A stretch of 64,000 bases of DNA from a virus (IMGVR_UViG_3300024054_000549), one strand, 5' to 3'. Counted from the first letter of the stretch, positions 1 to 64,000 are shown. Notes: generated from the sequence alone by a model not told the origin. Numbers and translations: made by a program.

Positions 1-20
1 TCTCAATTATCATAGTGTAC

Positions 21-60
21 TCAATTTAACTCAATTCAACTCAATTTAACTCAATTCAAA
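21..60. repeat. short tandem repeat (ctcaattYaa x4 / 20-bp unit x2) at window edge
   Basis: direct reading: ctcaatttaa ctcaattcaa ctcaatttaa ctcaattcaa. Confidence 0.6.
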
Positions 61-743
61 ACAAATCTATCAATAACGTCTTGTGTAATTGTGGAAATCT
101 GATAGAAACTGCCATTAAGAATATATGGTGTTTCAGATAGTTTCATTAATCTATCTTTTTCATGGAATATATTGAAATTCAATTCAACTTCTAATTCTGT
201 TATATTCTTGAACGTCTTACTCTTAACAAGAATTTGTTCGGCTTTAAGAAAGTTCATAATAATCAGGTTATCCGTAAAAAATATCCTGTACTTTTTATCA
301 AAGTATTTACCCATGTAGAATATTTTTCTTGGATATTTCTTAGAGATTCTTAGAATCTCATCTCTCGTGCTCGTGAAGAAAATTCCTTCTGAACTTTTTG
401 CGCCGCTCAATAATGCATCGTTAATAGCGTACTGATTGATTCCCTTTAATTCAGAAAATGAATCCCGTCTAAGTAAAAGATTTTTGGCGTTGGGGGTCAA
501 TCCCTTAGTCAAAGTCACAAGCCATTTACTGTAAGCATCTGGTGCTTGGTCGTAATTAATAAATGCCGGCGAAGAATTTACCTCAAAGTAAAAATAAAAT
601 GGTGCTTTAGTACTTATGTACTCTTTATATGAAACACCATTATTGTTCAATGCCTCTTTGCATTCATTATAGAATTGAACATTATAATATGGGTCTATAG
701 TAACAAACATGAGGTTAAAGTTCTGATTCCCAGATATTCTCAA
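51..743 (-). CDS. hypothetical protein (230 aa)
   Basis: long ORF downstream of gp52; no motif recognised; likely true start at internal Met (MFVTIDPYY). Confidence 0.4.
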   Translation of the reverse strand: MRISGNQNFNLMFVTIDPYYNVQFYNECKEALNNNGVSYKEYISTKAPFYFYFEVNSSPAFINYDQAPDAYSKWLVTLTKGLTPNAKNLLLRRDSFSELKGINQYAINDALLSGAKSSEGIFFTSTRDEILRISKKYPRKIFYMGKYFDKKYRIFFTDNLIIMNFLKAEQILVKSKTFKNITELEVELNFNIFHEKDRLMKLSETPYILNGSFYQISTITQDVIDRFVLN

Positions 744-2022
744 TTGTTCTCTTTTGGAGAGAATCTAATTCGTTTTTCTTGTTCTTGATTTCTTGTTCCA
801 ATTTTTTTACCCTCTCCTCAGTTAAAGACATGATTCCCATATTCAGCAAATAATCATACGAACCATCCTTTTCTAGGATGTTAGGAATTGATTTCATATC
901 GTTAACTACATCGTTTTTTTGTCTGTTGTTAATGGTTAATTCATTACTAACTATTTTCTTGATGAATGTGTACTTGGAAAAATCATACCTGATACTTTCC
1001 GTTAATTCACTAATGAGATTTGCTTTTCGAAGATCTAAATAGTGCTTTTTAACACTGATATATTTATTAAGGATCGACTGAATATCATCGAAAACTGCTA
1101 TTTTATTGTTCTCATCTAGAACAGTATAATTTTCAGTTACGCGCTTGATTAATTTAAGCTTTGAGAGTAACGTATCTTCGTCCCACTCAGCTAACATTTT
1201 ACTGGGAATGGTAACTTCGAATTTGAAATTATCATCTTCAGATTTATCGTTATATGACTGAATGATCTTTTTGTCTTCCAAATCATCAAGAACGTCCAGA
1301 TACCCTCGAAGATCATATCCAATTGGAACCTCGGTAATCAGAACCTTATTGATTCCGACTTTTTGCACTGTGCCTTTGATGATCCATTGAGCCGAATTTT
1401 CACCTTGAATAATTTTACCCTTAAATCCCTTAAAGAAAGGAACCAACGCAGTCTTAGATTCTTTACCATTAATGGTATTTTTAATATAAGATTTGACATC
1501 TTCGGGATTTCTAGGAAGAATTTTTTGCGCGAAACCTGAAGAAACACCTTCCGAGCCATTAATCAGTAAAATAGGAAGGCTCGGAACATAGAACATTGGT
1601 TCAATTTTTTCACCCTCGAAGAACTGATGCTTTAGAATTGGCGAATCTTCTTGTTTGAAAAGGCTAAAAAACTCATCAGTGCCTGAGGCATAGATATACC
1701 TAGATGCTGAGGCTTCTTGTGAAAACCTGGTACCAAAATTACCACTCTTTTTCACTAATGGTATATTATTACTTCCGGGAAAATCTTGTCCAAGATTAAC
1801 GATAACACCATCTAGGTTACCGTGAAGATATTCTGAAAATTCAGCAACCTTCGATCCAAGTTGGGATACCTTAACCTTCTCTTTGATATTTTTTTCTAAA
1901 ATTGTATAGAGAATTTTTCGTGAGGCATTCTTTTGGCCATCGACTAAACTGGCAATTTTGCGAAGGTTATCATATGAACTGAAGTTCACATAATCCTTTT
2001 TAAAGAATTCGGTAATTTTCAT
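715..2022 (-). CDS. 52: DNA topoisomerase II medium subunit (GyrA-like), T4 gp52 homolog
   Basis: GNFGTRFSQEASASRYIYA aligns with T4 gp52 GNFGSRTVQKAAASRYIFA; overall colinear similarity. Confidence 0.9.
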   Translation of the reverse strand: MKITEFFKKDYVNFSSYDNLRKIASLVDGQKNASRKILYTILEKNIKEKVKVSQLGSKVAEFSEYLHGNLDGVIVNLGQDFPGSNNIPLVKKSGNFGTRFSQEASASRYIYASGTDEFFSLFKQEDSPILKHQFFEGEKIEPMFYVPSLPILLINGSEGVSSGFAQKILPRNPEDVKSYIKNTINGKESKTALVPFFKGFKGKIIQGENSAQWIIKGTVQKVGINKVLITEVPIGYDLRGYLDVLDDLEDKKIIQSYNDKSEDDNFKFEVTIPSKMLAEWDEDTLLSKLKLIKRVTENYTVLDENNKIAVFDDIQSILNKYISVKKHYLDLRKANLISELTESIRYDFSKYTFIKKIVSNELTINNRQKNDVVNDMKSIPNILEKDGSYDYLLNMGIMSLTEERVKKLEQEIKNKKNELDSLQKRTIENIWESEL

Positions 2023-2074
2023 AATTTCATTCCATTCATAAAATAATTATAACACCATTTTTGAATTTTGTAAA

Positions 2075-3889
2075 TTACAATTTAGCGATGCTGAAGTCAT
2101 TTTCGAGAATGTATTTCTTGCGGGGCTCTGAATCGTCCCCTAACCATTCCTCGATGATTTCTGAAGAATCAAATTCAATGATGTTAATCATTTTAGACAT
2201 TCCGTCAACCTTAACCACCTCAAGAAGATCATCGGTATTCCACGAACCGAGGCCCTTATAATAATTTGAAACTTCACCGGGTTTAAGTTCGATTTCCGAA
2301 TTCAGGTCATAGTACCAATGAACTAACTTTTCCTTTTTAGTAATACCAATTACTGGGGTTTGAAGCATTCCAATTTTCCCCTTTAGTTCTGGTAAGTACC
2401 TTTCAAAGAATCCAGTAAGTAATCCCCTAATATGAAACCCATCAAGATCTTGATCTGTAGCATAAATCACAAAGTCATAGTTCTCATTATTGATGATTTG
2501 GTACAATTCAGAGAGTTCTGTATTGGCCGTAAATTTAGACTGATGAGCTGAATAAGCGTTCAGTGGTTTACCTTTAAGGCAATAGAATCCGCATTCTTTC
2601 CTTCCGAGAACAGGCATAAGCCCACCAAGAGCAGATTGTCCTTCAACCAGGAGCAAATACTTTTTAGCACCAATGCTTGGGAAGTATTTATCTGACTTAA
2701 TTCTTTTAACTGTTTTAGTCAGGTTCTTCATTTCCTGACGTTTCTTAAGTTCTTCCTTGATCCGATAAACTTCAGTGATTGGCCCAATGATATTGTCGTT
2801 TTTGTAAATTTTGTAAACTATAGAATCAAATGGCACCGAACCAAAGTAAGCACTGATCTCGCTAGAACTGTTTGTAATCTTTTCCTTAGACTGAGAATTG
2901 AATTTCGTGTTCTTCACATTCTTAAGGAATGCAATAACCATCAATTTATTCTTAATATCACCGGGTTTGATGTCTTTGTATTTTTTAACTAACTTATCCC
3001 GGAGTTTAGATACGATACTCCCAGCAATGATGTCGATGTGTGTACCACCATCTGGAATTTTCAAACCGTTAACATAGCTGAATTGTTTAAAATCGTCATC
3101 TTCATTGGGAAGAATTGCGAATTTGTAATCTTCAGTTTCATAAATTTCGTAGTTTTCAGAAAACAGCGAAACGTACTTCTTGAATGAGTTAACATTAATT
3201 TTCACTCCGTTGAATTTAAATGTAATCTCCGGGAATGATAAACTTAGATTAATCAGACGCTGTTTAATGATGTTCTTATGAGAATCATCAATTTCTGTTA
3301 ACTTGAATTTCGACAAGTCCGGATAAAAGAGTACTGTTGTTCCTTTACCCTTAGATTTTCCGAAAGATTCTTTAAACCTTTCAGCATTATTGCTGAATGT
3401 AATTGTGTACCGTTGATTTCCATCATCCGTGGTTCCTATGAACTCTTTAGAAAAACAGTTCGTAGCGAATGAACCAACACCGTTCATACCAATTTGAGTT
3501 CTATTCTCATCGTCCTCAAAGTTCGAACCGGCTCGGGCATGTCCCCAACACAATTCTGGGTACCAATGACCTTGATTATTCTGTTTAATGGGAATGCCAG
3601 GTCCATTATCTTGAACAGACACATGGTCGTTCATGATGTGAACTTTTATCTCATCACAACCTTGAAAATTAGTCTTGATAGCCACATCAACGGAATTATC
3701 AATTATCTCGTTGATGATTTTTATCAGACCAGGAACGTATTCAATTTCCTTGTGTACGATTTTATCATTTTCGAAAATGTATTCGATAGTTTTCGTGGAA
3801 TCGACCGAACCTATGTACATGCTTGGGCGTTGAATGATATGTTCACGCTCTGTAAGTTTCTTAATCATCAAAAATTTCCTTCTTGTCAA
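2075..3889 (-). CDS. 39: DNA topoisomerase II large subunit (GyrB-like ATPase), T4 gp39 with gp60 portion fused
   Basis: N-terminal EHIIQRPSMYIGS GHKL ATPase signature; 604 aa = gp39+gp60 length; true start possibly Met8 (3868). Confidence 0.9.
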   Translation of the reverse strand: MTRRKFLMIKKLTEREHIIQRPSMYIGSVDSTKTIEYIFENDKIVHKEIEYVPGLIKIINEIIDNSVDVAIKTNFQGCDEIKVHIMNDHVSVQDNGPGIPIKQNNQGHWYPELCWGHARAGSNFEDDENRTQIGMNGVGSFATNCFSKEFIGTTDDGNQRYTITFSNNAERFKESFGKSKGKGTTVLFYPDLSKFKLTEIDDSHKNIIKQRLINLSLSFPEITFKFNGVKINVNSFKKYVSLFSENYEIYETEDYKFAILPNEDDDFKQFSYVNGLKIPDGGTHIDIIAGSIVSKLRDKLVKKYKDIKPGDIKNKLMVIAFLKNVKNTKFNSQSKEKITNSSSEISAYFGSVPFDSIVYKIYKNDNIIGPITEVYRIKEELKKRQEMKNLTKTVKRIKSDKYFPSIGAKKYLLLVEGQSALGGLMPVLGRKECGFYCLKGKPLNAYSAHQSKFTANTELSELYQIINNENYDFVIYATDQDLDGFHIRGLLTGFFERYLPELKGKIGMLQTPVIGITKKEKLVHWYYDLNSEIELKPGEVSNYYKGLGSWNTDDLLEVVKVDGMSKMINIIEFDSSEIIEEWLGDDSEPRKKYILENDFSIAKL

Positions 3890-3935
3890 ACGCGTTCATT
3901 ATATTATATGGAATTAAAAATGTACACTCAAAAGT

Positions 3936-3943
3936 TATAAATA
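3936..3943 (+). promoter_or_regulatory. T4-type late promoter TATAAATA
   Basis: exact TATAAATA 28 nt upstream of ATG 3972. Confidence 0.6.
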
Positions 3944-3971
3944 GTTAAAAAATTTTCAACAGGACTAACAA

Positions 3972-5702
3972 ATGTTCCATCATGGCACAATAAGAAAATA
4001 CACGGCTGCATTACTCGACATATTCAATGATCTTGAGATTCAGCACAAAACCAGTTCTGGTGAATTACTTAGTAAAAAAATCCCAATAAGATATTCTACC
4101 AGAGAAAAGGCTACAATTTTCGATGAGTACTCAACCGAGCAATTACTTTCTGGAAATTATTCAATTCTTCCCAGAGCAAGTCTCGCTATGGCGTCGATGG
4201 CGAAATCTGAGCAAAGGGTAACAAATAAGAACACGAAAATAAATCAGTTCAAAACTGATTCAACTATAGAATTTTCATATAATTCTGTACCTTACGAATT
4301 CTCATATGAAATTATCATTCAATGCAGAGGCATGAATGAGGTAACACAGATAATAGAACAAATAGCTCCTAAATTTAACCCAACTCTTAATGTAGATATT
4401 TGGGACGCACAAAATCTAAGTGAGCCAACTAGAGTACCTATAAAATTAACAGATATTCAGTTCTCGTCAGAAGAATATGAAGAACTTTCATCTAACATAT
4501 TCACCATTACGATATCTATAGCATTAATAGGTAATTTATATCCTCCAATAAAATCTCAGGAACGAGTTCAAACGTTCATGATGATGATTAATGGCTTAGA
4601 TGGCGATTATTATACCCAAAAAGAAATGCTAGAATGGGATGTTAATCTTGATGGGTACCTTTTTAATGAAACCTTAGATAATTCTATAGATGGCACTGAA
4701 TACCCAGGAACGTCCGTACCACCAAAACCATCAGGAACGGCATTAACAGCATCGAGAATAAGTGTTCTTGATATTGGTGATTTCTTTACCGGAACAAACT
4801 TAGAGGAAATTCTTCAAGAACTTGGCTTAGAATCAGCTAAACATGAATTAAAATCAAATAAGGGCGTACCACACGGCTATGCACCACTCGATGATTATGG
4901 AAGAATACCTGCTAATTTTTTACCATCTTATGTCGATGATGTCCTAGAGTACGATACCGTTTCATTATTTCCTGAAATTGGTGAAACCGGTAAGATATAT
5001 GTGGATTTGGAATTCAACGAGACATATAGATGGGGTGGTTCTAGCTATATCTATATAACTTCAGGTGCAGTTGATTCAGTTGCTGGAAAAACTGGTGTTG
5101 TGACTTTAGCTAAAGCCGACGTTGGACTTGGCAATGTAGATAATACATCCGACCTGAATAAGCCTATCTCAACTGCTACTCAAACAGCTCTAGATGGTAA
5201 ATCAGGTACAAGCCATACACATAGTGATGCCACCACAACTGCTTCTGGATTAATGTCAAGTACAGATAAATCTAAGCTAGATGGTATTGCTTCTGGGGCA
5301 ACAGCTTATGTGCATCCAAGTGCAGATGGTTCATTACATGTACCAGCTACTGGAACAACTAATGCTGGTAAAGTTCTAACTGCTGGTGCAACAGCTGGTT
5401 CATTGTCATGGACTACTTTACCTGCTGATGCTGTTTCTTCAGTTGCTGGAAAAACTGGTGCAGTAACCTTAGCCAAAGGTGATGTTGGACTTGGTAATGT
5501 AGATAATACTTCTGACCTAAGCAAACCTATATCAACAGCTACTCAAACAGCTCTTGATTCTAAAATTAGCACATCTGGTGTCGCTGGTGATATTCTTTAT
5601 CATAATGGCACCACATTTGTTAAATTAGCAAAAGGCACTAATGGTCAAATTCTAAGTTTAGTAAATGGTCTTCCAGCTTGGGTTAACCCAGTCATTGGTT
5701 GA
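3972..5702 (+). CDS. tail fiber/baseplate-associated structural protein with two phage tail-fibre repeats
   Basis: two copies of SVAGKTG(A/V)VTLAK(A/G)DVGLGNVDNTSDL(N/S)KPISTATQTALD (Phage_fiber_2-like GLGNVDN motif); late promoter upstream; terminator downstream. Confidence 0.65.
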   Translation: MFHHGTIRKYTAALLDIFNDLEIQHKTSSGELLSKKIPIRYSTREKATIFDEYSTEQLLSGNYSILPRASLAMASMAKSEQRVTNKNTKINQFKTDSTIEFSYNSVPYEFSYEIIIQCRGMNEVTQIIEQIAPKFNPTLNVDIWDAQNLSEPTRVPIKLTDIQFSSEEYEELSSNIFTITISIALIGNLYPPIKSQERVQTFMMMINGLDGDYYTQKEMLEWDVNLDGYLFNETLDNSIDGTEYPGTSVPPKPSGTALTASRISVLDIGDFFTGTNLEEILQELGLESAKHELKSNKGVPHGYAPLDDYGRIPANFLPSYVDDVLEYDTVSLFPEIGETGKIYVDLEFNETYRWGGSSYIYITSGAVDSVAGKTGVVTLAKADVGLGNVDNTSDLNKPISTATQTALDGKSGTSHTHSDATTTASGLMSSTDKSKLDGIASGATAYVHPSADGSLHVPATGTTNAGKVLTAGATAGSLSWTTLPADAVSSVAGKTGAVTLAKGDVGLGNVDNTSDLSKPISTATQTALDSKISTSGVAGDILYHNGTTFVKLAKGTNGQILSLVNGLPAWVNPVIG

Positions 5703-5733
5703 TATTTAGTAAATTTTAGTACTTTCGCTTAAA

Positions 5734-5758
5734 AGGTTCGCTTCGGCGGACCTTTTTC
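5734..5758 (+). terminator. rho-independent terminator (8-bp stem, UUCG loop, T5)
   Basis: aggttcgc-ttcg-gcggacct followed by ttttt, 32 nt after stop of 3972..5702. Confidence 0.7.
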
Positions 5759-6090
5759 ATATTCACGAATTGTTAGAAATAAATTTCAATCCTGGACAGA
5801 AAATTTTCGAACTGATATAGGAGATTAGATCAGAATGATTTGAAGTTCTTGAAATGGATGTTTAATTTGATTTGAAAAATTTGATTTAAATCAAAATAAA
5901 CAAAAAAAAAATAATGATTTTGATATATAAAAGATGGGGCATTTTACGTTTAAGCTGAAAAAACATTTTGAGAATCAGATTAAAATTATATGGAACACTC
6001 ACTGTTTAAGCTGAAAAATTAAAAATGCCTAAAATTCCAGTCTAAATCTCTAAGTTACTTTTTTACTTTTCAATAGAAAAAGATGTTAAA

Positions 6091-6121
6091 AAATGGGAGT
6101 CATTTGACTCCCATTCTTTTT
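6091..6121. terminator. bidirectional rho-independent terminator downstream of gp18
   Basis: gggagtc-attt-gactccc hairpin flanked by A-run upstream and T-run downstream. Confidence 0.65.
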
Positions 6122-6129
6122 ACGGTATT

Positions 6130-8061
6130 TTAACCGCCAATGATTTCACTAAAAGAATTAGTTCCAGCATTGGTGAATTTAAGATGTATAAATTCAGCAA
6201 CATATGTTGGTTTAATGTAAATATCAACAACTAGTTGATTTCTTGAAATTACATCTGGTGTATTATTAGATGTATCGCAAATAACCAAAAATTCCTGAAT
6301 ACCTCTTCCAGCTTGAACAGAACCTAAGAATGGTTTTATCATTGATAGAATTCTATTTCTTGTGAAATTATCGTTAAATTCCATGACTTGGTACTTAGCC
6401 ATTTTGCTCAATGATCTCTCTAATGTATTAAAGAGACCTCTCACGTTTGCACGATCGAATGAACTTGGCTTATCAAGTAAAGTCTTTTGACCCCAGACTA
6501 CGTTACCTTGACCTGGGAACGAAACGATTGGGTTAATTCCATTTTTGTACAGAAGATCTCTATGGCCTTGAGTTGGATTGAATGCTAATTTCTTAACGTT
6601 TCCAATCTGACCACGTTCGAGACCAGCTGAAGCCCACCATGATGCTCTTGTCGTACTTGTTTGAGCACGCAAACCAGCAACGTCACCGGCTATATTAACC
6701 CATCTGTTTTTATCGTTGTACCGATCATATTGATACTTGTAATTACCACAAGCAACGATGAACATGTTGTTATAATTCAAAGAACCGGTTTGTCTCCAGT
6801 CAATCAGTTTTCCAACAGCTTCTGAAGATTTTTTACCAACAACATCACCGTAATTAGCACCGATAAATCCTAAGCAATCTTTACGAGTGTTGCACAATGA
6901 AACAGCTGAAGCACCTGAATCTAGTTCGTTAGCAATAACAATATCAATATCTACTGATTCTTTATTATTCCAAAGATCATAAGCGTTCATAAGATCATCA
7001 GCCTGAATATCAGAATCTAATGAACCGTATAGCTTAACTGTTGAACCTGCAACGCCATTAACTGAGAAACAATAGTTTTTGATATCTTCAGCATTACCTG
7101 TATTATCTTTAACAAAGATTATACTTGACTGTGTGTTAATGACTGATTCAATATATGTTGATTTACCATTGAAGTCTTTAGCTGATGGATTAAAATCAAC
7201 TGTAAAGATTTCTTTAATAGAATCACCAAGTTTAACAACAATACCAATCTCTGAACCAGTTGGGAAGTACTCGAATAGATCCTTAACTAAAATTCCATCA
7301 AATGCTTCTGTTGGAGTAGCAGTTTTGAATGCTGCTGGTTTAGCGATAGCAATTTCAATGTCTTGAGCCCAATTTCCTGGGTTTCTTGACATGAACTTAA
7401 TTTTCGCTTTATCATTTGTCATAGCAATTGATTGCTCTTTAGATTCAAAATCTGAAGCATTAAGAATTGTTATGTTCTTTTCAAAATATGCTGATGAAGA
7501 TTTAATATCTGTTCCAGAAGTTGAAACAGCTTCGAACACACCATTTTTTGAAACAATAACTGAATTAACAACGTCACCGTTTACTAATGTGTCTTGAATA
7601 TTTCTATCAAGTGTAAGTTTCTTCAACGCAGAATCAACAGCTGTAACTTCATAGAATGTTCCAGAAGTATCTGAACCACCAAAAGAAATTAACATATTAA
7701 CTGAATAATTAGCACCATCAGAAATTGAAACAACGTTAGTAGTACCGGCTGTTACACCAGCTGTTACAGTTTCACCAGAAATTGGTGTTGCTGCGCCATT
7801 GATGTTAGATGCCCTAGCTACATATAACTTGTTTCCGTACTGTAAAAAATTATAAGCCTGATACCAGTCGTTATAATTTGAGTCACCTGGTAAACCATAG
7901 AATGCAATTAGTTCATCAACTGAAGTAATTAGCATATAAGAATCAACGGGACCCTTATCAAAGTTACCAGCAAAAACGGCTATACTATTAGATACAGATG
8001 GGGCTATTGTACTCGCATCGATTTCGGTAATATATACGCCGGGTGAAAGCATTTCTGCCAT
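6130..8061 (-). CDS. 18: tail sheath protein, T4 gp18 homolog
   Basis: MAEMLSPGVYITEID.. matches the T4 gp18 N-terminus MTLLSPGIELKE; NFLQYGN shared; RBS AAGGAG before ATG at 8061 (ORF track extends to 8115). Confidence 0.9.
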   Translation of the reverse strand: MAEMLSPGVYITEIDASTIAPSVSNSIAVFAGNFDKGPVDSYMLITSVDELIAFYGLPGDSNYNDWYQAYNFLQYGNKLYVARASNINGAATPISGETVTAGVTAGTTNVVSISDGANYSVNMLISFGGSDTSGTFYEVTAVDSALKKLTLDRNIQDTLVNGDVVNSVIVSKNGVFEAVSTSGTDIKSSSAYFEKNITILNASDFESKEQSIAMTNDKAKIKFMSRNPGNWAQDIEIAIAKPAAFKTATPTEAFDGILVKDLFEYFPTGSEIGIVVKLGDSIKEIFTVDFNPSAKDFNGKSTYIESVINTQSSIIFVKDNTGNAEDIKNYCFSVNGVAGSTVKLYGSLDSDIQADDLMNAYDLWNNKESVDIDIVIANELDSGASAVSLCNTRKDCLGFIGANYGDVVGKKSSEAVGKLIDWRQTGSLNYNNMFIVACGNYKYQYDRYNDKNRWVNIAGDVAGLRAQTSTTRASWWASAGLERGQIGNVKKLAFNPTQGHRDLLYKNGINPIVSFPGQGNVVWGQKTLLDKPSSFDRANVRGLFNTLERSLSKMAKYQVMEFNDNFTRNRILSMIKPFLGSVQAGRGIQEFLVICDTSNNTPDVISRNQLVVDIYIKPTYVAEFIHLKFTNAGTNSFSEIIGG

Positions 8062-8255
8062 ATTTTTCTCCTTTATGAATTGAATAGCATTACTTTCTGT
8101 ATATTCAAAAGACAAGAATGTCTAATGTACAGAAAACCAAATAATTCATCTGAACATTCATAATATTCAGAACTAAATGGACTAACCTATCTAGTAATAT
8201 CTGGTTCTTTAAGGTCCGCTAAAATTTTAGTTTAGTGACATTTTCGGTCAATTCT

Positions 8256-8486
8256 TTAATCTTTTTTGGCCATTTGGAATGAAGCGTTCTTCATGATGTT
8301 CTGAAGACCGGAAACTTGATTCGGATGAAATGAACCGTTTTCCTTAAAATAATTAAGCATGCCTTGTGCAAATTCCTTAGCTTTAGAATCACCATTCTTT
8401 ACTAGAGTTTGACAGGCTGATTTAATTTCTTCATTAGTCATTTTAGCTTCATTAATGCTATTAGTTAAATATTCTTTAAAGTTCAT
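8256..8486 (-). CDS. hypothetical small protein (MNFKEYL.. family)
   Basis: ORF; N-terminus shared with neighbouring small ORFs. Confidence 0.4.
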   Translation of the reverse strand: MNFKEYLTNSINEAKMTNEEIKSACQTLVKNGDSKAKEFAQGMLNYFKENGSFHPNQVSGLQNIMKNASFQMAKKD

Positions 8487-8649
8487 TTTGTTCCTTCTTT
8501 TTCATTTTCTAAAATTTTGAGAATTTTCTTTAAATCTGATAGTTCAGCTAAGCCTAATAAAGCACCTATTTTTGTAATAAGTTCTAATTTCAGTTGAGCT
8601 GATTCGGAAAGTTCTTTTGCTGTTTCTATGTAATTTTTAAATTTCATAC
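8487..8649 (-). CDS. hypothetical small protein (MKFKNYI.. family, 54 aa)
   Basis: hand translation MKFKNYIETAKELSESAQLKLELITKIGALLGLAELSDLKKILKILENEKEGTK; not in ORF track (<60 aa). Confidence 0.3.
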
Positions 8650-8946
8650 GAATTGTTCATTTTCAATAGCAGCAATAAATTCTTTTAATCTTGAAATACC
8701 TAAACTATAATTAGTTATTTCACCATCTTTATATAGCTTTTGAGTTTTTATAATTTTGCCATCCATATCCTTCAGAACATAATCTTCTCCGGATATTAGT
8801 ACAGTTGCCTTTTGACCGTCGTTTTTAACCCATACTAGATTATCACCAACAACTGTATCAAATAAGGTTGCAACCTTATCTAACAAATCCGAATATTCTT
8901 TCTCGGATTCCTCATTTAAGAATTGTTTAAAATTAAATTTTTTCAT
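8644..8946 (-). CDS. hypothetical protein (MKKFNFKQFL.. family)
   Basis: ORF. Confidence 0.4.
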   Translation of the reverse strand: MKKFNFKQFLNEESEKEYSDLLDKVATLFDTVVGDNLVWVKNDGQKATVLISGEDYVLKDMDGKIIKTQKLYKDGEITNYSLGISRLKEFIAAIENEQFV

Positions 8947-9256
8947 TGTAATCTTTCAGAATTTTTGATATTTTGTTTAGAACTAGAATTAAACTAATTT
9001 GATCTTTTGTTGAAATATAGATTGCTGAATGATTATCTTCATTTTTTATTTGAACATGAGTTCCTCTTGAATCATCTTGAACAATATTCTTTATTTTGTT
9101 AGCAAGAAACTTATCTTCAATATATATTATTGTTCGTCTATTCTTTTCTTCTTCCTTATCTGGATGCTCTATAGCGAACTTTTTAAGTTTTATTGAACCC
9201 GTATATTCTTCTATAAGATAATCCAGATAACTTATTTTATTTATAACCTTTACCAT
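8933..9256 (-). CDS. hypothetical protein
   Basis: ORF overlapping stop of portal gene. Confidence 0.4.
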   Translation of the reverse strand: MVKVINKISYLDYLIEEYTGSIKLKKFAIEHPDKEEEKNRRTIIYIEDKFLANKIKNIVQDDSRGTHVQIKNEDNHSAIYISTKDQISLILVLNKISKILKDYNEKI

Positions 9257-10764
9257 TTCGATTCTCCATCATCTGTTCCGCCATAGAATTTATTAAATAA
9301 CGGATTCTTTTCTTCTTTTTTGATTTCTTCAAATTCTTTTATAATCTCATCTTGAGTCATTTTGAATATATCAGTGAGAATCTTATTAACAGAGAACAGT
9401 TTTCCTTGATGCTCAGATGCTGTCGTATATATCTCTAGTTTACTCATGAAATTATCAAGTTTCATTTTCTCTATGAATTTATTCTCATTAACGAATTGCA
9501 CTCGTATCGAATCCTCAAGATTATTCCATTCTGTTTCAGAAAGAATACCAGTAGAAATGATTTCCCTTTTAAGTATTTCCTTGAATAATGAAGAATAAAC
9601 CTGTCTTAATCTTGAAATGAACATAAAGAATTTCATATCTTCTTTAGTTGTTCTTGTTTCATCGTAACTAAAATCTTTATCACCTTCTGGGTTGATATCA
9701 ATTCTATTACTTGGAATTTTCATAGATCTGTATAATTTCTTAGCAAAGTATAAAATGTCGTTCATTTCACCAAGATTACCGGTTTCATCTAGAACATCAA
9801 CTGTAGTTCCTTTTCCACCGGAGCGGTTAGCGAACCAATAATCCTCAACCATCGATGTAATGTGTTGCTGATTAGAAACTTCTCCAGTTTCGTTATTATA
9901 GAATTTTTTGTACTTGAATTTACTCTGGTACTCACTCATTACCTCAGTACCACGCTTGTGAGGCAAATCTCCAATATCAACGTTAAATACTCTTCTAGAA
10001 ATTGATCTACTAAATCTCAAAGGTATTAGTAAATCTTCTAGAGTTTTTAACATATTTGCTGGTTTAACAGCATACTCTAAATAGCTTAGAGATATTAATC
10101 CATCTCGTAATCCAAAATCTTCTTTGATCAATTCTTCAATAGTATATTCTTCTTCAGAGTTTTGAAAACTATTTTTAATCTTTAGTTTATCTTCCTTCAG
10201 GTACTTATATGTTTTTGACTTTTTATCAAAATACAACATACAAGGCTCAATCATTTTTATTGATTTGATTCCGTTCTTTGTGTTATTCTTGTCGTAAGCG
10301 CAATGAATGATAATTTGACCATCAATATATGAATTCTTTACTAATGAAAATAAATTTTTTCTTATTTTGGTTAGTTTAATTATCTTATCGAATTTTTCTG
10401 AAATTGTTTTAATTATCTTTTCATTCTCTGTGTCAATTTCTATTTTTAATGGAATCTGATCGTCATAACTGAATATGATCTCATTAACAATTTCATCTAT
10501 AGCATCTGTAACATCAGCTGTCATAGATAACTGTCTATATGTCATTATTTTATTTTTTTGTTTTAGTATAACATCATCTATTTCACCAAAATTGAAAAAT
10601 CCATTTTGAGAATCATTAGAATCAAAAAAAGAGCCACTTATTGGATACAAATCTTCATTAGATAAATCTAAAAGAACATTCTGTTGTTTCACATTTGAAC
10701 TATTTTTTTTAGAATTATCTTCGGGCTGTTTTAGAAAATTCTTTACAATTTCTGTTAGAATCAT
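9250..10764 (-). CDS. 20: portal vertex protein, T4 gp20 homolog
   Basis: YLEYAVKPANMLKTLEDL...NQQHITSMVEDYWF aligns with T4 gp20 YLHRAVKPANQLKLLEDA...NQQHNMSMTEDYWL. Confidence 0.85.
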   Translation of the reverse strand: MILTEIVKNFLKQPEDNSKKNSSNVKQQNVLLDLSNEDLYPISGSFFDSNDSQNGFFNFGEIDDVILKQKNKIMTYRQLSMTADVTDAIDEIVNEIIFSYDDQIPLKIEIDTENEKIIKTISEKFDKIIKLTKIRKNLFSLVKNSYIDGQIIIHCAYDKNNTKNGIKSIKMIEPCMLYFDKKSKTYKYLKEDKLKIKNSFQNSEEEYTIEELIKEDFGLRDGLISLSYLEYAVKPANMLKTLEDLLIPLRFSRSISRRVFNVDIGDLPHKRGTEVMSEYQSKFKYKKFYNNETGEVSNQQHITSMVEDYWFANRSGGKGTTVDVLDETGNLGEMNDILYFAKKLYRSMKIPSNRIDINPEGDKDFSYDETRTTKEDMKFFMFISRLRQVYSSLFKEILKREIISTGILSETEWNNLEDSIRVQFVNENKFIEKMKLDNFMSKLEIYTTASEHQGKLFSVNKILTDIFKMTQDEIIKEFEEIKKEEKNPLFNKFYGGTDDGESKW

Positions 10765-10890
10765 AATTCCTCTTAAGTTTATTTGTAACTGTTATATATT
10801 TAAAATCGTATACCTTACTCTTCAGAAGAGCAAGAAATTGTTTTGTATTTATTATTTATAACAAAAATGATTCTTGTGTTTGCATGTTTA

Positions 10891-10898
10891 TATAAATA
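10891..10898 (+). promoter_or_regulatory. T4-type late promoter TATAAATA
   Basis: exact TATAAATA 28 nt upstream of ATG 10927. Confidence 0.6.
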
Positions 10899-10926
10899 GT
10901 TTTGCAAATTAAGGATCAAATTACAT

Positions 10927-11628
10927 ATGAATTTCAATTTTTCAAATTCAGCTGATTATCAATTAAATACTTCTTTAATAGAAGAAATGATTAGATTATA
11001 TGGATTTTTGGTAAAATTTTTAATTACAGAAAAAATAAATAGAGATGATCTTGTTTTTGGTGATTATTCGCATCTAAAATCAGATAGTTCAAAAATTTAT
11101 GACATATATATGATGCCTGAGAATACAGAAGACTGGGATTCTGGGAATTATTCTCTAACAAGTTTTGGTTTAGTTAATTTTGAGAATATAGTTCTTTATG
11201 CTGCTAAAAGTTCTTTTGACCCAAAGCCAAATGACACAATTAACGACCCTCTCGAAATAATAAACAATTTGGTTATTCTTCCTAACAATAAAATAATGGA
11301 AATAACAAATGTTGATGCAACAGTTCCCGGTGTGAATAATTTATTCACCTTTAATGATGCAAAATCAGTTTATAAGTTAACATGCAAGCCTTACGATTTT
11401 AAGCTTATAAATGAATTAGATTCTAACGATATCTCAGTAACTCCTAACATTCCTTATGATACTCTGGATCACTATTTTGAAGAATTGATTGGAACTGCCA
11501 TATCACAGAACGACGAAGCAGAAGTAGTTCTAGATACAATTACTATAAAAACAGATCCTATAAATGTGAAAGTTCAAAAGCCATTAATTGATAAAACTGA
11601 AGATGATGTATGGGGAAGTTTTAAGTAG
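10927..11628 (+). CDS. neck protein-like virion protein (possible gp14 homolog)
   Basis: late promoter; position beside gp13; weak resemblance to T4 gp14 middle region. Confidence 0.4.
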   Translation: MNFNFSNSADYQLNTSLIEEMIRLYGFLVKFLITEKINRDDLVFGDYSHLKSDSSKIYDIYMMPENTEDWDSGNYSLTSFGLVNFENIVLYAAKSSFDPKPNDTINDPLEIINNLVILPNNKIMEITNVDATVPGVNNLFTFNDAKSVYKLTCKPYDFKLINELDSNDISVTPNIPYDTLDHYFEELIGTAISQNDEAEVVLDTITIKTDPINVKVQKPLIDKTEDDVWGSFK

Positions 11629-12097
11629 ATTTTCTGTATAATTCCTTTTCTGTTAGAACTATGAATTTCATGTTATTATCTTCAGCGAATTTTTTAGCAG
11701 CAGTCCACTTAGCTTGATTTATACAAAATGTCATAAGAGATTTTTGATAGCTTATCGAGCTTTTTAATGATTCAGTTACAGGTTTCTTTGGTTGAATTGT
11801 ATCTTTAAATGGCTTGATTTCAACTATGAATTTATTCCCAGATTTGAATTCTAAGAACATATCAACGAAGTAACGATGAATTTTTTGATCAGTTGGTTTG
11901 GTATATTTAATGTTAAATGGTTCTATTGACCATTTTGAGATATTTTCATTCGTATCAGCGTATATAAATGCAGTTAATTCTAATTTAGACTTATACTTTA
12001 TGTGATTATCTTTGAACGAATTCATGTACTTATCTAATGGTTCTATGAACTTTTGATAATTAACTAGTTTATACCAACCTTTATAACTTTTGAACAT
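11621..12097 (-). CDS. PD-(D/E)XK nuclease resembling T7 endonuclease I
   Basis: RYFVDMFLEF..GNKFIVEIKP ~ T7 endo I YTPDFLLPNGIFVETKG; inserted on the opposite strand between the two neck genes. Confidence 0.45.
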   Translation of the reverse strand: MFKSYKGWYKLVNYQKFIEPLDKYMNSFKDNHIKYKSKLELTAFIYADTNENISKWSIEPFNIKYTKPTDQKIHRYFVDMFLEFKSGNKFIVEIKPFKDTIQPKKPVTESLKSSISYQKSLMTFCINQAKWTAAKKFAEDNNMKFIVLTEKELYRKST

Positions 12098-12122
12098 ATT
12101 GTATTTATACGTTCGAAAACTA

Positions 12123-12130
12123 TATAAATA
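12123..12130 (+). promoter_or_regulatory. T4-type late promoter TATAAATA
   Basis: exact TATAAATA 24 nt upstream of ATG 12154. Confidence 0.6.
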
Positions 12131-12153
12131 AGTTTAAATACTTGAGAAAGATT

Positions 12154-12891
12154 ATGTCCAGAATAAGAAGTAAACAAGAACTAACAGATTATATTAAATC
12201 ACAGTTGGGTTATCCAACGATCAATATTGAAGTTACAGATTCTCAAATTGGTGAAATTATTGATGATGCTGTTCAGAAGTTTACAGAATATGCATATGGC
12301 ACATTAGAAGATGTTATTATTTTACAGATAAATGGTGCTGGAACATATGACATGCCAGATAGAATCACAAATATCATAAAACTCTCAAGAGGAAATTCTG
12401 GATCGAATATCTTGAATTTTAATGTTAATTTTGGTGCGGGTTTGGTACCAAATATCTGGTCAGAACAATTCTTTACTGGCGGTGGAAGTATCATTGGGAA
12501 CATTATAGAAAATTTGGTTTCTATAAGTGCTAATAAATCAGTTCTTGAGAGATTTTTCGGTGATGATATTGTTTATAACTTCAATCATTTATCTAAAAAG
12601 ATGAAAGTTCTCGAGAACTTCGTTGGTGCGGCAGCTTTACACTATCAATACGAATACTTAGCTAATGAATCAGATGATCTTGTTTATAATCATGAATGGA
12701 TAAAGGGTTACTGTATTTCTAAAACTAAATTTTTGTGGGGAACTGTAACTGGTAAATACGATCAAACATTAATAGGTGGGTCGAGAATCAATTACAGCGA
12801 TATGAAAAATGAAGCTGGAACTGAAATTGAACGTTGGGATGAACAGTTATTATCCAAATGGAGTGATCCCTGCCCCATATCAGTAGCATAA
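12154..12891 (+). CDS. 13: neck protein, T4 gp13 homolog
   Basis: QELTDYIKSQLGYPTINIEVTDSQIGEIIDDAVQKFTEY aligns with T4 gp13 [39 protein letters not shown]; ATG at 12154 (ORF track uses an alternative start at 12142). Confidence 0.75.
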   Translation: MSRIRSKQELTDYIKSQLGYPTINIEVTDSQIGEIIDDAVQKFTEYAYGTLEDVIILQINGAGTYDMPDRITNIIKLSRGNSGSNILNFNVNFGAGLVPNIWSEQFFTGGGSIIGNIIENLVSISANKSVLERFFGDDIVYNFNHLSKKMKVLENFVGAAALHYQYEYLANESDDLVYNHEWIKGYCISKTKFLWGTVTGKYDQTLIGGSRINYSDMKNEAGTEIERWDEQLLSKWSDPCPISVA

Positions 12892-12892
12892 A

Positions 12893-12925
12893 AAATGAGG
12901 CCCATTAAGAGCCTCATTTAATTCG
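12893..12925. terminator. bidirectional terminator (strong on minus strand)
   Basis: atgaggc..gcctcat hairpin; minus-strand reading has TTTTTT after the stem, directly after stop of 12934..13197. Confidence 0.6.
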
Positions 12926-12933
12926 GTTTGAAT

Positions 12934-13197
12934 TTAATTCTGAACTGTAATATTAGAAGAATTGTCTGTTAGAATTTCTTCTGTTTTCTCGGGTTCAGTA
13001 GTAATCTTTTTCTTGCGCTTTTTAGATTCAGTTTGAGTATCTGTTTGAGTTTGCTCTAGAACTGTTTTAGCATTCGAAGAGTCAACAATTTTTTCCAATA
13101 ATCCCAAACCTACCATTCTATCTGTACCATCAGGGAACTCATCCCCAGCTTTGTAAGTCCAACCGTTGTAAGTAATTTCACTTTTTACCTTGTACAT
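12934..13197 (-). CDS. hypothetical protein
   Basis: ORF. Confidence 0.4.
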   Translation of the reverse strand: MYKVKSEITYNGWTYKAGDEFPDGTDRMVGLGLLEKIVDSSNAKTVLEQTQTDTQTESKKRKKKITTEPEKTEEILTDNSSNITVQN

Positions 13198-13198
13198 T

Positions 13199-13708
13199 TT
13201 ATTCCTTTTTTAGTTTTTTCATTAGTTCTAGTGTCGAAATAGCTTCAGAACCATGAATATGAAGATTATTGACAGTATGTCCAGATAATTTTTCCAATTC
13301 TTCAGCTTTTTTGATTTTATCTAAATTAAGCAATGTTCCGCTCATTTGTTTATATGAATCAACATATAATTTTTGAGCGTCAGTTATTGCTCTTGAAAGT
13401 TCAGCAAATGAAACAACTAAAGATGCCCGTTTATCACCATCATGATTTAATAACTCAAGGGTTATAGCGTTCTGAACTCTCCGAGCATTCTCTGTTATTT
13501 CTTTCAGAGTTTCCCTGACATAAGCAAAATCATCTGACATTATGCTAATATTCATTATGTCAGCATAATTTGCAGATGATATATTTTTAGATTCTGATTG
13601 AACGAATTCTGTAATGGAATCACCCTGAGATAGAAGTTCATCTGAAAGATCTAACTTTTTCGATAATTTTTCCATCCTATCTTGGAGTGATTCCACTTGT
13701 TCGATCAT
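13199..13708 (-). CDS. hypothetical coiled-coil protein
   Basis: ORF. Confidence 0.4.
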   Translation of the reverse strand: MIEQVESLQDRMEKLSKKLDLSDELLSQGDSITEFVQSESKNISSANYADIMNISIMSDDFAYVRETLKEITENARRVQNAITLELLNHDGDKRASLVVSFAELSRAITDAQKLYVDSYKQMSGTLLNLDKIKKAEELEKLSGHTVNNLHIHGSEAISTLELMKKLKKE

Positions 13709-14013
13709 TTCTTCTTAGAACCAATAATTGATTTATATCTCAATAGAACATATTGACCATCTAGAAATTCTAGATCTAAACCATCAGTCATTGGCCAAAG
13801 AACAAAATCTGATTCTTCAATATCCTTAATATCAGATCCAACACTAATAACAGTGCCTGAAGTTGGTCGTTCTAGTGAACTTTGTGGTTTCAATGAAATA
13901 ACCAATCCAGACTCTGTTACAACTTCCGTAACTAAATCTGTTGGTTTAACCAGAAGATATTCATTCTTTGGCTTAAATTCCGCACTTAGAATTTGTACTT
14001 TTTGAATACTCAT
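13705..14013 (-). CDS. 31: co-chaperonin GroES-like, T4 gp31 homolog
   Basis: LVKPTDLVTEVVTESGLVISL ~ T4 gp31 [22 protein letters not shown]; ~100 aa. Confidence 0.65.
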   Translation of the reverse strand: MSIQKVQILSAEFKPKNEYLLVKPTDLVTEVVTESGLVISLKPQSSLERPTSGTVISVGSDIKDIEESDFVLWPMTDGLDLEFLDGQYVLLRYKSIIGSKKK

Positions 14014-14312
14014 AGGATATCCGCAAATTCTTTAAATAAATCGAAGCCAACTTGAATCTGTTTAAGAACAGCTTCTTTTCCATCTGCCATGTTCGGCTCT
14101 GCAATTTGCATTTGTTTGTTATCAATGATTAACGCAAAACCAGAATCTGTTAGCATTTTCAAACAGAAGTTAATATTGTTCCCAATTGTTCCTTTTGATT
14201 TCACAGAATCACAGAACAACTGAAATGTTCGACCAGATTTCTTGTAAATTTCAGTAATGATAATATTATCGTCTGTTATTGTTTCAATTCGTTTACTTTT
14301 GCTAAAAAACAT
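14010..14312 (-). CDS. hypothetical protein
   Basis: ORF. Confidence 0.35.
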   Translation of the reverse strand: MFFSKSKRIETITDDNIIITEIYKKSGRTFQLFCDSVKSKGTIGNNINFCLKMLTDSGFALIIDNKQMQIAEPNMADGKEAVLKQIQVGFDLFKEFADIL

Positions 14313-14320
14313 ATTTTTCC

Positions 14321-14545
14321 TTATATGAATAATTCGGGATATTTTCCCTTTAAGATTAACAACTTTTCATTTTCTTTTTCAATATTTAATTTAAATTGAA
14401 AAATCAAATCCTTATCTTTAATTTTAGAAATAGAATTCTTATATATTTCAATTGACTTGTATATTATATTGATTTTTGTTAAGATTTTATCAATTTCTGA
14501 CATACTAGTGAACGATAACTTCATCCCATAAAGCTTCATCATCAA
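14321..14545 (-). CDS. hypothetical protein
   Basis: ORF. Confidence 0.3.
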   Translation of the reverse strand: MMMKLYGMKLSFTSMSEIDKILTKINIIYKSIEIYKNSISKIKDKDLIFQFKLNIEKENEKLLILKGKYPELFI

Positions 14546-14951
14546 TCATTACATCAAAAATTAATGATGCATACTTCAGTTGGTACTTATATGCAACATT
14601 GGAAATTAAATCTACCGTTTCGATTATTTGTTCTTTATTGTTAAAATCTTTAAGAATATCTTTTCCATTATCTGTGTTTATTTTGCTAATAAATTCTTTA
14701 CTAATGAGTACTTCAACATGTTTTAAATCATCTGGATTTTGAATATTCCCATTATTAAGCTGCTTAATATAAATTTTCTCATCTTGAATATCTTGGATAA
14801 TATCAATTTCGTTTTTAATGATACTAGAATATAATCTAGCATCATAAATTGTTATTCCATTCTGTTTAAGATATTCTTTAACGATAAAACTTCCTAAAGG
14901 TCTATGTTTTTCATAAAAATTAGCTGCTATAATGTAAGGTTCTAGTCTCAT
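14505..14951 (-). CDS. hypothetical protein
   Basis: ORF. Confidence 0.35.
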   Translation of the reverse strand: MRLEPYIIAANFYEKHRPLGSFIVKEYLKQNGITIYDARLYSSIIKNEIDIIQDIQDEKIYIKQLNNGNIQNPDDLKHVEVLISKEFISKINTDNGKDILKDFNNKEQIIETVDLISNVAYKYQLKYASLIFDVMIDDEALWDEVIVH

Positions 14952-16291
14952 TCTAATTCCATAGCCATATTCCGAAGCTTAAGTACTGTTTCTAAAGTAT
15001 CGGTTTCGGTTTTATCATTTCTGATTTCTATGAATCTCGGATGACACAAAGCATAATAATCATTCCCATCAGCTTTAGATAAATCGTTAAATTCAACTGT
15101 CATAATTTTATTGATATATTTTTCTGGGAACATAGTCATGTCGTCTAATTGTTCGTCTGTGAATCCAGATGTACGACCCTTAATAGTTCCTTCATCATTG
15201 CCAAAAATGATTGATCCAATCTTTCCTTCACGCTTTGTGCCGATAGATCCATCTTGGAATGAAAGAATTCGCATTTCTGTATCAATTTTCAGCTTAAGTT
15301 TTAATTGTTCCTTAGATGTTCCATCTTTGAATACGCCGGATTTATCCTTAAGAACAGCACCCTCGTATCCATCTTTCATATATTTAGAAGTGATTTCCAA
15401 AGCCTCCTTTAGAGAATTTACTTCGTGAGTATCAATTACTCTAATATTAGTATTAGATGAACCTTGGATAATTTCCTTTAACTTATTAAATCGTTCATTA
15501 TATTTAGTCAAACAAGGATTCTTTTTATCTTTTTTGCCAGCTGAACTGTATTCTTCCGGTGTAATATAATCCCAAAGATCTAGAATAATACTCTCATGAG
15601 GTGGATTAAGAGAATTGATCAATCCATTAGCCTTAGCACGATCGGGATAGCCAGCAATTGTTAACTCTCCGGTATAAACACCGTTTGGAAAATCCTTCAT
15701 AGATTCAAAAATGATTGGGTAATCATAAGATTCACCAGATCTTGAAGTACTAGAAACTGAACCATCTTGAACGAAAAACGATCTATACGTTCCGTCAGCC
15801 TTTAACTGAACCAAAGCTGGATATTTGATATTCTTAGATGTTTTCGATCCGTAAACATCACATCGCATATAAACAGGTTTAGTAATAAGATTCGACCAAA
15901 CCTTATTTATTTGTGTAGTACCAACATTAATCCTGAGATCACGATTGATGATTTTTTTGAGAATATCAGCATGTACTTCATTAAGTGAGCCGATAAGGTC
16001 CGAAACAATTTTCAGAGCATCATGTCCTGTGAATTTTCTAGAAGAAATATCATTTTCTAGAATATCAAGAGCATTTACAAGATTTAACCCAGGATAGTTA
16101 TTCTCTGGAGCTTTGAATTTAAGAGCATTTTTTACAGTTACGCCATATGTATAAGCAACATTGTCGTAAGTCATTTTAAGAACCCTTTGAAGAATTTCAG
16201 AGTTCTTGTATTTCTTTAGTACATCTAATTTAAAATTAGTACTGTTGCTTTCGTTGATTTCATTTAGAATGGTGTGTACTTCGGTAATCAT
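14948..16291 (-). CDS. 30: ATP-dependent DNA ligase, T4 gp30 homolog
   Basis: KYPALVQLKADGTYR ~ T4 ligase KFPAFAQLKADGARC (adenylation lysine motif KxDG); colinear N-terminus MITEVHTILNEI ~ MILKILNEI. Confidence 0.85.
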   Translation of the reverse strand: MITEVHTILNEINESNSTNFKLDVLKKYKNSEILQRVLKMTYDNVAYTYGVTVKNALKFKAPENNYPGLNLVNALDILENDISSRKFTGHDALKIVSDLIGSLNEVHADILKKIINRDLRINVGTTQINKVWSNLITKPVYMRCDVYGSKTSKNIKYPALVQLKADGTYRSFFVQDGSVSSTSRSGESYDYPIIFESMKDFPNGVYTGELTIAGYPDRAKANGLINSLNPPHESIILDLWDYITPEEYSSAGKKDKKNPCLTKYNERFNKLKEIIQGSSNTNIRVIDTHEVNSLKEALEITSKYMKDGYEGAVLKDKSGVFKDGTSKEQLKLKLKIDTEMRILSFQDGSIGTKREGKIGSIIFGNDEGTIKGRTSGFTDEQLDDMTMFPEKYINKIMTVEFNDLSKADGNDYYALCHPRFIEIRNDKTETDTLETVLKLRNMAMELE

Positions 16292-16344
16292 TTCGGGTTC
16301 CTTTTAAGATAATTCATTTTATTCGAAATTCATCAAAAAGTACA

Positions 16345-16896
16345 CTAAGAATGCTCAAAAATTTTCGATGTAAATAATTTCACTTCGGCTAAAATATTCT
16401 TATGAACAGAATTATCTATATAATAATGAAATTTGAAATCGTTAAGCTCATTTTCACTTCGATGAGAATCTCGATCTATATCGGTATTTTTATTTAAGAT
16501 TTTAACTGTAATTGAATCTGGAATGTGCTCAATCAAAAATCTAAAATCAGGAACAATTATAAAATCTTCATTTTCTTTTTTAGTCTTTTCCTTCAATAAA
16601 TTAACCCAAACATCAGCACCAAATTGCGATTGCATGGCCTCCGTTCCGAAGTTCTGAAGAAGCGACCTGAAATTAGTTAGAATTAAACTCCTGGCAAGAA
16701 TATCAGTGCATGAATTCTTATAATCATCCAGTTCATTAATAGAAATCCCGAATGATTTACTTATAATGTCTTTGATTGGATCAGCAAAAGCTACAATTCT
16801 TGAAGAATATCCAAGATTTTTTAATTCACCTTGGAGCAAAGTAGCAAAGAAATTCTTACCTGAACGCTTCTTACCGTTAATTAGAATATATTTCAT
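16345..16896 (-). CDS. 1: deoxynucleoside monophosphate kinase, T4 gp1 homolog
   Basis: NGKKRSGKNFFA...ADPIKD ~ T4 gp1 GVKRSGKDTTA...AGPIKD. Confidence 0.8.
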   Translation of the reverse strand: MKYILINGKKRSGKNFFATLLQGELKNLGYSSRIVAFADPIKDIISKSFGISINELDDYKNSCTDILARSLILTNFRSLLQNFGTEAMQSQFGADVWVNLLKEKTKKENEDFIIVPDFRFLIEHIPDSITVKILNKNTDIDRDSHRSENELNDFKFHYYIDNSVHKNILAEVKLFTSKIFEHS

Positions 16897-16914
16897 TTCT
16901 AGTACCTTAGCATC

Positions 16915-17409
16915 TTAGTACCAAACGAAGTATTTATTTTTTGATAATTTGATAGATCCTAGAATTTGTTTTTTCATTAAACACATTTTAGTTTCTTGCT
17001 CTGTTAGAATGTACCCAATTTTTCGGTGCATTGTACTAACAAAATTTTGATCAAATACAAAGAATTCTTTCCCTGCAATTCTAATCTTATCTTTTGCTAT
17101 TCCTGAACCGAATAATTCTTTGTCGCTAACCTCAAATTCCGTTCGGAACCATGAGCATGGAAGTTTATCCGTGATATCTGTGAAAGAATTGGTAGCTATT
17201 CCATTCTTGATATTATGCGGAAGAAGAACATTAGATGTATTGATAAATGTGCAATTATTAAGTTTAATAAATGCGTCACTTTCTTCGCTGTAGGATTTTA
17301 AAAGCATTGAAATATTAGCTATATGAATGTTCATTTTCTGAACAAGTTCGTTAGCCAAGATATACTTTTTATTTAAGAACATAATGATTCCTTTTTGGTT
17401 TAGGTGCAA
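16915..17409 (-). CDS. hypothetical protein (possible DNA-binding)
   Basis: ORF. Confidence 0.3.
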   Translation of the reverse strand: MHLNQKGIIMFLNKKYILANELVQKMNIHIANISMLLKSYSEESDAFIKLNNCTFINTSNVLLPHNIKNGIATNSFTDITDKLPCSWFRTEFEVSDKELFGSGIAKDKIRIAGKEFFVFDQNFVSTMHRKIGYILTEQETKMCLMKKQILGSIKLSKNKYFVWY

Positions 17410-17495
17410 CCATTATATAATCATTTTATCCAAATGTAAACATTTTTTTTGAAATATATGAAAAAACCTAACTCATAAGAGCTGGGGTTCAATAG

Positions 17496-17855
17496 TGGTG
17501 GACTCGGCGGGAATCGAACCCGCGTCCGAAAGCCCTCTACAGGCAGTTCTACATACTTAGTCCGGTCATTTGGTTTTAACCTGCGCGACGCCGGCCGAAC
17601 AGGCTGCGAACAGGCGATCCACCTTAGTTTTAGCGTTGCGACAAGTGACCCGGCGCATTGCGAGTTTCCTGATGTTACCGTACTGCCGGTTGCCCGGCCC
17701 AGCCCGGAAACTGGCTGGTGTACGGTCTGGCATTAAGCGGCCAGAGCGAAACGCTCGTCGTTGGCGTTTGTTTGTTTCCAGTAGATTTACGAGGGAACTG
17801 GTCCTCGGTATGCACTACGCTGCTTCGCGACCCCCGTCGAAACCAGGTCGAGCCC
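17496..17855 (-). ncRNA. ssrA: tmRNA (ssrA), full length, one-piece
   Basis: 5' GGGCUCGACCUGGUUUCGACGGGGGUCGCGAAGCAGCGUAGUGCAUACCGAGG.. and 3' ..GGACGCGGGUUCGAUUCCCGCCGAGUCCACCA; acceptor stem GGGCUCG/CGAGUCC with G3-U pair; tag reading frame GCC AAC GAC GAG CGU UUC GCU CUG GCC GCU UAA (ANDERFALAA); ~58% GC in a ~33% GC genome. Confidence 0.9.
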
Positions 17856-17865
17856 AAAAAATCAA

Positions 17866-19440
17866 TTAAATGCCAAGTTCCTTATACAATTTTTCAATAT
17901 CATTTTCAAATGGATTTTGAGTTTTGAATTCTGAATCAATTTCTTTCAATTTCTTAAAATCATCTTTAATAATATTCTTAATCTCTCGATCAGCAAAGTT
18001 TTCAGCATTTTTTTGTTTATTTAATTCTGTTAACCCAAAGTCATCCGAAATATTCTTCTTTCGACCAGAAGGCTTATAAACACCTATTTCCAATTCTTGA
18101 TCAATTTGACCAGGTTGAACAAGAACTTCATTAAATCTCATATGATCATAATCAATTCCCATTATCCATGTATCTGTTCGACCGTTATATCTATTCTTAG
18201 TTATTTTACATACAATTTCTTTTTTGGCTTTCATTTCTTCATTCTGAAGCAAGAACATCATGAAATCCGCAGTCATTGCTGTTCCCATAGAATCAGAAAC
18301 ATTGGAATTATCAGCATTATCAATATTGTTAGTTGCCCCTCGATTTAACTGGCTTGCTGAAATGATTGGAATGTTTTGTTTCTTTGCAACTGCTCGAACC
18401 TCTTCACCAATAGATTTTACATAACTATATAACCCAGCGCTTGGTGAAACAAGATCAGATTTCATGATTCCGATGTAATCAACGAACACTAAATCAAATA
18501 CAACGTTCTGCTCAATTCTGTAAGTTTCAATTAATTGTTCTAGCATTAACGGACTGAATGAACCGGCTGGATAATCCTTAACATAGAACTTTCCACAAGT
18601 TCCAGACGTTTTAATTCTCTCGTAAGCAGCCAGAATCATTTCTTTAGTTAGTACAGGGCGATCTAATTGAGAAATTTCACCTGGAGTTTTTGACAGATCA
18701 ATTAAACTATTGATGGGGAGATCCATGGCATTAGCATGAACACGCTTCATAATCTCCTTATCAGCCATTTCTAGTGATACTAAAAGAATGTTCTTATTCT
18801 GTTTAAAGATTCCACTGATTAAATCAGTCATTAGTAGTGATTTACCAACACCCTGAGCGGCTAGAATTATATTCAAAGTTCCTGGTAAAAATCCAGGACC
18901 AAGACGTTTATTGAGTTCTTTATGTTGTGTTCTAATGCCAAGCATTCTGGCACTATAGTACTCAATCATCGTCTCGATATCATCGAAATCTAGTCCAAGA
19001 TCAGCATCGATAGAAACCTTCGCCCGCTCATCCATAAGCTCCTGAGCTTTTAGCTTAAGTTTATCATCTTTTCGCATTAACCCATCTGAACCAACTTGGA
19101 GTGCTTCCAAATACAGAGAATCTTTTACCCATGTTATAGTTTCATCACACAAGAATTGAATGGAACTTACTTCATCAGTTTTTGATATAACTTGAAGCGC
19201 TTTGATTATTTCATTTCTAATATCTGCGTTACTGACATTTTTAACCTGAGCTACTAATTCAGTTAGTTCTGGGCGATTTTTATATTTCCCGTAGTACTCT
19301 TTGATTAAACCAAATAATTCTTGGTTACCAATATTCATAAAGTACTTCTTCTTCAGAATGGGCATAACCTTTCCGAAGAACTCACCGTTCAGTACTAATT
19401 TTTTTAACAAAATATATTCGAACTGTTCAAACTCTTGCAT
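17866..19440 (-). CDS. 41: replicative DNA helicase (DnaB-like), T4 gp41 homolog
   Basis: Walker A QGVGKS, SLEMA, VDYIGI ~ T4 gp41 GVNVGKS, SMEMA, VDYLGI. Confidence 0.9.
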   Translation of the reverse strand: MQEFEQFEYILLKKLVLNGEFFGKVMPILKKKYFMNIGNQELFGLIKEYYGKYKNRPELTELVAQVKNVSNADIRNEIIKALQVISKTDEVSSIQFLCDETITWVKDSLYLEALQVGSDGLMRKDDKLKLKAQELMDERAKVSIDADLGLDFDDIETMIEYYSARMLGIRTQHKELNKRLGPGFLPGTLNIILAAQGVGKSLLMTDLISGIFKQNKNILLVSLEMADKEIMKRVHANAMDLPINSLIDLSKTPGEISQLDRPVLTKEMILAAYERIKTSGTCGKFYVKDYPAGSFSPLMLEQLIETYRIEQNVVFDLVFVDYIGIMKSDLVSPSAGLYSYVKSIGEEVRAVAKKQNIPIISASQLNRGATNNIDNADNSNVSDSMGTAMTADFMMFLLQNEEMKAKKEIVCKITKNRYNGRTDTWIMGIDYDHMRFNEVLVQPGQIDQELEIGVYKPSGRKKNISDDFGLTELNKQKNAENFADREIKNIIKDDFKKLKEIDSEFKTQNPFENDIEKLYKELGI

Positions 19441-19526
19441 ACAATTTCCTAAAAAATTAATTCTATACCGCGACTGATTAAATCTAAATCACTAATGACG
19501 AATAATTCCAGCAATAACCCAAAAAT

Positions 19527-19889
19527 TCATTTCAATCTTAAAATTCTAATTAGCCATATTATTGAAAATGCAACAATTCCATATTGAACATTTGAACTCA
19601 ATTCAGAATACATCGTAATTCCTGGAGGAATAGATTCTACGATATAGAATACTAACCATAACTGAAGAATCAATGGCAAAATAATGACGAAATTAAATAT
19701 AACAAATGCAGGTACTTTCTTTAATGGTTCATCGAATAAATCTAACCCTAAACTAGCAATTAAAAAAGCAAAAACAGTAATTTCGAAATATAAAGCGTAC
19801 TTAGCAAATTCAAACGCAGAAATTAAATTACTTCCAAATGAAGAATTTTCCCAAAAGAATCCTAATATAAATGCAACAGCGATAATCAT
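19527..19889 (-). CDS. hypothetical integral membrane protein
   Basis: hydrophobic throughout. Confidence 0.45.
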   Translation of the reverse strand: MIIAVAFILGFFWENSSFGSNLISAFEFAKYALYFEITVFAFLIASLGLDLFDEPLKKVPAFVIFNFVIILPLILQLWLVFYIVESIPPGITMYSELSSNVQYGIVAFSIIWLIRILRLK

Positions 19890-20854
19890 TTAAAATCTTT
19901 CAAAGTATTAATTATTTTCTTAACTTCATCCATAAGTTTTTGCATTGAAACATTATTTATTTTATAAGTAAATGCATTCATATGTCCTATAGATTCAGTA
20001 CCAGTTAATTCAAGTCTTAGACTATTTTTCTGCTCTGGTGTATACGCTGAAGATTCTTTAATTCTAATCCTAACGATTCCACTAGGTGTAATACCAATAA
20101 CAACATCTTGCCCTTTTTTCATTTCTGAAATTAAGATTTGATTGAACCAATTCTGAACAAAAGCAACGGTGATATTGTCGAATCTGTGAATTAAATTTCT
20201 TCGCTCAAAATCAGCAATTTCACTATTATATTTTAATTTAATTTCATTAATCTTATCAGAATAATCCTCTGGAAGTTCAAAATTTCGTTGATAAATCTCA
20301 TCAATAAGACTATCTAAATTATTGTACTGAACCTTCAGCCAAAAGTACTCATTCAAATCTTGTGAATCATCGAAATTTTTATTCTCAGTCTGCCACAGAT
20401 CATAAACATCAATCAGATATGTTAATTCATCTAAGTTCTTATTTTTACCGGTATTTCCAAAGTACTCATTACAAAGTTTTGCACCAGATTTAGATTTATC
20501 GTGCAGTACTTTCATATTCTTGAATTCATCCCAGAAATTATCTGGATATAAATGATGATCTATGAGAGTGCATTTACCTATAGTATTAAGTTCAATTAGA
20601 GAATCTTTTGAATCAGAAAACGAAACATCAGCAATAAGAATATGAATATTCTCATAATCCTTACAATATTCTTTAATTTCTTGAACGATTTCCTTTATAT
20701 TAGCATAATTAGTGTAGAAATATTTCTTCTTGATACTCGGAAATTTATATTCTACATTTAGAGCACATCCAAGTGCATCTAAATCATTATGCGTAAGAAC
20801 AATCAGTTCGTTTAAATTATTTCTTTGATTCATATTCTTCGTACATTTTAACAA
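19886..20854 (-). CDS. DHH-family phosphoesterase (RecJ/NrnA-like)
   Basis: motifs THNDLDALG and IDHH. Confidence 0.6.
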   Translation of the reverse strand: MLKCTKNMNQRNNLNELIVLTHNDLDALGCALNVEYKFPSIKKKYFYTNYANIKEIVQEIKEYCKDYENIHILIADVSFSDSKDSLIELNTIGKCTLIDHHLYPDNFWDEFKNMKVLHDKSKSGAKLCNEYFGNTGKNKNLDELTYLIDVYDLWQTENKNFDDSQDLNEYFWLKVQYNNLDSLIDEIYQRNFELPEDYSDKINEIKLKYNSEIADFERRNLIHRFDNITVAFVQNWFNQILISEMKKGQDVVIGITPSGIVRIRIKESSAYTPEQKNSLRLELTGTESIGHMNAFTYKINNVSMQKLMDEVKKIINTLKDFK

Positions 20855-21194
20855 TTCGATTCAATTCTGTTCTATCCATTAATTCACAATATTCTTTGGC
20901 TTTTTGAATTGATATCTTAAAGAAATCAGAAATGTAACCAATCATTTTTTCTTCGTTCTCTGATTCTGCTTTTGGATAAGGGATATATTTTACCTTCCCT
21001 GCGAATGATTTCTTAATCAAAAAGTACTGATTCTCAACTGGGATATCAAAATACATATTTATGAGATTCGCAGCACCAATAGTATAAGGATTTCCAGATA
21101 GCCATTTACAGAATATAAAAGATGGTATTTTTTGAATTTCTTCTAATTCTGGTGTTTTCTTTAGATCTAACGCTGACGTTATAATTTTGAACAT
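20817..21194 (-). CDS. hypothetical protein (possibly clamp-loader small subunit-like)
   Basis: ORF immediately downstream of pol C-part; weak resemblance only. Confidence 0.3.
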   Translation of the reverse strand: MFKIITSALDLKKTPELEEIQKIPSFIFCKWLSGNPYTIGAANLINMYFDIPVENQYFLIKKSFAGKVKYIPYPKAESENEEKMIGYISDFFKISIQKAKEYCELMDRTELNRIVKMYEEYESKK

Positions 21195-22312
21195 TACCAG
21201 TCCTCTAACTTTTCAGTTTCTTTATATAGATCATAACCCAATGGCTCAACCATCAGTTCTAGAGGTTTAAGAAAATTCTTGACGAATTGTTCATCGTAAT
21301 TAACCAAATCTCCTATCTCTGAAATGAAGTTATCATTAGTATAAGCGATAATTTCTGTATCGAATTTGTTAGGTTCAACTAGAAAAAGTCGTTTGCATTT
21401 ATCACCAGCTTGAATCGGGGCGTATTTATTTTCAATTGAATTCTTTTTGATGTACAAATTATGTTTAATGGCAGCCCTTGAGCCAAATGGAACACCTTTA
21501 TCAGAAAGATCGTAATCAATTCTAGATACTGCTCCAACTGAAGCTATGTCGTTTAAATCAGAATTCTTAAATTCTGATTTGATTTTTCCAATCCAATCTT
21601 TAAGATTACTTTCATTACCGTCGAGAATAATTGGAATAGATTCTTTAAGATATTTTTTAGACCATTTCGGTGTTGAACTTTTAATGATTTCTAAACCTGT
21701 GACCTTGATTTTCGGCTCAGAATCAGCATAACGAGTTCCCTCATTATCCCTTAGTCTAATATAGTATTTTTTCTTAGCTGTAAATACCCCAACATCGGCA
21801 ATAGCTTCTCGTTCTACACCAATTTTATCTTTGTTATAAGCGTTTAATTCAGATGCAAAGTCATCGATAGTTTTTTTGATAACTGGTTGAATGATTTTTT
21901 TCTCAAATGCATCAGCCCAATCGACATATTCATTTATACTTAAGTTTGGGTTATTTACCTTGAACCTTTCCATAAATGGGTTAATTGTATAATAAACGGA
22001 ATCAGTATCTCCACTTACGATGTACGTTCCATCTATTTTGAGCAGATTTTGGAGCGTACTCTCAATATTGTTAGCTAATTTTCGAATAAAGTACCGACCA
22101 TTACCTGTAATAGCGGCAGCCATATCTTCGTTGAATAATGAGAACCATCTATTCGCCATAGCGCCATACAGAGAGTTCATAATGGTCTTTAGAGCTAACT
22201 GATTCGTTTTATACAGCGACTCCTTAGATTCTGCTTCAGCGTACAATTTCTTAAGTTCAGAATCTGATAATTCCCTGAGTTCAGATTCAGTGTATTCAAG
22301 AACGTCATTCAT
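21194..22312 (-). CDS. 43: DNA polymerase (family B) C-terminal part, gp43B (motifs B and C)
   Basis: NSLYGAMAN (KxxxNSxYG) and VSGDTDSVYY (DTDS); N-terminus aligns to T4 gp43 residues just after its motif A region. Confidence 0.9.
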   Translation of the reverse strand: MNDVLEYTESELRELSDSELKKLYAEAESKESLYKTNQLALKTIMNSLYGAMANRWFSLFNEDMAAAITGNGRYFIRKLANNIESTLQNLLKIDGTYIVSGDTDSVYYTINPFMERFKVNNPNLSINEYVDWADAFEKKIIQPVIKKTIDDFASELNAYNKDKIGVEREAIADVGVFTAKKKYYIRLRDNEGTRYADSEPKIKVTGLEIIKSSTPKWSKKYLKESIPIILDGNESNLKDWIGKIKSEFKNSDLNDIASVGAVSRIDYDLSDKGVPFGSRAAIKHNLYIKKNSIENKYAPIQAGDKCKRLFLVEPNKFDTEIIAYTNDNFISEIGDLVNYDEQFVKNFLKPLELMVEPLGYDLYKETEKLEDW

Positions 22313-22520
22313 TTAGTAACCCAATCGTTCGGACAATTCTATTGATGTATTCAAGTTGTTTCATTTTTCGCTCGGCCCTTGAGTATTTAGAATAACATTC
22401 TATACAAAAGTATGTTAATCTTTTCGATCGCGCGTGAAAAGAAAACTCAGTTTCCTTTTTGTTCTCATAACAGCATTGACAAAATTTTAATTTGTCACTT
22501 GTTCCTCTAGCTATTTTCAT
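22305..22520 (-). CDS. small CxxC..CxxC zinc-ribbon-like protein inserted at the polymerase split
   Basis: FCQCCYEN....FCIECYSKY; start overlaps stop of 43A (ATGA), end overlaps start of 43B. Confidence 0.45.
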   Translation of the reverse strand: MKIARGTSDKLKFCQCCYENKKETEFSFHARSKRLTYFCIECYSKYSRAERKMKQLEYINRIVRTIGLLNE

Positions 22521-24106
22521 TGTTTTCTTTCATTTAGAATAGAACCAATAAGAACTTTTCGTTTTTCATAATCGAACATAATCTTTTTCGATTTTTTACG
22601 ATCGTCATAAATTTCTTGAACCATTTCAGGAATCATACCAAGTTTATCTTTAGAAAAAACAGCACCATTAATACCTAATGAATAGTTGTATTTCTTTATA
22701 AGCTCAGTTACTGCTCCAAAGATATTCTGATCCAATTCTAATCTGGCACCCTCGTCTTGATCATTAAAATATGACAAGATAAGATCCCGCAAATCGCTCG
22801 GAAGCTTATACTTAGGGACAAAAGTCTCAGGACTCATATTAAATCCGACCATACCCAATAATGGGTACATGGAATTAACGTCACCAGAAAGAATCCATTT
22901 GTGTCTACCTTTAACTGGATCCCTAACATAACCGCCCACAACAGATGGTTGAGAATTATCTGACCTAGGAGGCATAACCCGTTTATTCAGCATGGATTTA
23001 TTCATGATGTACTGACTCCATGGTTTAACTGTTCCCATGGCATCGCTAATCTGAACGCCCATTTTTTCGGCAATCATATTCATAAGAACAGTAAGATTCT
23101 TAGAATCATCAATTTTCTTAATAAGATATGTATCTTTTACACCATAATAAACAAAGTCAGAGTGAGCTAATTCCTTTACCTCTTCATTTAGTGAATTAAT
23201 TGCAGCGTTATAAATTTTTGAAGATTTTTGTTCATCAGTTGGATTGTTCGGTACAATATATTTTCCAGTATAGAAATCATCAAAACTTGCATATTCTGTA
23301 TGCTGTACCTTATTTTCCTTTAACTCGATTTCAGCAATAGTATCCAAAGAATATGATGGCCTAGGGTCAAGAACGAATTTTTTATACACAATCATTAAAT
23401 CGGTATAAAAATGACCATCAGCATTGAAATTAAATTCTATTTTACCGTCCTGAACAGCTTCAGAATATGAAACATTCCCATAATTCGATAAATCGTTAAC
23501 ATTCATTCCCAAATTTTTAATTCGATTGTAAATGAATGGGAAGTCGAATCCAGCACCGTTCCAAGCGTAAATGATCAATGGATCTAATTTTTTAAAGAAT
23601 GAAATGTAAGTTTTGAGTAACTGAACTTCATCCTTGCAATTGATGTACTCAATCTCGTAAGGGAACTCATAATCACTCTGATGTTTCCAATCTTTCAATC
23701 CTAATGCGAACATTTTGTTCTCTTTAGAATCGAAAAATTGCATTAGAGTAATCTGTTGATCGGCTTTCTCGGGCAATGGAAAACCATTTTTAGATCGTGT
23801 TTCAATATCTAGGTACCAGATTCTTGGTGAAGAATTGTAAGCATTCTTATTCCAATAATTATCACGGATATTTCTATAAATTGGATCGAGGAATCCGTAA
23901 GAATCTCTTCCCTCTTTAGCATTACCTTGTTTTTTATCTAAAGTAATATCTTCATCAAGGATGAATTTATAAAGACCCCTCGAGCTTGGCTCGTACCATT
24001 CATACGGTAACGTTATTTCTGATTTAACAGATTTTTTAAGTTCAGTGTCGTAATATCTCTCGAAAAATGAGAATTTGTTCTTATATGCTGACTCGAATAA
24101 TTTCAT
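22517..24106 (-). CDS. 43: DNA polymerase (family B) N-terminal part, gp43A (3'-5' exonuclease domain + motif A)
   Basis: YAWNGAGFDFPFIYNRI ~ T4 gp43 FTGWNIEGFDVPYIMNRV (Exo II); SGDVNSMYPLLG ~ SFDLTSLYPSII (motif A). Confidence 0.9.
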   Translation of the reverse strand: MKLFESAYKNKFSFFERYYDTELKKSVKSEITLPYEWYEPSSRGLYKFILDEDITLDKKQGNAKEGRDSYGFLDPIYRNIRDNYWNKNAYNSSPRIWYLDIETRSKNGFPLPEKADQQITLMQFFDSKENKMFALGLKDWKHQSDYEFPYEIEYINCKDEVQLLKTYISFFKKLDPLIIYAWNGAGFDFPFIYNRIKNLGMNVNDLSNYGNVSYSEAVQDGKIEFNFNADGHFYTDLMIVYKKFVLDPRPSYSLDTIAEIELKENKVQHTEYASFDDFYTGKYIVPNNPTDEQKSSKIYNAAINSLNEEVKELAHSDFVYYGVKDTYLIKKIDDSKNLTVLMNMIAEKMGVQISDAMGTVKPWSQYIMNKSMLNKRVMPPRSDNSQPSVVGGYVRDPVKGRHKWILSGDVNSMYPLLGMVGFNMSPETFVPKYKLPSDLRDLILSYFNDQDEGARLELDQNIFGAVTELIKKYNYSLGINGAVFSKDKLGMIPEMVQEIYDDRKKSKKIMFDYEKRKVLIGSILNERKQ

Positions 24107-24127
24107 CGATTGACTCCAAAAATGATA

Positions 24128-25312
24128 TTATAAAGCAATTTTCTTTCGAGATACAGCTTTTATTACCTTAGAAATACCATCTTCAAGCAAATATGTTGCT
24201 AAGGAATTATCAATTCTCTTATTCAATTGTTTGGAAATTTCAGAGCCAAGAATTGATGGAAGAATTTCATGGGATGTAAAAATCTTATTGAAGTATTCCT
24301 TGTTTAAATTATGCGATTCCCAAATCCTTAAAGCTTCTTTTTTATCTAAATGTCTAAGCTCAAGAATATCAAATAGTCTTCCTTTTCTGAGTAATGCTGT
24401 GTCGATATTCTCATATGATTGGTTAGTTGTAATGATGAATTTCGTTCGGTATTTTTCAACACCATCTGTAAAACTAAGAAATTGATTAAGAAATAAATTC
24501 TTTTTAATATCTTCATGTGAAGAAACTTCAGAATCGCGCTTAGTTAACATATAATCAAGATCATCAATTATAACAAGATCATCTTGACTTGATTCCAAAT
24601 TTCGCCAGAACTTATCTTCAGAAAGAACATCAACACTTTTAACATAAACAATACTTAAGTACTGATTCTCAAGAGAAGGATTATCAATCCTTTTATCATA
24701 AGGAAGTTTATCAGTATTGCTATAAGCATGTTTGATGGCTAAAGATGCCATTTTTGATTTACCAAGACCAGGTTCTCCAACTAAGAGTAAAATATTTTCA
24801 TTGCCAGTAAAGAATTGATCGAACATCACATCAGTATTGATGTAAGGATAATACAATTCAGAAATGTACTCAAAGTCTTCGTACTTAATATTTTTAATTC
24901 GTTCAACTAATTTTCCATTATCCATGTAAAATGTTTTTACAAAGATATCAGCTTGAGTATCTTCTGTTTTGTACCGTTTGTAAATTTTCCATAATTTTTC
25001 AGCATATTCTTCTGAAACAGCATATGGAGTAACAAAAATTTCAATCGAATTACCAACGGCATAAAGTTTATAAAACTCTGAAGTGTACCTAATAAGAAAA
25101 TTATTCTTACTGTCAGAAAAGTCATATTCCGTTAGAACACAAAGTTCAGCATTGACATCAGAAATGAATTTCTTGAAATTGTTGTATTTAAGTGAAAAAT
25201 TAGGAAATGAGCATACATACCCAGATTTAGTATCAGAATAAGCACTTAAAGCTTCTTCAAAAGAAAAATCTTCGACAGAATGATTGATATTTAGGATTAA
25301 GTCTTTTTGCAT
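24128..25312 (-). CDS. AAA-family ATPase
   Basis: Walker A GEPGLGKS, Walker B LVIIDDLD, SRH-like LLRKGRLFD. Confidence 0.65.
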   Translation of the reverse strand: MQKDLILNINHSVEDFSFEEALSAYSDTKSGYVCSFPNFSLKYNNFKKFISDVNAELCVLTEYDFSDSKNNFLIRYTSEFYKLYAVGNSIEIFVTPYAVSEEYAEKLWKIYKRYKTEDTQADIFVKTFYMDNGKLVERIKNIKYEDFEYISELYYPYINTDVMFDQFFTGNENILLLVGEPGLGKSKMASLAIKHAYSNTDKLPYDKRIDNPSLENQYLSIVYVKSVDVLSEDKFWRNLESSQDDLVIIDDLDYMLTKRDSEVSSHEDIKKNLFLNQFLSFTDGVEKYRTKFIITTNQSYENIDTALLRKGRLFDILELRHLDKKEALRIWESHNLNKEYFNKIFTSHEILPSILGSEISKQLNKRIDNSLATYLLEDGISKVIKAVSRKKIAL

Positions 25313-25314
25313 GA

Positions 25315-26250
25315 TTATTTAAGTTTTAACCGCATTAATTCTGTACAACATGCTGCAAGATTAAGATTTTTATCTCTCACTGAATCAGACATGTGTTGAT
25401 ATTTAGCTGCTATAATAACAACATCTGGATAAGAATTCTGTGGAAAATATTTTGACGCATTTCCATAGATATAAGAGAACATATTATCTGGGCTATTAAG
25501 TTTATTGATCTGAACGATCATTTCGGTGAATGTACTAGGAGAAACAAGTTCCATGATTTTTCCAAATACATTGATATCGTCAAGTTCATGTTCACTAACT
25601 GAAAATACTCCATCTTTCGAGTACTTCTGCAATGCTCCAACCATACTACGGATTCGTGGGTAATATGTATTGATTACCGGAATCAGAGCCTTAGGATCGT
25701 ATTGAATTTTTTCATTATCGAGAATGAATCTTAGTCGCTCGAATATCGGTTTAATCATTTCCGATTTATCGAATGAATTGAAATCATGAACCTCAAGACG
25801 ATCTAACAAAGGCTGAATGATTTTTTCTTTATAATTCCCAGTAAAAATGAATCGACAGTTCTCACTGAATTCATCAATAAATCCTCGAAATGCCGCCTGA
25901 CCATCTTTACTGAAATGATCAAATTCATCCATGACAACGATTTTTATGTTATCATCGAAGCTTGTTTGCGATGCGAATTTACTAACCTTCCCGCGGAGAA
26001 CGTCGATACCTTTCTCCATCGAAGCATTTATCCAAAGAGCCTCGCCGTTGATTTCCTTAATGATCGCATGAGCCGTCGAGCTTTTACCCGTGCCAGGATT
26101 AGATGAAAATAAACCGATGTTAGGAATATCTTGAGTTTTAACATAATTCAATAACTTTTCTTTAATTTGTTGTGGAATAATCAAATCTTCGATACAGCTT
26201 GGTTTGTATCGTTCATAAAATACACTCTTCGATAGGTCGAACTTTTTCAT
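25315..26250 (-). CDS. 44: clamp loader large subunit, T4 gp44 homolog
   Basis: YKPSCIEDLI..SNPGTGKSS..FDDNIKIVVMDEFD ~ T4 gp44 YRPSTIDECI..SPGTGKTT..FDGRQKVIVIDEFD. Confidence 0.85.
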   Translation of the reverse strand: MKKFDLSKSVFYERYKPSCIEDLIIPQQIKEKLLNYVKTQDIPNIGLFSSNPGTGKSSTAHAIIKEINGEALWINASMEKGIDVLRGKVSKFASQTSFDDNIKIVVMDEFDHFSKDGQAAFRGFIDEFSENCRFIFTGNYKEKIIQPLLDRLEVHDFNSFDKSEMIKPIFERLRFILDNEKIQYDPKALIPVINTYYPRIRSMVGALQKYSKDGVFSVSEHELDDINVFGKIMELVSPSTFTEMIVQINKLNSPDNMFSYIYGNASKYFPQNSYPDVVIIAAKYQHMSDSVRDKNLNLAACCTELMRLKLK

Positions 26251-26262
26251 AATTTCTTTCAG

Positions 26263-26673
26263 TTATTTCAAAAAACTTTCTTTTGTGAAGAATTCTAAAT
26301 TCTCTTTTAAGAAGTACTGATTACCTGGATTTCCCTGTTTCTCATCACAGATCAGTTTATCGGAGTCTGGTAATTTACCGTATCTGACAAAAGATCCATC
26401 AACATTTAGACCTTTACGGAACTCAATGATGTTAAATGCTTTTTCGAGACATTCCTCTGCATTCATATTAACTGTTTTAGCTAAGTTAATCAATGTAACG
26501 ATTGTATCTCCAATGGCATCAGATACCTCGTGCATATCATCGTCGTTAAATGCATCATGAATTTCAACAACTTCTTGGAGAACTCGTTGATACTGCCTTT
26601 GGAACGATGCCGTTTCTAATCCCCTGACAAGTCCCCAATTTCTAACATTTTCGAATTTTTCAATTACAGTCAT
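26263..26673 (-). CDS. MazG-like nucleotide pyrophosphohydrolase
   Basis: EVVEIHDAF...DAIGDTIVTLINLA pattern typical of MazG/HisE all-alpha NTP-PPase. Confidence 0.55.
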   Translation of the reverse strand: MTVIEKFENVRNWGLVRGLETASFQRQYQRVLQEVVEIHDAFNDDDMHEVSDAIGDTIVTLINLAKTVNMNAEECLEKAFNIIEFRKGLNVDGSFVRYGKLPDSDKLICDEKQGNPGNQYFLKENLEFFTKESFLK

Positions 26674-26682
26674 TATATATCC

Positions 26683-26940
26683 TTATGATTTAAAGCGATT
26701 ATGCGAACACATTGATTCTAACATTTGTTTTTTGCGCTCGATTCTTCCATATTGTTTAATTCCAAATTCTTCGAGTGTTTGTCTTTGGACTGCATCTAGC
26801 TTATATTCATTCATAAGCTCGATAGATTTTTCGGCTGCAATTTTCAGTTCCTTAAAATCTGTAGCATTAGCTAACATTTCTTTGATAATGTAATATCCAG
26901 AATTCCGTGAATTTTTAAGCTGACTCATGATGTTCTCCAA
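26683..26940 (-). CDS. hypothetical protein
   Basis: ORF with GGAG RBS. Confidence 0.4.
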   Translation of the reverse strand: MENIMSQLKNSRNSGYYIIKEMLANATDFKELKIAAEKSIELMNEYKLDAVQRQTLEEFGIKQYGRIERKKQMLESMCSHNRFKS

Positions 26941-26973
26941 AAACCAAAAAGGTGAACCGAATTACCGATTCAC
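26940..26973 (-). terminator. rho-independent terminator
   Basis: ggtgaaccg/cgattcacc hairpin; minus-strand reading followed by TTTTTGGTTTTT. Confidence 0.55.
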
Positions 26974-27008
26974 CTGTATTATATCAAAAGAGCCTTAATT
27001 TGTACAGT

Positions 27009-27338
27009 CTATCCTAAATTAATTTCCTTGTTTAACGCTATTTTTTTCTTTCCATTTTTTTCCATGAATTCAGCGAACCTTGCTAACGCTGCGATTTTAG
27101 TTTCGAGAGTACCTTTATAAACGATATGTTCAATGTCTTTATAGTTCTTGTCATCGATTTTTTTTAAAAGATTCTCAAAATCTCGTTTAATCGCTATTCT
27201 TAATGATTCTTCAGTCCAAGTACCAAAACCACCTGATGGTCTAATTTGAAATCCATCTGGTGTATTAATTAGAATGGCTTCATTTACTTCAACATTCTGG
27301 TCATTCGACGAATTTGTTAAAAAATTCTTAAATTTCAT
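27009..27338 (-). CDS. hypothetical protein (MKFKNFL.. family)
   Basis: ORF. Confidence 0.4.
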   Translation of the reverse strand: MKFKNFLTNSSNDQNVEVNEAILINTPDGFQIRPSGGFGTWTEESLRIAIKRDFENLLKKIDDKNYKDIEHIVYKGTLETKIAALARFAEFMEKNGKKKIALNKEINLG

Positions 27339-27709
27339 TTTTGTTCTTTCAAAAATGTTTTAAATGATTCAATATTTAAATTCTCTTTAAGTTTTACTTT
27401 CTTAGATGAACTCTTTTTATCATCTTTATCATCTTGATCGTTTAACTCTTTTACCTCTTTTACCTCTTCTGTATCTCCAACTTCAGCATCAGCGACATCG
27501 GGAATATATTTTTGAATGAATTCTCCAATCATTCCCGTTAATTCATTAATTTTTGTTTCTAATTCTTGTACTTCTTTTTTAGCAGGATTATTAGGACTCA
27601 TCACAGATAACATTTCTATGAATGTTAATTCAGCTAAACTTGTATGAATACTCTTAGCTATGGCTAAAGCTTGATATTTCATTTCACTCTCAAAAATGTT
27701 CTGATTCAT
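27335..27709 (-). CDS. hypothetical acidic protein
   Basis: ORF. Confidence 0.4.
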   Translation of the reverse strand: MNQNIFESEMKYQALAIAKSIHTSLAELTFIEMLSVMSPNNPAKKEVQELETKINELTGMIGEFIQKYIPDVADAEVGDTEEVKEVKELNDQDDKDDKKSSSKKVKLKENLNIESFKTFLKEQK

Positions 27710-28464
27710 GTTACCCTTTTAATTTTTCTTATATTTGTTATCAGAAGTTTTCCAATATCAGGATATTTGTTCTTAATTACTGTGTATATAATACTTACAG
27801 CAAATAAAAGTCCTGTACTTCCTGGCCAAGGGAACGTTAAATTAGTAATTGTCGCCGTTCCGATGAACATCAATAATTTCATTCCATCTTGAGATGCGAA
27901 TATATCAGCTAAAGAATAATTTCCATTTAGAGCATCAAATAATGTGCTTTGGTCAAAGTCAAAATTGATATTGCCGGTAAAGGAAATCATTGAAGTCCAG
28001 ATATATATTAATAATCCAGCAAGTAATACACCACCAATTTTCTTAACAATAGGATGATTTTGCAAGAATTCATCCAGTTTCTTAAGATGCTCGTTACCAA
28101 ATTTTACTATTTTGTTATCAGCTAGGTATTTAGCTATAACATTATGTAAATCATCCCAAGCATTGTAACCATCTTTTACGATTTTTACTAATTTAGATAA
28201 ACTCCATCCGATTTTACTAAAAAAAGCGTATATTACTTTCTCTTTAAAAACCTTCAAAAGATTAACGAGTTCAACACCAATGATTTCTGCTAATTCCTTA
28301 ATGAAAGAAATACCAGTCTTTATTTTGTCAGAAAATGTGTCTAACAATCCCTCGTTCAGAATACCGGTTTTACCGTATTCTAAGATTAAATGATCTAATG
28401 CTGAATTGAATTCAGCATATTCCTGTTCAAAAATATATTCTTTAAACGTATTCGTTCCATTCAT
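27706..28464 (-). CDS. hypothetical membrane protein
   Basis: several hydrophobic segments in C-terminal half. Confidence 0.45.
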   Translation of the reverse strand: MNGTNTFKEYIFEQEYAEFNSALDHLILEYGKTGILNEGLLDTFSDKIKTGISFIKELAEIIGVELVNLLKVFKEKVIYAFFSKIGWSLSKLVKIVKDGYNAWDDLHNVIAKYLADNKIVKFGNEHLKKLDEFLQNHPIVKKIGGVLLAGLLIYIWTSMISFTGNINFDFDQSTLFDALNGNYSLADIFASQDGMKLLMFIGTATITNLTFPWPGSTGLLFAVSIIYTVIKNKYPDIGKLLITNIRKIKRVT

Positions 28465-28473
28465 AAATATTAT

Positions 28474-29052
28474 TTATATCTTTGAATCGATCAATCCTAT
28501 TTTAATAGCTTCTTCATAACCCATGAAATAATCTCGTTGTGTTCGTTTTTTCATATCTTCTAATGTGCTTTTTCCTTTTGAAAAAGTTACCATATCCGAT
28601 AAAATTTTATCTTGTAAGTACTTTGATTCATTAAAATCAATTTCAATATCATGAATTGTACCATACATTCCTGAAGAAACACTGTGAATCATGATCCTTG
28701 TGTTCTCTGTGCACTTCCTAGTTCCTGTTCCAGAAGCTAATAGATATGCTCCCATACTAGCACAAAATTCGATTCCGTGTGTATTAACTTTAGATTCGAT
28801 TGAGTAAATGACATCTTTAATAGCTAAACCGGAATAAACCGAACCACCAACAGAACTAATATATAGATCAATCGGCTCGGTCGGATTATCTGAATTTAAC
28901 CATAACAGTTGCATAATAATGTTCGTGCAAGCACTATTATCAATTTCACCATTTAAGTAAATAATTCTATTCTGTAGTAATTTAGTTGGTAAATCAAAAG
29001 ATTTTGATGTCCGACCTAATTTTTCAATAACACTAGGAAAAAAACTCATCAA
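28474..29052 (-). CDS. clpP: ClpP-like ATP-dependent protease proteolytic subunit (S14 family)
   Basis: colinear with ClpP: RIIYLNGEID..DLYISSVGGSV..CASMGAYLLASG..RIMIHSVS (Ser/His catalytic residues in context). Confidence 0.8.
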   Translation of the reverse strand: MMSFFPSVIEKLGRTSKSFDLPTKLLQNRIIYLNGEIDNSACTNIIMQLLWLNSDNPTEPIDLYISSVGGSVYSGLAIKDVIYSIESKVNTHGIEFCASMGAYLLASGTGTRKCTENTRIMIHSVSSGMYGTIHDIEIDFNESKYLQDKILSDMVTFSKGKSTLEDMKKRTQRDYFMGYEEAIKIGLIDSKI

Positions 29053-29289
29053 TCTTTTTCCTTGTATAAATCTTTATCAGATCCTAGAATCTCTTTCAGA
29101 TGATTTCCTGTAAAAATAACCCATTGACGAGTACCATCACCTAAATAATTCCCAGATGGTAAATAGTCAGGCCACTTATTATTAACGAGTTTAAAGTTCA
29201 TAACATATTCTTTTGCATCGAAGTATTTCATTTTTTCCATCCTTAATTATACATTACCAAAATTACAAAAATTACAAAAAATTTACTAA

Positions 29290-29655
29290 TCATTTACCTT
29301 CATAATAGTCCTTGTACGATTTAATTATAATTCTTTGTTTGATAATTAATGACTTAATTTCAGCTAAATTCATAGCTAAATTTTCATATGAATCGTCAGT
29401 TAAACCGAAAATTACTGGACTGTAATTCTTTTCTTTTAAATCTTTAAATACACTTTCAGCATTATCAGATGTAACTATAATCCACTTCAGAGGCTTTAAT
29501 TCTACAATTTTAGGCTCTTTAATCCGTAATTCTTCCTTACGAATTGGAACTGTATCAACAACTATGGGTTTAACTGGTTCGGCAGCACACCCAATTATAA
29601 GACTACTTAGAATTGGAATGAAAAAGTTCTTGGCATTCACTATTTGTTTCTCCAT
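29290..29655 (-). CDS. lipoprotein, candidate o-spanin
   Basis: MEKQ..FFIPILSSLIIGC lipobox followed by Pro-rich region; gene overlaps 3' end of upstream TM/coiled-coil gene in another frame (Rz/Rz1-like). Start chosen at internal Met (track ORF extends to 29712). Confidence 0.4.
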   Translation of the reverse strand: MEKQIVNAKNFFIPILSSLIIGCAAEPVKPIVVDTVPIRKEELRIKEPKIVELKPLKWIIVTSDNAESVFKDLKEKNYSPVIFGLTDDSYENLAMNLAEIKSLIIKQRIIIKSYKDYYEGK

Positions 29656-30085
29656 CTTTAATTTCTGATCCACTAGATAATTCAAAACATCTAAGAACCT
29701 TATTAGATGCATTATTGATTATTTTTTCCATCAATTTAGTTTTAGCTATTGCTATTTCACCAATATCTCGTTGCTGACCATTAGCTTTAACGTTTAATCT
29801 GTTGTTTAAATCACTAACTTCTTTTTCTAAGGAAGAATTCATTGAAATCAATCTATCGTTGATATTAACTATTTTTTTAGCTTCAATAATTTTTTCGCTA
29901 AGAGCATTTTTTTCAAGTTCAAGAGATTTTTTCAAAATGCTAATATTAAATTCAGACATTTCTAAATTATATCGTGCATCTTTAAGATCAGATTTTAACG
30001 AATTAATATACATGAATAGACCGATGATGAGCAAAAATTCCCCGATTATCAGAGCTAATCTTGCATATGAAAATGTTAAATTCAT
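29603..30085 (-). CDS. type II membrane coiled-coil protein, candidate i-spanin
   Basis: N-terminal TM LALIIGEFLLIIGLFMY then coiled-coil. Confidence 0.4.
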   Translation of the reverse strand: MNLTFSYARLALIIGEFLLIIGLFMYINSLKSDLKDARYNLEMSEFNISILKKSLELEKNALSEKIIEAKKIVNINDRLISMNSSLEKEVSDLNNRLNVKANGQQRDIGEIAIAKTKLMEKIINNASNKVLRCFELSSGSEIKDGETNSECQELFHSNSK

Positions 30086-30086
30086 T

Positions 30087-31184
30087 TTATTTCCTGTCAG
30101 ATGATTGAATAATGCGTTTAAATAAATTCTTATTGTTTAATTCAGAATCATATTGTGCGAGTTTTTTATAAACATCTGGTTCATTTTTCTTCAAAGATTT
30201 AAGAAACGAAATACAAATTTCAATTTCTAATGAGTACAGATAACACAGAAGATAAAAAATATCACTTTCACCATATTTATTACTTAGCTGATTAGCCAAT
30301 TCAATTTTCTGTATTGCTTCAATCTTAGAAATTTTTTCTGAAATATATGAACCTAATTCTTCAATTGTTGATACGGAATTTTTATGCTTAAGAATTAAAT
30401 TCTCAATATCGGTTATCTTTATTGAATCTTTGTAATTTTTGAAGAATACATAAAACTGAGAAGCAACCTCTGTTCCAATTTTTCCTTTCATAACTTGGAA
30501 CAGAATGTCATTGCTTATTTTATCGGCATTATTAAGATAATTACTGAGTTTAGCCCATGATCTAGGAGTTGCTCCAGTTCCTTCGCTGGAAAGCCAGTGC
30601 AATCGATCTGGATGCTCAGAAATAAATCCAATTATGGTATCGTTAATACCTGATTTTCTAGCCCATTTTAACCAAGATTCAGCATCTGGTTCAATTTTTA
30701 CATGCAAGAATCTATCCAGTAAGGCAGTATCTAATTCATCAACTTGGTACTGATCTGCTGGATTAATTGCCGCAACAATTAAAGTTCTTGAACCAGAAGT
30801 AACGGGTAACTCGTGTTCATGAATTTTCCGTTCAAGAACTAATTGCATAGCAGATTGTCTAACGTCAGTTTGAGCTCGATTTAATTCATCTAAAAATAGA
30901 ATACATTTCTTGCCATTTTTTGAAGCATTTCTCAATCGTTGAAGCCAAATTGGAACACTCCATGTAGTTAATGTTAATCCATCTGATTGAACAATATGAG
31001 GAATTCCAATTAAATCACCGATTTCGTTGTGAGATAAAAACAATTCCTCGATGTGGTAATCATTTTCAGTAGCGAATTGATTAACTATTTGAGATTTTCC
31101 AATACCATGAACACCTTCTAAGATAACTGTGTCGTCAGCAATTGCTGCAGCACTGATGATATTCTTAGCTGTTTGAATATTCAT
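30087..31184 (-). CDS. MoxR-like AAA+ ATPase
   Basis: Walker A GVHGIGKSQ, Walker B ILFLDELNRA, sensor region IVAAINP. Confidence 0.75.
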   Translation of the reverse strand: MNIQTAKNIISAAAIADDTVILEGVHGIGKSQIVNQFATENDYHIEELFLSHNEIGDLIGIPHIVQSDGLTLTTWSVPIWLQRLRNASKNGKKCILFLDELNRAQTDVRQSAMQLVLERKIHEHELPVTSGSRTLIVAAINPADQYQVDELDTALLDRFLHVKIEPDAESWLKWARKSGINDTIIGFISEHPDRLHWLSSEGTGATPRSWAKLSNYLNNADKISNDILFQVMKGKIGTEVASQFYVFFKNYKDSIKITDIENLILKHKNSVSTIEELGSYISEKISKIEAIQKIELANQLSNKYGESDIFYLLCYLYSLEIEICISFLKSLKKNEPDVYKKLAQYDSELNNKNLFKRIIQSSDRK

Positions 31185-31208
31185 TGTTTACGAATTAGAA
31201 ATTAGGAA

Positions 31209-31487
31209 TTAGAAATCTTCGTTTTCATCACCGTCATAATACGAATAATCCTTCGAATCGTCGAAATCTTTTTCATATTCTTCGTACTCATTATATTCTT
31301 CATATTCAGATTCGTTAGAATCCTGAATCCAGGTAACGATAACTTCAAATTTTCCACGATGCAATCCGTATTCATCAACTGGAATACTTGACTCGTTCAA
31401 AGTCCAATGAATATCGTCATCGATTTCAACAATACTCTCTGCATCATAAACTTTTTCAAAAATAACTTGGGTTTTAAAATTCTTCAT
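31209..31487 (-). CDS. hypothetical acidic protein
   Basis: ORF. Confidence 0.4.
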   Translation of the reverse strand: MKNFKTQVIFEKVYDAESIVEIDDDIHWTLNESSIPVDEYGLHRGKFEVIVTWIQDSNESEYEEYNEYEEYEKDFDDSKDYSYYDGDENEDF

Positions 31488-31772
31488 TTCATTCTTTCCT
31501 ATTAAGGTACGTTGTTGTCAATTTCTTTAGCATATACATTCAATAAATTTGTATAAGCTGTTACTAAACTTTCCGGTAAATTATGATCGTCTTTAAGTAA
31601 AAGTTTTGTTATTTCATTTGCAAGAATCCTCGAACATTTAATTTCTTCAATATAATCTGTCATGTTAAACCTCGCTATAGTTTAAATCTAAACATTTAAA
31701 TATATCCACACATCAATACTATGATCTCTTACTACACAGTATTCTACCGTTATCTATTGAATAGAGAATTGA

Positions 31773-33998
31773 TTAAAACTTCATTTCAAATTTAGCTCCT
31801 ACAGAATAACCATTTACCCCACGCTCACCGTAGGATTTAATAATTTCAGCACTGAAATTCGACTGTTCATTAGAGCGGAAGATATAATTGAAGCCTAGGT
31901 TAACTTCGCGCTCTGAAGGTTTAATATTAACCTTCTCATTGTGATAAATGATATTCCCATCCATATCACGAGCTACTGGAACATGCAAATTCATCGATCC
32001 TTTAACAACACTAATCGGACTAGATAACCGAACTCGTGCATCGGATTTTTTATCAATTGACCATCCATACTGGACGCCAGCACCAATTCCATGGAAACTA
32101 GAAGTTTCAGAAATCAAACTGTTAGAATTTTTTGTCCCTGGGGAAACACCATAGTCAAGCCATGCTCCCCATCCTGTCCATTCTGAATTTCCTAGTAAGC
32201 CACGGAAATAATGAGTTCGAGTATTCTCTGTGTTCAATGCCCCGCTAGAAACAGTACCAAACATTCCAGCAGCTTGACCGTAATGAATGGTTAAATCACC
32301 TAATGTATAACCAACTGTAACCTCACTTGTTCCTTCTTTAAGACCAAGTTTGAAATTGCCGGCGTTTAGCTGTTTAAATTCACCAAAATTATATTTTGAG
32401 TTAGTTACAACAACAGCTTTAGTCAAATCAATGTTAAATGCCCTGTCAAAATCATCTAGCACAACAGCATCACGAAGTGAACTAGACTTAAGAGCTGAAG
32501 CAACAGCAGCAGGAACAACGATAACAGTTTTATTCAGAGATGCCGAATTTGAATCAATCTTGGATCCCAATGGGAGCTTAATATCACCGATTGGTTTCAT
32601 TGCTTTTGCTACATTCAGTGAACCATTACCGTAAACATCATCAATACCAGGTTCACCGAGATCATCGGCTGTGGCGAAAATAATTTTAGTGATTTGACCA
32701 CCAGTCAAATGAGGGAATTTTTCAATTAGCAATGCTGCGGCACCAGAAACAACCGGAGCAGCCATACTCGTACCACTGAGCTGAATGGTTTCGAGTAATT
32801 TATAAGAACTAGTTGAATTAATGGCTGAACCAGGCGCTGTGATGTACCAATTCTTTGTAACACCAGCCTTGTTTGAATAAGAGGCAAGTTTCCCGGTTTC
32901 GTCTAATGCCCCAACAGCTATAAATCCACCGATTCCTTTTACTAAACCTTCATAGCCTTTAATAATTGGCAAGGCAGCAGGAAATCCGCATGACACGATT
33001 CCGGTTGAATCTGGCAAACAAGATTTCTTATCATTACCAGCAGCTGTAACAACAATCATTCCAGCATTAACGGCCTGAATAAATCCAGATGTGCTGAAAT
33101 CGGGTGTTGAAGTAAACCCAGAGTCCGTATACATGAAATTGAAAATTTCTTCATTAACAGGAAGGGGATTAACAACATTATACTTCATGGCAACGCCCAA
33201 TGAAAGGTTAGCTACTTTAGCCCCTTCTTTTACGGCAAGTTTAAGTCCACGATGTACATCTGTTGGATATAAAGTCCGACCAGAATCACCAAGAACCTTA
33301 ATTGGAAGAATTGTTGAATTAAATGCCACACCGTGAATACCACGATCATTTTTTGCAGCACCAATAATACCAGCAACATGTGTCCCGTGAATATTCTTAT
33401 CAACAGCACCTTCGGTAATAACACCATTTATAACGGTATATCCCAATTTAGCATTGTTAAATTCTTCACGCCGACCAAGGCCGGTATCAAGAACAGCAAC
33501 AGTCACACCATTCCCGGTATATCCCTGCTTATAAGCACTGTCCGCTCCGATAGCCGACAAAGCTCTGTTAAACAGATATTCTTTTGTTTGGTAATTAATT
33601 TCTGTTTGGACTGTGTTTGGATTTTGAGTTGTTGGATTCAATACATCATTGACTCTAACCCGTTCAGCTTGGAATAATTCAAGCGTGTCCTTAGTATCTT
33701 GAAGTTTATTTTTGTATTCTTCAGATTTACCTGCATCTTTGAAGTACTTATTATTAGTATACAGGTTGAGAAGAGTTCCGTAAGATTTCTCTAAACCCGT
33801 ATAGTTTTTAATCATGTTATCAAGCAAATTTAACTTTTCTTTACCATCTTTTAGCTTTGAGAACATATTAAATGTTTTAACATCAGCTACTTGAGATTCC
33901 ATCTGAATGATGTTTAACTCAGCTTCAGAAGCTATTGCTATGTCAGACATAGGAAATGTTAACGCAAGAGAGAGAACTAAAGGTTTAATTTTGCTCAT
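31773..33998 (-). CDS. secreted subtilisin-like serine protease (S8) with C-terminal autotransporter-like beta-barrel
   Basis: signal peptide MSKIKPLVLSLALTF; catalytic triad motifs VAVLDTGL, HGTHVAGII, GTSMAAPVVSGAAAL; C-terminus ..VGAKFEMKF ending in Phe (OM beta-barrel signature). Confidence 0.8.
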   Translation of the reverse strand: MSKIKPLVLSLALTFPMSDIAIASEAELNIIQMESQVADVKTFNMFSKLKDGKEKLNLLDNMIKNYTGLEKSYGTLLNLYTNNKYFKDAGKSEEYKNKLQDTKDTLELFQAERVRVNDVLNPTTQNPNTVQTEINYQTKEYLFNRALSAIGADSAYKQGYTGNGVTVAVLDTGLGRREEFNNAKLGYTVINGVITEGAVDKNIHGTHVAGIIGAAKNDRGIHGVAFNSTILPIKVLGDSGRTLYPTDVHRGLKLAVKEGAKVANLSLGVAMKYNVVNPLPVNEEIFNFMYTDSGFTSTPDFSTSGFIQAVNAGMIVVTAAGNDKKSCLPDSTGIVSCGFPAALPIIKGYEGLVKGIGGFIAVGALDETGKLASYSNKAGVTKNWYITAPGSAINSTSSYKLLETIQLSGTSMAAPVVSGAAALLIEKFPHLTGGQITKIIFATADDLGEPGIDDVYGNGSLNVAKAMKPIGDIKLPLGSKIDSNSASLNKTVIVVPAAVASALKSSSLRDAVVLDDFDRAFNIDLTKAVVVTNSKYNFGEFKQLNAGNFKLGLKEGTSEVTVGYTLGDLTIHYGQAAGMFGTVSSGALNTENTRTHYFRGLLGNSEWTGWGAWLDYGVSPGTKNSNSLISETSSFHGIGAGVQYGWSIDKKSDARVRLSSPISVVKGSMNLHVPVARDMDGNIIYHNEKVNIKPSEREVNLGFNYIFRSNEQSNFSAEIIKSYGERGVNGYSVGAKFEMKF

Positions 33999-34016
33999 TT
34001 CATCACCCATTAAAAA

Positions 34017-34139
34017 CCGTAAATTGCTTTACCAATCAAAAACCCGATGATTATTGTGATGGTAAAATATACCAACTTGTCACCAAAGTTATGACTATTT
34101 GAATCAGTGTCGAAATTAATTGAGGGTTTCATTTTTGAA
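34017..34139 (-). CDS. small hydrophobic peptide (40 aa)
   Basis: hand translation MKPSINFDTDSNSHNFGDKLVYFTITIIIGFLIGKAIYGF, directly downstream of an early promoter. Confidence 0.3.
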
Positions 34140-34161
34140 TCCAGCTGTTTAACACGGGTTC

Positions 34162-34189
34162 ATTATAACACATTCTTTGAAAATGTAAA
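34162..34189 (-). promoter_or_regulatory. T4-early-type sigma70 promoter (GTTTACA -N17- TATAAT)
   Basis: plus-strand cattataacacattctttgaaaatgtaaacac. Confidence 0.6.
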
Positions 34190-34233
34190 CACTTTTTTGA
34201 ATTTTTTCAAATATATTTATATGACAGGTGAAT

Positions 34234-34440
34234 TTATTCGTTATCTAGATTCATCAGATAGTTGTAAACGACGATTGGGGTTAATGAATAGATTTGTTCA
34301 GGTGTGCTTCCGTTGAATGTCTCATTTGAACTATTCCACCACTCTTGAGCCATCTTTTTGCCTAATAGAGCAATGACTAACGCCTCGCATCTAGCTCGCA
34401 TATTTTCTGGACTGATGTAGAAACTATTTGGATATGACAT
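34234..34440 (-). CDS. small protein with DUF2384/ParS-MbcA antitoxin-like C-terminal domain
   Basis: ..WWNSSNETFNGSTPEQIYSLTPIVVYNYL pattern (W..pN..lgG.tP..l). Confidence 0.35.
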   Translation of the reverse strand: MSYPNSFYISPENMRARCEALVIALLGKKMAQEWWNSSNETFNGSTPEQIYSLTPIVVYNYLMNLDNE

Positions 34441-34466
34441 TTCTTATTCTCAATGATTAAAATTTA

Positions 34467-34649
34467 TTATACAAATCCCATTATTGTTCCGATTGGAAAA
34501 ATAAATATACCAATAACTCGGAGAAAAAGTTCTGCCGTTAATTCTAAATTTAGGCAGAATAGTTTAACTACATTAGCAATCCAAGCACCTATCGAAAGTA
34601 TTACTATCGAAATGAACAGGTAAATTGCGCCGGGTGATGGTATTCTCAT
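34467..34649 (-). CDS. small membrane protein
   Basis: two hydrophobic helices. Confidence 0.35.
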   Translation of the reverse strand: MRIPSPGAIYLFISIVILSIGAWIANVVKLFCLNLELTAELFLRVIGIFIFPIGTIMGFV

Positions 34650-34742
34650 TTTTAATCCTTAAGTATTTGTACTATAGCACCGTAGCACTATAGAATTTTG
34701 TTCCTTGTCGAATTGATTCAAAATATGAACTCGTAGATTATA

Positions 34743-34750
34743 TATAAATA
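34743..34750 (+). promoter_or_regulatory. T4-type late promoter TATAAATA
   Basis: exact TATAAATA 20 nt upstream of ATG 34771. Confidence 0.55.
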
Positions 34751-34770
34751 AATTTTCAAAGGTTCTAACA

Positions 34771-35301
34771 ATGTTCGATAAAATTTCACTTTCACCCAAT
34801 GATCTAGATTGTCGGATAACGATGATAACCGATAAATCTGGTAAAATTCAATACGTTAGCGACTATTTTTTATCAACTACCGGTTTCACTAGAGAAGAAT
34901 TAATCGGTCAAAATCCTAGAATATTCTCATCTGGTTTACATAACAAGCAATTCTGGGAAAGAGTTTTTAAACATATTGAGCAAAATGGTGAATGGTCAGG
35001 ATATATAACTAATCTTACCAAAGCAGGAACTCAATATGAAATGTTTGAAATAATTTTCGACATTGGTGAAATGTATGTCGTCGTTAGAGCTCCATCAAAT
35101 AATACGATGAGAGTTCAAACGAAATTATTTATTAAAGATCTCATTTACGAACTATCACAACCATTAACTTATCTTGTGTTCCTTTCTGGCATGCTAAAGA
35201 ATAATAAAACAGTTAATATAAACGATGAGAAAGAAATGTTAGTTGAAAGTATCAATAGATTAGATTTAATTCTAAATAACATCAAATCATTATCACTCTA
35301 A
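34771..35301 (+). CDS. PAS-domain protein
   Basis: GFTREELIGQNPRIFSSG...FW.......GEWSGYITNLTKAGTQY resembles PAS fold signature. Confidence 0.5.
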   Translation: MFDKISLSPNDLDCRITMITDKSGKIQYVSDYFLSTTGFTREELIGQNPRIFSSGLHNKQFWERVFKHIEQNGEWSGYITNLTKAGTQYEMFEIIFDIGEMYVVVRAPSNNTMRVQTKLFIKDLIYELSQPLTYLVFLSGMLKNNKTVNINDEKEMLVESINRLDLILNNIKSLSL

Positions 35302-35564
35302 TCTGTGCATTTAGAATAAGAACCAATACCACCAGCATTCAAAACAGTGAATCCTTTTGAACGTAAATGCTTTACAGCCATTTCACTTCGAGAACCACTT
35401 CGGCAGTACAATAAGTACTTATTGTTCACATTAAGTGAGTCAATTTCACTTAGTCTGACATTAATTGCACCTTTAATTTTTGCATATCCAAATTCGTGAG
35501 GTTCCCTCACATCAACAAGGATCCACCCGTCGTTTAAATAATCTTGTAGTACTTCACATGACAT
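35298..35564 (-). CDS. rhodanese-domain protein
   Basis: single rhodanese fold with active-site loop CRSGSRS. Confidence 0.7.
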   Translation of the reverse strand: MSCEVLQDYLNDGWILVDVREPHEFGYAKIKGAINVRLSEIDSLNVNNKYLLYCRSGSRSEMAVKHLRSKGFTVLNAGGIGSYSKCTD

Positions 35565-35579
35565 AAATTAACTCTTAAC

Positions 35580-36236
35580 TTAAAATTTCTTAGCTGTTTC
35601 AATAATCGAATTAAAAACGGCTTGACGTTTAACAAAATACTGAAAAAGCCGCATAGTATTAAATGCATCAATATCTGCACGATGTGCCAATCCTTTAAAA
35701 GGCATTTTATAGATACCCATGGCAGAACCTAACCCACCCGCTGGCTTTTTTCCCTTTGCGATTTGATTGAATAAATGAAAAGTCTTGACATCTATCCATC
35801 TACGACCAAAGAATGGAAATTCAACATTTCGATCTTTGAATTCTTGCAGCAATTCAACTGAATCTCCTCCACCCCATGTTACAGGGTTCACGAAACAGTT
35901 ATGCTCTGATATCAAATCACCAAGTTCTTTTGCAAGATCGCTGTGTGAAATGGCATAGGTTTCGATATCTTGATCGGTAATACCAGTTAATGCTGTAATT
36001 TCTGGATAAATTGGCTCGTTAGGATCAATGTACCATTTTTTAACGATCCATTCAGATTCGTCACTTTCAACGGAACCGATAGCAACACCAACCTGAATAA
36101 TTTTCGGTTTTGGTGTGCTACCATCGGCTGTATTATTAAGTTCTAAGTCAAGAGCAAGAAAGTTCATTTTACTCGTCTGATTTACTAATAGTCCAGGTTC
36201 CATCACTGTTATCTGTCCAAATAAGAGTGTCTCCAA
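35580..36236 (-). CDS. DEDDh-type 3'-5' exonuclease (DnaQ/oligoribonuclease-like)
   Basis: exo I LALDLELNN, exo III HRADIDAFNT; true start probably MNFLALDL (~36167). Confidence 0.7.
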   Translation of the reverse strand: METLLFGQITVMEPGLLVNQTSKMNFLALDLELNNTADGSTPKPKIIQVGVAIGSVESDESEWIVKKWYIDPNEPIYPEITALTGITDQDIETYAISHSDLAKELGDLISEHNCFVNPVTWGGGDSVELLQEFKDRNVEFPFFGRRWIDVKTFHLFNQIAKGKKPAGGLGSAMGIYKMPFKGLAHRADIDAFNTMRLFQYFVKRQAVFNSIIETAKKF

Positions 36237-36360
36237 TTTTCCAATTAACTTCGTCTAATACTTCGGGTGGAAATACTAAATAGAAATTTCCTTCCTCATC
36301 TTCGTCGATTGTTGCTAGATAATTGTTTGGCATGTCCATTTGGAAATCCTTAAGAATATG

Positions 36361-37149
36361 TTACTTCATCATCAATGAATTGAAATTAGCTGGCACAACA
36401 ATAGTCTGAACCTTCCCGTCACGAATTCCTTCAGAAATATTAATCATAGCCATAGCATTCATGTACTCAACTGCACCTTTGTTTGCATTCAAAGCAGCAA
36501 TACGTTCAGCCTCTTTCTTTGCTGTTGCAACTTCAACTTCTTTTTTCTTCAATTCATTTTGAGCTCGAACCAAATCATTAGCAGAAGCAATAATTGCATC
36601 AGCAGGAAGAATTTGACGAACTAGAACCTGTTGAACACTAATCGAGTCATCTAGTTTTTCAGATGCTAGAACTGCAACCATGGCTTCGCGAATTTCTTGT
36701 TCAATCTGAGTTCGAGCATCATTCATTTTCAATGCTTCGTACTTCCTTGCACTCTTATATGTTGCATTTCGTGCAATACGATAAATGTAGTTATACATTA
36801 GAAGAATGTCACCGTCTTTCGTTGCACTATGAAATTCTTTGTTCTTATCTATATATAGCTCTGCTACTTTTGCTGGATTGATTGAGTACACGATAGATAC
36901 ATCAAAGTCTTTAATTGTTGAGTTATCAGCTGCAAGCGGTGACATATCAGCAACATCAACTTGAACATCTTTTACACTGAAGGTTAATACTTCTCCGATA
37001 ATCGTTTGATTCCAGGAGCCAGGAAGCAGTTCTTCTTGTTTAATTTGTTTATCAAATCCTACCCGAACGCCAACCTCACCGGTTTCAATTCGAGTACAAC
37101 CAGAACTCATAATAGCCAATGCAATAGCAGACATCGCGAACATTTTCAT
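36361..37149 (-). CDS. SPFH/band-7 (prohibitin/HflKC-like) lipoprotein
   Basis: lipobox AIMSSGC; ETGEVGVRVGF.. SPFH domain; C-terminal Ala/Glu-rich coiled coil. Confidence 0.75.
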   Translation of the reverse strand: MKMFAMSAIALAIMSSGCTRIETGEVGVRVGFDKQIKQEELLPGSWNQTIIGEVLTFSVKDVQVDVADMSPLAADNSTIKDFDVSIVYSINPAKVAELYIDKNKEFHSATKDGDILLMYNYIYRIARNATYKSARKYEALKMNDARTQIEQEIREAMVAVLASEKLDDSISVQQVLVRQILPADAIIASANDLVRAQNELKKKEVEVATAKKEAERIAALNANKGAVEYMNAMAMINISEGIRDGKVQTIVVPANFNSLMMK

Positions 37150-37164
37150 ATTTAAATCTCTTTC

Positions 37165-37341
37165 TTAAAAAATTACAACAATAATTGACATTAAAACAAC
37201 TGCTAGTGCTGAAATAGTTCCACTGTACATAGCAATTTTAATTGCGCTCCAGCGTTCTTTACCTGAAGCATTTCTGAACGAGTAAATCATCAGGTGAATA
37301 ATCACCGCCAGAATTCCAAACCAGAGAATAAGTTTAACCAT
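37165..37341 (-). CDS. small membrane protein, possible NfeD-like partner of SPFH
   Basis: hand translation MVKLILWFGILAVIIHLMIYSF...; classic SPFH-NfeD operon arrangement. Confidence 0.35.
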   Translation of the reverse strand: MVKLILWFGILAVIIHLMIYSFRNASGKERWSAIKIAMYSGTISALAVVLMSIIVVIF

Positions 37342-37369
37342 TTACAATCTCCATTAAGTATTTGGTACT

Positions 37370-37693
37370 TTAGATTTCAAAGAATGCTTTATCTTCATAA
37401 CCCTTCACAGTCCACTTTCCATCTTTAAAAAGATATAGATAATCGATTCCTTTTTTCCCTGAAAAAATGTAAAAATAATCTGTAGAACTATCTGATCCAT
37501 CATTATAAAAGATGTTCTCAGCTATAGACGATGCATCACCACGAGCAATTAGTTCACGAACAGCTTGCTCGGTTAATACATGTTCTTTAAGGTATTGCCC
37601 TAGTCCATCTTTAATATATCCGTCGAAATGATTATAGATATAATCAACAGTGCCATTGTCGTTTGCAATACCTACCAATGCGCGAGTACTCAT
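37370..37693 (-). CDS. hypothetical protein
   Basis: ORF with AAGGA RBS. Confidence 0.4.
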   Translation of the reverse strand: MSTRALVGIANDNGTVDYIYNHFDGYIKDGLGQYLKEHVLTEQAVRELIARGDASSIAENIFYNDGSDSSTDYFYIFSGKKGIDYLYLFKDGKWTVKGYEDKAFFEI

Positions 37694-37707
37694 TACAGAT
37701 CCTTTTG

Positions 37708-37736
37708 AATTATACCAACAACAAAAGTTAGTTCAA
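37708..37736 (-). promoter_or_regulatory. sigma70-type promoter (TTGAAC -N17- TATAAT)
   Basis: plus-strand gaattataccaacaacaaaagttagttcaa. Confidence 0.5.
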
Positions 37737-37969
37737 ATAAATACTTCCAATTGCCAGAAGAAATGCAACCGACGATGCGGTTGTTCCAATTACGGTATAT
37801 CGCATGATCTCGTTTCGATATTCAGGAAAACCAAACCACGACACTTGTGCAACCAAATGTAACGAAACAATAAACACCATATACATAACAACGATCTCAA
37901 GCATATATCCACCTTAAATTAATATCTAGTTAACAAACGAATGTAATATACAAAAAAAGTTAGTTCTTG

Positions 37970-38257
37970 TCAACCTTTTTTAAGTATACTAACATTAAAA
38001 GTTGGTTCGAGCTTGACCCAAACCTCAACAAATACTGTGTTATTACTAGGACTCCAAATGGCAAATGTTAATGGCATATTTCCATATGCCCATTCGTTAA
38101 TGTTTCGTCCATAGTTCTGCCAGAAATGTTTTGCACATTCATCACTAAGATCTTTTATGTCAACATTACTGGAGAAATTGTACAGCTCGTCAGAGATAAT
38201 TTCCCTGTATTCATCATCACGGTGATATTCATAAACCGAATAGAAATATTTGTACAT
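37970..38257 (-). CDS. hypothetical protein
   Basis: ORF. Confidence 0.35.
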   Translation of the reverse strand: MYKYFYSVYEYHRDDEYREIISDELYNFSSNVDIKDLSDECAKHFWQNYGRNINEWAYGNMPLTFAIWSPSNNTVFVEVWVKLEPTFNVSILKKG

Positions 38258-38420
38258 AATTACACCTCGATAAATCCAACAGAAATAAAACGATCGAAAT
38301 ATGCAACTACATCATCGGACTTACGAACAGAGTATCCGAACTCGTCGACCTGAATATCGCTAACCGAAGTATTCAGAAAATCCATAACGTCAGAAGCCCA
38401 ATCAGAAAAATCCGTGTATT

Positions 38421-38645
38421 TCATATCTTGTCCTGTTTAAGTGAACTTTTATTACCTTCAACTGCCAGGCACAAACGATGAAAGGTATCAATAACATTCA
38501 TCATGTCCTGTGCGGTTTTATTACCATTATCTGCCTGGTCTTGCCATTCCTCGACCATTTCTCTCATATGCACAAAGTAATAACCATCGGCCATAACTTT
38601 TGAAATTTCACCTAACTTACGAGATACTTCAGAAGTTTGATACAT
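38421..38645 (-). CDS. hypothetical protein
   Basis: ORF downstream of early promoter. Confidence 0.4.
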   Translation of the reverse strand: MYQTSEVSRKLGEISKVMADGYYFVHMREMVEEWQDQADNGNKTAQDMMNVIDTFHRLCLAVEGNKSSLKQDKI

Positions 38646-38681
38646 GATACCGTTTCCTTTTAATCACTGTTTCAGTACTGT

Positions 38682-38709
38682 TATTATAACACAATTTCCT
38701 GAAATGTAA
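38682..38709 (-). promoter_or_regulatory. T4-early-type promoter copy
   Basis: gttattataacacaatttcctgaaatgtaaatac. Confidence 0.6.
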
Positions 38710-38730
38710 ATACCTTTTGAAAAAATATTT

Positions 38731-39096
38731 TCACTTAGTTTCTTGCAACCTGACTAGCGCGTAATTCAAGGCTGCCCATCCTGAACCATCTTCCGCTGTT
38801 AGCAACAGTGTCTGCTCATGGGTTTCACCAGTGATTGTGTGAACGGCCTGATAATCAGCGGCCAAACTTGGCAGCGTTATTTCCAGCGAAATTTCCCAAC
38901 CACCTAGTGTCCATTCAGCCTGTACGCAGCCTTCTGGTGTAGGGTACAAGTGCGGCAAAGGCAGAGTTCTTCCGAGATGTTTATCGAAAACCATCTCCAG
39001 ACGAGTAAGAGAATCTCGATCCAGTACACAGCCTTTACCGTCTAGCCAACCATCTTGCAGTTGCGCCAGTTCTTCAAAGCGGGTTTCGATGTCCAT
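38731..39096 (-). CDS. hypothetical protein, GC-rich (about 50% GC) probable recent acquisition
   Basis: start at MDIETRFEEL (internal Met of track ORF); composition contrasts with flanks. Confidence 0.45.
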   Translation of the reverse strand: MDIETRFEELAQLQDGWLDGKGCVLDRDSLTRLEMVFDKHLGRTLPLPHLYPTPEGCVQAEWTLGGWEISLEITLPSLAADYQAVHTITGETHEQTLLLTAEDGSGWAALNYALVRLQETK

Positions 39097-39103
39097 TGAT
39101 ATT

Positions 39104-39376
39104 TTAATCTGGATTATTAATGAAGCTAAGTTTCTTTTCTTTATCCCAAGATACAGCATATCCGTTATCTTCGTCGAAGATCCTAAGGTACTCTTCCTCA
39201 GAAACTGCACGGGTTGTTGTGAACACTTCATCGAGATGAGATTGAGACAATTCTTTAATAGAATCATCAGCTAACCCACATAGCACAGTATCATTCGCCC
39301 AGTTTTCGTTTTCTGTTCGAACGGCGTATCTCATCTTGAACATAGAAACAGTTTCAACAATAAAAATTTTAGACAT
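39104..39376 (-). CDS. hypothetical protein
   Basis: ORF. Confidence 0.35.
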   Translation of the reverse strand: MSKIFIVETVSMFKMRYAVRTENENWANDTVLCGLADDSIKELSQSHLDEVFTTTRAVSEEEYLRIFDEDNGYAVSWDKEKKLSFINNPD

Positions 39377-39644
39377 TATCTTTTCCTGTATTGTGATTAT
39401 CTACATTATTGTAACGGTCGTGATAGAACATTACTACCAATTCATATCCAAGTAACGAAAATTTTGCACTAAATCCTTTGTCGTATTGTTTTCCTAAAGT
39501 AACATTTAACCCCACCCCTATAATAGTTGTGGTTTTGTAAATCTCAATCTCTAAGATGTTGTTCCAAAAAATGAACTCATAACTTTTAAGTAAAGCAATA
39601 AACCTAGAGAATGGATTACCTAATGAAATGTTAATGTGCAGCAT
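39369..39644 (-). CDS. hypothetical protein
   Basis: ORF. Confidence 0.3.
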   Translation of the reverse strand: MLHINISLGNPFSRFIALLKSYEFIFWNNILEIEIYKTTTIIGVGLNVTLGKQYDKGFSAKFSLLGYELVVMFYHDRYNNVDNHNTGKDNV

Positions 39645-39646
39645 AC

Positions 39647-39832
39647 CTACTCGCCATTATTTTCTTCAAACGAAAAATATTCTGTAATTTCTGATGTAAC
39701 AGCATCGTAAATAGCATTTTTGATAACCTCTTCAGATGGATCTTCAACATGCTTATGAGCACGATTCCATCCGAGATTAATTCCACGATCAATGCATTCA
39801 GATAGAATAGCGTATTCACTGCGAATTTTCAT
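39647..39832 (-). CDS. hypothetical protein
   Basis: ORF. Confidence 0.3.
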   Translation of the reverse strand: MKIRSEYAILSECIDRGINLGWNRAHKHVEDPSEEVIKNAIYDAVTSEITEYFSFEENNGE

Positions 39833-39834
39833 TT

Positions 39835-40395
39835 TTAGTCCTTTACGTTAAAAGTTTCTTCATATTCCTGCTTCCAGTAAGGATCGCTCGTAATCGCTTT
39901 TTCACCTGGCGCCCATTTACCGTTAACAACATCACGAGCGTACATAAAGGAGCATTCAGCACTACTTGCAATAGCTTCTTCGCCCGGTTCCCATTGGTTT
40001 TTGATCAAATCCTGTGCGTACCAACATGAGTACATCGGGCTACTTGCAATTGCTTCTTCACCCGGAGACCAAGGCGCTTCGATTACAAAACGAGCATATT
40101 CAAATGAAAACCTTGGATCACTAGCAATAGCCTTTTCTCCAGGTGCCCAAGGACCTTTGATAATACGCCGGGCGTACTCACATGCATAATGCGCACTACT
40201 TGCTATTGCTTCTTCACCAGATGCCCACGGACCCTTAATGGTGTACCGAGCATACCAATATGAGTACTCCGGGCTTGTTGCCCACAAATGCTCCAGCTCT
40301 TGCTTCTTGTCTTTTGTGTCAGCCTTTATCCAAGCAAGGTCTAACGCATCATCGTTGTTGCGGTAATCCTTCATTTCTCTTAATCCTGTTCCCAT
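39835..40395 (-). CDS. 26-aa tandem-repeat family protein (5 repeats)
   Basis: ..LDLAWIKADTKDKKQELEHLW + 5x (P.YxY.YAR.VIKGPW.PGE.AIAS.) + DPYWKQEYEETFNVK. Confidence 0.7.
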   Translation of the reverse strand: MGTGLREMKDYRNNDDALDLAWIKADTKDKKQELEHLWATSPEYSYWYARYTIKGPWASGEEAIASSAHYACEYARRIIKGPWAPGEKAIASDPRFSFEYARFVIEAPWSPGEEAIASSPMYSCWYAQDLIKNQWEPGEEAIASSAECSFMYARDVVNGKWAPGEKAITSDPYWKQEYEETFNVKD

Positions 40396-40673
40396 TTGTA
40401 CACAGCGTAATAATCACCAGGTGCGCCAAACAAGTGTTCCATGATGGACTTCTTTACCGGAACGTATCCAGCAAAGAACTTTTCTTGCCTCCACCTACGC
40501 TTTGCCGGACGCACTCGGAACCAATGTCGGATTGGTTCGGTACCTTCTTCACCTGCCCATTCCATAAATTCCACAAGGATCTTATATCCATGCTTAGTAG
40601 CCAAGATATGGCCAGGAACTCTGCGGCTCCACTTACCATCGTAGCATACAGCAACAGTCTGTCCTCGCTTCAT
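40380..40673 (-). CDS. hypothetical protein, GC-enriched (about 46-50%)
   Basis: ORF directly downstream of early promoter copy. Confidence 0.4.
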   Translation of the reverse strand: MKRGQTVAVCYDGKWSRRVPGHILATKHGYKILVEFMEWAGEEGTEPIRHWFRVRPAKRRWRQEKFFAGYVPVKKSIMEHLFGAPGDYYAVYKWEQD

Positions 40674-40707
40674 TCCGAAATCCTTTCAATCACCGTTTCG
40701 GTAAGAT

Positions 40708-40735
40708 TATTATAACACAATTTCCTGAAATGTAA
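40708..40735 (-). promoter_or_regulatory. T4-early-type promoter copy
   Basis: gattattataacacaatttcctgaaatgtaaacac. Confidence 0.6.
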
Positions 40736-40806
40736 ACACTTCTGAAAAATATTTTTACAGGTTCGGATTAATTTTGATGTAGATGATTTGTAAAAAATTA
40801 AACATT

Positions 40807-41199
40807 TTACAATTTTACATCAAAGTATTGATTATAATGCTGTTTCCAATATGGATCACTAGCAATAGCTTTCTCGCCTTGTGGCCATTTACCTTTGATA
40901 ATATTGCGAGCATACCAGTATGAGAATTCTGGATTTTTTGCAATCACCTCTTCACCAGGAGACCAAGGGCCCTCAATAACATGATAAGTATACCAATATG
41001 AAAAATCTGGAGTTTTTGCAATCACCTCTTCACCAGGTACCCACGGGCCCTTAATAACATATCGAGCATATAAATATGCGTGTTCTGAACTTGTTGCCCA
41101 TACATGTTCTAGTTTTTGTTTCTTCTCTTTTGTGTTAGCTTTTTTCCATGCAAGGTCTAAAGCTTCAGACATTTTGGTATCTTGATTAACGCTTGACAT
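40807..41199 (-). CDS. 26-aa tandem-repeat family protein (3 repeats)
   Basis: conserved N-term ..LDLAWKKANTKEKKQKLEHVW, repeats, C-term DPYWKQHYNQYFDVKL. Confidence 0.7.
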   Translation of the reverse strand: MSSVNQDTKMSEALDLAWKKANTKEKKQKLEHVWATSSEHAYLYARYVIKGPWVPGEEVIAKTPDFSYWYTYHVIEGPWSPGEEVIAKNPEFSYWYARNIIKGKWPQGEKAIASDPYWKQHYNQYFDVKL

Positions 41200-41215
41200 T
41201 CAGAAATCCTTTCAA

Positions 41216-41650
41216 TCACTGTTGAGGCTTATACTTAGCCAAAGTAAATGCGGTCAACCAAATCTTACTGGCCTCATCTTTATCCCTGAATCCCCTAGGG
41301 AACAAGCGGAACAATTCTTCTTGTACAGCTTGTTTAAATTTAGCATCAAGAACAATTTGCACATGAACCTGATTACTGAGGTCATCAGAAGAGGGCTCAT
41401 TAAATGGTCTGTAGACAAAAACATCAATACACTGACCATCAGCGGCATATTCAGAATACCTGGAATAGTTAGTGAATCCACGTTTTGTTAAATACTCACG
41501 AACGGATTTGGAGTCTTGCACAAAGAAGTCCCAATCTGATTTTTCAGTGAAAGTTCCCCAATAACGAGAGCCTGTCAGATAGAACTCATAAAGTGAAGAT
41601 CGCATTTCAGAAATGATAGAGGGCATGATGTTTTGCATATTGAGCAACAT
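41216..41650 (-). CDS. putative minimal nucleotidyltransferase
   Basis: LTGSRYWGTFTEKSDWDFFV matches hG[GS]x9-13Dh[DE]h NTase-fold motif. Confidence 0.4.
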   Translation of the reverse strand: MLLNMQNIMPSIISEMRSSLYEFYLTGSRYWGTFTEKSDWDFFVQDSKSVREYLTKRGFTNYSRYSEYAADGQCIDVFVYRPFNEPSSDDLSNQVHVQIVLDAKFKQAVQEELFRLFPRGFRDKDEASKIWLTAFTLAKYKPQQ

Positions 41651-41678
41651 GAGATTCTCCTTGTAGTGAACAGTTTAG

Positions 41679-42184
41679 TTAAACATTTTGCAATTTTACG
41701 TTAAAAGTTTCTTCATATTGCTGTTTCCAGTAAGGGTAATTTGTTATCACCTTTTCACCAGGAGCCCATGGCCCCTTGATGACATAACGAGCATACCAGT
41801 ATGAAAACTCTGGATCTTTTGCAATTACTTCCTCACCAGGAGCCCATGGCCCGTTAATAGCATTGAGAGTATATATACCAGCATAATATGGATTACTTGC
41901 AATTACCTCTTCACCAGGTTCCCATGGGCCTTTAATAACATTAATGGCATATAAACATTAATGGCATATAATGCTGCATAATACTCATCATTGGCAATCG
42001 CTTTTTCACCAGGTTCCCATGGGCCCTTAATAACATCACGAGCGTACAGATAAGCATAGATCGGACTGTTAGTCCACAGATGTTCTAGTTCTTGTTTTTT
42101 CTCATCAGTATCTGCACTTTCCCAAGCAATCATTAGTTCTTTATTGGATTTAGGCGTTTTGGTCTCTTGATTAATGCTTGACAT
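41679..42184 (-). pseudogene. 26-aa tandem-repeat family member disrupted by a 17-bp tandem duplication
   Basis: perfect duplication acattaatggcatataa x2 at 41938..41971 shifts frame; downstream frame still encodes ..VIKGPWAPGEKVITNYPYWKQQYEETFNVKLQNV. Confidence 0.6.
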
Positions 42185-42217
42185 TTTGAAATCCTTCAAT
42201 TGCTGTTTCAGTAAGGT

Positions 42218-42245
42218 TATTATAACACAATTTCCTGAAATGTAA
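42218..42245 (-). promoter_or_regulatory. T4-early-type promoter copy
   Basis: ggttattataacacaatttcctgaaatgtaaacac. Confidence 0.6.
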
Positions 42246-42290
42246 ACACTTCTGAAAAATATTTTTACATTGTTAACTGTTAAACAATCT

Positions 42291-42620
42291 TTAGTCATGA
42301 ACAGCAGTTGATACTGTTTGATTATTCTTGTTGAATGCTACTTTGTAACGAGTCAACAAGTTAATCAATCTGTCAGCATCTTGTTCTTTTAGCGAAAAAT
42401 AATCCCAATGACCATACTTTGACTTGTACCCAAAGATATACATTATTGCAACAAAAATTCTTGAATACCATGGAATCCAGTCGTTCAAAAATACTGTTGT
42501 GTATAGTTCAGGATTTTCGCAACTTCCAAATTCATCCATATCAAGGGTGAACTTCAATGTATGTTCGTCTGAATGACAGGAACATTCGAAGAATTCTGTG
42601 CATGATTTATGATCGTTCAT
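42291..42620 (-). CDS. hypothetical protein
   Basis: ORF. Confidence 0.35.
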   Translation of the reverse strand: MNDHKSCTEFFECSCHSDEHTLKFTLDMDEFGSCENPELYTTVFLNDWIPWYSRIFVAIMYIFGYKSKYGHWDYFSLKEQDADRLINLLTRYKVAFNKNNQTVSTAVHD

Positions 42621-42943
42621 ATTACTCTTTCTAGTTTAAGAATTTTTCCATCCATACATAATGCGTTCCACGTTTCTGAGACATAAACGCCGTCCTTATC
42701 TTTGAAATAATCATAGAAACAAATATTTCCACTGAAGTCACCAAGAAATTCCCATATATGAGATACCTCTTCTAAGTATCCACCGAACTCACCATCGTCG
42801 TTCCATTCATACACAATATCTTTGAACCAAAGTTCATTGTCCCGTATTCCATATGTAGCGATGGACTGGCTTGGTGTATCTTTTGTTTGATATGTTTTTC
42901 CATTAAAAACAATATAGTCGAACATTCCCATGATTAATCCCAA
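42617..42943 (-). CDS. hypothetical protein
   Basis: ORF. Confidence 0.35.
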   Translation of the reverse strand: MGLIMGMFDYIVFNGKTYQTKDTPSQSIATYGIRDNELWFKDIVYEWNDDGEFGGYLEEVSHIWEFLGDFSGNICFYDYFKDKDGVYVSETWNALCMDGKILKLERVI

Positions 42944-43629
42944 AGTGCTTGAAAATAAGTACCAAACAGCCTTAAACCGTTAGTAATTCGTTCTTGATGT
43001 TTAGTACGACCGTCCCAATCACATTCACCTTTTACCTTCCAAACAACAGGAGAAACACCGTTGCTAGAATCCGACTTAGATAAATCTAATTCAGGTTTAA
43101 TGATCCAGTATTGATCTTCCCAATTGGAATCTGGCTGCAATTGCTCAAACGCCCAGATCATTTCATTAATAATCCACTCCCAACGACTATGAATATTGCA
43201 CTGAACATTTTGATTGCATAATTCAGAATCTTGGTAAAAATCAAAAGTCAGTTGAGAATCGTAATCTTCTGTTTCTATAAATCGCATTTCAAGAGGGACA
43301 TCACTTAATTCAACCATAGGTGAACCGTGCTTCTCTTGACTTAACTTTTTCAGCATAGGCAAAATAATCAACGCCAGTGTTGAGTACATTGACCAAATAT
43401 CGTAGTGATCAATATGAATCTTTACTTTCCTTTGCCTTGTCTCATTGATCCATTGACAAAGATCATCAACCCACGTTTCAGCTAACCATTCAGCAAAATC
43501 GTTATGGAATTTGTAATCCCACCGTTTTTCTAATTCATCCTCAGGATACTTTTCATGCCAGAAGAATAGTTTATCGGCAATTTGATATGGGCCAATGTAA
43601 TTAACGTAAGGACCAATTTTAACCTTCAT
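42934..43629 (-). CDS. hypothetical protein
   Basis: ORF. Confidence 0.4.
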   Translation of the reverse strand: MKVKIGPYVNYIGPYQIADKLFFWHEKYPEDELEKRWDYKFHNDFAEWLAETWVDDLCQWINETRQRKVKIHIDHYDIWSMYSTLALIILPMLKKLSQEKHGSPMVELSDVPLEMRFIETEDYDSQLTFDFYQDSELCNQNVQCNIHSRWEWIINEMIWAFEQLQPDSNWEDQYWIIKPELDLSKSDSSNGVSPVVWKVKGECDWDGRTKHQERITNGLRLFGTYFQALWD

Positions 43630-43898
43630 ATAATTAATACTCCTGTTGCTCTAGTCCTAGGAGTGTTATCTTTATCACCATCAAAATATGATTCTTCTTC
43701 ATGAGGACCATAATACCACTCATCATTCACATAAAGAAGTAAATTAATACTTTCTACAGTAACTGGATTATAGTACCCACCTTCATACCCCTTTTGAACT
43801 ATCTCAAGATTCCCATCGAATTCTTTTAAAAGTTCAATTAATTCTTTAACCTTCATTTTTACCCCCGAACTCATATTCTTCGAAAATATAATGCCCAC
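43626..43898 (-). CDS. hypothetical protein
   Basis: ORF. Confidence 0.35.
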   Translation of the reverse strand: MGIIFSKNMSSGVKMKVKELIELLKEFDGNLEIVQKGYEGGYYNPVTVESINLLLYVNDEWYYGPHEEESYFDGDKDNTPRTRATGVLII

Positions 43899-44262
43899 CT
43901 CGTCGCGATTGCACCCAATTAAAGTGCCACATCATTTCATTTTCTTGCATAGCTTTTATAATAGATTCATTACCTGACCAGCCGCATGTCGAAATGTAAT
44001 GCCTGTGTACCATTTTTTTCTTGAAGTCGTGCTCTTCATCTCGCTCATTCCATCGAATGTTACTATAGAACCAAACACTCTTGATGAATTGGAGATACCC
44101 GGAAGGATCTGACCAATGCCAAATTCTGATAATATCTAAACATTCGGTTGTTGGATATCCATCTTCATCAAGCATTTCACATTTCATTAGCTCCTGTACT
44201 TTGCTTTTTGATTCGGCAATGTCAAGCTGCAATTCTTCGTTGAAATCTCGTTCAATATTCAT
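43846..44262 (-). CDS. hypothetical protein
   Basis: ORF. Confidence 0.35.
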   Translation of the reverse strand: MNIERDFNEELQLDIAESKSKVQELMKCEMLDEDGYPTTECLDIIRIWHWSDPSGYLQFIKSVWFYSNIRWNERDEEHDFKKKMVHRHYISTCGWSGNESIIKAMQENEMMWHFNWVQSRRGGHYIFEEYEFGGKNEG

Positions 44263-44388
44263 TTTATTTTTTTGAAGTTTTAATTTTATCAGAAATATAT
44301 TCTATAAACATTTCTATGAAATTCAAAAACGGAAATACAAGTATTCCCAGAACTAAACCCAAAGCGAACATTTCTTCAATTTCCATAA

Positions 44389-45267
44389 TTATACCTCAAA
44401 TATTAGTGGTTCAAAATCATCTGCACTTGCCTCATGATTAGCGTAACCACGAGGATTACAAATGATACGAGTAGTTCCGATAAGATAATCGAACTTGTCA
44501 TGCGTATGTCCGTGTGTCCATACCTTAATTTGAGGATGATCAAGAATGAATTCCTCAAGTGAGCTAGAATACCCACCATTCATATGAAAGTCATCCAAAT
44601 ATCGCTGTTTAGTACTCAAACGACTCGGCGCATGGTGCGTACATACCACAAATGTCTCATCGGATTTCCCCTCAATCATATCTGTCAAATAATCAACGAA
44701 CTTATAGAACTCGTCAGCCGCATCATCTGGGCTGAAGTAACTTGGTTCTTTGACATATTTGTAGCTACTCTGAATTTTAATCCCTCGATCATCTTCTTCG
44801 TAAATAGGAACCTTTTTACTTGTCATAACATTACTGTTCTGAATAACACTAAAATCATTCAGGTTATTTTTCATGCGTTGAATGGTTATTGGATTCCTCG
44901 AGTTCATATTCGTCCACATAGTGCCACCAATAAAGGTAACTCCGTCGATACTAACCGATTCGTTGTCTAGAAAATGAATGTTTTTGTATTCCGCCATACA
45001 CTTACGAATATGTTGTGCGGACGTAGCAAAATCAGTATGGTAGTGCTCATGGTTCCCCATGATGTAAATTACATCCTTGAACTTCGAACTTACGTTTTTA
45101 AGAAACTCATGGAACCGTTTAGATTTAGGAATCTGAAAGAGGTTCAACGGCTCAAAATCCGAAGCCAAAAGGATATCACCACCGAGAATGAGCACATCTG
45201 CATCGACATCAGTAAATGCATATGACCCAAATTCAAGATGCATATCAGAGCATTGGGCTATTTTCAT
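44389..45267 (-). CDS. calcineurin-like metallophosphoesterase
   Basis: motifs DMHLE, GGDIL, GNHEHY, GHTHD; start taken at MKIAQCSD because the track start lies inside the promoter. Confidence 0.7.
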   Translation of the reverse strand: MKIAQCSDMHLEFGSYAFTDVDADVLILGGDILLASDFEPLNLFQIPKSKRFHEFLKNVSSKFKDVIYIMGNHEHYHTDFATSAQHIRKCMAEYKNIHFLDNESVSIDGVTFIGGTMWTNMNSRNPITIQRMKNNLNDFSVIQNSNVMTSKKVPIYEEDDRGIKIQSSYKYVKEPSYFSPDDAADEFYKFVDYLTDMIEGKSDETFVVCTHHAPSRLSTKQRYLDDFHMNGGYSSSLEEFILDHPQIKVWTHGHTHDKFDYLIGTTRIICNPRGYANHEASADDFEPLIFEV

Positions 45268-45300
45268 TTCAATACTTTCAACTGTTGTTTCAGTAAAATT

Positions 45301-45328
45301 ATTATAATACAATTTCTAAAAATGTAAA
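45301..45328 (-). promoter_or_regulatory. T4-early-type promoter copy
   Basis: attataatacaatttctaaaaatgtaaacac. Confidence 0.55.
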
Positions 45329-45334
45329 CACTTC

Positions 45335-45682
45335 TTAGAAAATTATTGATATATTTTTTTTCGCTCTTTCAACGAACTCTTCAATGGAATCTAATTCAGA
45401 AAAAGATACTACTGTTTCGTCATGCTGAACATATGTACTTTCTTCTTCGTTGTAAGCATTTCTAAAATTAGAATCAATCCATCGATAACCTGTTAATTCT
45501 GAATTATTGAATAACGACATTTCGTAAATATTCCCCGTCCGAACGTCATAGATACATTCAAGTTCTGAGAGAATATCACTGTACTTAATACTCCAGGCAT
45601 GATTGCCATAACATTTCCACAGGTACTTGTACCCTTCTGTGATTTTATTGTTAGTAATAGCGAAAAATTCTGTAAATTTCAT
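45335..45682 (-). CDS. hypothetical protein
   Basis: ORF. Confidence 0.35.
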   Translation of the reverse strand: MKFTEFFAITNNKITEGYKYLWKCYGNHAWSIKYSDILSELECIYDVRTGNIYEMSLFNNSELTGYRWIDSNFRNAYNEEESTYVQHDETVVSFSELDSIEEFVERAKKNISIIF

Positions 45683-45687
45683 GTCAC

Positions 45688-45990
45688 TTATCCTACGGTA
45701 TATTCAACGAACTTGATACCTGCTTCTTTAATTGCTAACTCACAAATCGGACAAGGTTTAGCATTTTTTGGTTCGCCATTTTTACCGTACCGTTCGATCT
45801 TAATTTTATATCCTTTTCCTTGAGCTTTGATTAAAGCATCTATTTCTGCATGTAAATACACCTTATGGATCTCCCCGACCCGTTTCGCATATTTCGATTG
45901 AATTGTATGTGTTTTAGTATACGAATTTTTTCCTACAGCAATAATATTTCCACGCTTATTATAAACTGTAGCTGTTAAATTATAGCACAT
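45688..45990 (-). CDS. minimal cytidine/deoxycytidylate deaminase-fold zinc protein
   Basis: HAEIDAL ... PCPICELAI (H[AC]E / PCxxC zinc ligands). Confidence 0.55.
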   Translation of the reverse strand: MCYNLTATVYNKRGNIIAVGKNSYTKTHTIQSKYAKRVGEIHKVYLHAEIDALIKAQGKGYKIKIERYGKNGEPKNAKPCPICELAIKEAGIKFVEYTVG

Positions 45991-46009
45991 GTTTTAACTT
46001 ACTTCAGTT

Positions 46010-46261
46010 TCAAAATTTTTTAGCAAAATCAACTACCGAATCCATTACAGCAGCAACTTCATCATATCCATATAATTCGCCCCGTTCACATGCCTGTGAA
46101 TAACAAGTGTTGAATATATCATCCGAAAGTTCGGACCAATGAGCTCGAAAATCAACAAACCAGTTGCTAGCTGCTTCACTCCACACTTCAGATGAAGTTT
46201 TATTCTCGGAATTAACTTCGGACATGTAAGTATCGAACGATTTCATTTTGCTTTCCTTCAA
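46010..46261 (-). CDS. hypothetical protein
   Basis: ORF after promoter copy. Confidence 0.35.
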   Translation of the reverse strand: MKESKMKSFDTYMSEVNSENKTSSEVWSEAASNWFVDFRAHWSELSDDIFNTCYSQACERGELYGYDEVAAVMDSVVDFAKKF

Positions 46262-46280
46262 TTGCTGTTTCGATAAGATT

Positions 46281-46308
46281 ATTATAACACAATTTCTAAG
46301 ATTGTAAA
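46281..46308 (-). promoter_or_regulatory. T4-early-type promoter copy
   Basis: gattattataacacaatttctaagattgtaaacac. Confidence 0.55.
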
Positions 46309-46646
46309 CACTTTTTGAACATATTTAAAACAATTACATCTCTGATATCAATTGCATGAATAAGAACTCCTTGTTTGCCAGCATTTTCCTGCATATTTGA
46401 CAAAATCTCAGAAGTTAATCCGGTTAATTTCTCTGAGTACTTTTCACAATTGAACACCGATTCAGAATCATAAATTTCATAGTACTCATCGTGCTCTACT
46501 ATTTTTGTAATATCAGAACTTAATTTCCAACAATACGTTTCTGCACAATCGCAGTGATAACTACCAAGAACCTTGTGAATATCATTGACATTTGTTCTAG
46601 ATATCTGAATGATGACCCAAGATTCGGGTTGATATTGAGCACTCAT
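46296..46646 (-). CDS. hypothetical protein
   Basis: ORF. Confidence 0.35.
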   Translation of the reverse strand: MSAQYQPESWVIIQISRTNVNDIHKVLGSYHCDCAETYCWKLSSDITKIVEHDEYYEIYDSESVFNCEKYSEKLTGLTSEILSNMQENAGKQGVLIHAIDIRDVIVLNMFKKCLQS

Positions 46647-46924
46647 TTAGCTTCTTTAAAAAGATTTTGGAGCCTAATAATAACATCAACAATGCCATCA
46701 TATTTACCCCGGACATAATCATCATCAGGTTCATAATCAGGTAGTTCGTTCCGGGCTTCTTTGAGACATTCTTCAATAATTAAGTCAACAAATTTAGTAA
46801 TGTCTAGTTCTGAACCATTATATTCCGGGGCACCATTCCAGATGTTAGTTTCCCAGATATCCTTTTGGGATTCTTCGAATAAATTTTCAAGTATTTCATT
46901 CATTTCATCTTCACTTACCTTCAT
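46643..46924 (-). CDS. hypothetical protein
   Basis: ORF. Confidence 0.35.
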   Translation of the reverse strand: MKVSEDEMNEILENLFEESQKDIWETNIWNGAPEYNGSELDITKFVDLIIEECLKEARNELPDYEPDDDYVRGKYDGIVDVIIRLQNLFKEAK

Positions 46925-47123
46925 TTGAATTATACATCTTATGATTCAATTTATATCCCTCTGTAGCTTCCTCAGCATAAATCATAACATCATCTGGATA
47001 CAAATCTTTTAATGCTGTGTGCATGAATTGCTTGCCCTTGCTCAAGGCATCTAAAGTATTTTCACCTTGAACAACGAATTCATATTCGATTGTTATTTTG
47101 AAAATATTCATTTCATTTCTCAA
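46911..47123 (-). CDS. hypothetical protein
   Basis: ORF. Confidence 0.3.
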   Translation of the reverse strand: MRNEMNIFKITIEYEFVVQGENTLDALSKGKQFMHTALKDLYPDDVMIYAEEATEGYKLNHKMYNSNEGK

Positions 47124-47443
47124 TCAATGCAAATTCCATCTGCAGAATATGCTGTTAAGTAAATACCAGAACCTTCCGTAACATTAGCAAAGACGTTAAG
47201 GAATTTTTGTTGTTCTTCCTCGGTATCGAAAAAGAAAACATCAGAATTAACCAATCCAGAAAGAATGTCGTGGTATTCATTTGTTTTTGTTCCGTACATT
47301 TTTCGAGCTTCTTCGATTACAGAACTCCAAATTGTGTTTTCGGTATCAGAGGTGTAATGTAATTCGTTAGAAACGTATACAGCAGGTTTGTTAATCGATT
47401 TAACGGCGAGTTCGAACAATTTATTCAGTGACATCCTGTTCAT
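47120..47443 (-). CDS. hypothetical protein
   Basis: ORF after promoter copy. Confidence 0.35.
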   Translation of the reverse strand: MNRMSLNKLFELAVKSINKPAVYVSNELHYTSDTENTIWSSVIEEARKMYGTKTNEYHDILSGLVNSDVFFFDTEEEQQKFLNVFANVTEGSGIYLTAYSADGICID

Positions 47444-47478
47444 TTCATTTCCTTTTCAAGGGGTGTTTCGGTATTTAC

Positions 47479-47506
47479 ATTATAACACAATTAGTGAAAA
47501 TATAAA
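47479..47506 (-). promoter_or_regulatory. T4-early-type promoter copy (variant -35 GTTTATA)
   Basis: tacattataacacaattagtgaaaatataaacg. Confidence 0.5.
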
Positions 47507-47534
47507 CGCAAATTTGTATAAAATGTTTTAATAA

Positions 47535-47759
47535 TTAAATCCGGTAAAAAATTCCAAATGCGTACACAGCAAGAAGCCCAGAATTAACAACGATTAGACT
47601 TTTTTCTTTCATCTGTATTGCTGCCATTAACCAAGCCGCCGAACCAAAATTAAAAAGAAGAACGTTCAGCGGATCAATATTCAATGATGTAAAAATAGCT
47701 CCGCAGAGTGTAAAAAATGTACCTAACCATTTTAGTACTTGTACAGATAGTGTACCCAT
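47535..47759 (-). CDS. small membrane protein
   Basis: two TM helices. Confidence 0.35.
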   Translation of the reverse strand: MGTLSVQVLKWLGTFFTLCGAIFTSLNIDPLNVLLFNFGSAAWLMAAIQMKEKSLIVVNSGLLAVYAFGIFYRI

Positions 47760-47877
47760 TTAACTCATACGAATAGAAATATCATTGCAAGCATTACTGC
47801 AACTATCATTGGTCCAAGTAAACTTGCTTTTTCTGAGCAAGAACAATTCTTTCCTTGATTGCAATCTTCAGAACACA

Positions 47878-48372
47878 TCATGCTTCCCATATTTCGACAT
47901 TTTTCAACCACACAATGTACTCATCAATGTTATTAATGATCGCTGTTTCTTCATTGAACGAAACTTCGAATCCTGGTTCCCATTCATTCAAGAACCAAAA
48001 AATCGATTCAGCAAAATCACCAAAAACGTAATAAATTAGCATGTCTAAATCCATCAATGCTGAATTAACATAGCTGTTATCAAAAAATGCCGATTTAATA
48101 TCATTAGGAATTGCATCAATATATGCATCCCGTTCCTTGGATGATTTATACAGTTCACGAAACAGTTTTTCCTTAGTTAACATATTCATTTCTCCTTTAC
48201 AGCAATCCATTGAATTCATTTGCTCCTTAAGAGCTCGACCCCACGCAAGTGCAGCTTCTTCCGATTGGAAAACGCTGGATACGACAACCTCTCGGCCATC
48301 TTTATTATAATCGTGTACCCAGAACCATGAATAGTCTGGGTCATGATCATCTTTATATTTAATTAGATTCAT
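47878..48372 (-). CDS. hypothetical protein
   Basis: ORF. Confidence 0.35.
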   Translation of the reverse strand: MNLIKYKDDHDPDYSWFWVHDYNKDGREVVVSSVFQSEEAALAWGRALKEQMNSMDCCKGEMNMLTKEKLFRELYKSSKERDAYIDAIPNDIKSAFFDNSYVNSALMDLDMLIYYVFGDFAESIFWFLNEWEPGFEVSFNEETAIINNIDEYIVWLKNVEIWEA

Positions 48373-48784
48373 AGTATTTCAAAAATTGCTCCGTTAGTAA
48401 GGTTTCAAGTTCGTATGCTTCTATTTCCCACGGTAAATATTCGTAATCGTAATTATCATAATTAACTGATCCCCAAAAAGAACCAAATTTATTCATCTTT
48501 AGTTTATTCTGCGCCATCTGTTTAACATGAACCATTTCATGCATTAGAGTCTCAATCATTTTTTCCTTTGAAAGATCCCGATGAATAAAGATTTCATAAG
48601 ATTTAGCACCAATTTTTGAGCAAAAACCGTAATATTCAAAATCTGAATTTGCCATTTGAATCTGAATATCAAGATTTTTAAATCTTTTCATTTTTGAGTT
48701 AATGAACCAGTTTACAGAAGACTTGATGAGATTCTTTTTCTTCGAGTAACAACCATTCACAGAAATTGTATTTGTGCTTACCAC
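48359..48784 (-). CDS. SprT-like zinc metallopeptidase
   Basis: HEMVH zinc-binding motif (TLMHEMVHVKQ) with downstream E/H. Confidence 0.45.
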   Translation of the reverse strand: MVSTNTISVNGCYSKKKNLIKSSVNWFINSKMKRFKNLDIQIQMANSDFEYYGFCSKIGAKSYEIFIHRDLSKEKMIETLMHEMVHVKQMAQNKLKMNKFGSFWGSVNYDNYDYEYLPWEIEAYELETLLTEQFLKYYESN

Positions 48785-48975
48785 GATTCAGTGCCTATTA
48801 CCTGATTAGTTACTTTAACCTTTTCACCGTTTAGTACAGTTTCAAATTCAACATCTAAACAGTACCCTATACCCGATTCGTTATGCTGTAGAAGTGTAAA
48901 TGAGTCGATTCCGAATACATCTAATTTTTTCAGAATTTCGACTAAATCGTCCCGTTTTAGTGAAATTTTAATCAT
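48778..48975 (-). CDS. hypothetical protein
   Basis: ORF. Confidence 0.3.
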   Translation of the reverse strand: MIKISLKRDDLVEILKKLDVFGIDSFTLLQHNESGIGYCLDVEFETVLNGEKVKVTNQVIGTESW

Positions 48976-49322
48976 TTAGATTTCCTTGGTAGTTCTAATC
49001 CAAAATGAGCCTTGATGAGATCAGCAGAATCCATAACGCCATGCTCCCACCCTGAGAAAAATTCACTATTTTGATCGACATCATTATTCTCATTATCTAG
49101 AATAACTTTGCATATTTCTCTGATAAGATATTCTGAGAATGCTATTTTTTCAGCATGATTCCATTGCGGATTAGGTGATTTGTATTCCTGAATAATGTCT
49201 GCAATTCTGGAATTTGTATATGTTCTCATTGTCATGGTATTAACCTTCGGTAGTATCAAGTTCAATGCCGTACGCTTCACGGAGAACACTAACGGAATCA
49301 AGAACTCCCCGCATCCACGCAT
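48972..49322 (-). CDS. hypothetical protein
   Basis: ORF. Confidence 0.35.
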   Translation of the reverse strand: MRGCGEFLIPLVFSVKRTALNLILPKVNTMTMRTYTNSRIADIIQEYKSPNPQWNHAEKIAFSEYLIREICKVILDNENNDVDQNSEFFSGWEHGVMDSADLIKAHFGLELPRKSK

Positions 49323-49506
49323 AGTGATGATGATCGCCGACTTCCCAACCTTCGAGTTTCATGAAGACTTCGTCGTCTGAGTTCAGCACGAGGTTAATAC
49401 AGTCCTCGGCTACAAGTTTTGCGAACTTAACTGTATCCAAACAGTTCCGTTGACTATCCCAGCACTCTCGCTCGAATCGCTTAATCTTGGTATTCATTTC
49501 GTTCAT
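49240..49506 (-). CDS. hypothetical protein
   Basis: ORF after promoter copy. Confidence 0.3.
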   Translation of the reverse strand: MNEMNTKIKRFERECWDSQRNCLDTVKFAKLVAEDCINLVLNSDDEVFMKLEGWEVGDHHHYAWMRGVLDSVSVLREAYGIELDTTEG

Positions 49507-49551
49507 TTCATTTTTCTTCAGGATATTTACAACAACTGTTTTAGTACTGTT

Positions 49552-49579
49552 ATTATAACACCATTTTTTGAAATGTAAA
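49552..49579 (-). promoter_or_regulatory. T4-early-type promoter copy
   Basis: tgttattataacaccattttttgaaatgtaaacaa. Confidence 0.55.
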
Positions 49580-49724
49580 CAAAAATTTTCAATATAAGCT
49601 GTTGTTAAATATTTGAGTCGTTATGTAATGTTCGACCTTCTGTGTCCTTACATTATGTTTCAAAAATTCACCAGACATTCTAATTTCCTTTTACGCAAAA
49701 TCAAAATTGTAAAAGTTAAGCATC

Positions 49725-50462
49725 TTATAATTTTACTTTGAAGTATTGTTCATACTCCTGTTTCCAGCGAGGATCACTTGCAATCGCTTTTTCTCCAGGT
49801 GGCCATGGGTTTTTGATAACATTGCGAGCATACTGATAAGCATAACATGCACTACTTGCAATCGCTTCTTCACCAGGTTCCCATGGACCATTGATGACAT
49901 GGTAAGCATACATATATGCATAATATGAATTACTTATAATCGCTTCCTCACCAGGTGGCCACACTCCGTTAACAACCTCACGAGCATATGTATACGCATA
50001 ATATGGCTTTCTTGCAATCACTTTTTCGCCAGGTTCCCACGGACCTTTGATTACGCGATGAGCATACATATATGCATATTTCGGATCGCTAGCTATTGCT
50101 TTTTCACCAGGTTCCCACGGACCTTTGATGACATGACAAGCATACATATACGCATATTCTGTGTTATTTGCAATAGCACTTTCTCCACGAGCCCATGGTC
50201 CTTTGGTAACATAATAAGCATACCAATATGCACATTTTGGATTACTAGCAATTGCTTCTTCACCTAGTGACCATGGTTTTCGAAGAACTTCATGGGAATA
50301 TTTAAATGCATATTCTGGATTACTTGCCCACAAATGTTCTAGTTCTTGTTTCTTCTCATTTGTATTTGCCACTTCCCAAGCAATCTCTGGCACTTTCAGG
50401 TGTGCATCTTTATATCCAAATAATGCATTTGGATCAGAATACAATTTGTAAAAGTTAAGCAT
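49725..50462 (-). CDS. 26-aa tandem-repeat family protein (7 repeats)
   Basis: MLNFYKLYSDPNALFGYKDAHLKVPEIAWEVANTNEKKQELEHLW + 7 repeats + DPRWKQEYEQYFKVKL. Confidence 0.75.
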   Translation of the reverse strand: MLNFYKLYSDPNALFGYKDAHLKVPEIAWEVANTNEKKQELEHLWASNPEYAFKYSHEVLRKPWSLGEEAIASNPKCAYWYAYYVTKGPWARGESAIANNTEYAYMYACHVIKGPWEPGEKAIASDPKYAYMYAHRVIKGPWEPGEKVIARKPYYAYTYAREVVNGVWPPGEEAIISNSYYAYMYAYHVINGPWEPGEEAIASSACYAYQYARNVIKNPWPPGEKAIASDPRWKQEYEQYFKVKL

Positions 50463-51045
50463 TTTGTAATTTTACATTAAAAGTTTTTTCATAATGCTGT
50501 TTCCAATATGGATCACTTGCAATCGCCTTCTCGCCTAGTGGCCATGAATTTTCGATAACATAATAAGCATATCTGTACGCACATTCTGAGTTACCTGCAA
50601 TCGCTTTCTCGCCCAATGGCCACGGTTTTTGAAGAACATAATGAGCATACCAATATGCATATCCCGGATTACTAGATATCGCTTTTTCACCAGATGGCCA
50701 CGGTTTTTTGATCACATCACGAGCATATAAAAATGCATATTTTGGATTATTAGCAAGCACTTTTTCTCCAAGCGGCCATTTACCTCCAACAATACCATAG
50801 GCGTACTCATAAGCATATTCTGTATTACTTGCAATCGCCATCTCTCCGGGCAACCACGGTTTTTTGATTACATAACAAGCATATAAAAACGCATGTTTTG
50901 GACTACTTACCCACAAATGTTCTAGTTCTTGTTTTTTCTCATTTGTATCTGCCACTTCCCATGCAACACTCGGTACTTTCAGGTGTGCATCTTTATATCC
51001 AAATAATTGATTTGGATCTGAATGCAATTTGTAAAAGTTAAGCAT
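50455..51045 (-). CDS. 26-aa tandem-repeat family protein (5 repeats)
   Basis: same architecture; start overlaps previous stop (AATGCTTAA). Confidence 0.75.
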   Translation of the reverse strand: MLNFYKLHSDPNQLFGYKDAHLKVPSVAWEVADTNEKKQELEHLWVSSPKHAFLYACYVIKKPWLPGEMAIASNTEYAYEYAYGIVGGKWPLGEKVLANNPKYAFLYARDVIKKPWPSGEKAISSNPGYAYWYAHYVLQKPWPLGEKAIAGNSECAYRYAYYVIENSWPLGEKAIASDPYWKQHYEKTFNVKLQNA

Positions 51046-51046
51046 T

Positions 51047-51550
51047 TTATAATTTTACTTTGAAGTGTTCTTCATAATACTGTTTCCACTCAGGATTATC
51101 AGCAATCGCTTTTTCCCCGGGTTCCCACGGGTTTTTAATTATCCTAAATGCATACCAAAAAGCATGGTATGAGCTTCTTGCAATCACCTTCTCACCAGGT
51201 TCCCATGGATTTTTGATAACATCACGGGCATACATATACGCATATGCCGAATCACTTGCAATCGCTTTTTCTCCAGGTTCCCATGGGTTTTTGATTACCT
51301 CACGGGCATACCAATATGCATATTTCGGATCACTTGAAATTACCTTCTCGCCCAATAACCATGGTTTTTTGATTACATCACAAGCATACCAATATGCATA
51401 TTCTAGATAACGTGCCCACAAATGTTCTAGTTCTTGTTTTTTCTCATTTGTATCTGCCACTTCCCAAGCAATCTCTGGTATTTTTAGATGTGCATCTTTG
51501 TATCCATTTAATTGATTTGGATCAGAATGTAATTTATAAAAGTTAAGCAT
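51047..51550 (-). CDS. 26-aa tandem-repeat family protein (4 repeats)
   Basis: same architecture. Confidence 0.75.
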   Translation of the reverse strand: MLNFYKLHSDPNQLNGYKDAHLKIPEIAWEVADTNEKKQELEHLWARYLEYAYWYACDVIKKPWLLGEKVISSDPKYAYWYAREVIKNPWEPGEKAIASDSAYAYMYARDVIKNPWEPGEKVIARSSYHAFWYAFRIIKNPWEPGEKAIADNPEWKQYYEEHFKVKL

Positions 51551-51977
51551 TTGAAAAATTCAATTTAAAGTGATTTTCATACTCCTGTTTCCAATCTGGA
51601 TCGCTTGCTATCGCTTTTTCACCAGATGGCCATGGTTTTCGAAGAACATAACAAGCATACATATATGCATATGCTGGATCACTAGATATTGCTTTTTCAC
51701 CAGGTTCCCATGGTTTTTTGATAACATAATAAGCATATTCATATGCATATCTTGGGTCACTTGTTATAACCTTCTCACCAGGTGACCATTTACCCCTAAC
51801 GATATCATAGGCATACTCATATGCATATCTTGGATCATGTATCCACAAATGTTCTAGTTCTTGTTTCTTTTCATTTGTGTCTGCCACTTCCCAAGCAATC
51901 TCTGGTATTTTTAGATGTGCATCTTTGTATCCATTTAATTGATTTGGATCAGAATGTAATTTATAAAAGTTAAGCAT
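51543..51977 (-). CDS. 26-aa tandem-repeat family protein (3 repeats)
   Basis: same architecture. Confidence 0.75.
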   Translation of the reverse strand: MLNFYKLHSDPNQLNGYKDAHLKIPEIAWEVADTNEKKQELEHLWIHDPRYAYEYAYDIVRGKWSPGEKVITSDPRYAYEYAYYVIKKPWEPGEKAISSDPAYAYMYACYVLRKPWPSGEKAIASDPDWKQEYENHFKLNFSNA

Positions 51978-52533
51978 TTGGTAATTTTACTTTGAAGTGT
52001 CGTTCATATTGCTGTTTCCAATATGAATCACTAGCAATCACCTTCTCACCGGGTTCCCATGGTCCTTTAATGACATCACGAGCATATCCATATGCAGATT
52101 CTGCATCACTCGCAATAGCTTTTTCACCTGGTTCCCATCGTCCTTTAACAATGTCTTGGGCATACATATATGCATAAAGTGGATCAGTTAAAATTGCATT
52201 CTCACCAGGTGACCATGGCTTTTTAATAATAAGGAGTGCATATGTATATGCAAATTGCGGAACACTTGCAATTGCTTCTTCCCCGGGTTCCCACCTTCCA
52301 TTGATAACATCAGTTGAATACCAACAAGCATACTCTGGGCTACTTGCAATAGCCTTTTCTCCAAGGGGCCAGGGCTTATTGAGTATAATATGTGCATATT
52401 CATATGCATACTTTGGACTTGCTGCCCATACATGCTCTAGTTCACGTTTTTTCTTTTTTGTGTTTGCATTTTTCCCGGTAACACTCGGTACTTCATTACA
52501 CAATGAAGAGTTAACCTCTTGAGTACTTGTCAT
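51970..52533 (-). CDS. 26-aa tandem-repeat family protein (5 repeats, divergent N-terminus)
   Basis: ..KKKKRELEHVW + repeats + DSYWKQQYERHFKVKLPNA; first gene after promoter copy. Confidence 0.7.
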   Translation of the reverse strand: MTSTQEVNSSLCNEVPSVTGKNANTKKKKRELEHVWAASPKYAYEYAHIILNKPWPLGEKAIASSPEYACWYSTDVINGRWEPGEEAIASVPQFAYTYALLIIKKPWSPGENAILTDPLYAYMYAQDIVKGRWEPGEKAIASDAESAYGYARDVIKGPWEPGEKVIASDSYWKQQYERHFKVKLPNA

Positions 52534-52568
52534 TCCATTTCCTTTACAAGTTGTGTTTCAAGGTTTGT

Positions 52569-52596
52569 ATTATAACACAGTTAGAGAAAATGTAAA
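52569..52596 (-). promoter_or_regulatory. T4-early-type promoter copy
   Basis: gtattataacacagttagagaaaatgtaaacaa. Confidence 0.55.
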
Positions 52597-52822
52597 CAAA
52601 AATCTGTATCTAAGAATTCTTCAAAATTTCACTGATCATGAAAAGTACAGATATCCATGTTCCAATAGTAACCAAGAAGTACCTGATAATTTTTTCCATA
52701 ATTAATTAAAGATTTTGGTCATCAGTACTGCTAAAACTGTTATCAAATATGATGCCGTGAAAAAACAAGAAAAGATAATAAGCAATGAAATTACAGAATT
52801 TTTGAAATTGCGTGTGAACATA

Positions 52823-53212
52823 TTAAGAGAACTCATTAACAGTGAAGAAATATCCATCCTTATCTTCCCACTCTTCCGCAGGATTGGGATCGTAAGCATA
52901 CTTTCTAGTGTCCTTGATATGACTCAAATTTTGTTTTCCTGTGTGGTGATTAACAAAGTTTGATGATCCGTTTGTTTCAATCATGTGTACGAACCAATCA
53001 TAAGGGACTTCAATTCCATCTTCGTCAACAATCATTTTATCTTTTAGGAACTCTTTCCAACTTTCCCAAGAGGTAATCCTCATCCATGTATATCCGCGAA
53101 AAGCAAACGCCCACCCATAACTAAGTTTTCCAATATGATACTCTTTGTCATAACGCTTACAGCATTCGCAGAAATTTTTAGAAACATAGTAATTCGTACC
53201 CATAATTGTCAC
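52823..53212 (-). CDS. hypothetical protein
   Basis: ORF after promoter-like element. Confidence 0.35.
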   Translation of the reverse strand: MTIMGTNYYVSKNFCECCKRYDKEYHIGKLSYGWAFAFRGYTWMRITSWESWKEFLKDKMIVDEDGIEVPYDWFVHMIETNGSSNFVNHHTGKQNLSHIKDTRKYAYDPNPAEEWEDKDGYFFTVNEFS

Positions 53213-53230
53213 CTTAGTAAATTAAAAATT

Positions 53231-53260
53231 ATTATAATACAATTCTTTATAAATTGTTAA
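53231..53260 (-). promoter_or_regulatory. sigma70-like promoter (TATAAT with TTAACA -35)
   Basis: attataatacaattctttataaattgttaa. Confidence 0.4.
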
Positions 53261-54086
53261 GCACAATATCAATTTTATCTGCACTTAATGTAAAACCTGC
53301 TGCATTCTTATGTCCGCCTCCACCGTAGATAGCTGCTATTTTTGCAACATCGTAATCACCATTGGAGCGCAGTGAGCATTTAATGGTTCTATCTTTGTCT
53401 AAATACCAAATAAGACCAAACGTGCCGGACTGATTTGCTAGTTCATGACCAACTTCTGAAATATTGGTATCAGTGTTTACTGCAAGTCCGACTTGGTCTG
53501 AAATAGTTATCGGATACGACTTCTTCGCTGTTGCTGTTACTTCCGCGTTCTGTGCCCTTAGGATTGCTGCACCTTCTGTAATAAACTGGCTGTATATATC
53601 ATGGTTTGTGTAATTATCCCACGCTCCAAATGTCCAGGGGCGGTGCGACCATAATGCAGCGGACACTTCTTTCGTTCCGCACATCTTGAACTGCCAGCGA
53701 TCCCTGTCATCGATGTGCTTAATTAGCAATGGGGCGTCTTTACCCGGATGAAAATACTCCCACGCGAGTATAGCTCCAGACTTGGTATCTGAATGGTTTA
53801 TATGGGCATTAGGGTAACTATTAACTAACTGTAACGCAGTTTCTTTACTTGTGGCATGATGATCTAACCATATCACTTTTTCTGCTTTGTCGCAAATATC
53901 TTCCATTATATTCAATGGAAAGCTGAAATCAAGAATGTAAACATTCCGGCCTTCTACTTGTACCTCTAACTTATCGGTATAATTCATCGGCAGATATTCC
54001 GCTAAATAGCTCATATTTAGCCATGCTGCGTATGCAGCACCAAAGCCATCTGCACAATCCTTATGGTATATTACTAGATCTTTCAT
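53247..54086 (-). CDS. DHH/DHHA1 phosphoesterase (NrnA-like)
   Basis: HKDCADGFGAA, LDHH, GGGGHKNAAGF (DHHA1 GGGH motif). Confidence 0.75.
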   Translation of the reverse strand: MKDLVIYHKDCADGFGAAYAAWLNMSYLAEYLPMNYTDKLEVQVEGRNVYILDFSFPLNIMEDICDKAEKVIWLDHHATSKETALQLVNSYPNAHINHSDTKSGAILAWEYFHPGKDAPLLIKHIDDRDRWQFKMCGTKEVSAALWSHRPWTFGAWDNYTNHDIYSQFITEGAAILRAQNAEVTATAKKSYPITISDQVGLAVNTDTNISEVGHELANQSGTFGLIWYLDKDRTIKCSLRSNGDYDVAKIAAIYGGGGHKNAAGFTLSADKIDIVLNNL

Positions 54087-54218
54087 TTAATTTCTCCTTG
54101 CGCTGTTTATGCTCAAGAAATTCATTGACCAGCTTTTCATGCTGATCTTTACTGCAATACAGGTTCCATTCTGTAATATTATTATCACCGTTTTTAAAGA
54201 AACTGATGATTGTATGGG

Positions 54219-54407
54219 TCACTTTGTCTCTTGTAATCCTTTCAATAGAAAAAACAGATACGGCATCGAAATCAAAAACAAAAGTACTTTTTTAGGATTT
54301 TTCAGTTCCTCAACTATCGCTTGTAATTCCTTAACTCGTGATTGAAGCATATCAATTTCCCAACTTTTTTCTTTAAGCAACTCAGCGGTCTTGTTAAATC
54401 CAAACAT
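54219..54407 (-). CDS. small coiled-coil protein (copy A of duplicated cassette)
   Basis: paralogous to 55404..55574 (MF..K..ELLKEK...). Confidence 0.4.
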   Translation of the reverse strand: MFGFNKTAELLKEKSWEIDMLQSRVKELQAIVEELKNPKKVLLFLISMPYLFFLLKGLQETK

Positions 54408-54421
54408 TTTATTTCTCCTTG

Positions 54422-54685
54422 TTAAACAGATACTTCTTCGTATGTCTCTTTAAAAATATCGGGTTTGCATGGGTAGATTTCGCCTTTAACACCTTGAATA
54501 ATGAAATCTCCTATACTTGCTCGATAAGTCCCCTCTAATGTGTCTATTCTTAGTTTATTATCAACAAAATAGACGACATTATTTTGCATGGCTTCTAAGA
54601 ACCAACTTGGTGCTGAGTATCTATTAATAGTACCGAACCACTGAAAGGCCTCAATGGCTACAGGTTTTTTACGGTAATACGACAT
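54422..54685 (-). CDS. hypothetical protein
   Basis: ORF. Confidence 0.35.
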   Translation of the reverse strand: MSYYRKKPVAIEAFQWFGTINRYSAPSWFLEAMQNNVVYFVDNKLRIDTLEGTYRASIGDFIIQGVKGEIYPCKPDIFKETYEEVSV

Positions 54686-54687
54686 TT

Positions 54688-54996
54688 CTATTTCTCCTCC
54701 ATTTTCATAATCTTCATCGCAAGTGCTTGCAGTGCTACATGGTCTGTTCCGTGATGTGCCCCAGTAGCGTATCGGTCAAGCAATGCTCGATCATCATCAG
54801 TGACTCCATTTACGTCTTTTGTAACTCTCAATGCATTGCCAAAATAACCATCTCCCATCGCAGTTCTCTCAAGTTCCCAGATAATACGTTGTGCTTCAAA
54901 GATTTGTTTTTCATGATTCACATTATGTTCTGTTATGTCAAATTTCACTTGCACACCCCTTCCAGTTGTAAGCAGTCCACCCAGCTTGCCCGTCAA
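54688..54996 (-). CDS. hypothetical protein (GC-enriched)
   Basis: ORF. Confidence 0.35.
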   Translation of the reverse strand: MTGKLGGLLTTGRGVQVKFDITEHNVNHEKQIFEAQRIIWELERTAMGDGYFGNALRVTKDVNGVTDDDRALLDRYATGAHHGTDHVALQALAMKIMKMEEK

Positions 54997-55268
54997 TCTG
55001 ATTCCACAGTTTCGTTATGGCGCAGTACTTGTCCTGCTAACGCTGTTCTTTTTCTTTGGATTGATAAACCTTGTTTCCACTTAGTAACATTTTTCTGCCA
55101 TTCCGGGCCTAGATTATCTGGGCCTTGGACAAGCATTCCGCCAAAAATATCTTCCTTGAACAGATTCTCAGTATGCCAATCATCGGCTTGTTCTCTGGTA
55201 TCAAACGGACCGGCAATAGTCATTAAAACTAAGTCTGATCTCCTGTGTGCGCTTACATACCACTTCAT
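54993..55268 (-). CDS. hypothetical protein
   Basis: start taken at MKWYVSAHRR after RBS GGAAAGAAAAATAAA; the track ORF extends into the duplicated segment. Confidence 0.35.
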   Translation of the reverse strand: MKWYVSAHRRSDLVLMTIAGPFDTREQADDWHTENLFKEDIFGGMLVQGPDNLGPEWQKNVTKWKQGLSIQRKRTALAGQVLRHNETVESD

Positions 55269-55403
55269 TTTATTTTTCTTTCCGCTGTTTATGCTCAAAG
55301 TATTCCTTAACCAGCTTTTCATGTTGTTCTGCGCTGCAATACAAGCGCCATTCTGCAATACTAACACCATCGTTTTTAAAGAAGCCAATGACTGTACAGA
55401 CTA

Positions 55404-55574
55404 TTCCATCCTTGCTAATCCGTTCGATAGAAAAACAGGTACAGCATCGAAATTAAAAACAAAAGTACATTCCTGAGCCTTGATATTACTTTCTAGTTCA
55501 TCAATCTTCGCACGCATCGCTCTAATTTGCTCGTCTTTTTCTTCTAGTAATTTAGTGGGTTTAGATTCGAACAT
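55404..55574 (-). CDS. small coiled-coil protein (copy B of duplicated cassette)
   Basis: hand translation MFESKPTKLLEEKDEQIRAMRAKIDELESNIKAQECTFVFNFDAVPVFLSNGLARME. Confidence 0.35.
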
Positions 55575-55598
55575 TTCATTTCTCCTTATTCCAGTTGA

Positions 55599-55877
55599 TT
55601 ACATCGCGTACACTACTACGCTCTTAGCCTTGTTTAGTGCTTCAGTAACTGCTTTGATATGTGCATACTTTCCCTGCTGGTACGCTTTAATTTCTTGCCC
55701 AAACGACATACCACGAACATATTCAAGGTAACAATTAACTGCTCGAATTGCTTTGTTACTAGTTACTTCACTATTAATTCCGCTGGCACCCATTAAACAC
55801 ATATAAGTGATGTAAGTAGGAGTTTGATAAACTTCTTGATCCACACCATCAAACTCAATATGCAAGTTCATACTCAT
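55599..55877 (-). CDS. hypothetical protein
   Basis: ORF after promoter copy. Confidence 0.35.
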   Translation of the reverse strand: MSMNLHIEFDGVDQEVYQTPTYITYMCLMGASGINSEVTSNKAIRAVNCYLEYVRGMSFGQEIKAYQQGKYAHIKAVTEALNKAKSVVVYAM

Positions 55878-55922
55878 GACATCTTCCTTTACAACGTTTT
55901 CAATAACTGTTTCAGTACCGTT

Positions 55923-55950
55923 ATTATAACATCATTTTTGAAAATGTAAA
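55923..55950 (-). promoter_or_regulatory. T4-early-type promoter copy
   Basis: cgttattataacatcatttttgaaaatgtaaacaa. Confidence 0.55.
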
Positions 55951-56015
55951 CAAAATTTTGCATATTTTTGATATTTGATTTCAGATAGTATCTTGATTAA
56001 TGTAACCCGTAAAGA

Positions 56016-56373
56016 TTAAACATCTGGTAGTTTTACATTAAATATTTTTTCATAATGCTGTTTCCAATATGGTCTACTTGCAATCGCTTTTTCTCCAAGT
56101 TCCCATGGATGTTTTGATTACAAAACGAGCATACAAAAACGCATACATAGATTCACGGGCTATCGCCTCCTCACCTGGTTCCCATGGTTCCCGAAGAACT
56201 TCATAGGCATATTTAAACGCATATTCTGCATCACTTGCCCACAAATGTTCTAGTTTTTGTTTCTTCTTATTTGTATTTGCTACTTTCCAAGCAATACTAG
56301 GTACTTTCAAGTGTGCATCTTTGTATCCAAACAATTCATTTGGATTGGTATGTAATTTGTAGAAGTTAAGCAT
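56016..56373 (-). pseudogene. 26-aa tandem-repeat family member with internal frameshift
   Basis: in-frame ORF stops after 99 aa (..RFVIKTSMGTWRKSDCK); other frame continues ..RFVIKHPWELGEKAIASRPYWKQHYEKIFNVKL. Confidence 0.55.
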
Positions 56374-56374
56374 T

Positions 56375-57034
56375 TTATAATGTTACATTAAAAGTTTCTT
56401 CGTACACCTGTTTCCAGTATGGATTACTTGCAATTGCTTTCTCTCCCGGTTCCCATTGTTTTTTGATTACATAAAGAGCATACCTATATGCATATTCTTG
56501 ATCACTGGCAATCACTTTCTCACCCAATTCCCATGGCCCCTTGATAACATTAACAGCATACCAGTATGCATATTTCGAATTACTTGCAATAGCTTCCTCT
56601 CCGGGTTTCCATGGTTTTTTAATTATATCACGAGCATATAAAAATGCATAATATAGATTTCTTGCAATAGCTTCCTCACCAAGAGACCAAGGTTTTTTGA
56701 TGATATCACGAATATACCTATATGAATATTCTGGGTTTCTGGAAATCACATTTTCACCAGGTTCCCATGGTTTTTTGATTACATCATTGGCATACAAATA
56801 TGCATACCTTGGATTACTAGCAATAGCTTCCTCTCCAGGTGGCCATGGTTTTTGAAGAATATAGCGTGCATACCAATATGAGTATTCTGGACTTGTTGTC
56901 CATAAATGCTCTAGCTCTTGTTTTTTCTCTTTTGTGTCAGCCACTTTCCAAGCAATACTTGGTACTTTCAGATGTGCATCTTTGTATCCAAATAATGTAT
57001 TTGGAACAGAATGTAATTTGTAGAAGTTAAGCAT
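56375..57034 (-). CDS. 26-aa tandem-repeat family protein (6 repeats)
   Basis: same architecture. Confidence 0.75.
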   Translation of the reverse strand: MLNFYKLHSVPNTLFGYKDAHLKVPSIAWKVADTKEKKQELEHLWTTSPEYSYWYARYILQKPWPPGEEAIASNPRYAYLYANDVIKKPWEPGENVISRNPEYSYRYIRDIIKKPWSLGEEAIARNLYYAFLYARDIIKKPWKPGEEAIASNSKYAYWYAVNVIKGPWELGEKVIASDQEYAYRYALYVIKKQWEPGEKAIASNPYWKQVYEETFNVTL

Positions 57035-57035
57035 T

Positions 57036-57539
57036 TTATAATGTTACATTAAACGTTTTTTCATATCGCTGTTTCCAATATGGATTTCTTGCAATAGCTT
57101 TCTCGCCAGGTGCCCATGGTTGTTTGATTACATGGTAAGCATACATATATGCATAATATGGATTACTTGCAATAGCTTTCTCTCCAAGTTCCCATGGTTG
57201 TTTGATTACATGGTAAGCATACATATATGCATAATATGGATCACTAGATATTGCCTTCTCTCCAGGTTCCCATGGATGTTTGATTACATCACGAGCATAC
57301 AAAAATGCATACGCCGTGATACTTGCTATTACCTTCTCACCTGGTGACCATGGTTTTTTGATAACATCACGAGCATACACATATGCGTGTTCTGGGTTAC
57401 TTACCCACAAATATTCTATTTTTCGTTTCTTTTCATTTGTGTTTGCTACTTCCCAAGCAATTTCTGGTATTTTCAGATGTGCATCTTTGTATCCAAACAA
57501 TTCATTTGGATCAGAATGCAATTTGTAAAAGTTAAGCAT
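57036..57539 (-). CDS. 26-aa tandem-repeat family protein (4 repeats)
   Basis: start at MLNFYKL; contains two identical adjacent repeats (YYAYMYAYHVIKQPW). Confidence 0.75.
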   Translation of the reverse strand: MLNFYKLHSDPNELFGYKDAHLKIPEIAWEVANTNEKKRKIEYLWVSNPEHAYVYARDVIKKPWSPGEKVIASITAYAFLYARDVIKHPWEPGEKAISSDPYYAYMYAYHVIKQPWELGEKAIASNPYYAYMYAYHVIKQPWAPGEKAIARNPYWKQRYEKTFNVTL

Positions 57540-57558
57540 TTTACTAATTAAATTCAAA

Positions 57559-58281
57559 CTACTTAAAATACTGACTGTAATGCTTTTTGATCAAAAAGTT
57601 AAGAAATTTGGTATATTCCGGAATCTTGCTCAATTCAGCAATATCGGCGGGCGATACAGCTAAGTCGTTTTTATCCATGAACTGATTTGATTCTGCATGA
57701 AGTTGGAATTTTTTGATTTTACAATTAATAGTAGCCAAAATAATATACAGATCACCTTGTGATGCATAATAATCGTACCGATTATGCTCTTCATCCGGCG
57801 TAGAAGTACACCATTTGGTGTCTTTGCCGTACATATATGCATCTTCTTTGGTTCTAGGAATAATTACCTTGAAATTTTGAGTATAAATTAACCGAACAGA
57901 TTTGTTGTTTGATGTCATCTCGTAATTGTCAATATCATCAACCGATTCTTCATCATCAGTTAAAGAGTACAGCTGAGCCAAATCTTTGATCTGGTTTAGA
58001 TCTTTAATGGGCAATCTAGCCCGACGTTGTAAAAAGATACTAATGGAATTCTTAATACGATGAACATCTTCCAGCTTAAATTGATTTTTGGCGTACATAT
58101 TAGCAATGAACTGGATATTTTTTCCAGATTCAGGATCAGCTTGCTGCAACTGTGTTAACAATTCTGCTGTACAGATGTTATGCCCTAAATCCCGTATTGA
58201 CGACTCAGTAAGACGAGTTCTCATTGATTGTGCAATATAATCCACTCTGCGATTAACAAATGGTGTTTCGATGTTGTTCAT
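57559..58281 (-). CDS. hypothetical protein (240 aa) embedded in the array
   Basis: ORF; unrelated to repeat family. Confidence 0.4.
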   Translation of the reverse strand: MNNIETPFVNRRVDYIAQSMRTRLTESSIRDLGHNICTAELLTQLQQADPESGKNIQFIANMYAKNQFKLEDVHRIKNSISIFLQRRARLPIKDLNQIKDLAQLYSLTDDEESVDDIDNYEMTSNNKSVRLIYTQNFKVIIPRTKEDAYMYGKDTKWCTSTPDEEHNRYDYYASQGDLYIILATINCKIKKFQLHAESNQFMDKNDLAVSPADIAELSKIPEYTKFLNFLIKKHYSQYFK

Positions 58282-58289
58282 ATTTCACT

Positions 58290-58690
58290 TTCTGATTGGC
58301 AATTTACGTTGAAAATTTCTTCGTATTTCTATTTTAACCACGGCTTACTTGCTACTGCTTTTTTTCACCGAGTTCTTCTTTCTGTTCTTCTCTTTTTCCT
58401 TAGCTGCTTCTTCTGTTTTGTGCTTGACATCCAATGCTTTGTGATTAATTCACCAATTTTTCAAATCAACACGGGTGATACCCTCTTCTTTGTAGTCGAT
58501 TGTATCCAAAGGGATCAACATCAATCAGCACAACACGCTCTAATGCTGCCAAAGTTTGACACAGCGCCGACTGCGGCGAAAGATACCTACTTCTTCAATC
58601 CACTAATTTCTGATTGGTAGTAGGAATTTGGATACTCATCATAATAGTCTCTGCAAGGCATTTTCACTTGCTCCTTTAAAGTATGAATAC
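58290..58690 (-). pseudogene. degraded coding region downstream of promoter copy
   Basis: only short frame-hopping ORF fragments (..ERVVLIDVDP / LIPLDTIDYKEEGITRVDLKNW / Lys-rich tail). Confidence 0.35.
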
Positions 58691-58704
58691 GTTTAGGTAA
58701 AATC

Positions 58705-58732
58705 ATTATAACACAATTTCTAAGAATGTAAA
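58705..58732 (-). promoter_or_regulatory. T4-early-type promoter copy
   Basis: atcattataacacaatttctaagaatgtaaacaa. Confidence 0.55.
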
Positions 58733-58802
58733 CAAAATTTTACATATTTTTGATATTTAATTTCAGACAATCACTTAAATTAATATGTTAAAGTTAATCA
58801 TT

Positions 58803-59384
58803 TTACAGTTTTACCTTAAAGTATTGTTCATACTGCTGTTTTAAATATGGATCACTAGATATTGCCTTCTCTCCAGGTTCCCATGGATGTTTGATTACAT
58901 CACGAGCATATCTGTAAGCATATTCTGGACTTGTTGCAATCGCTTCCTCACCAGGTTCCCATGGTTCCCGAAGAATATAATAAGCATACACATACGCATA
59001 TTTCGGATCACTAGATATTGCTTTCTCACCAGGTTCCCATGGTTTTTTAAGAACATAACAAGCATATTTAAACGAATGTTCTGGATTACTTGCAATAGCT
59101 TTCTCTCCAAGTTCCCATGGTTGTTTGATTACATGGTAAGCATACACATACGCATATTTCGGATCACTAGATATTGCCTTCTCTCCAGGTTCCCATGGTT
59201 CCCGAAGAACTTCATAGGCATATTTAAATGCATATTTCGGACTACTTACCCACAAATGTTCTAGTTTTTGTTTCTTCTCTTTTGTGTCAGCCATTTCCCA
59301 AGCAATACTTGGTACTTTCAGATGTGCATCTTTGTATCCAAATAATGTATTTGGATCAGAATGTAATTTGTAGAAGTTAAGCAT
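58803..59384 (-). CDS. 26-aa tandem-repeat family protein (5 repeats)
   Basis: same architecture. Confidence 0.75.
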   Translation of the reverse strand: MLNFYKLHSDPNTLFGYKDAHLKVPSIAWEMADTKEKKQKLEHLWVSSPKYAFKYAYEVLREPWEPGEKAISSDPKYAYVYAYHVIKQPWELGEKAIASNPEHSFKYACYVLKKPWEPGEKAISSDPKYAYVYAYYILREPWEPGEEAIATSPEYAYRYARDVIKHPWEPGEKAISSDPYLKQQYEQYFKVKL

Positions 59385-59967
59385 TTGGTAATTTTACATT
59401 AAAAGTTTTTTCATACTGCTGCTTCCATTTTGGATCACTCACTATTGCTTTCTCGCCAGGTGCCCATGGTTGTTTGATTACATGGTAAGCATACATATAT
59501 GCATAATATGGATTACTTGCAATAGCTTTCTCTCCAAGTTCCCATGGATGTTTGATTAATTCACGGGCATACCTATATGAATAATATGAACTACTTGCAA
59601 TTGCTCTCTCACCAGGCTCCCATGGTTTTTTGATTACATCACGAGTATACCTATATGAATATTCTGGGTTACTGGAAATCACCTTTTCTCCAAGAGGCCA
59701 CAAATTTTCAATTACATTGTAAGCATACATATATGAATACCTTGGATCACTTGCAATCGCGTTCTCACCCGGTGGCCATGGTTTCTTGATAACCGTTTGT
59801 ACATACCAATATGCATACCTCGGATCACTTGCCCACAAATATTCTAGTTCTTGTTTCTTCTCAGTTGTGTCTGCAAAATCCCATGCAACACTCGGCACTT
59901 TTAAATGTGCATCTTTGTATCCAAATAATGTATTTGGAACAGAATGTAATTTGTAGAAGTTAAGCAT
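59377..59967 (-). CDS. 26-aa tandem-repeat family protein (5 repeats)
   Basis: same architecture. Confidence 0.75.
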   Translation of the reverse strand: MLNFYKLHSVPNTLFGYKDAHLKVPSVAWDFADTTEKKQELEYLWASDPRYAYWYVQTVIKKPWPPGENAIASDPRYSYMYAYNVIENLWPLGEKVISSNPEYSYRYTRDVIKKPWEPGERAIASSSYYSYRYARELIKHPWELGEKAIASNPYYAYMYAYHVIKQPWAPGEKAIVSDPKWKQQYEKTFNVKLPNA

Positions 59968-60604
59968 TTGGTAATTTTACATTAAATGCTTTTTCATACT
60001 GTGATTTCCAGTCAGGATCACTCGCTATTGCTTTCTCTCCAAGAGACCATGGATTTTTAATATAAAAACGAGCATACCAATATGCATAACCTGGATCACT
60101 AGATATTGCTTCCTCGCCAGGTTCCCATGGTCCTTTGATTACATTACAAGCGTACTTATATGAGTATTCTGGATTACTTGCAATCGCTGTCTCACCTAGT
60201 GGCCATGGTTTTTGAAGAACATAATGAGCGTACATATACGCATGTTCTGGACTACTTGCAATTACATTCTCGCCCGGTGGCCATGCGTCTTTAATGACAT
60301 AAAGAGCGTACCTATATGTATATCTTGCGTTACTTGCAATCGCTGTCTCACCTAGTGGCCATGGTTTTTGAAGAACATAATGAGCATATTCATACGCATA
60401 TTTCGGATCACTAGCAATTACCTTTTCACCTGGTTCCCATGGATTTTGAAGAACGAAACGAGCATACCTATAAGCATAAATAAGATTGCTTGCCCACAGA
60501 TGTTCTAGTTCTTGTTTCTTCTCTTTTGCAACTGCTTTTTCCCAAGCTATACTTAGTAATTTATCGTATAAAGATGATTCAGTATTTTGATTGGTACTTG
60601 ACAT
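59960..60604 (-). CDS. 26-aa tandem-repeat family protein (6 repeats, divergent N-terminus)
   Basis: first gene after promoter copy. Confidence 0.7.
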   Translation of the reverse strand: MSSTNQNTESSLYDKLLSIAWEKAVAKEKKQELEHLWASNLIYAYRYARFVLQNPWEPGEKVIASDPKYAYEYAHYVLQKPWPLGETAIASNARYTYRYALYVIKDAWPPGENVIASSPEHAYMYAHYVLQKPWPLGETAIASNPEYSYKYACNVIKGPWEPGEEAISSDPGYAYWYARFYIKNPWSLGEKAIASDPDWKSQYEKAFNVKLPNA

Positions 60605-60637
60605 TTTGGTTCTTTACAGAAACTATTTCAGTAAAGT

Positions 60638-60666
60638 TATTATAACACAATTTCTAAGAATATAAC
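60638..60666 (-). promoter_or_regulatory. T4-early-type promoter copy (weaker -35)
   Basis: agttattataacacaatttctaagaatataaccac. Confidence 0.5.
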
Positions 60667-60685
60667 CACTTCTTGAAAAATATTT

Positions 60686-61054
60686 TTACGTTTCGAACAT
60701 TTTTCGTTCCATAGAATAAAGTGAATCTAATGCTTTATTCATGTCGCGATCATAAATTGCCTTTTCGATCATTCGGAAATCTGTTCTAAATTCACCAAAA
60801 ATAGCTTCGATTACTTGTTTCTTTGTTCTTTCTACAGCAGCAGACAAATCTGAATTTGCATCGCGTTTTTGCAGCATATCACTAATTGTGACCCTTGCAC
60901 CAAGAGTTACAGAAATTTGATATGTTTTTGCATCAGACGACGAAGAGTTAATCCACCTTGCCTCCGCATCGAACATTTCATTGAACAGTACCTGAGGAAC
61001 TACTCCGTGTTCTGTAACTCCTAGAACTGAAATTGCTTTTACTACATTACTCAT
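60686..61054 (-). CDS. hypothetical protein
   Basis: ORF. Confidence 0.4.
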   Translation of the reverse strand: MSNVVKAISVLGVTEHGVVPQVLFNEMFDAEARWINSSSSDAKTYQISVTLGARVTISDMLQKRDANSDLSAAVERTKKQVIEAIFGEFRTDFRMIEKAIYDRDMNKALDSLYSMERKMFET

Positions 61055-61154
61055 AATTCTCTTTAATCAAATTTTCATTTATAAAATACAATCGAACCAA
61101 ATTCAAAAGCATCATTAATCCTTGAACTAATGATGCTTTTTCATATCAATATAA

Positions 61155-61409
61155 TTATTGTTCTGAACTCTGTGTCATGGGTCGTAGCCCACGATATCGA
61201 CTAATGAAAAACGTTCGACCCTCTGCATCTTTGCAGTGTCCCACAAAAATCCCACCAGGGAAAGACCGGGCAAAACTTTGCTTGTACTGTTCAGAAGCAA
61301 CTACACACTCGTATTGCGACCTGAATTGAATATACCGATTTGCTTCTGCTGGTGATTCAGCAGTTTTTGCAAAACTAAATACTAGAAAAGATGCTGTTAC
61401 AAAATCCAT
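61155..61409 (-). CDS. small secreted protein (signal peptide, 2 Cys), GC-enriched
   Basis: MDFVTASFLVFSFAKTA signal-like N-terminus; about 45% GC. Confidence 0.4.
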   Translation of the reverse strand: MDFVTASFLVFSFAKTAESPAEANRYIQFRSQYECVVASEQYKQSFARSFPGGIFVGHCKDAEGRTFFISRYRGLRPMTQSSEQ

Positions 61410-61457
61410 GATAACTCCATAAAAAAAAATTAATTTAAATTGTTTATTTAACTCTAT

Positions 61458-62477
61458 TTATTCCTTGCTTTTCAACAAGAAACGATTAGAAATTGCTTTA
61501 AAATGAATATTCGGGTCTGTTAAACACTTGAAAACTAATCCTTCGCGTTCTGTACCAGGGTTCAGTACAGATTTTCCCTCGGCAAGATTAAGTAAAAATT
61601 CAACATTCATTTCGTACCCATTATGATTGATATCATTAGTTAAAATAGGTACATGAGGAACAGAAAGTTCTTGCGCTAGATTAACTCGCTCACTTCCAAA
61701 ATAGTACCGTTTTTCTTTCTCTGAATAAACATCAAAAACATAGAAATCTTGACCATGCAGTTTGTATGGGTTTCCTTGAATCCCTTCACCAATAAGTTCA
61801 CCCTGGATGGCTATACCGAATAAACCCATCGCGCGCATTTTGTTCTCGATATCATACTTGATTGCCATCTTCCAAAAACTATTTGATTCAGATGGTTTTA
61901 AATCAATGTTCCGAGAGCACACATGAAAGTTCCCATCTACGTCAAGATAAAATGTACATGATGAACCATCTAGTTTTTCGGTAATTTCGAACTCTTTACC
62001 TTCCCATTCTTTGATTTCTTTGGTTAAGTTCTGGCACCGTTCTTGATCAGTTTTTGGAATCTCCGATGGGAACATTCCAATAATTTCACCGGCTAATTCC
62101 GCAGGAATTGGAGCTTCCCATTTAATAATGCCAAGTTGCTCGGATACGTCGGCTCCTTCTTCGTGAACATAAATCTTGTTCTGAAGAACATGCAAAGGAA
62201 GGATTAGTCCTTGTGATACTTGCCCACGAAGTTTCACTGTACGGAGACGATTGCCTTTGATGTTCTCATATTCCTTTGGTTCATTTTTAGTTAAAAATGG
62301 TGCAATTTCATGCGGAACCCAAGAATCAATTTCAAGATAGATAACTAAATCTCCTACAGAGAATTCGCCCTTTTTAACTACTACTTTCCAACCATCGACT
62401 ACGGCTATTTCAATCGCATCTGCATTTGGAATTGATTCAATACCAGAAATACACCGGATTGTTGCTAATTTACGCAT
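61458..62477 (-). CDS. RNA ligase, DraRnl/Rnl5-like (N-terminal OB domain + nucleotidyltransferase)
   Basis: N-terminal MRKLATIRCISGIESIPNADAIEIAVVDGWKVVVKKGEF (OB-like) and ligase motif I KLDGS. Confidence 0.6.
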   Translation of the reverse strand: MRKLATIRCISGIESIPNADAIEIAVVDGWKVVVKKGEFSVGDLVIYLEIDSWVPHEIAPFLTKNEPKEYENIKGNRLRTVKLRGQVSQGLILPLHVLQNKIYVHEEGADVSEQLGIIKWEAPIPAELAGEIIGMFPSEIPKTDQERCQNLTKEIKEWEGKEFEITEKLDGSSCTFYLDVDGNFHVCSRNIDLKPSESNSFWKMAIKYDIENKMRAMGLFGIAIQGELIGEGIQGNPYKLHGQDFYVFDVYSEKEKRYYFGSERVNLAQELSVPHVPILTNDINHNGYEMNVEFLLNLAEGKSVLNPGTEREGLVFKCLTDPNIHFKAISNRFLLKSKE

Positions 62478-62490
62478 TTTTATTCACTTA

Positions 62491-62691
62491 TCAAAAAATT
62501 ACCTTTTCGTAGCCAGATTCTTCAAGATAATTATGAACGTCTCCCAGAGATGTATTATTGAACTTTAATACAACCTGAAACGGCTGTATATTTGAACTCA
62601 ATTCGTAAGAATAAGAACCCTTGCGCCAAAGAACAAATGTTTTACCGTTTTTGTCATACTTAGAAATAAATTGAGTTTCGTACATGATCAT
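62491..62691 (-). CDS. hypothetical protein
   Basis: ORF after promoter copy. Confidence 0.35.
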   Translation of the reverse strand: MIMYETQFISKYDKNGKTFVLWRKGSYSYELSSNIQPFQVVLKFNNTSLGDVHNYLEESGYEKVIF

Positions 62692-62713
62692 CTCTTACTG
62701 TTTTGGTAATGTT

Positions 62714-62742
62714 ATTATAACAGCATAATTTGAAAAGTAAAC
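62714..62742 (-). promoter_or_regulatory. T4-early-type promoter copy (variant)
   Basis: gttattataacagcataatttgaaaagtaaaca. Confidence 0.5.
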
Positions 62743-62777
62743 ATAATTCTGTATAAAATGTTTTAATAGAGAATGTT

Positions 62778-62806
62778 ACTCAATCAGCTTAATCTGCTTA
62801 ATCTGC
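62778..62806. repeat. 9-bp tandem repeat cttaatctg x3
   Basis: direct reading. Confidence 0.5.
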
Positions 62807-62989
62807 TTAATCTGTACTATCTTTTGTAATTGTTTTCTTTGTTTCTTTTCGACTGTATTGTTTATTCTTAGAATTATCTGAAACGCTGTAAATTTCAGCT
62901 AGATTATCCCAATCTTCATCAATTTCTCTTAAATCATTGTTGGAAAACTTTCGTAATTTTTGCGATAGATTAGAATCTTTTTTTGACAT
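62807..62989 (-). CDS. hypothetical protein
   Basis: ORF. Confidence 0.3.
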   Translation of the reverse strand: MSKKDSNLSQKLRKFSNNDLREIDEDWDNLAEIYSVSDNSKNKQYSRKETKKTITKDSTD

Positions 62990-63002
62990 TTTTTAAAATT
63001 CG

Positions 63003-63392
63003 TTATGCTTTTGCGTGAAAATGTGTTTCTTTGTGTGCTGCGGTATATGCTGAATTAACTTTTTTAGCTTTAGCATTCATCTCTACACGATGATCATTCC
63101 CAGCCTGTTCAATTTTATCCATTTTCTGAAGAAATTTTTCAGAGACTTTTTTATCTATTTTTTTACGATGTTCTGAACGCTCGGTGAACTTTTCTTTTTC
63201 AATATTTTCTCGACGTTCTTGGGCTTGCTGGGTGTTTTTATCATTTCTTGCCCGTACTGAATCTATTAGACCGTTGCCATTTGAAATAGTATTTTCCATG
63301 TTAGTTAACCTTGAAGAATCGGATGTTTTAGAGAAAATCATTTTAACATATTTAGTACTATCTGTAAAATATTTTTTACAGAGCAATAACAT
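63003..63392 (-). CDS. hypothetical basic protein
   Basis: ORF. Confidence 0.4.
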   Translation of the reverse strand: MLLLCKKYFTDSTKYVKMIFSKTSDSSRLTNMENTISNGNGLIDSVRARNDKNTQQAQERRENIEKEKFTERSEHRKKIDKKVSEKFLQKMDKIEQAGNDHRVEMNAKAKKVNSAYTAAHKETHFHAKA

Positions 63393-63780
63393 TTACTCCA
63401 GATTTTTTTAGGAATTCTAAACCATCAGTGCTTCTGTACTGTTCTTTATAGTACACTGATTTAATTCCAGCTTGATGAATTAATTTAGCACATTCCATAC
63501 ATGGACTATGTGTTACGAATAATTCTGAGTCTTTTCCACTACTATGACTTTTAGCTAACTTCGAGATAGCATTACTTTCGGCATGAAGAACTTCTGGCTT
63601 TGTTAAACCATTTTCATCTTCACAATCATTATCCCATCCAGAGGGCATTCCATTATAACCATAACTGATTACGGAATCATCTTTAACAATAACCGCACCG
63701 ACATGAAGTCTCTTAGCATGACTTAATTCAGCTACCCTGGTAGCCCAATCTATATAAAGATTTACATATTTTTGTTTCAT
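63376..63780 (-). CDS. cd: dCMP deaminase
   Basis: HAESNAI ... PCMECAKLI zinc-binding motifs of the CMP/dCMP deaminase family. Confidence 0.8.
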   Translation of the reverse strand: MKQKYVNLYIDWATRVAELSHAKRLHVGAVIVKDDSVISYGYNGMPSGWDNDCEDENGLTKPEVLHAESNAISKLAKSHSSGKDSELFVTHSPCMECAKLIHQAGIKSVYYKEQYRSTDGLEFLKKSGVNVIAL

Positions 63781-63849
63781 TATGGTATTGATTAGACTAA
63801 GAATCTAAATGCCGGTGAATAATCGGTTAATATTATGCTCAGTTCTTAA

Positions 63850-64000
63850 ATTACTTCCCGGCAGTGACAGAAGGGATTACAGGAGCAGGTGCTGAATCAA
63901 CTACTTGAGCAGTTGCTGGAGCAGGTGCTGATTCTTCTTGCTTTGTACATCCTGTAAAAGCAATAAGAGCTAATAGAGAAGCAATAATTCCAAATTTCAT
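63850..64000 (-). CDS. small Pro-rich lipoprotein (possible o-spanin/OM lipoprotein)
   Basis: hand translation MKFGIIASLLALIAFTGCTKQEESAPAPATAQVVDSAPAPVIPSVTAGK; lipobox FTGC; start codon at window edge. Confidence 0.4.

Follow-up and report, generated by a model that had tools for sequence, protein, structure and literature searches.

Dispersed minus-strand cassettes with T4 early promoter features in the genome of an uncultured virus assigned to the T4 superfamily

A cassette of ~80 bp recurs on the minus strand at 13 sites within 34-63 kb of the window, by which we mean the whole 64,000-nucleotide stretch of viral DNA analysed, and at one divergent site at 17412, the only copy within 0-34 kb (at least 14 copies in total), which raises the question of what these copies do and why they are so alike. 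An earlier note on this DNA had listed 13 positions for an element dispersed in about 14 copies; a minus-strand copy was found at each position, no more than 1 nt off, and the divergent site completes the count, while the range given there began at 38682 and left out the copy listed at 34162. The -35 and -10 boxes it described are present, but nothing matches its literal pattern, TGTTTACA-N15-18-TGnTATAAT, the actual core layout being TGTTTACA-N13-TGTTATAAT, which equals TTTACA-16 nt-TATAAT. By its sequence, the window is assigned to an uncultured T4-superfamily myovirus. It encodes a T4-type portal, tail sheath, topoisomerase II, ligase and DnaB-like helicase; the closest cultured lineage is Vibrio phage Va1, with a portal identity of 68%, and the portal also matches thousands of T4-like phages.

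The cassette signal is far above chance. The exact string GTTTACA-N16-TATAAT was matched 10 times, each time on the minus strand, compared with 0.05 matches expected from shuffles. When both strands were scanned with a position weight matrix built from the copies and covering -37 to -5, the scores were bimodal, with the 13 copies at 31-48 bits and everything else, on either strand, at ≤8 bits; the top score in 20 shuffled windows was 8.3 bits.

Read 5′ to 3′, a UP-element-like block rich in A/T is followed in the cassette by GTGTTTACATTT; an A-rich spacer separates this from TGTGTTATAAT, and the start region, (A)CTGAAACAG, is conserved as well. The -35 sequence GTTTACA is exact in 9 of the 13 copies and carries 1-2 mismatches in the others. 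Within the extended -10 element TGTGTTATAAT, both TATAAT and the T at -15 are found in 13/13 copies and the G at -14 in 12/13; TTTACA and TATAAT stand 16 nt apart in 13 copies, and only in the 17412 copy is the distance 17 nt. An A at -41 is the same in every copy, and an A occupies the predicted +1, 7 nt 3′ of the -10 box, in 11/13. The UP-like block (about -57 to -38) agrees with the UP consensus of E. coli, which may not be that of the host, at 9-13 of 14 specified positions, compared with 7.9 +/- 1.4 positions in random windows, 0.6% of which reach ≥12.

Mean identity over pairs of copies, for which 0.28 is expected at random, was 0.45 from -60 to -38, 0.84 from -37 to -29, 0.65 from -28 to -16, 0.98 from -15 to -7, 0.49 from -6 to -1, 0.67 from +1 to +10 and 0.44 from +11 to +20, and it was 0.26-0.30 in the flanks. 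The best-conserved positions are the polymerase contact elements. Conservation extends past the -35 and -10 boxes, as had been claimed, with regional identities outside them of up to 0.67. Much of this matches known RNA polymerase contacts in the UP element and in the TRTG extended -10; the conservation of +2 to +10 and of AGAAAT in the spacer is not obviously explained by such contacts. Conservation also continues downstream into the transcribed leader, a feature absent from the earlier note. In strong early promoters of other lytic coliphages, of the T5 N25 and T7 A1 type, the transcribed region reportedly adds to strength (Kammerer et al. 1986, EMBO J). The cassette resembles these in that its conservation reaches +1 to +20, which may aid promoter escape and not recognition, although its sequences are unrelated to theirs.

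A co-oriented ATG lies 23-46 nt 3′ of each copy, with a Shine-Dalgarno sequence in most, and the leaders are A-rich and unstructured, with fold z-scores near 0. Each copy stands at the head of a same-strand block of about 2-9 genes, and copies are spaced 1-4.5 kb apart; the proposed placement before sub-arrays and each small gene therefore holds for block heads and not for every small gene, there being about one copy per 2-9 genes. PHROG family matches are almost absent among the first genes, and no terminators were evident between the cassette-headed units in the window. Several of these candidate promoters have members of a family of 14 paralogs encoded 3′ of them, and this family gives weak matches to a winged-helix domain (HTH_35).

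Each copy is named here by the low coordinate of its -10 hexamer; all lie on the minus strand and span about -60 to +20. The copy at 62714 (62688..62767; 31.7 bits), with GTTTACT at -35 and TGTTATAAT at -10, precedes an ORF of 64-66 aa starting at 62691 or 62685. The copy at 60639 (60613..60692; 42.0 bits; -35 GGTTATA) is followed by a tandem array of 3 paralog-family genes from 60604 down to 58803, and that at 58705 (58679..58758; 45.0 bits) by a 24-aa ORF, ~300 nt without ORFs, a 240-aa gene and then 3 paralog-family genes. About 9 small ORFs, from 55877 down to 52823, lie behind 55923 (55897..55976; 40.9 bits), a paralog array of 5 genes, from 52533 down to 49725, behind 52569 (52543..52622; 36.6 bits) and about 6 small ORFs behind 49552 (49526..49605; 44.6 bits). 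The copy at 47479 (47453..47532; 36.4 bits) carries GTTTATA at -35. The copy at 46281 (46255..46334; 44.4 bits) heads a 3-ORF module bounded by the next cassette, at 45301 (45275..45354; 44.2 bits), in which TAT replaces TGT before the -10 box and which is followed by a calcineurin-like phosphoesterase gene and 7 more ORFs. A truncated paralog-family gene lies behind 42219 (42193..42272; 48.3 bits), and the copy at 40709 (40683..40762; 48.3 bits) has the leader ACCGAAACGG compared with ACTGAAACAG in other copies. Behind 38683 (38657..38736; 44.2 bits; -35 ATTTACA) are about 12 ORFs, SPFH-family and RNase T-like genes among them, and behind 34162 (34136..34215; 41.4 bits), whose leader motif is displaced by 1 nt, are a 40-aa ORF and an S8-type protease gene (745 aa). 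The divergent 14th copy (17386..17466, minus strand; core 17412-17441) consists of TGTTTACAT, the 17-nt spacer and TATAAT without TG, and is located directly 3′ of a phage tmRNA gene and 5′ of a 155-aa ORF (start 17382).

In published descriptions, GTTTAC occupies -36 to -31 of T4 early promoters, the sequence 5′ of -12 is rich in G and T, the UP region is A-rich and more consensus regions lie outside these boxes; their architecture, given as "UP/-35/TGn/-10", is read by unmodified host sigma-70 polymerase (PMC1524935, PMC2988021). The cassette shares with them the GTTTAC -35, the GT-rich TGn extended -10, TATAAT and an A-rich UP-like region, its consensus likewise reaches past the hexamers, and it is present, as they are, in many copies co-oriented with early genes and ORFs without relatives in a T4-type genome. 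As in T4, RB69 and 44RR, its -35 has T, not G, at the fourth position (PMC2988021, PMC1524935), and the T2 promoter 3′ of alt has a 22-nt string, TGTGTTATAATAATCTTACTGA, in common with the cassette and in register. Unlike the 17-nt spacer of T4/T2 early promoters (PMC4122927), that of the cassette is 16 nt and falls short of the E. coli optimum of 17 nt (PMC2613000), and in the spacer sequence and at +1 to +10 its copies resemble one another much more closely than do the T4 examples inspected. Two other T4 promoter classes were considered and rejected. In the MotA-dependent middle promoter, a MotA box (a/t)(a/t)(a/t)TGCTTtA centred at -30 replaces the -35 element; here -37 to -29 is GTGTTTACA in all copies and TGCTT is absent. 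The late promoter has TATAAATA at -13 to -6 without a -35, and the cassettes have TATAAT plus a -35 box; T4-type TATAAATA late boxes do occur in the window, immediately 5′ of structural genes and separate from the cassettes.

Because T4 early promoter sequence features are present and the genome falls in the T4 superfamily, a T4-type early promoter reading is supported, and the likeness pointed out in the earlier note agrees with published descriptions in the -35, the TGn/TATAAT and the UP-like region. We infer, with a probability of roughly 85%, that the cassettes serve an uncultured myovirus of the T4 superfamily as strong early promoters, used by unmodified host sigma-70 RNA polymerase. Host polymerase would read them right after DNA injection; each cassette would offer all known polymerase contacts together (UP-like block, GTTTACA, 16-nt A-rich spacer, TRTG/TGn extended -10, TATAAT), and the UP-like block at about -57 to -38 would serve the alpha C-terminal domains. 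Transcription would probably start at the A 7 nt 3′ of the -10 box and proceed through an A-rich leader of 23-46 nt with a Shine-Dalgarno sequence. Thirteen copies in 29 kb would give co-directional, probably overlapping transcripts over blocks of ~2-9 small genes, mostly without known relatives, and so many strong promoters would help the phage to win polymerase from host promoters, as happens in T4. That a phage should seize host RNA polymerase through such promoters is an expected and already known strategy. The uniformity of the copies may have two causes, selection for polymerase contacts on the one hand and, on the other, duplication plus short-patch recombination between copies of the type proposed for PeSL, the promoter-early stem-loop cassettes of T4-like phages (Arbiol 2010, PMC2839356; Comeau 2014, PMC4122927). 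Through such recombination, the cassettes would become portable junctions for gene modules and paralog-array expansion.

The closest cultured relative bears on the part of the conservation that polymerase contacts do not obviously explain. Va1 has a version of its own, aaaagtGTTTACTT..GAAATGaCTATAAT, in about 7-10 copies and likewise with 16 nt between the boxes. The two versions agree in aaaagtGTTTAC, in the 16-nt spacer with its GAAAT, in TGnTATAAT and in having a start region that is conserved, but this region is taaatcatagtcaagaag in Va1 and a.cttACTGAAACAG here, and the -35 flank is GTTTACTT in Va1 and GTTTACATT here. None of the papers found describes the early-promoter cassette of Va1 or of its relatives phiKT1024, pv27 and phiTY18. 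An alternative that we regard as unlikely is that the cassette is a promoter plus an operator, in which the spacer and start segments bind a phage-encoded repressor, RNA-binding factor or nuclease; through this protein, early transcription as a whole would be shut off or its transcripts processed jointly. The sites proposed are a spacer dyad, ATTTC..GAAAT / AGAAAT, and a near-palindrome at +1 to +11, ACTG-AAA-CAGT, and the identities of 0.65 in the spacer and 0.67 at +1 to +10 are far over the 0.28 background. ACYGAAACRG occurs 4 times, solely behind cassettes, compared with 0.24 expected, and the copy at 40709 alters both palindrome arms jointly (ACCG...CGGT). The start region of Va1, taaatcatagtcaaga, is conserved yet different, as a lineage-specific factor would predict, a 14-member family with weak winged-helix matches is available behind several cassettes, and the mode of early-transcription shut-off in T4 is stated to be unknown (PMC2988021). 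However, the palindrome is merely 4+3+4 nt and intact in about half of the copies, the RNA hairpin is marginal and leader folding is not significant, and apparent dyads arise readily from A-tracts and T-tracts in AT-rich DNA. Moreover, spacer and initial transcribed sequences alter promoter strength and escape without any added factor (PMC2613000), and no candidate regulator is tied to the site. In a related reading, which we consider quite improbable, AGAAAT in the spacer and the near-palindrome ACTGAAACAG(T) in the transcribed part form a lineage-specific control site for a phage factor acting on DNA or on the 5′ end of every early mRNA; any of the 14 winged-helix-like paralogs whose genes lie behind the cassettes might be this factor. 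Through such a site, if it existed, the factor would silence the entire early regulon at once, stabilise it or process it, which would bear on the still unexplained early-transcription shut-off in T4-type phages.

How the copies came to be alike can be approached from their boundaries and mosaicism. A recent tandem duplication of paralog arrays, gene and promoter together, could have left the likeness as a by-product, with neither selection for nor mobility of the cassette. The copies at 60639, 52569 and 42219 do lie directly 5′ of genes of the 14-member family, those at 60639 and 42219 have the first codons of the downstream gene in common, and those at 55923 and 58705 each lie behind a family member's 3′ end and have ~130 nt of upstream sequence in common there. 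Nevertheless, the genes behind most cassettes are unrelated, pairwise similarity ends sharply at about -60 and +20 and does not enter the flanking genes, and conservation peaks exactly at the polymerase contact elements. The nearest neighbours of the copies also conflict from block to block within one cassette: despite the upstream sequence common to it and 55923, the copy at 58705 has a spacer identical to that of 60639, and the -61 to -38 block of 47479 is common only to 62714, with nothing else common to the pair. We accordingly find the duplication account very unlikely. Over 89 nt, the copies at 42219 and 40709 reach 91% identity.

The mosaic make-up of the copies fits an exchange by recombination among cassettes, of the kind proposed for PeSL. 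Spread by recombination, suggested in the earlier note, gains support from this mosaicism, and it is the published PeSL model of spread and homogenisation and not a new one (PMC2839356, PMC4122927); together with the extra regulatory site suggested there, it is a reasonable explanation of the additional conservation, and neither is new. PeSL crossovers have been mapped to the A/T-rich region and to the interval from the -10 box to the ATG (PMC2839356, PMC4122927). PeSL cassettes cluster in hyperplastic regions, mark the breakpoints of indels or replacements where close relatives differ, and form mini-circles. Like PeSL, the element here is a conserved composite in which a sigma-70-type early promoter has an A/T-rich block on its 5′ side and a Shine-Dalgarno sequence with an ATG behind it, its copies are scattered among genes without relatives in a variable region (13 copies, 34-63 kb), and their mosaic structure is consistent with crossovers inside the cassette; unlike PeSL, it is without the defining upstream stem-loop terminator. 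That the cassettes are true PeSL, in which terminator plus promoter would insulate each module transcriptionally, is highly doubtful, for although the region is rich in ORFs without relatives, the elements follow the published order (PMC4122927) and a weak A/T palindrome GAAAAATATTTTTC occurs at -58 to -40 in 5 copies, no U-run follows this palindrome, which overlaps the UP-like block, pattern scans revealed no G+C-rich stem or terminator 5′ of any copy, and folds of -120 to -36 gave z-scores near 0 in 12/13 early-region cassettes.

Among the contigs carrying window proteins, which come from several metagenome samples and are all 99.95-100% identical, no structural variants were found at the cassettes. 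The closest non-identical relative found, contig L092, is mosaic, with one gene 79% identical in DNA and zero copies of the cassette; compared with the window, it lacks a 1.39-kb segment (the copy at 46281, 3 ORFs and the copy at 45301) between two shared genes. Beyond the window end, the identical contig L083 carries at least 2 more cassette copies, at 94 and 1306.

When the window was searched for GTTTACA and TATAAT spaced by 14–20 nts, 10 exact matches of the form GTTTACA-N16-TATAAT were found, all on the minus strand, compared with 0.05 expected from shuffled sequences, and allowing two mismatches in the pattern search added the copies at 38683, 47479, 60639, and 62714. Every copy listed in the earlier note, which had claimed about 14 dispersed T4-early-type promoter cassettes, was recovered to within 1 nt. 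Named by the low coordinate of the −10 hexamer, the 13 main copies are P34162, P38683, P40709, P42219, P45301, P46281, P47479, P49552, P52569, P55923, P58705, P60639, and P62714. The literal formula of that note, TGTTTACA-N15-18-TGnTATAAT, matched nowhere, its spacing being mis-stated; the actual layout is TGTTTACA-N13-TGTTATAAT, and the TTTACA-to-TATAAT spacer is therefore 16 nt. A weight matrix spanning −37 to −5 was built on the 13 copies and scored on both strands and on 20 shuffled windows. The copies scored 31–48 bits, any other position on either strand at most 8 bits, and the best score over the shuffled windows was 8.3; because the copies score so far above all other positions and the shuffles, the cassettes form a sharply discrete family. 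A 14th, looser copy, with a 17 nt spacer and no TG, lies at 17412–17441 (minus strand), and two more cassettes are found past the window end on L083, a 100%-identical contig of this phage. Directly before the 14th copy, between it and the helicase gene, is a full-length tmRNA gene (17496–17855, minus strand; Rfam RF00023, 207 bits), for which ARAGORN gave the tag peptide ANDERFALAA.

When the final T of the −10 hexamer is set at −7, the 13-copy consensus is aAaatttTt.aaA.a.gT-GTTTACA-TTTt.agAAATTGTGT-TATAAT-AA..tT-ACtgAAACAg...tTGaAa. Mean pairwise identity reached 0.98 at −15 to −7 and 0.84 at −37 to −29, was 0.49 at −6 to −1, 0.45 at −60 to −38 and 0.44 at +11 to +20, and fell to 0.29–0.30 beyond −60 and 0.26–0.32 beyond +20. 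Conservation past the hexamers, already remarked from the sequence, was borne out by identities of 0.65 in the spacer (−28 to −16) and 0.67 at +1 to +10, compared with a random expectation of 0.28. In the closest pairs, ungapped extension ended at approximately −57 and +20, and this limit together with the identity profile indicates a cassette unit of ~80 bp that reaches into the transcript. The UP-element consensus that Estrem et al. reportedly described for E. coli in 1998 is AAAWWTWTTTTNNNAAA. The upstream block agreed with it at 9–13 of the 14 specified positions, this being the consensus of E. coli and perhaps not of the host, compared with 7.9 ± 1.4 of 14 for random same-strand windows. 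Ahead of TATAAT, TGTG constitutes an extended −10 or "TRTG" motif, and 11 of the 13 copies have A at the predicted +1, with T just before it. An ATG follows 23–46 nts past the −10 box in each copy, mostly with a Shine-Dalgarno sequence, and the predicted leaders are A-rich and fold no more strongly than shuffles.

T4 early promoters carry GTTTAC at −36 to −31, a GT-rich stretch 5′ of −12, TATAAT, an A-rich UP-like region and more consensus outside the named boxes, and such UP/−35/TGn/−10 promoters, named "uber" promoters by reviewers, beat host promoters in competition for polymerase (PMC1524935, PMC2988021). The T4 consensus was taken from these papers and by scanning 50 kb of T4 directly, and the cassettes were found to fit the published description closely. 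A short-query BLAST with one cassette gave matches in intergenic regions of T-even phages, and the T2 promoter downstream of alt has the 22 nt string TGTGTTATAATAATCTTACTGA in common with the cassette, in register. On the strength of this fit and of the T-even and T2 matches, the cassettes are read as early promoters. The observation of the earlier note is confirmed, and its T4-type interpretation is supported. Promoter activity, early timing and start site are predicted from the sequence, and the unmodified host sigma-70 holoenzyme would read the cassettes as early promoters. The 16 nt spacer and the conserved start region are lineage-specific traits of this phage's cassette, and Vibrio phage Va1 has ~10 copies of similar design, aaaagtGTTTACTT..GAAATGaCTATAAT, also with 16 nt spacing. 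The T4 early-promoter design would extend to a distant lineage, kin to Va1 and the Campylobacter phages, and the cassette, compact and by prediction probably very strong, is a candidate for trials in Gammaproteobacteria.

The window comes from an uncultured T4-superfamily myovirus. Among its genes are those for a T4-type portal and tail sheath, both topoisomerase II subunits, a DNA polymerase, a DnaB-like helicase and a ligase. The portal is 68% identical to those of Vibrio phages Va1, phiKT1024, pv27, and phiTY18 and ~45% identical to those of Campylobacter T4-like phages, with more than 2,500 T4-like records matched; megablast of 20 kb of the window gave no nucleotide match to any phage record. 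Boxes of TATAAATA, the T4 late-promoter motif, lie at 3936, 10853, 10891, 12102, 12123, and 34743; they adjoin structural-gene starts, upstream and co-oriented, and one is also upstream of the sole plus-strand gene in the early region (34771–35301). Over the whole window they are no more numerous than expected by chance, and the signal lies in their placement; since they stand upstream of several structural genes, the T4 three-class transcription scheme plausibly applies to this phage. The 13 cassettes are spread over 34–63 kb, roughly one every 2.2 kb, in the same orientation as the genes, and each heads ~2–9 small ORFs, with almost no PHROG match among the first genes. Several units contain tandem arrays (39835–42184, 49725–52533, 56074–57557, and 58803–60604, minus strand) of a 14-member paralog family of ~190 aa and 45–75% identity, with weak repeated HTH_35 (winged-helix) matches; tblastn of the family against the phage record collection found nothing. 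The family includes truncated members, and the ORF-free 41651–41905, with a duplicated GGGCCATGGGCTCCTGGTGA motif, looks like a decayed one. Other genes identified in the early region are those of an RNA ligase, a DHH phosphoesterase, a calcineurin-like phosphoesterase, an SPFH protein and an RNase T-like exonuclease. The cassettes provide a ready transcription map of the early region, of at least 14 units, and flag genes without relatives that are probably expressed first, candidates for host takeover or anti-defence. They are useful in annotating this phage; general interest is modest and current understanding is unchanged.

Two explanations of cassette uniformity are supported, namely function, and common descent together with recombination. 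The functional cause follows from the best-conserved positions being known polymerase contacts and from the similar Va1 design. As to the second, P55923 and P58705 have ~130 nts upstream in common, into the 3′-end of paralog genes; the P58705 spacer equals that of P60639, the P55923 spacer resembles that of P49552, and P47479 and P62714, 15 kb apart, have only the 24 nt block −61 to −38 in common. Distance matrices of the upstream and downstream blocks were uncorrelated (Mantel r = 0.13, p = 0.17). Such mosaic copies are the expected product of crossovers inside the cassette, and the suggestion that the element spreads by recombination fits the model in which promoter-early stem-loop (PeSL) cassettes, conserved early-promoter elements, mediate modular shuffling in T4-like phages (PMC2839356, PMC4122927). 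PeSLs have a defining stem-loop; because it is missing here, the cassettes are not classed as PeSLs, and the mosaic copies lend indirect support to promoter cassettes as recombination junctions even without it. The evidence supports reading the cassettes as early promoters of the T4 type, an already known kind of element, and their behaviour as PeSL-like despite the missing stem-loop.

In exact-protein look-ups, contigs with window proteins from several metagenome samples were all 99.95–100% identical, and no population variants at the cassettes were found among them. Two independent metagenome contigs of this phage (L098 and L099) both end at 42240, inside P42219, where the 91%-identical P40709 cassette probably acted as a repeat that broke the assembly. 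The nearest non-identical relative (L092), with a phosphoesterase of 80% protein and 79% DNA identity, has no cassette at all and is without a 1.39 kb window segment (P46281, three ORFs and P45301); this absence is weak evidence because that genome is mosaic, with TTGAC-type promoters. The exact cassette gave no hits in IMG/VR, a degenerate cassette-plus-leader pattern gave two single-copy hits there, and none of 80 loci reached through the RNA ligase in a search for relatives had this cassette. The only match of the cassette core in a metagenome scan was a single-copy promoter of an unrelated low-GC bacterium, which marks GAAATTGTGTTATAAT as a generic strong-promoter string. Large uncultured phages with the same RNA ligase, L003 (9673/11008/12822), L049, and L051, have their own near-identical, genome-specific cassettes (for example GGTTGACACTCCTTCATCTTGTGCTATACTACACCCATAGAC and gattacaaatttgtaataaaact..TTGACAGCC..TGGTATAAT), and such homogenised cassettes seem common among these phages.

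Known recognition elements do not account for the conserved +1 to +10 or for the AGAAAT spacer block. ACYGAAACRG occurs four times, only after cassettes, compared with 0.24 expected, and the +1 segment is a 4+3+4 near-palindrome of which both arms are changed in one copy (ACCG..CGGT). The simplest reading is that the initial-transcribed sequence is tuned for promoter escape and that the leader is kept unstructured for translation. A site for a lineage-specific regulator in the start region or spacer block is an improbable alternative: the near-palindrome is intact in only about half of the copies and does not fold significantly. The Va1 start region is also conserved, with a different sequence, as a lineage-specific factor would predict. 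A conserved leader RNA structure was rejected, with z-scores near 0 and a 3–4 bp hairpin intact in only about half of the copies, as was structured RNA in the ORF-free gaps 58282–58590 and 41651–41905; the former, ~300 nts (minus strand) after the 24-aa ORF behind P58705, is unstructured (z = 0.5) and lacks an Rfam match, and the tmRNA was the only Rfam hit in the region. An upstream stem-loop or terminator was likewise rejected, as a pattern scan found terminator-like sites upstream of none of the copies and −120 to −36 folded no better than shuffles.

T4 early transcripts continue into downstream genes, and transcripts from successive cassettes probably overlap here in the same way. Outside the cassettes, between two small genes, 61105–61140 (minus strand) forms a 16 bp perfect hairpin, AAAAGCATCATTAGTT-CAAG-GATTAATGATGCTTTT, which could be a terminator or processing site. 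On L083, at 6341–8258, ~2–4 kb past window position 64000, two adjacent genes encode Flagellin_N plus Flagellin_C domains (273 aa) and a flagellar basal-body rod C-terminal domain (343 aa), an unusual cargo in a T4-like phage. In the polymerase region (21194–24106, minus strand), the 529-aa ORF at 22517–24106 matches only the first ~490 of the 856 positions of the PHROG DNA-polymerase profile, so that the polymerase may be split into two genes; that of Va1 is annotated as two ORFs with a homing endonuclease gene in between.
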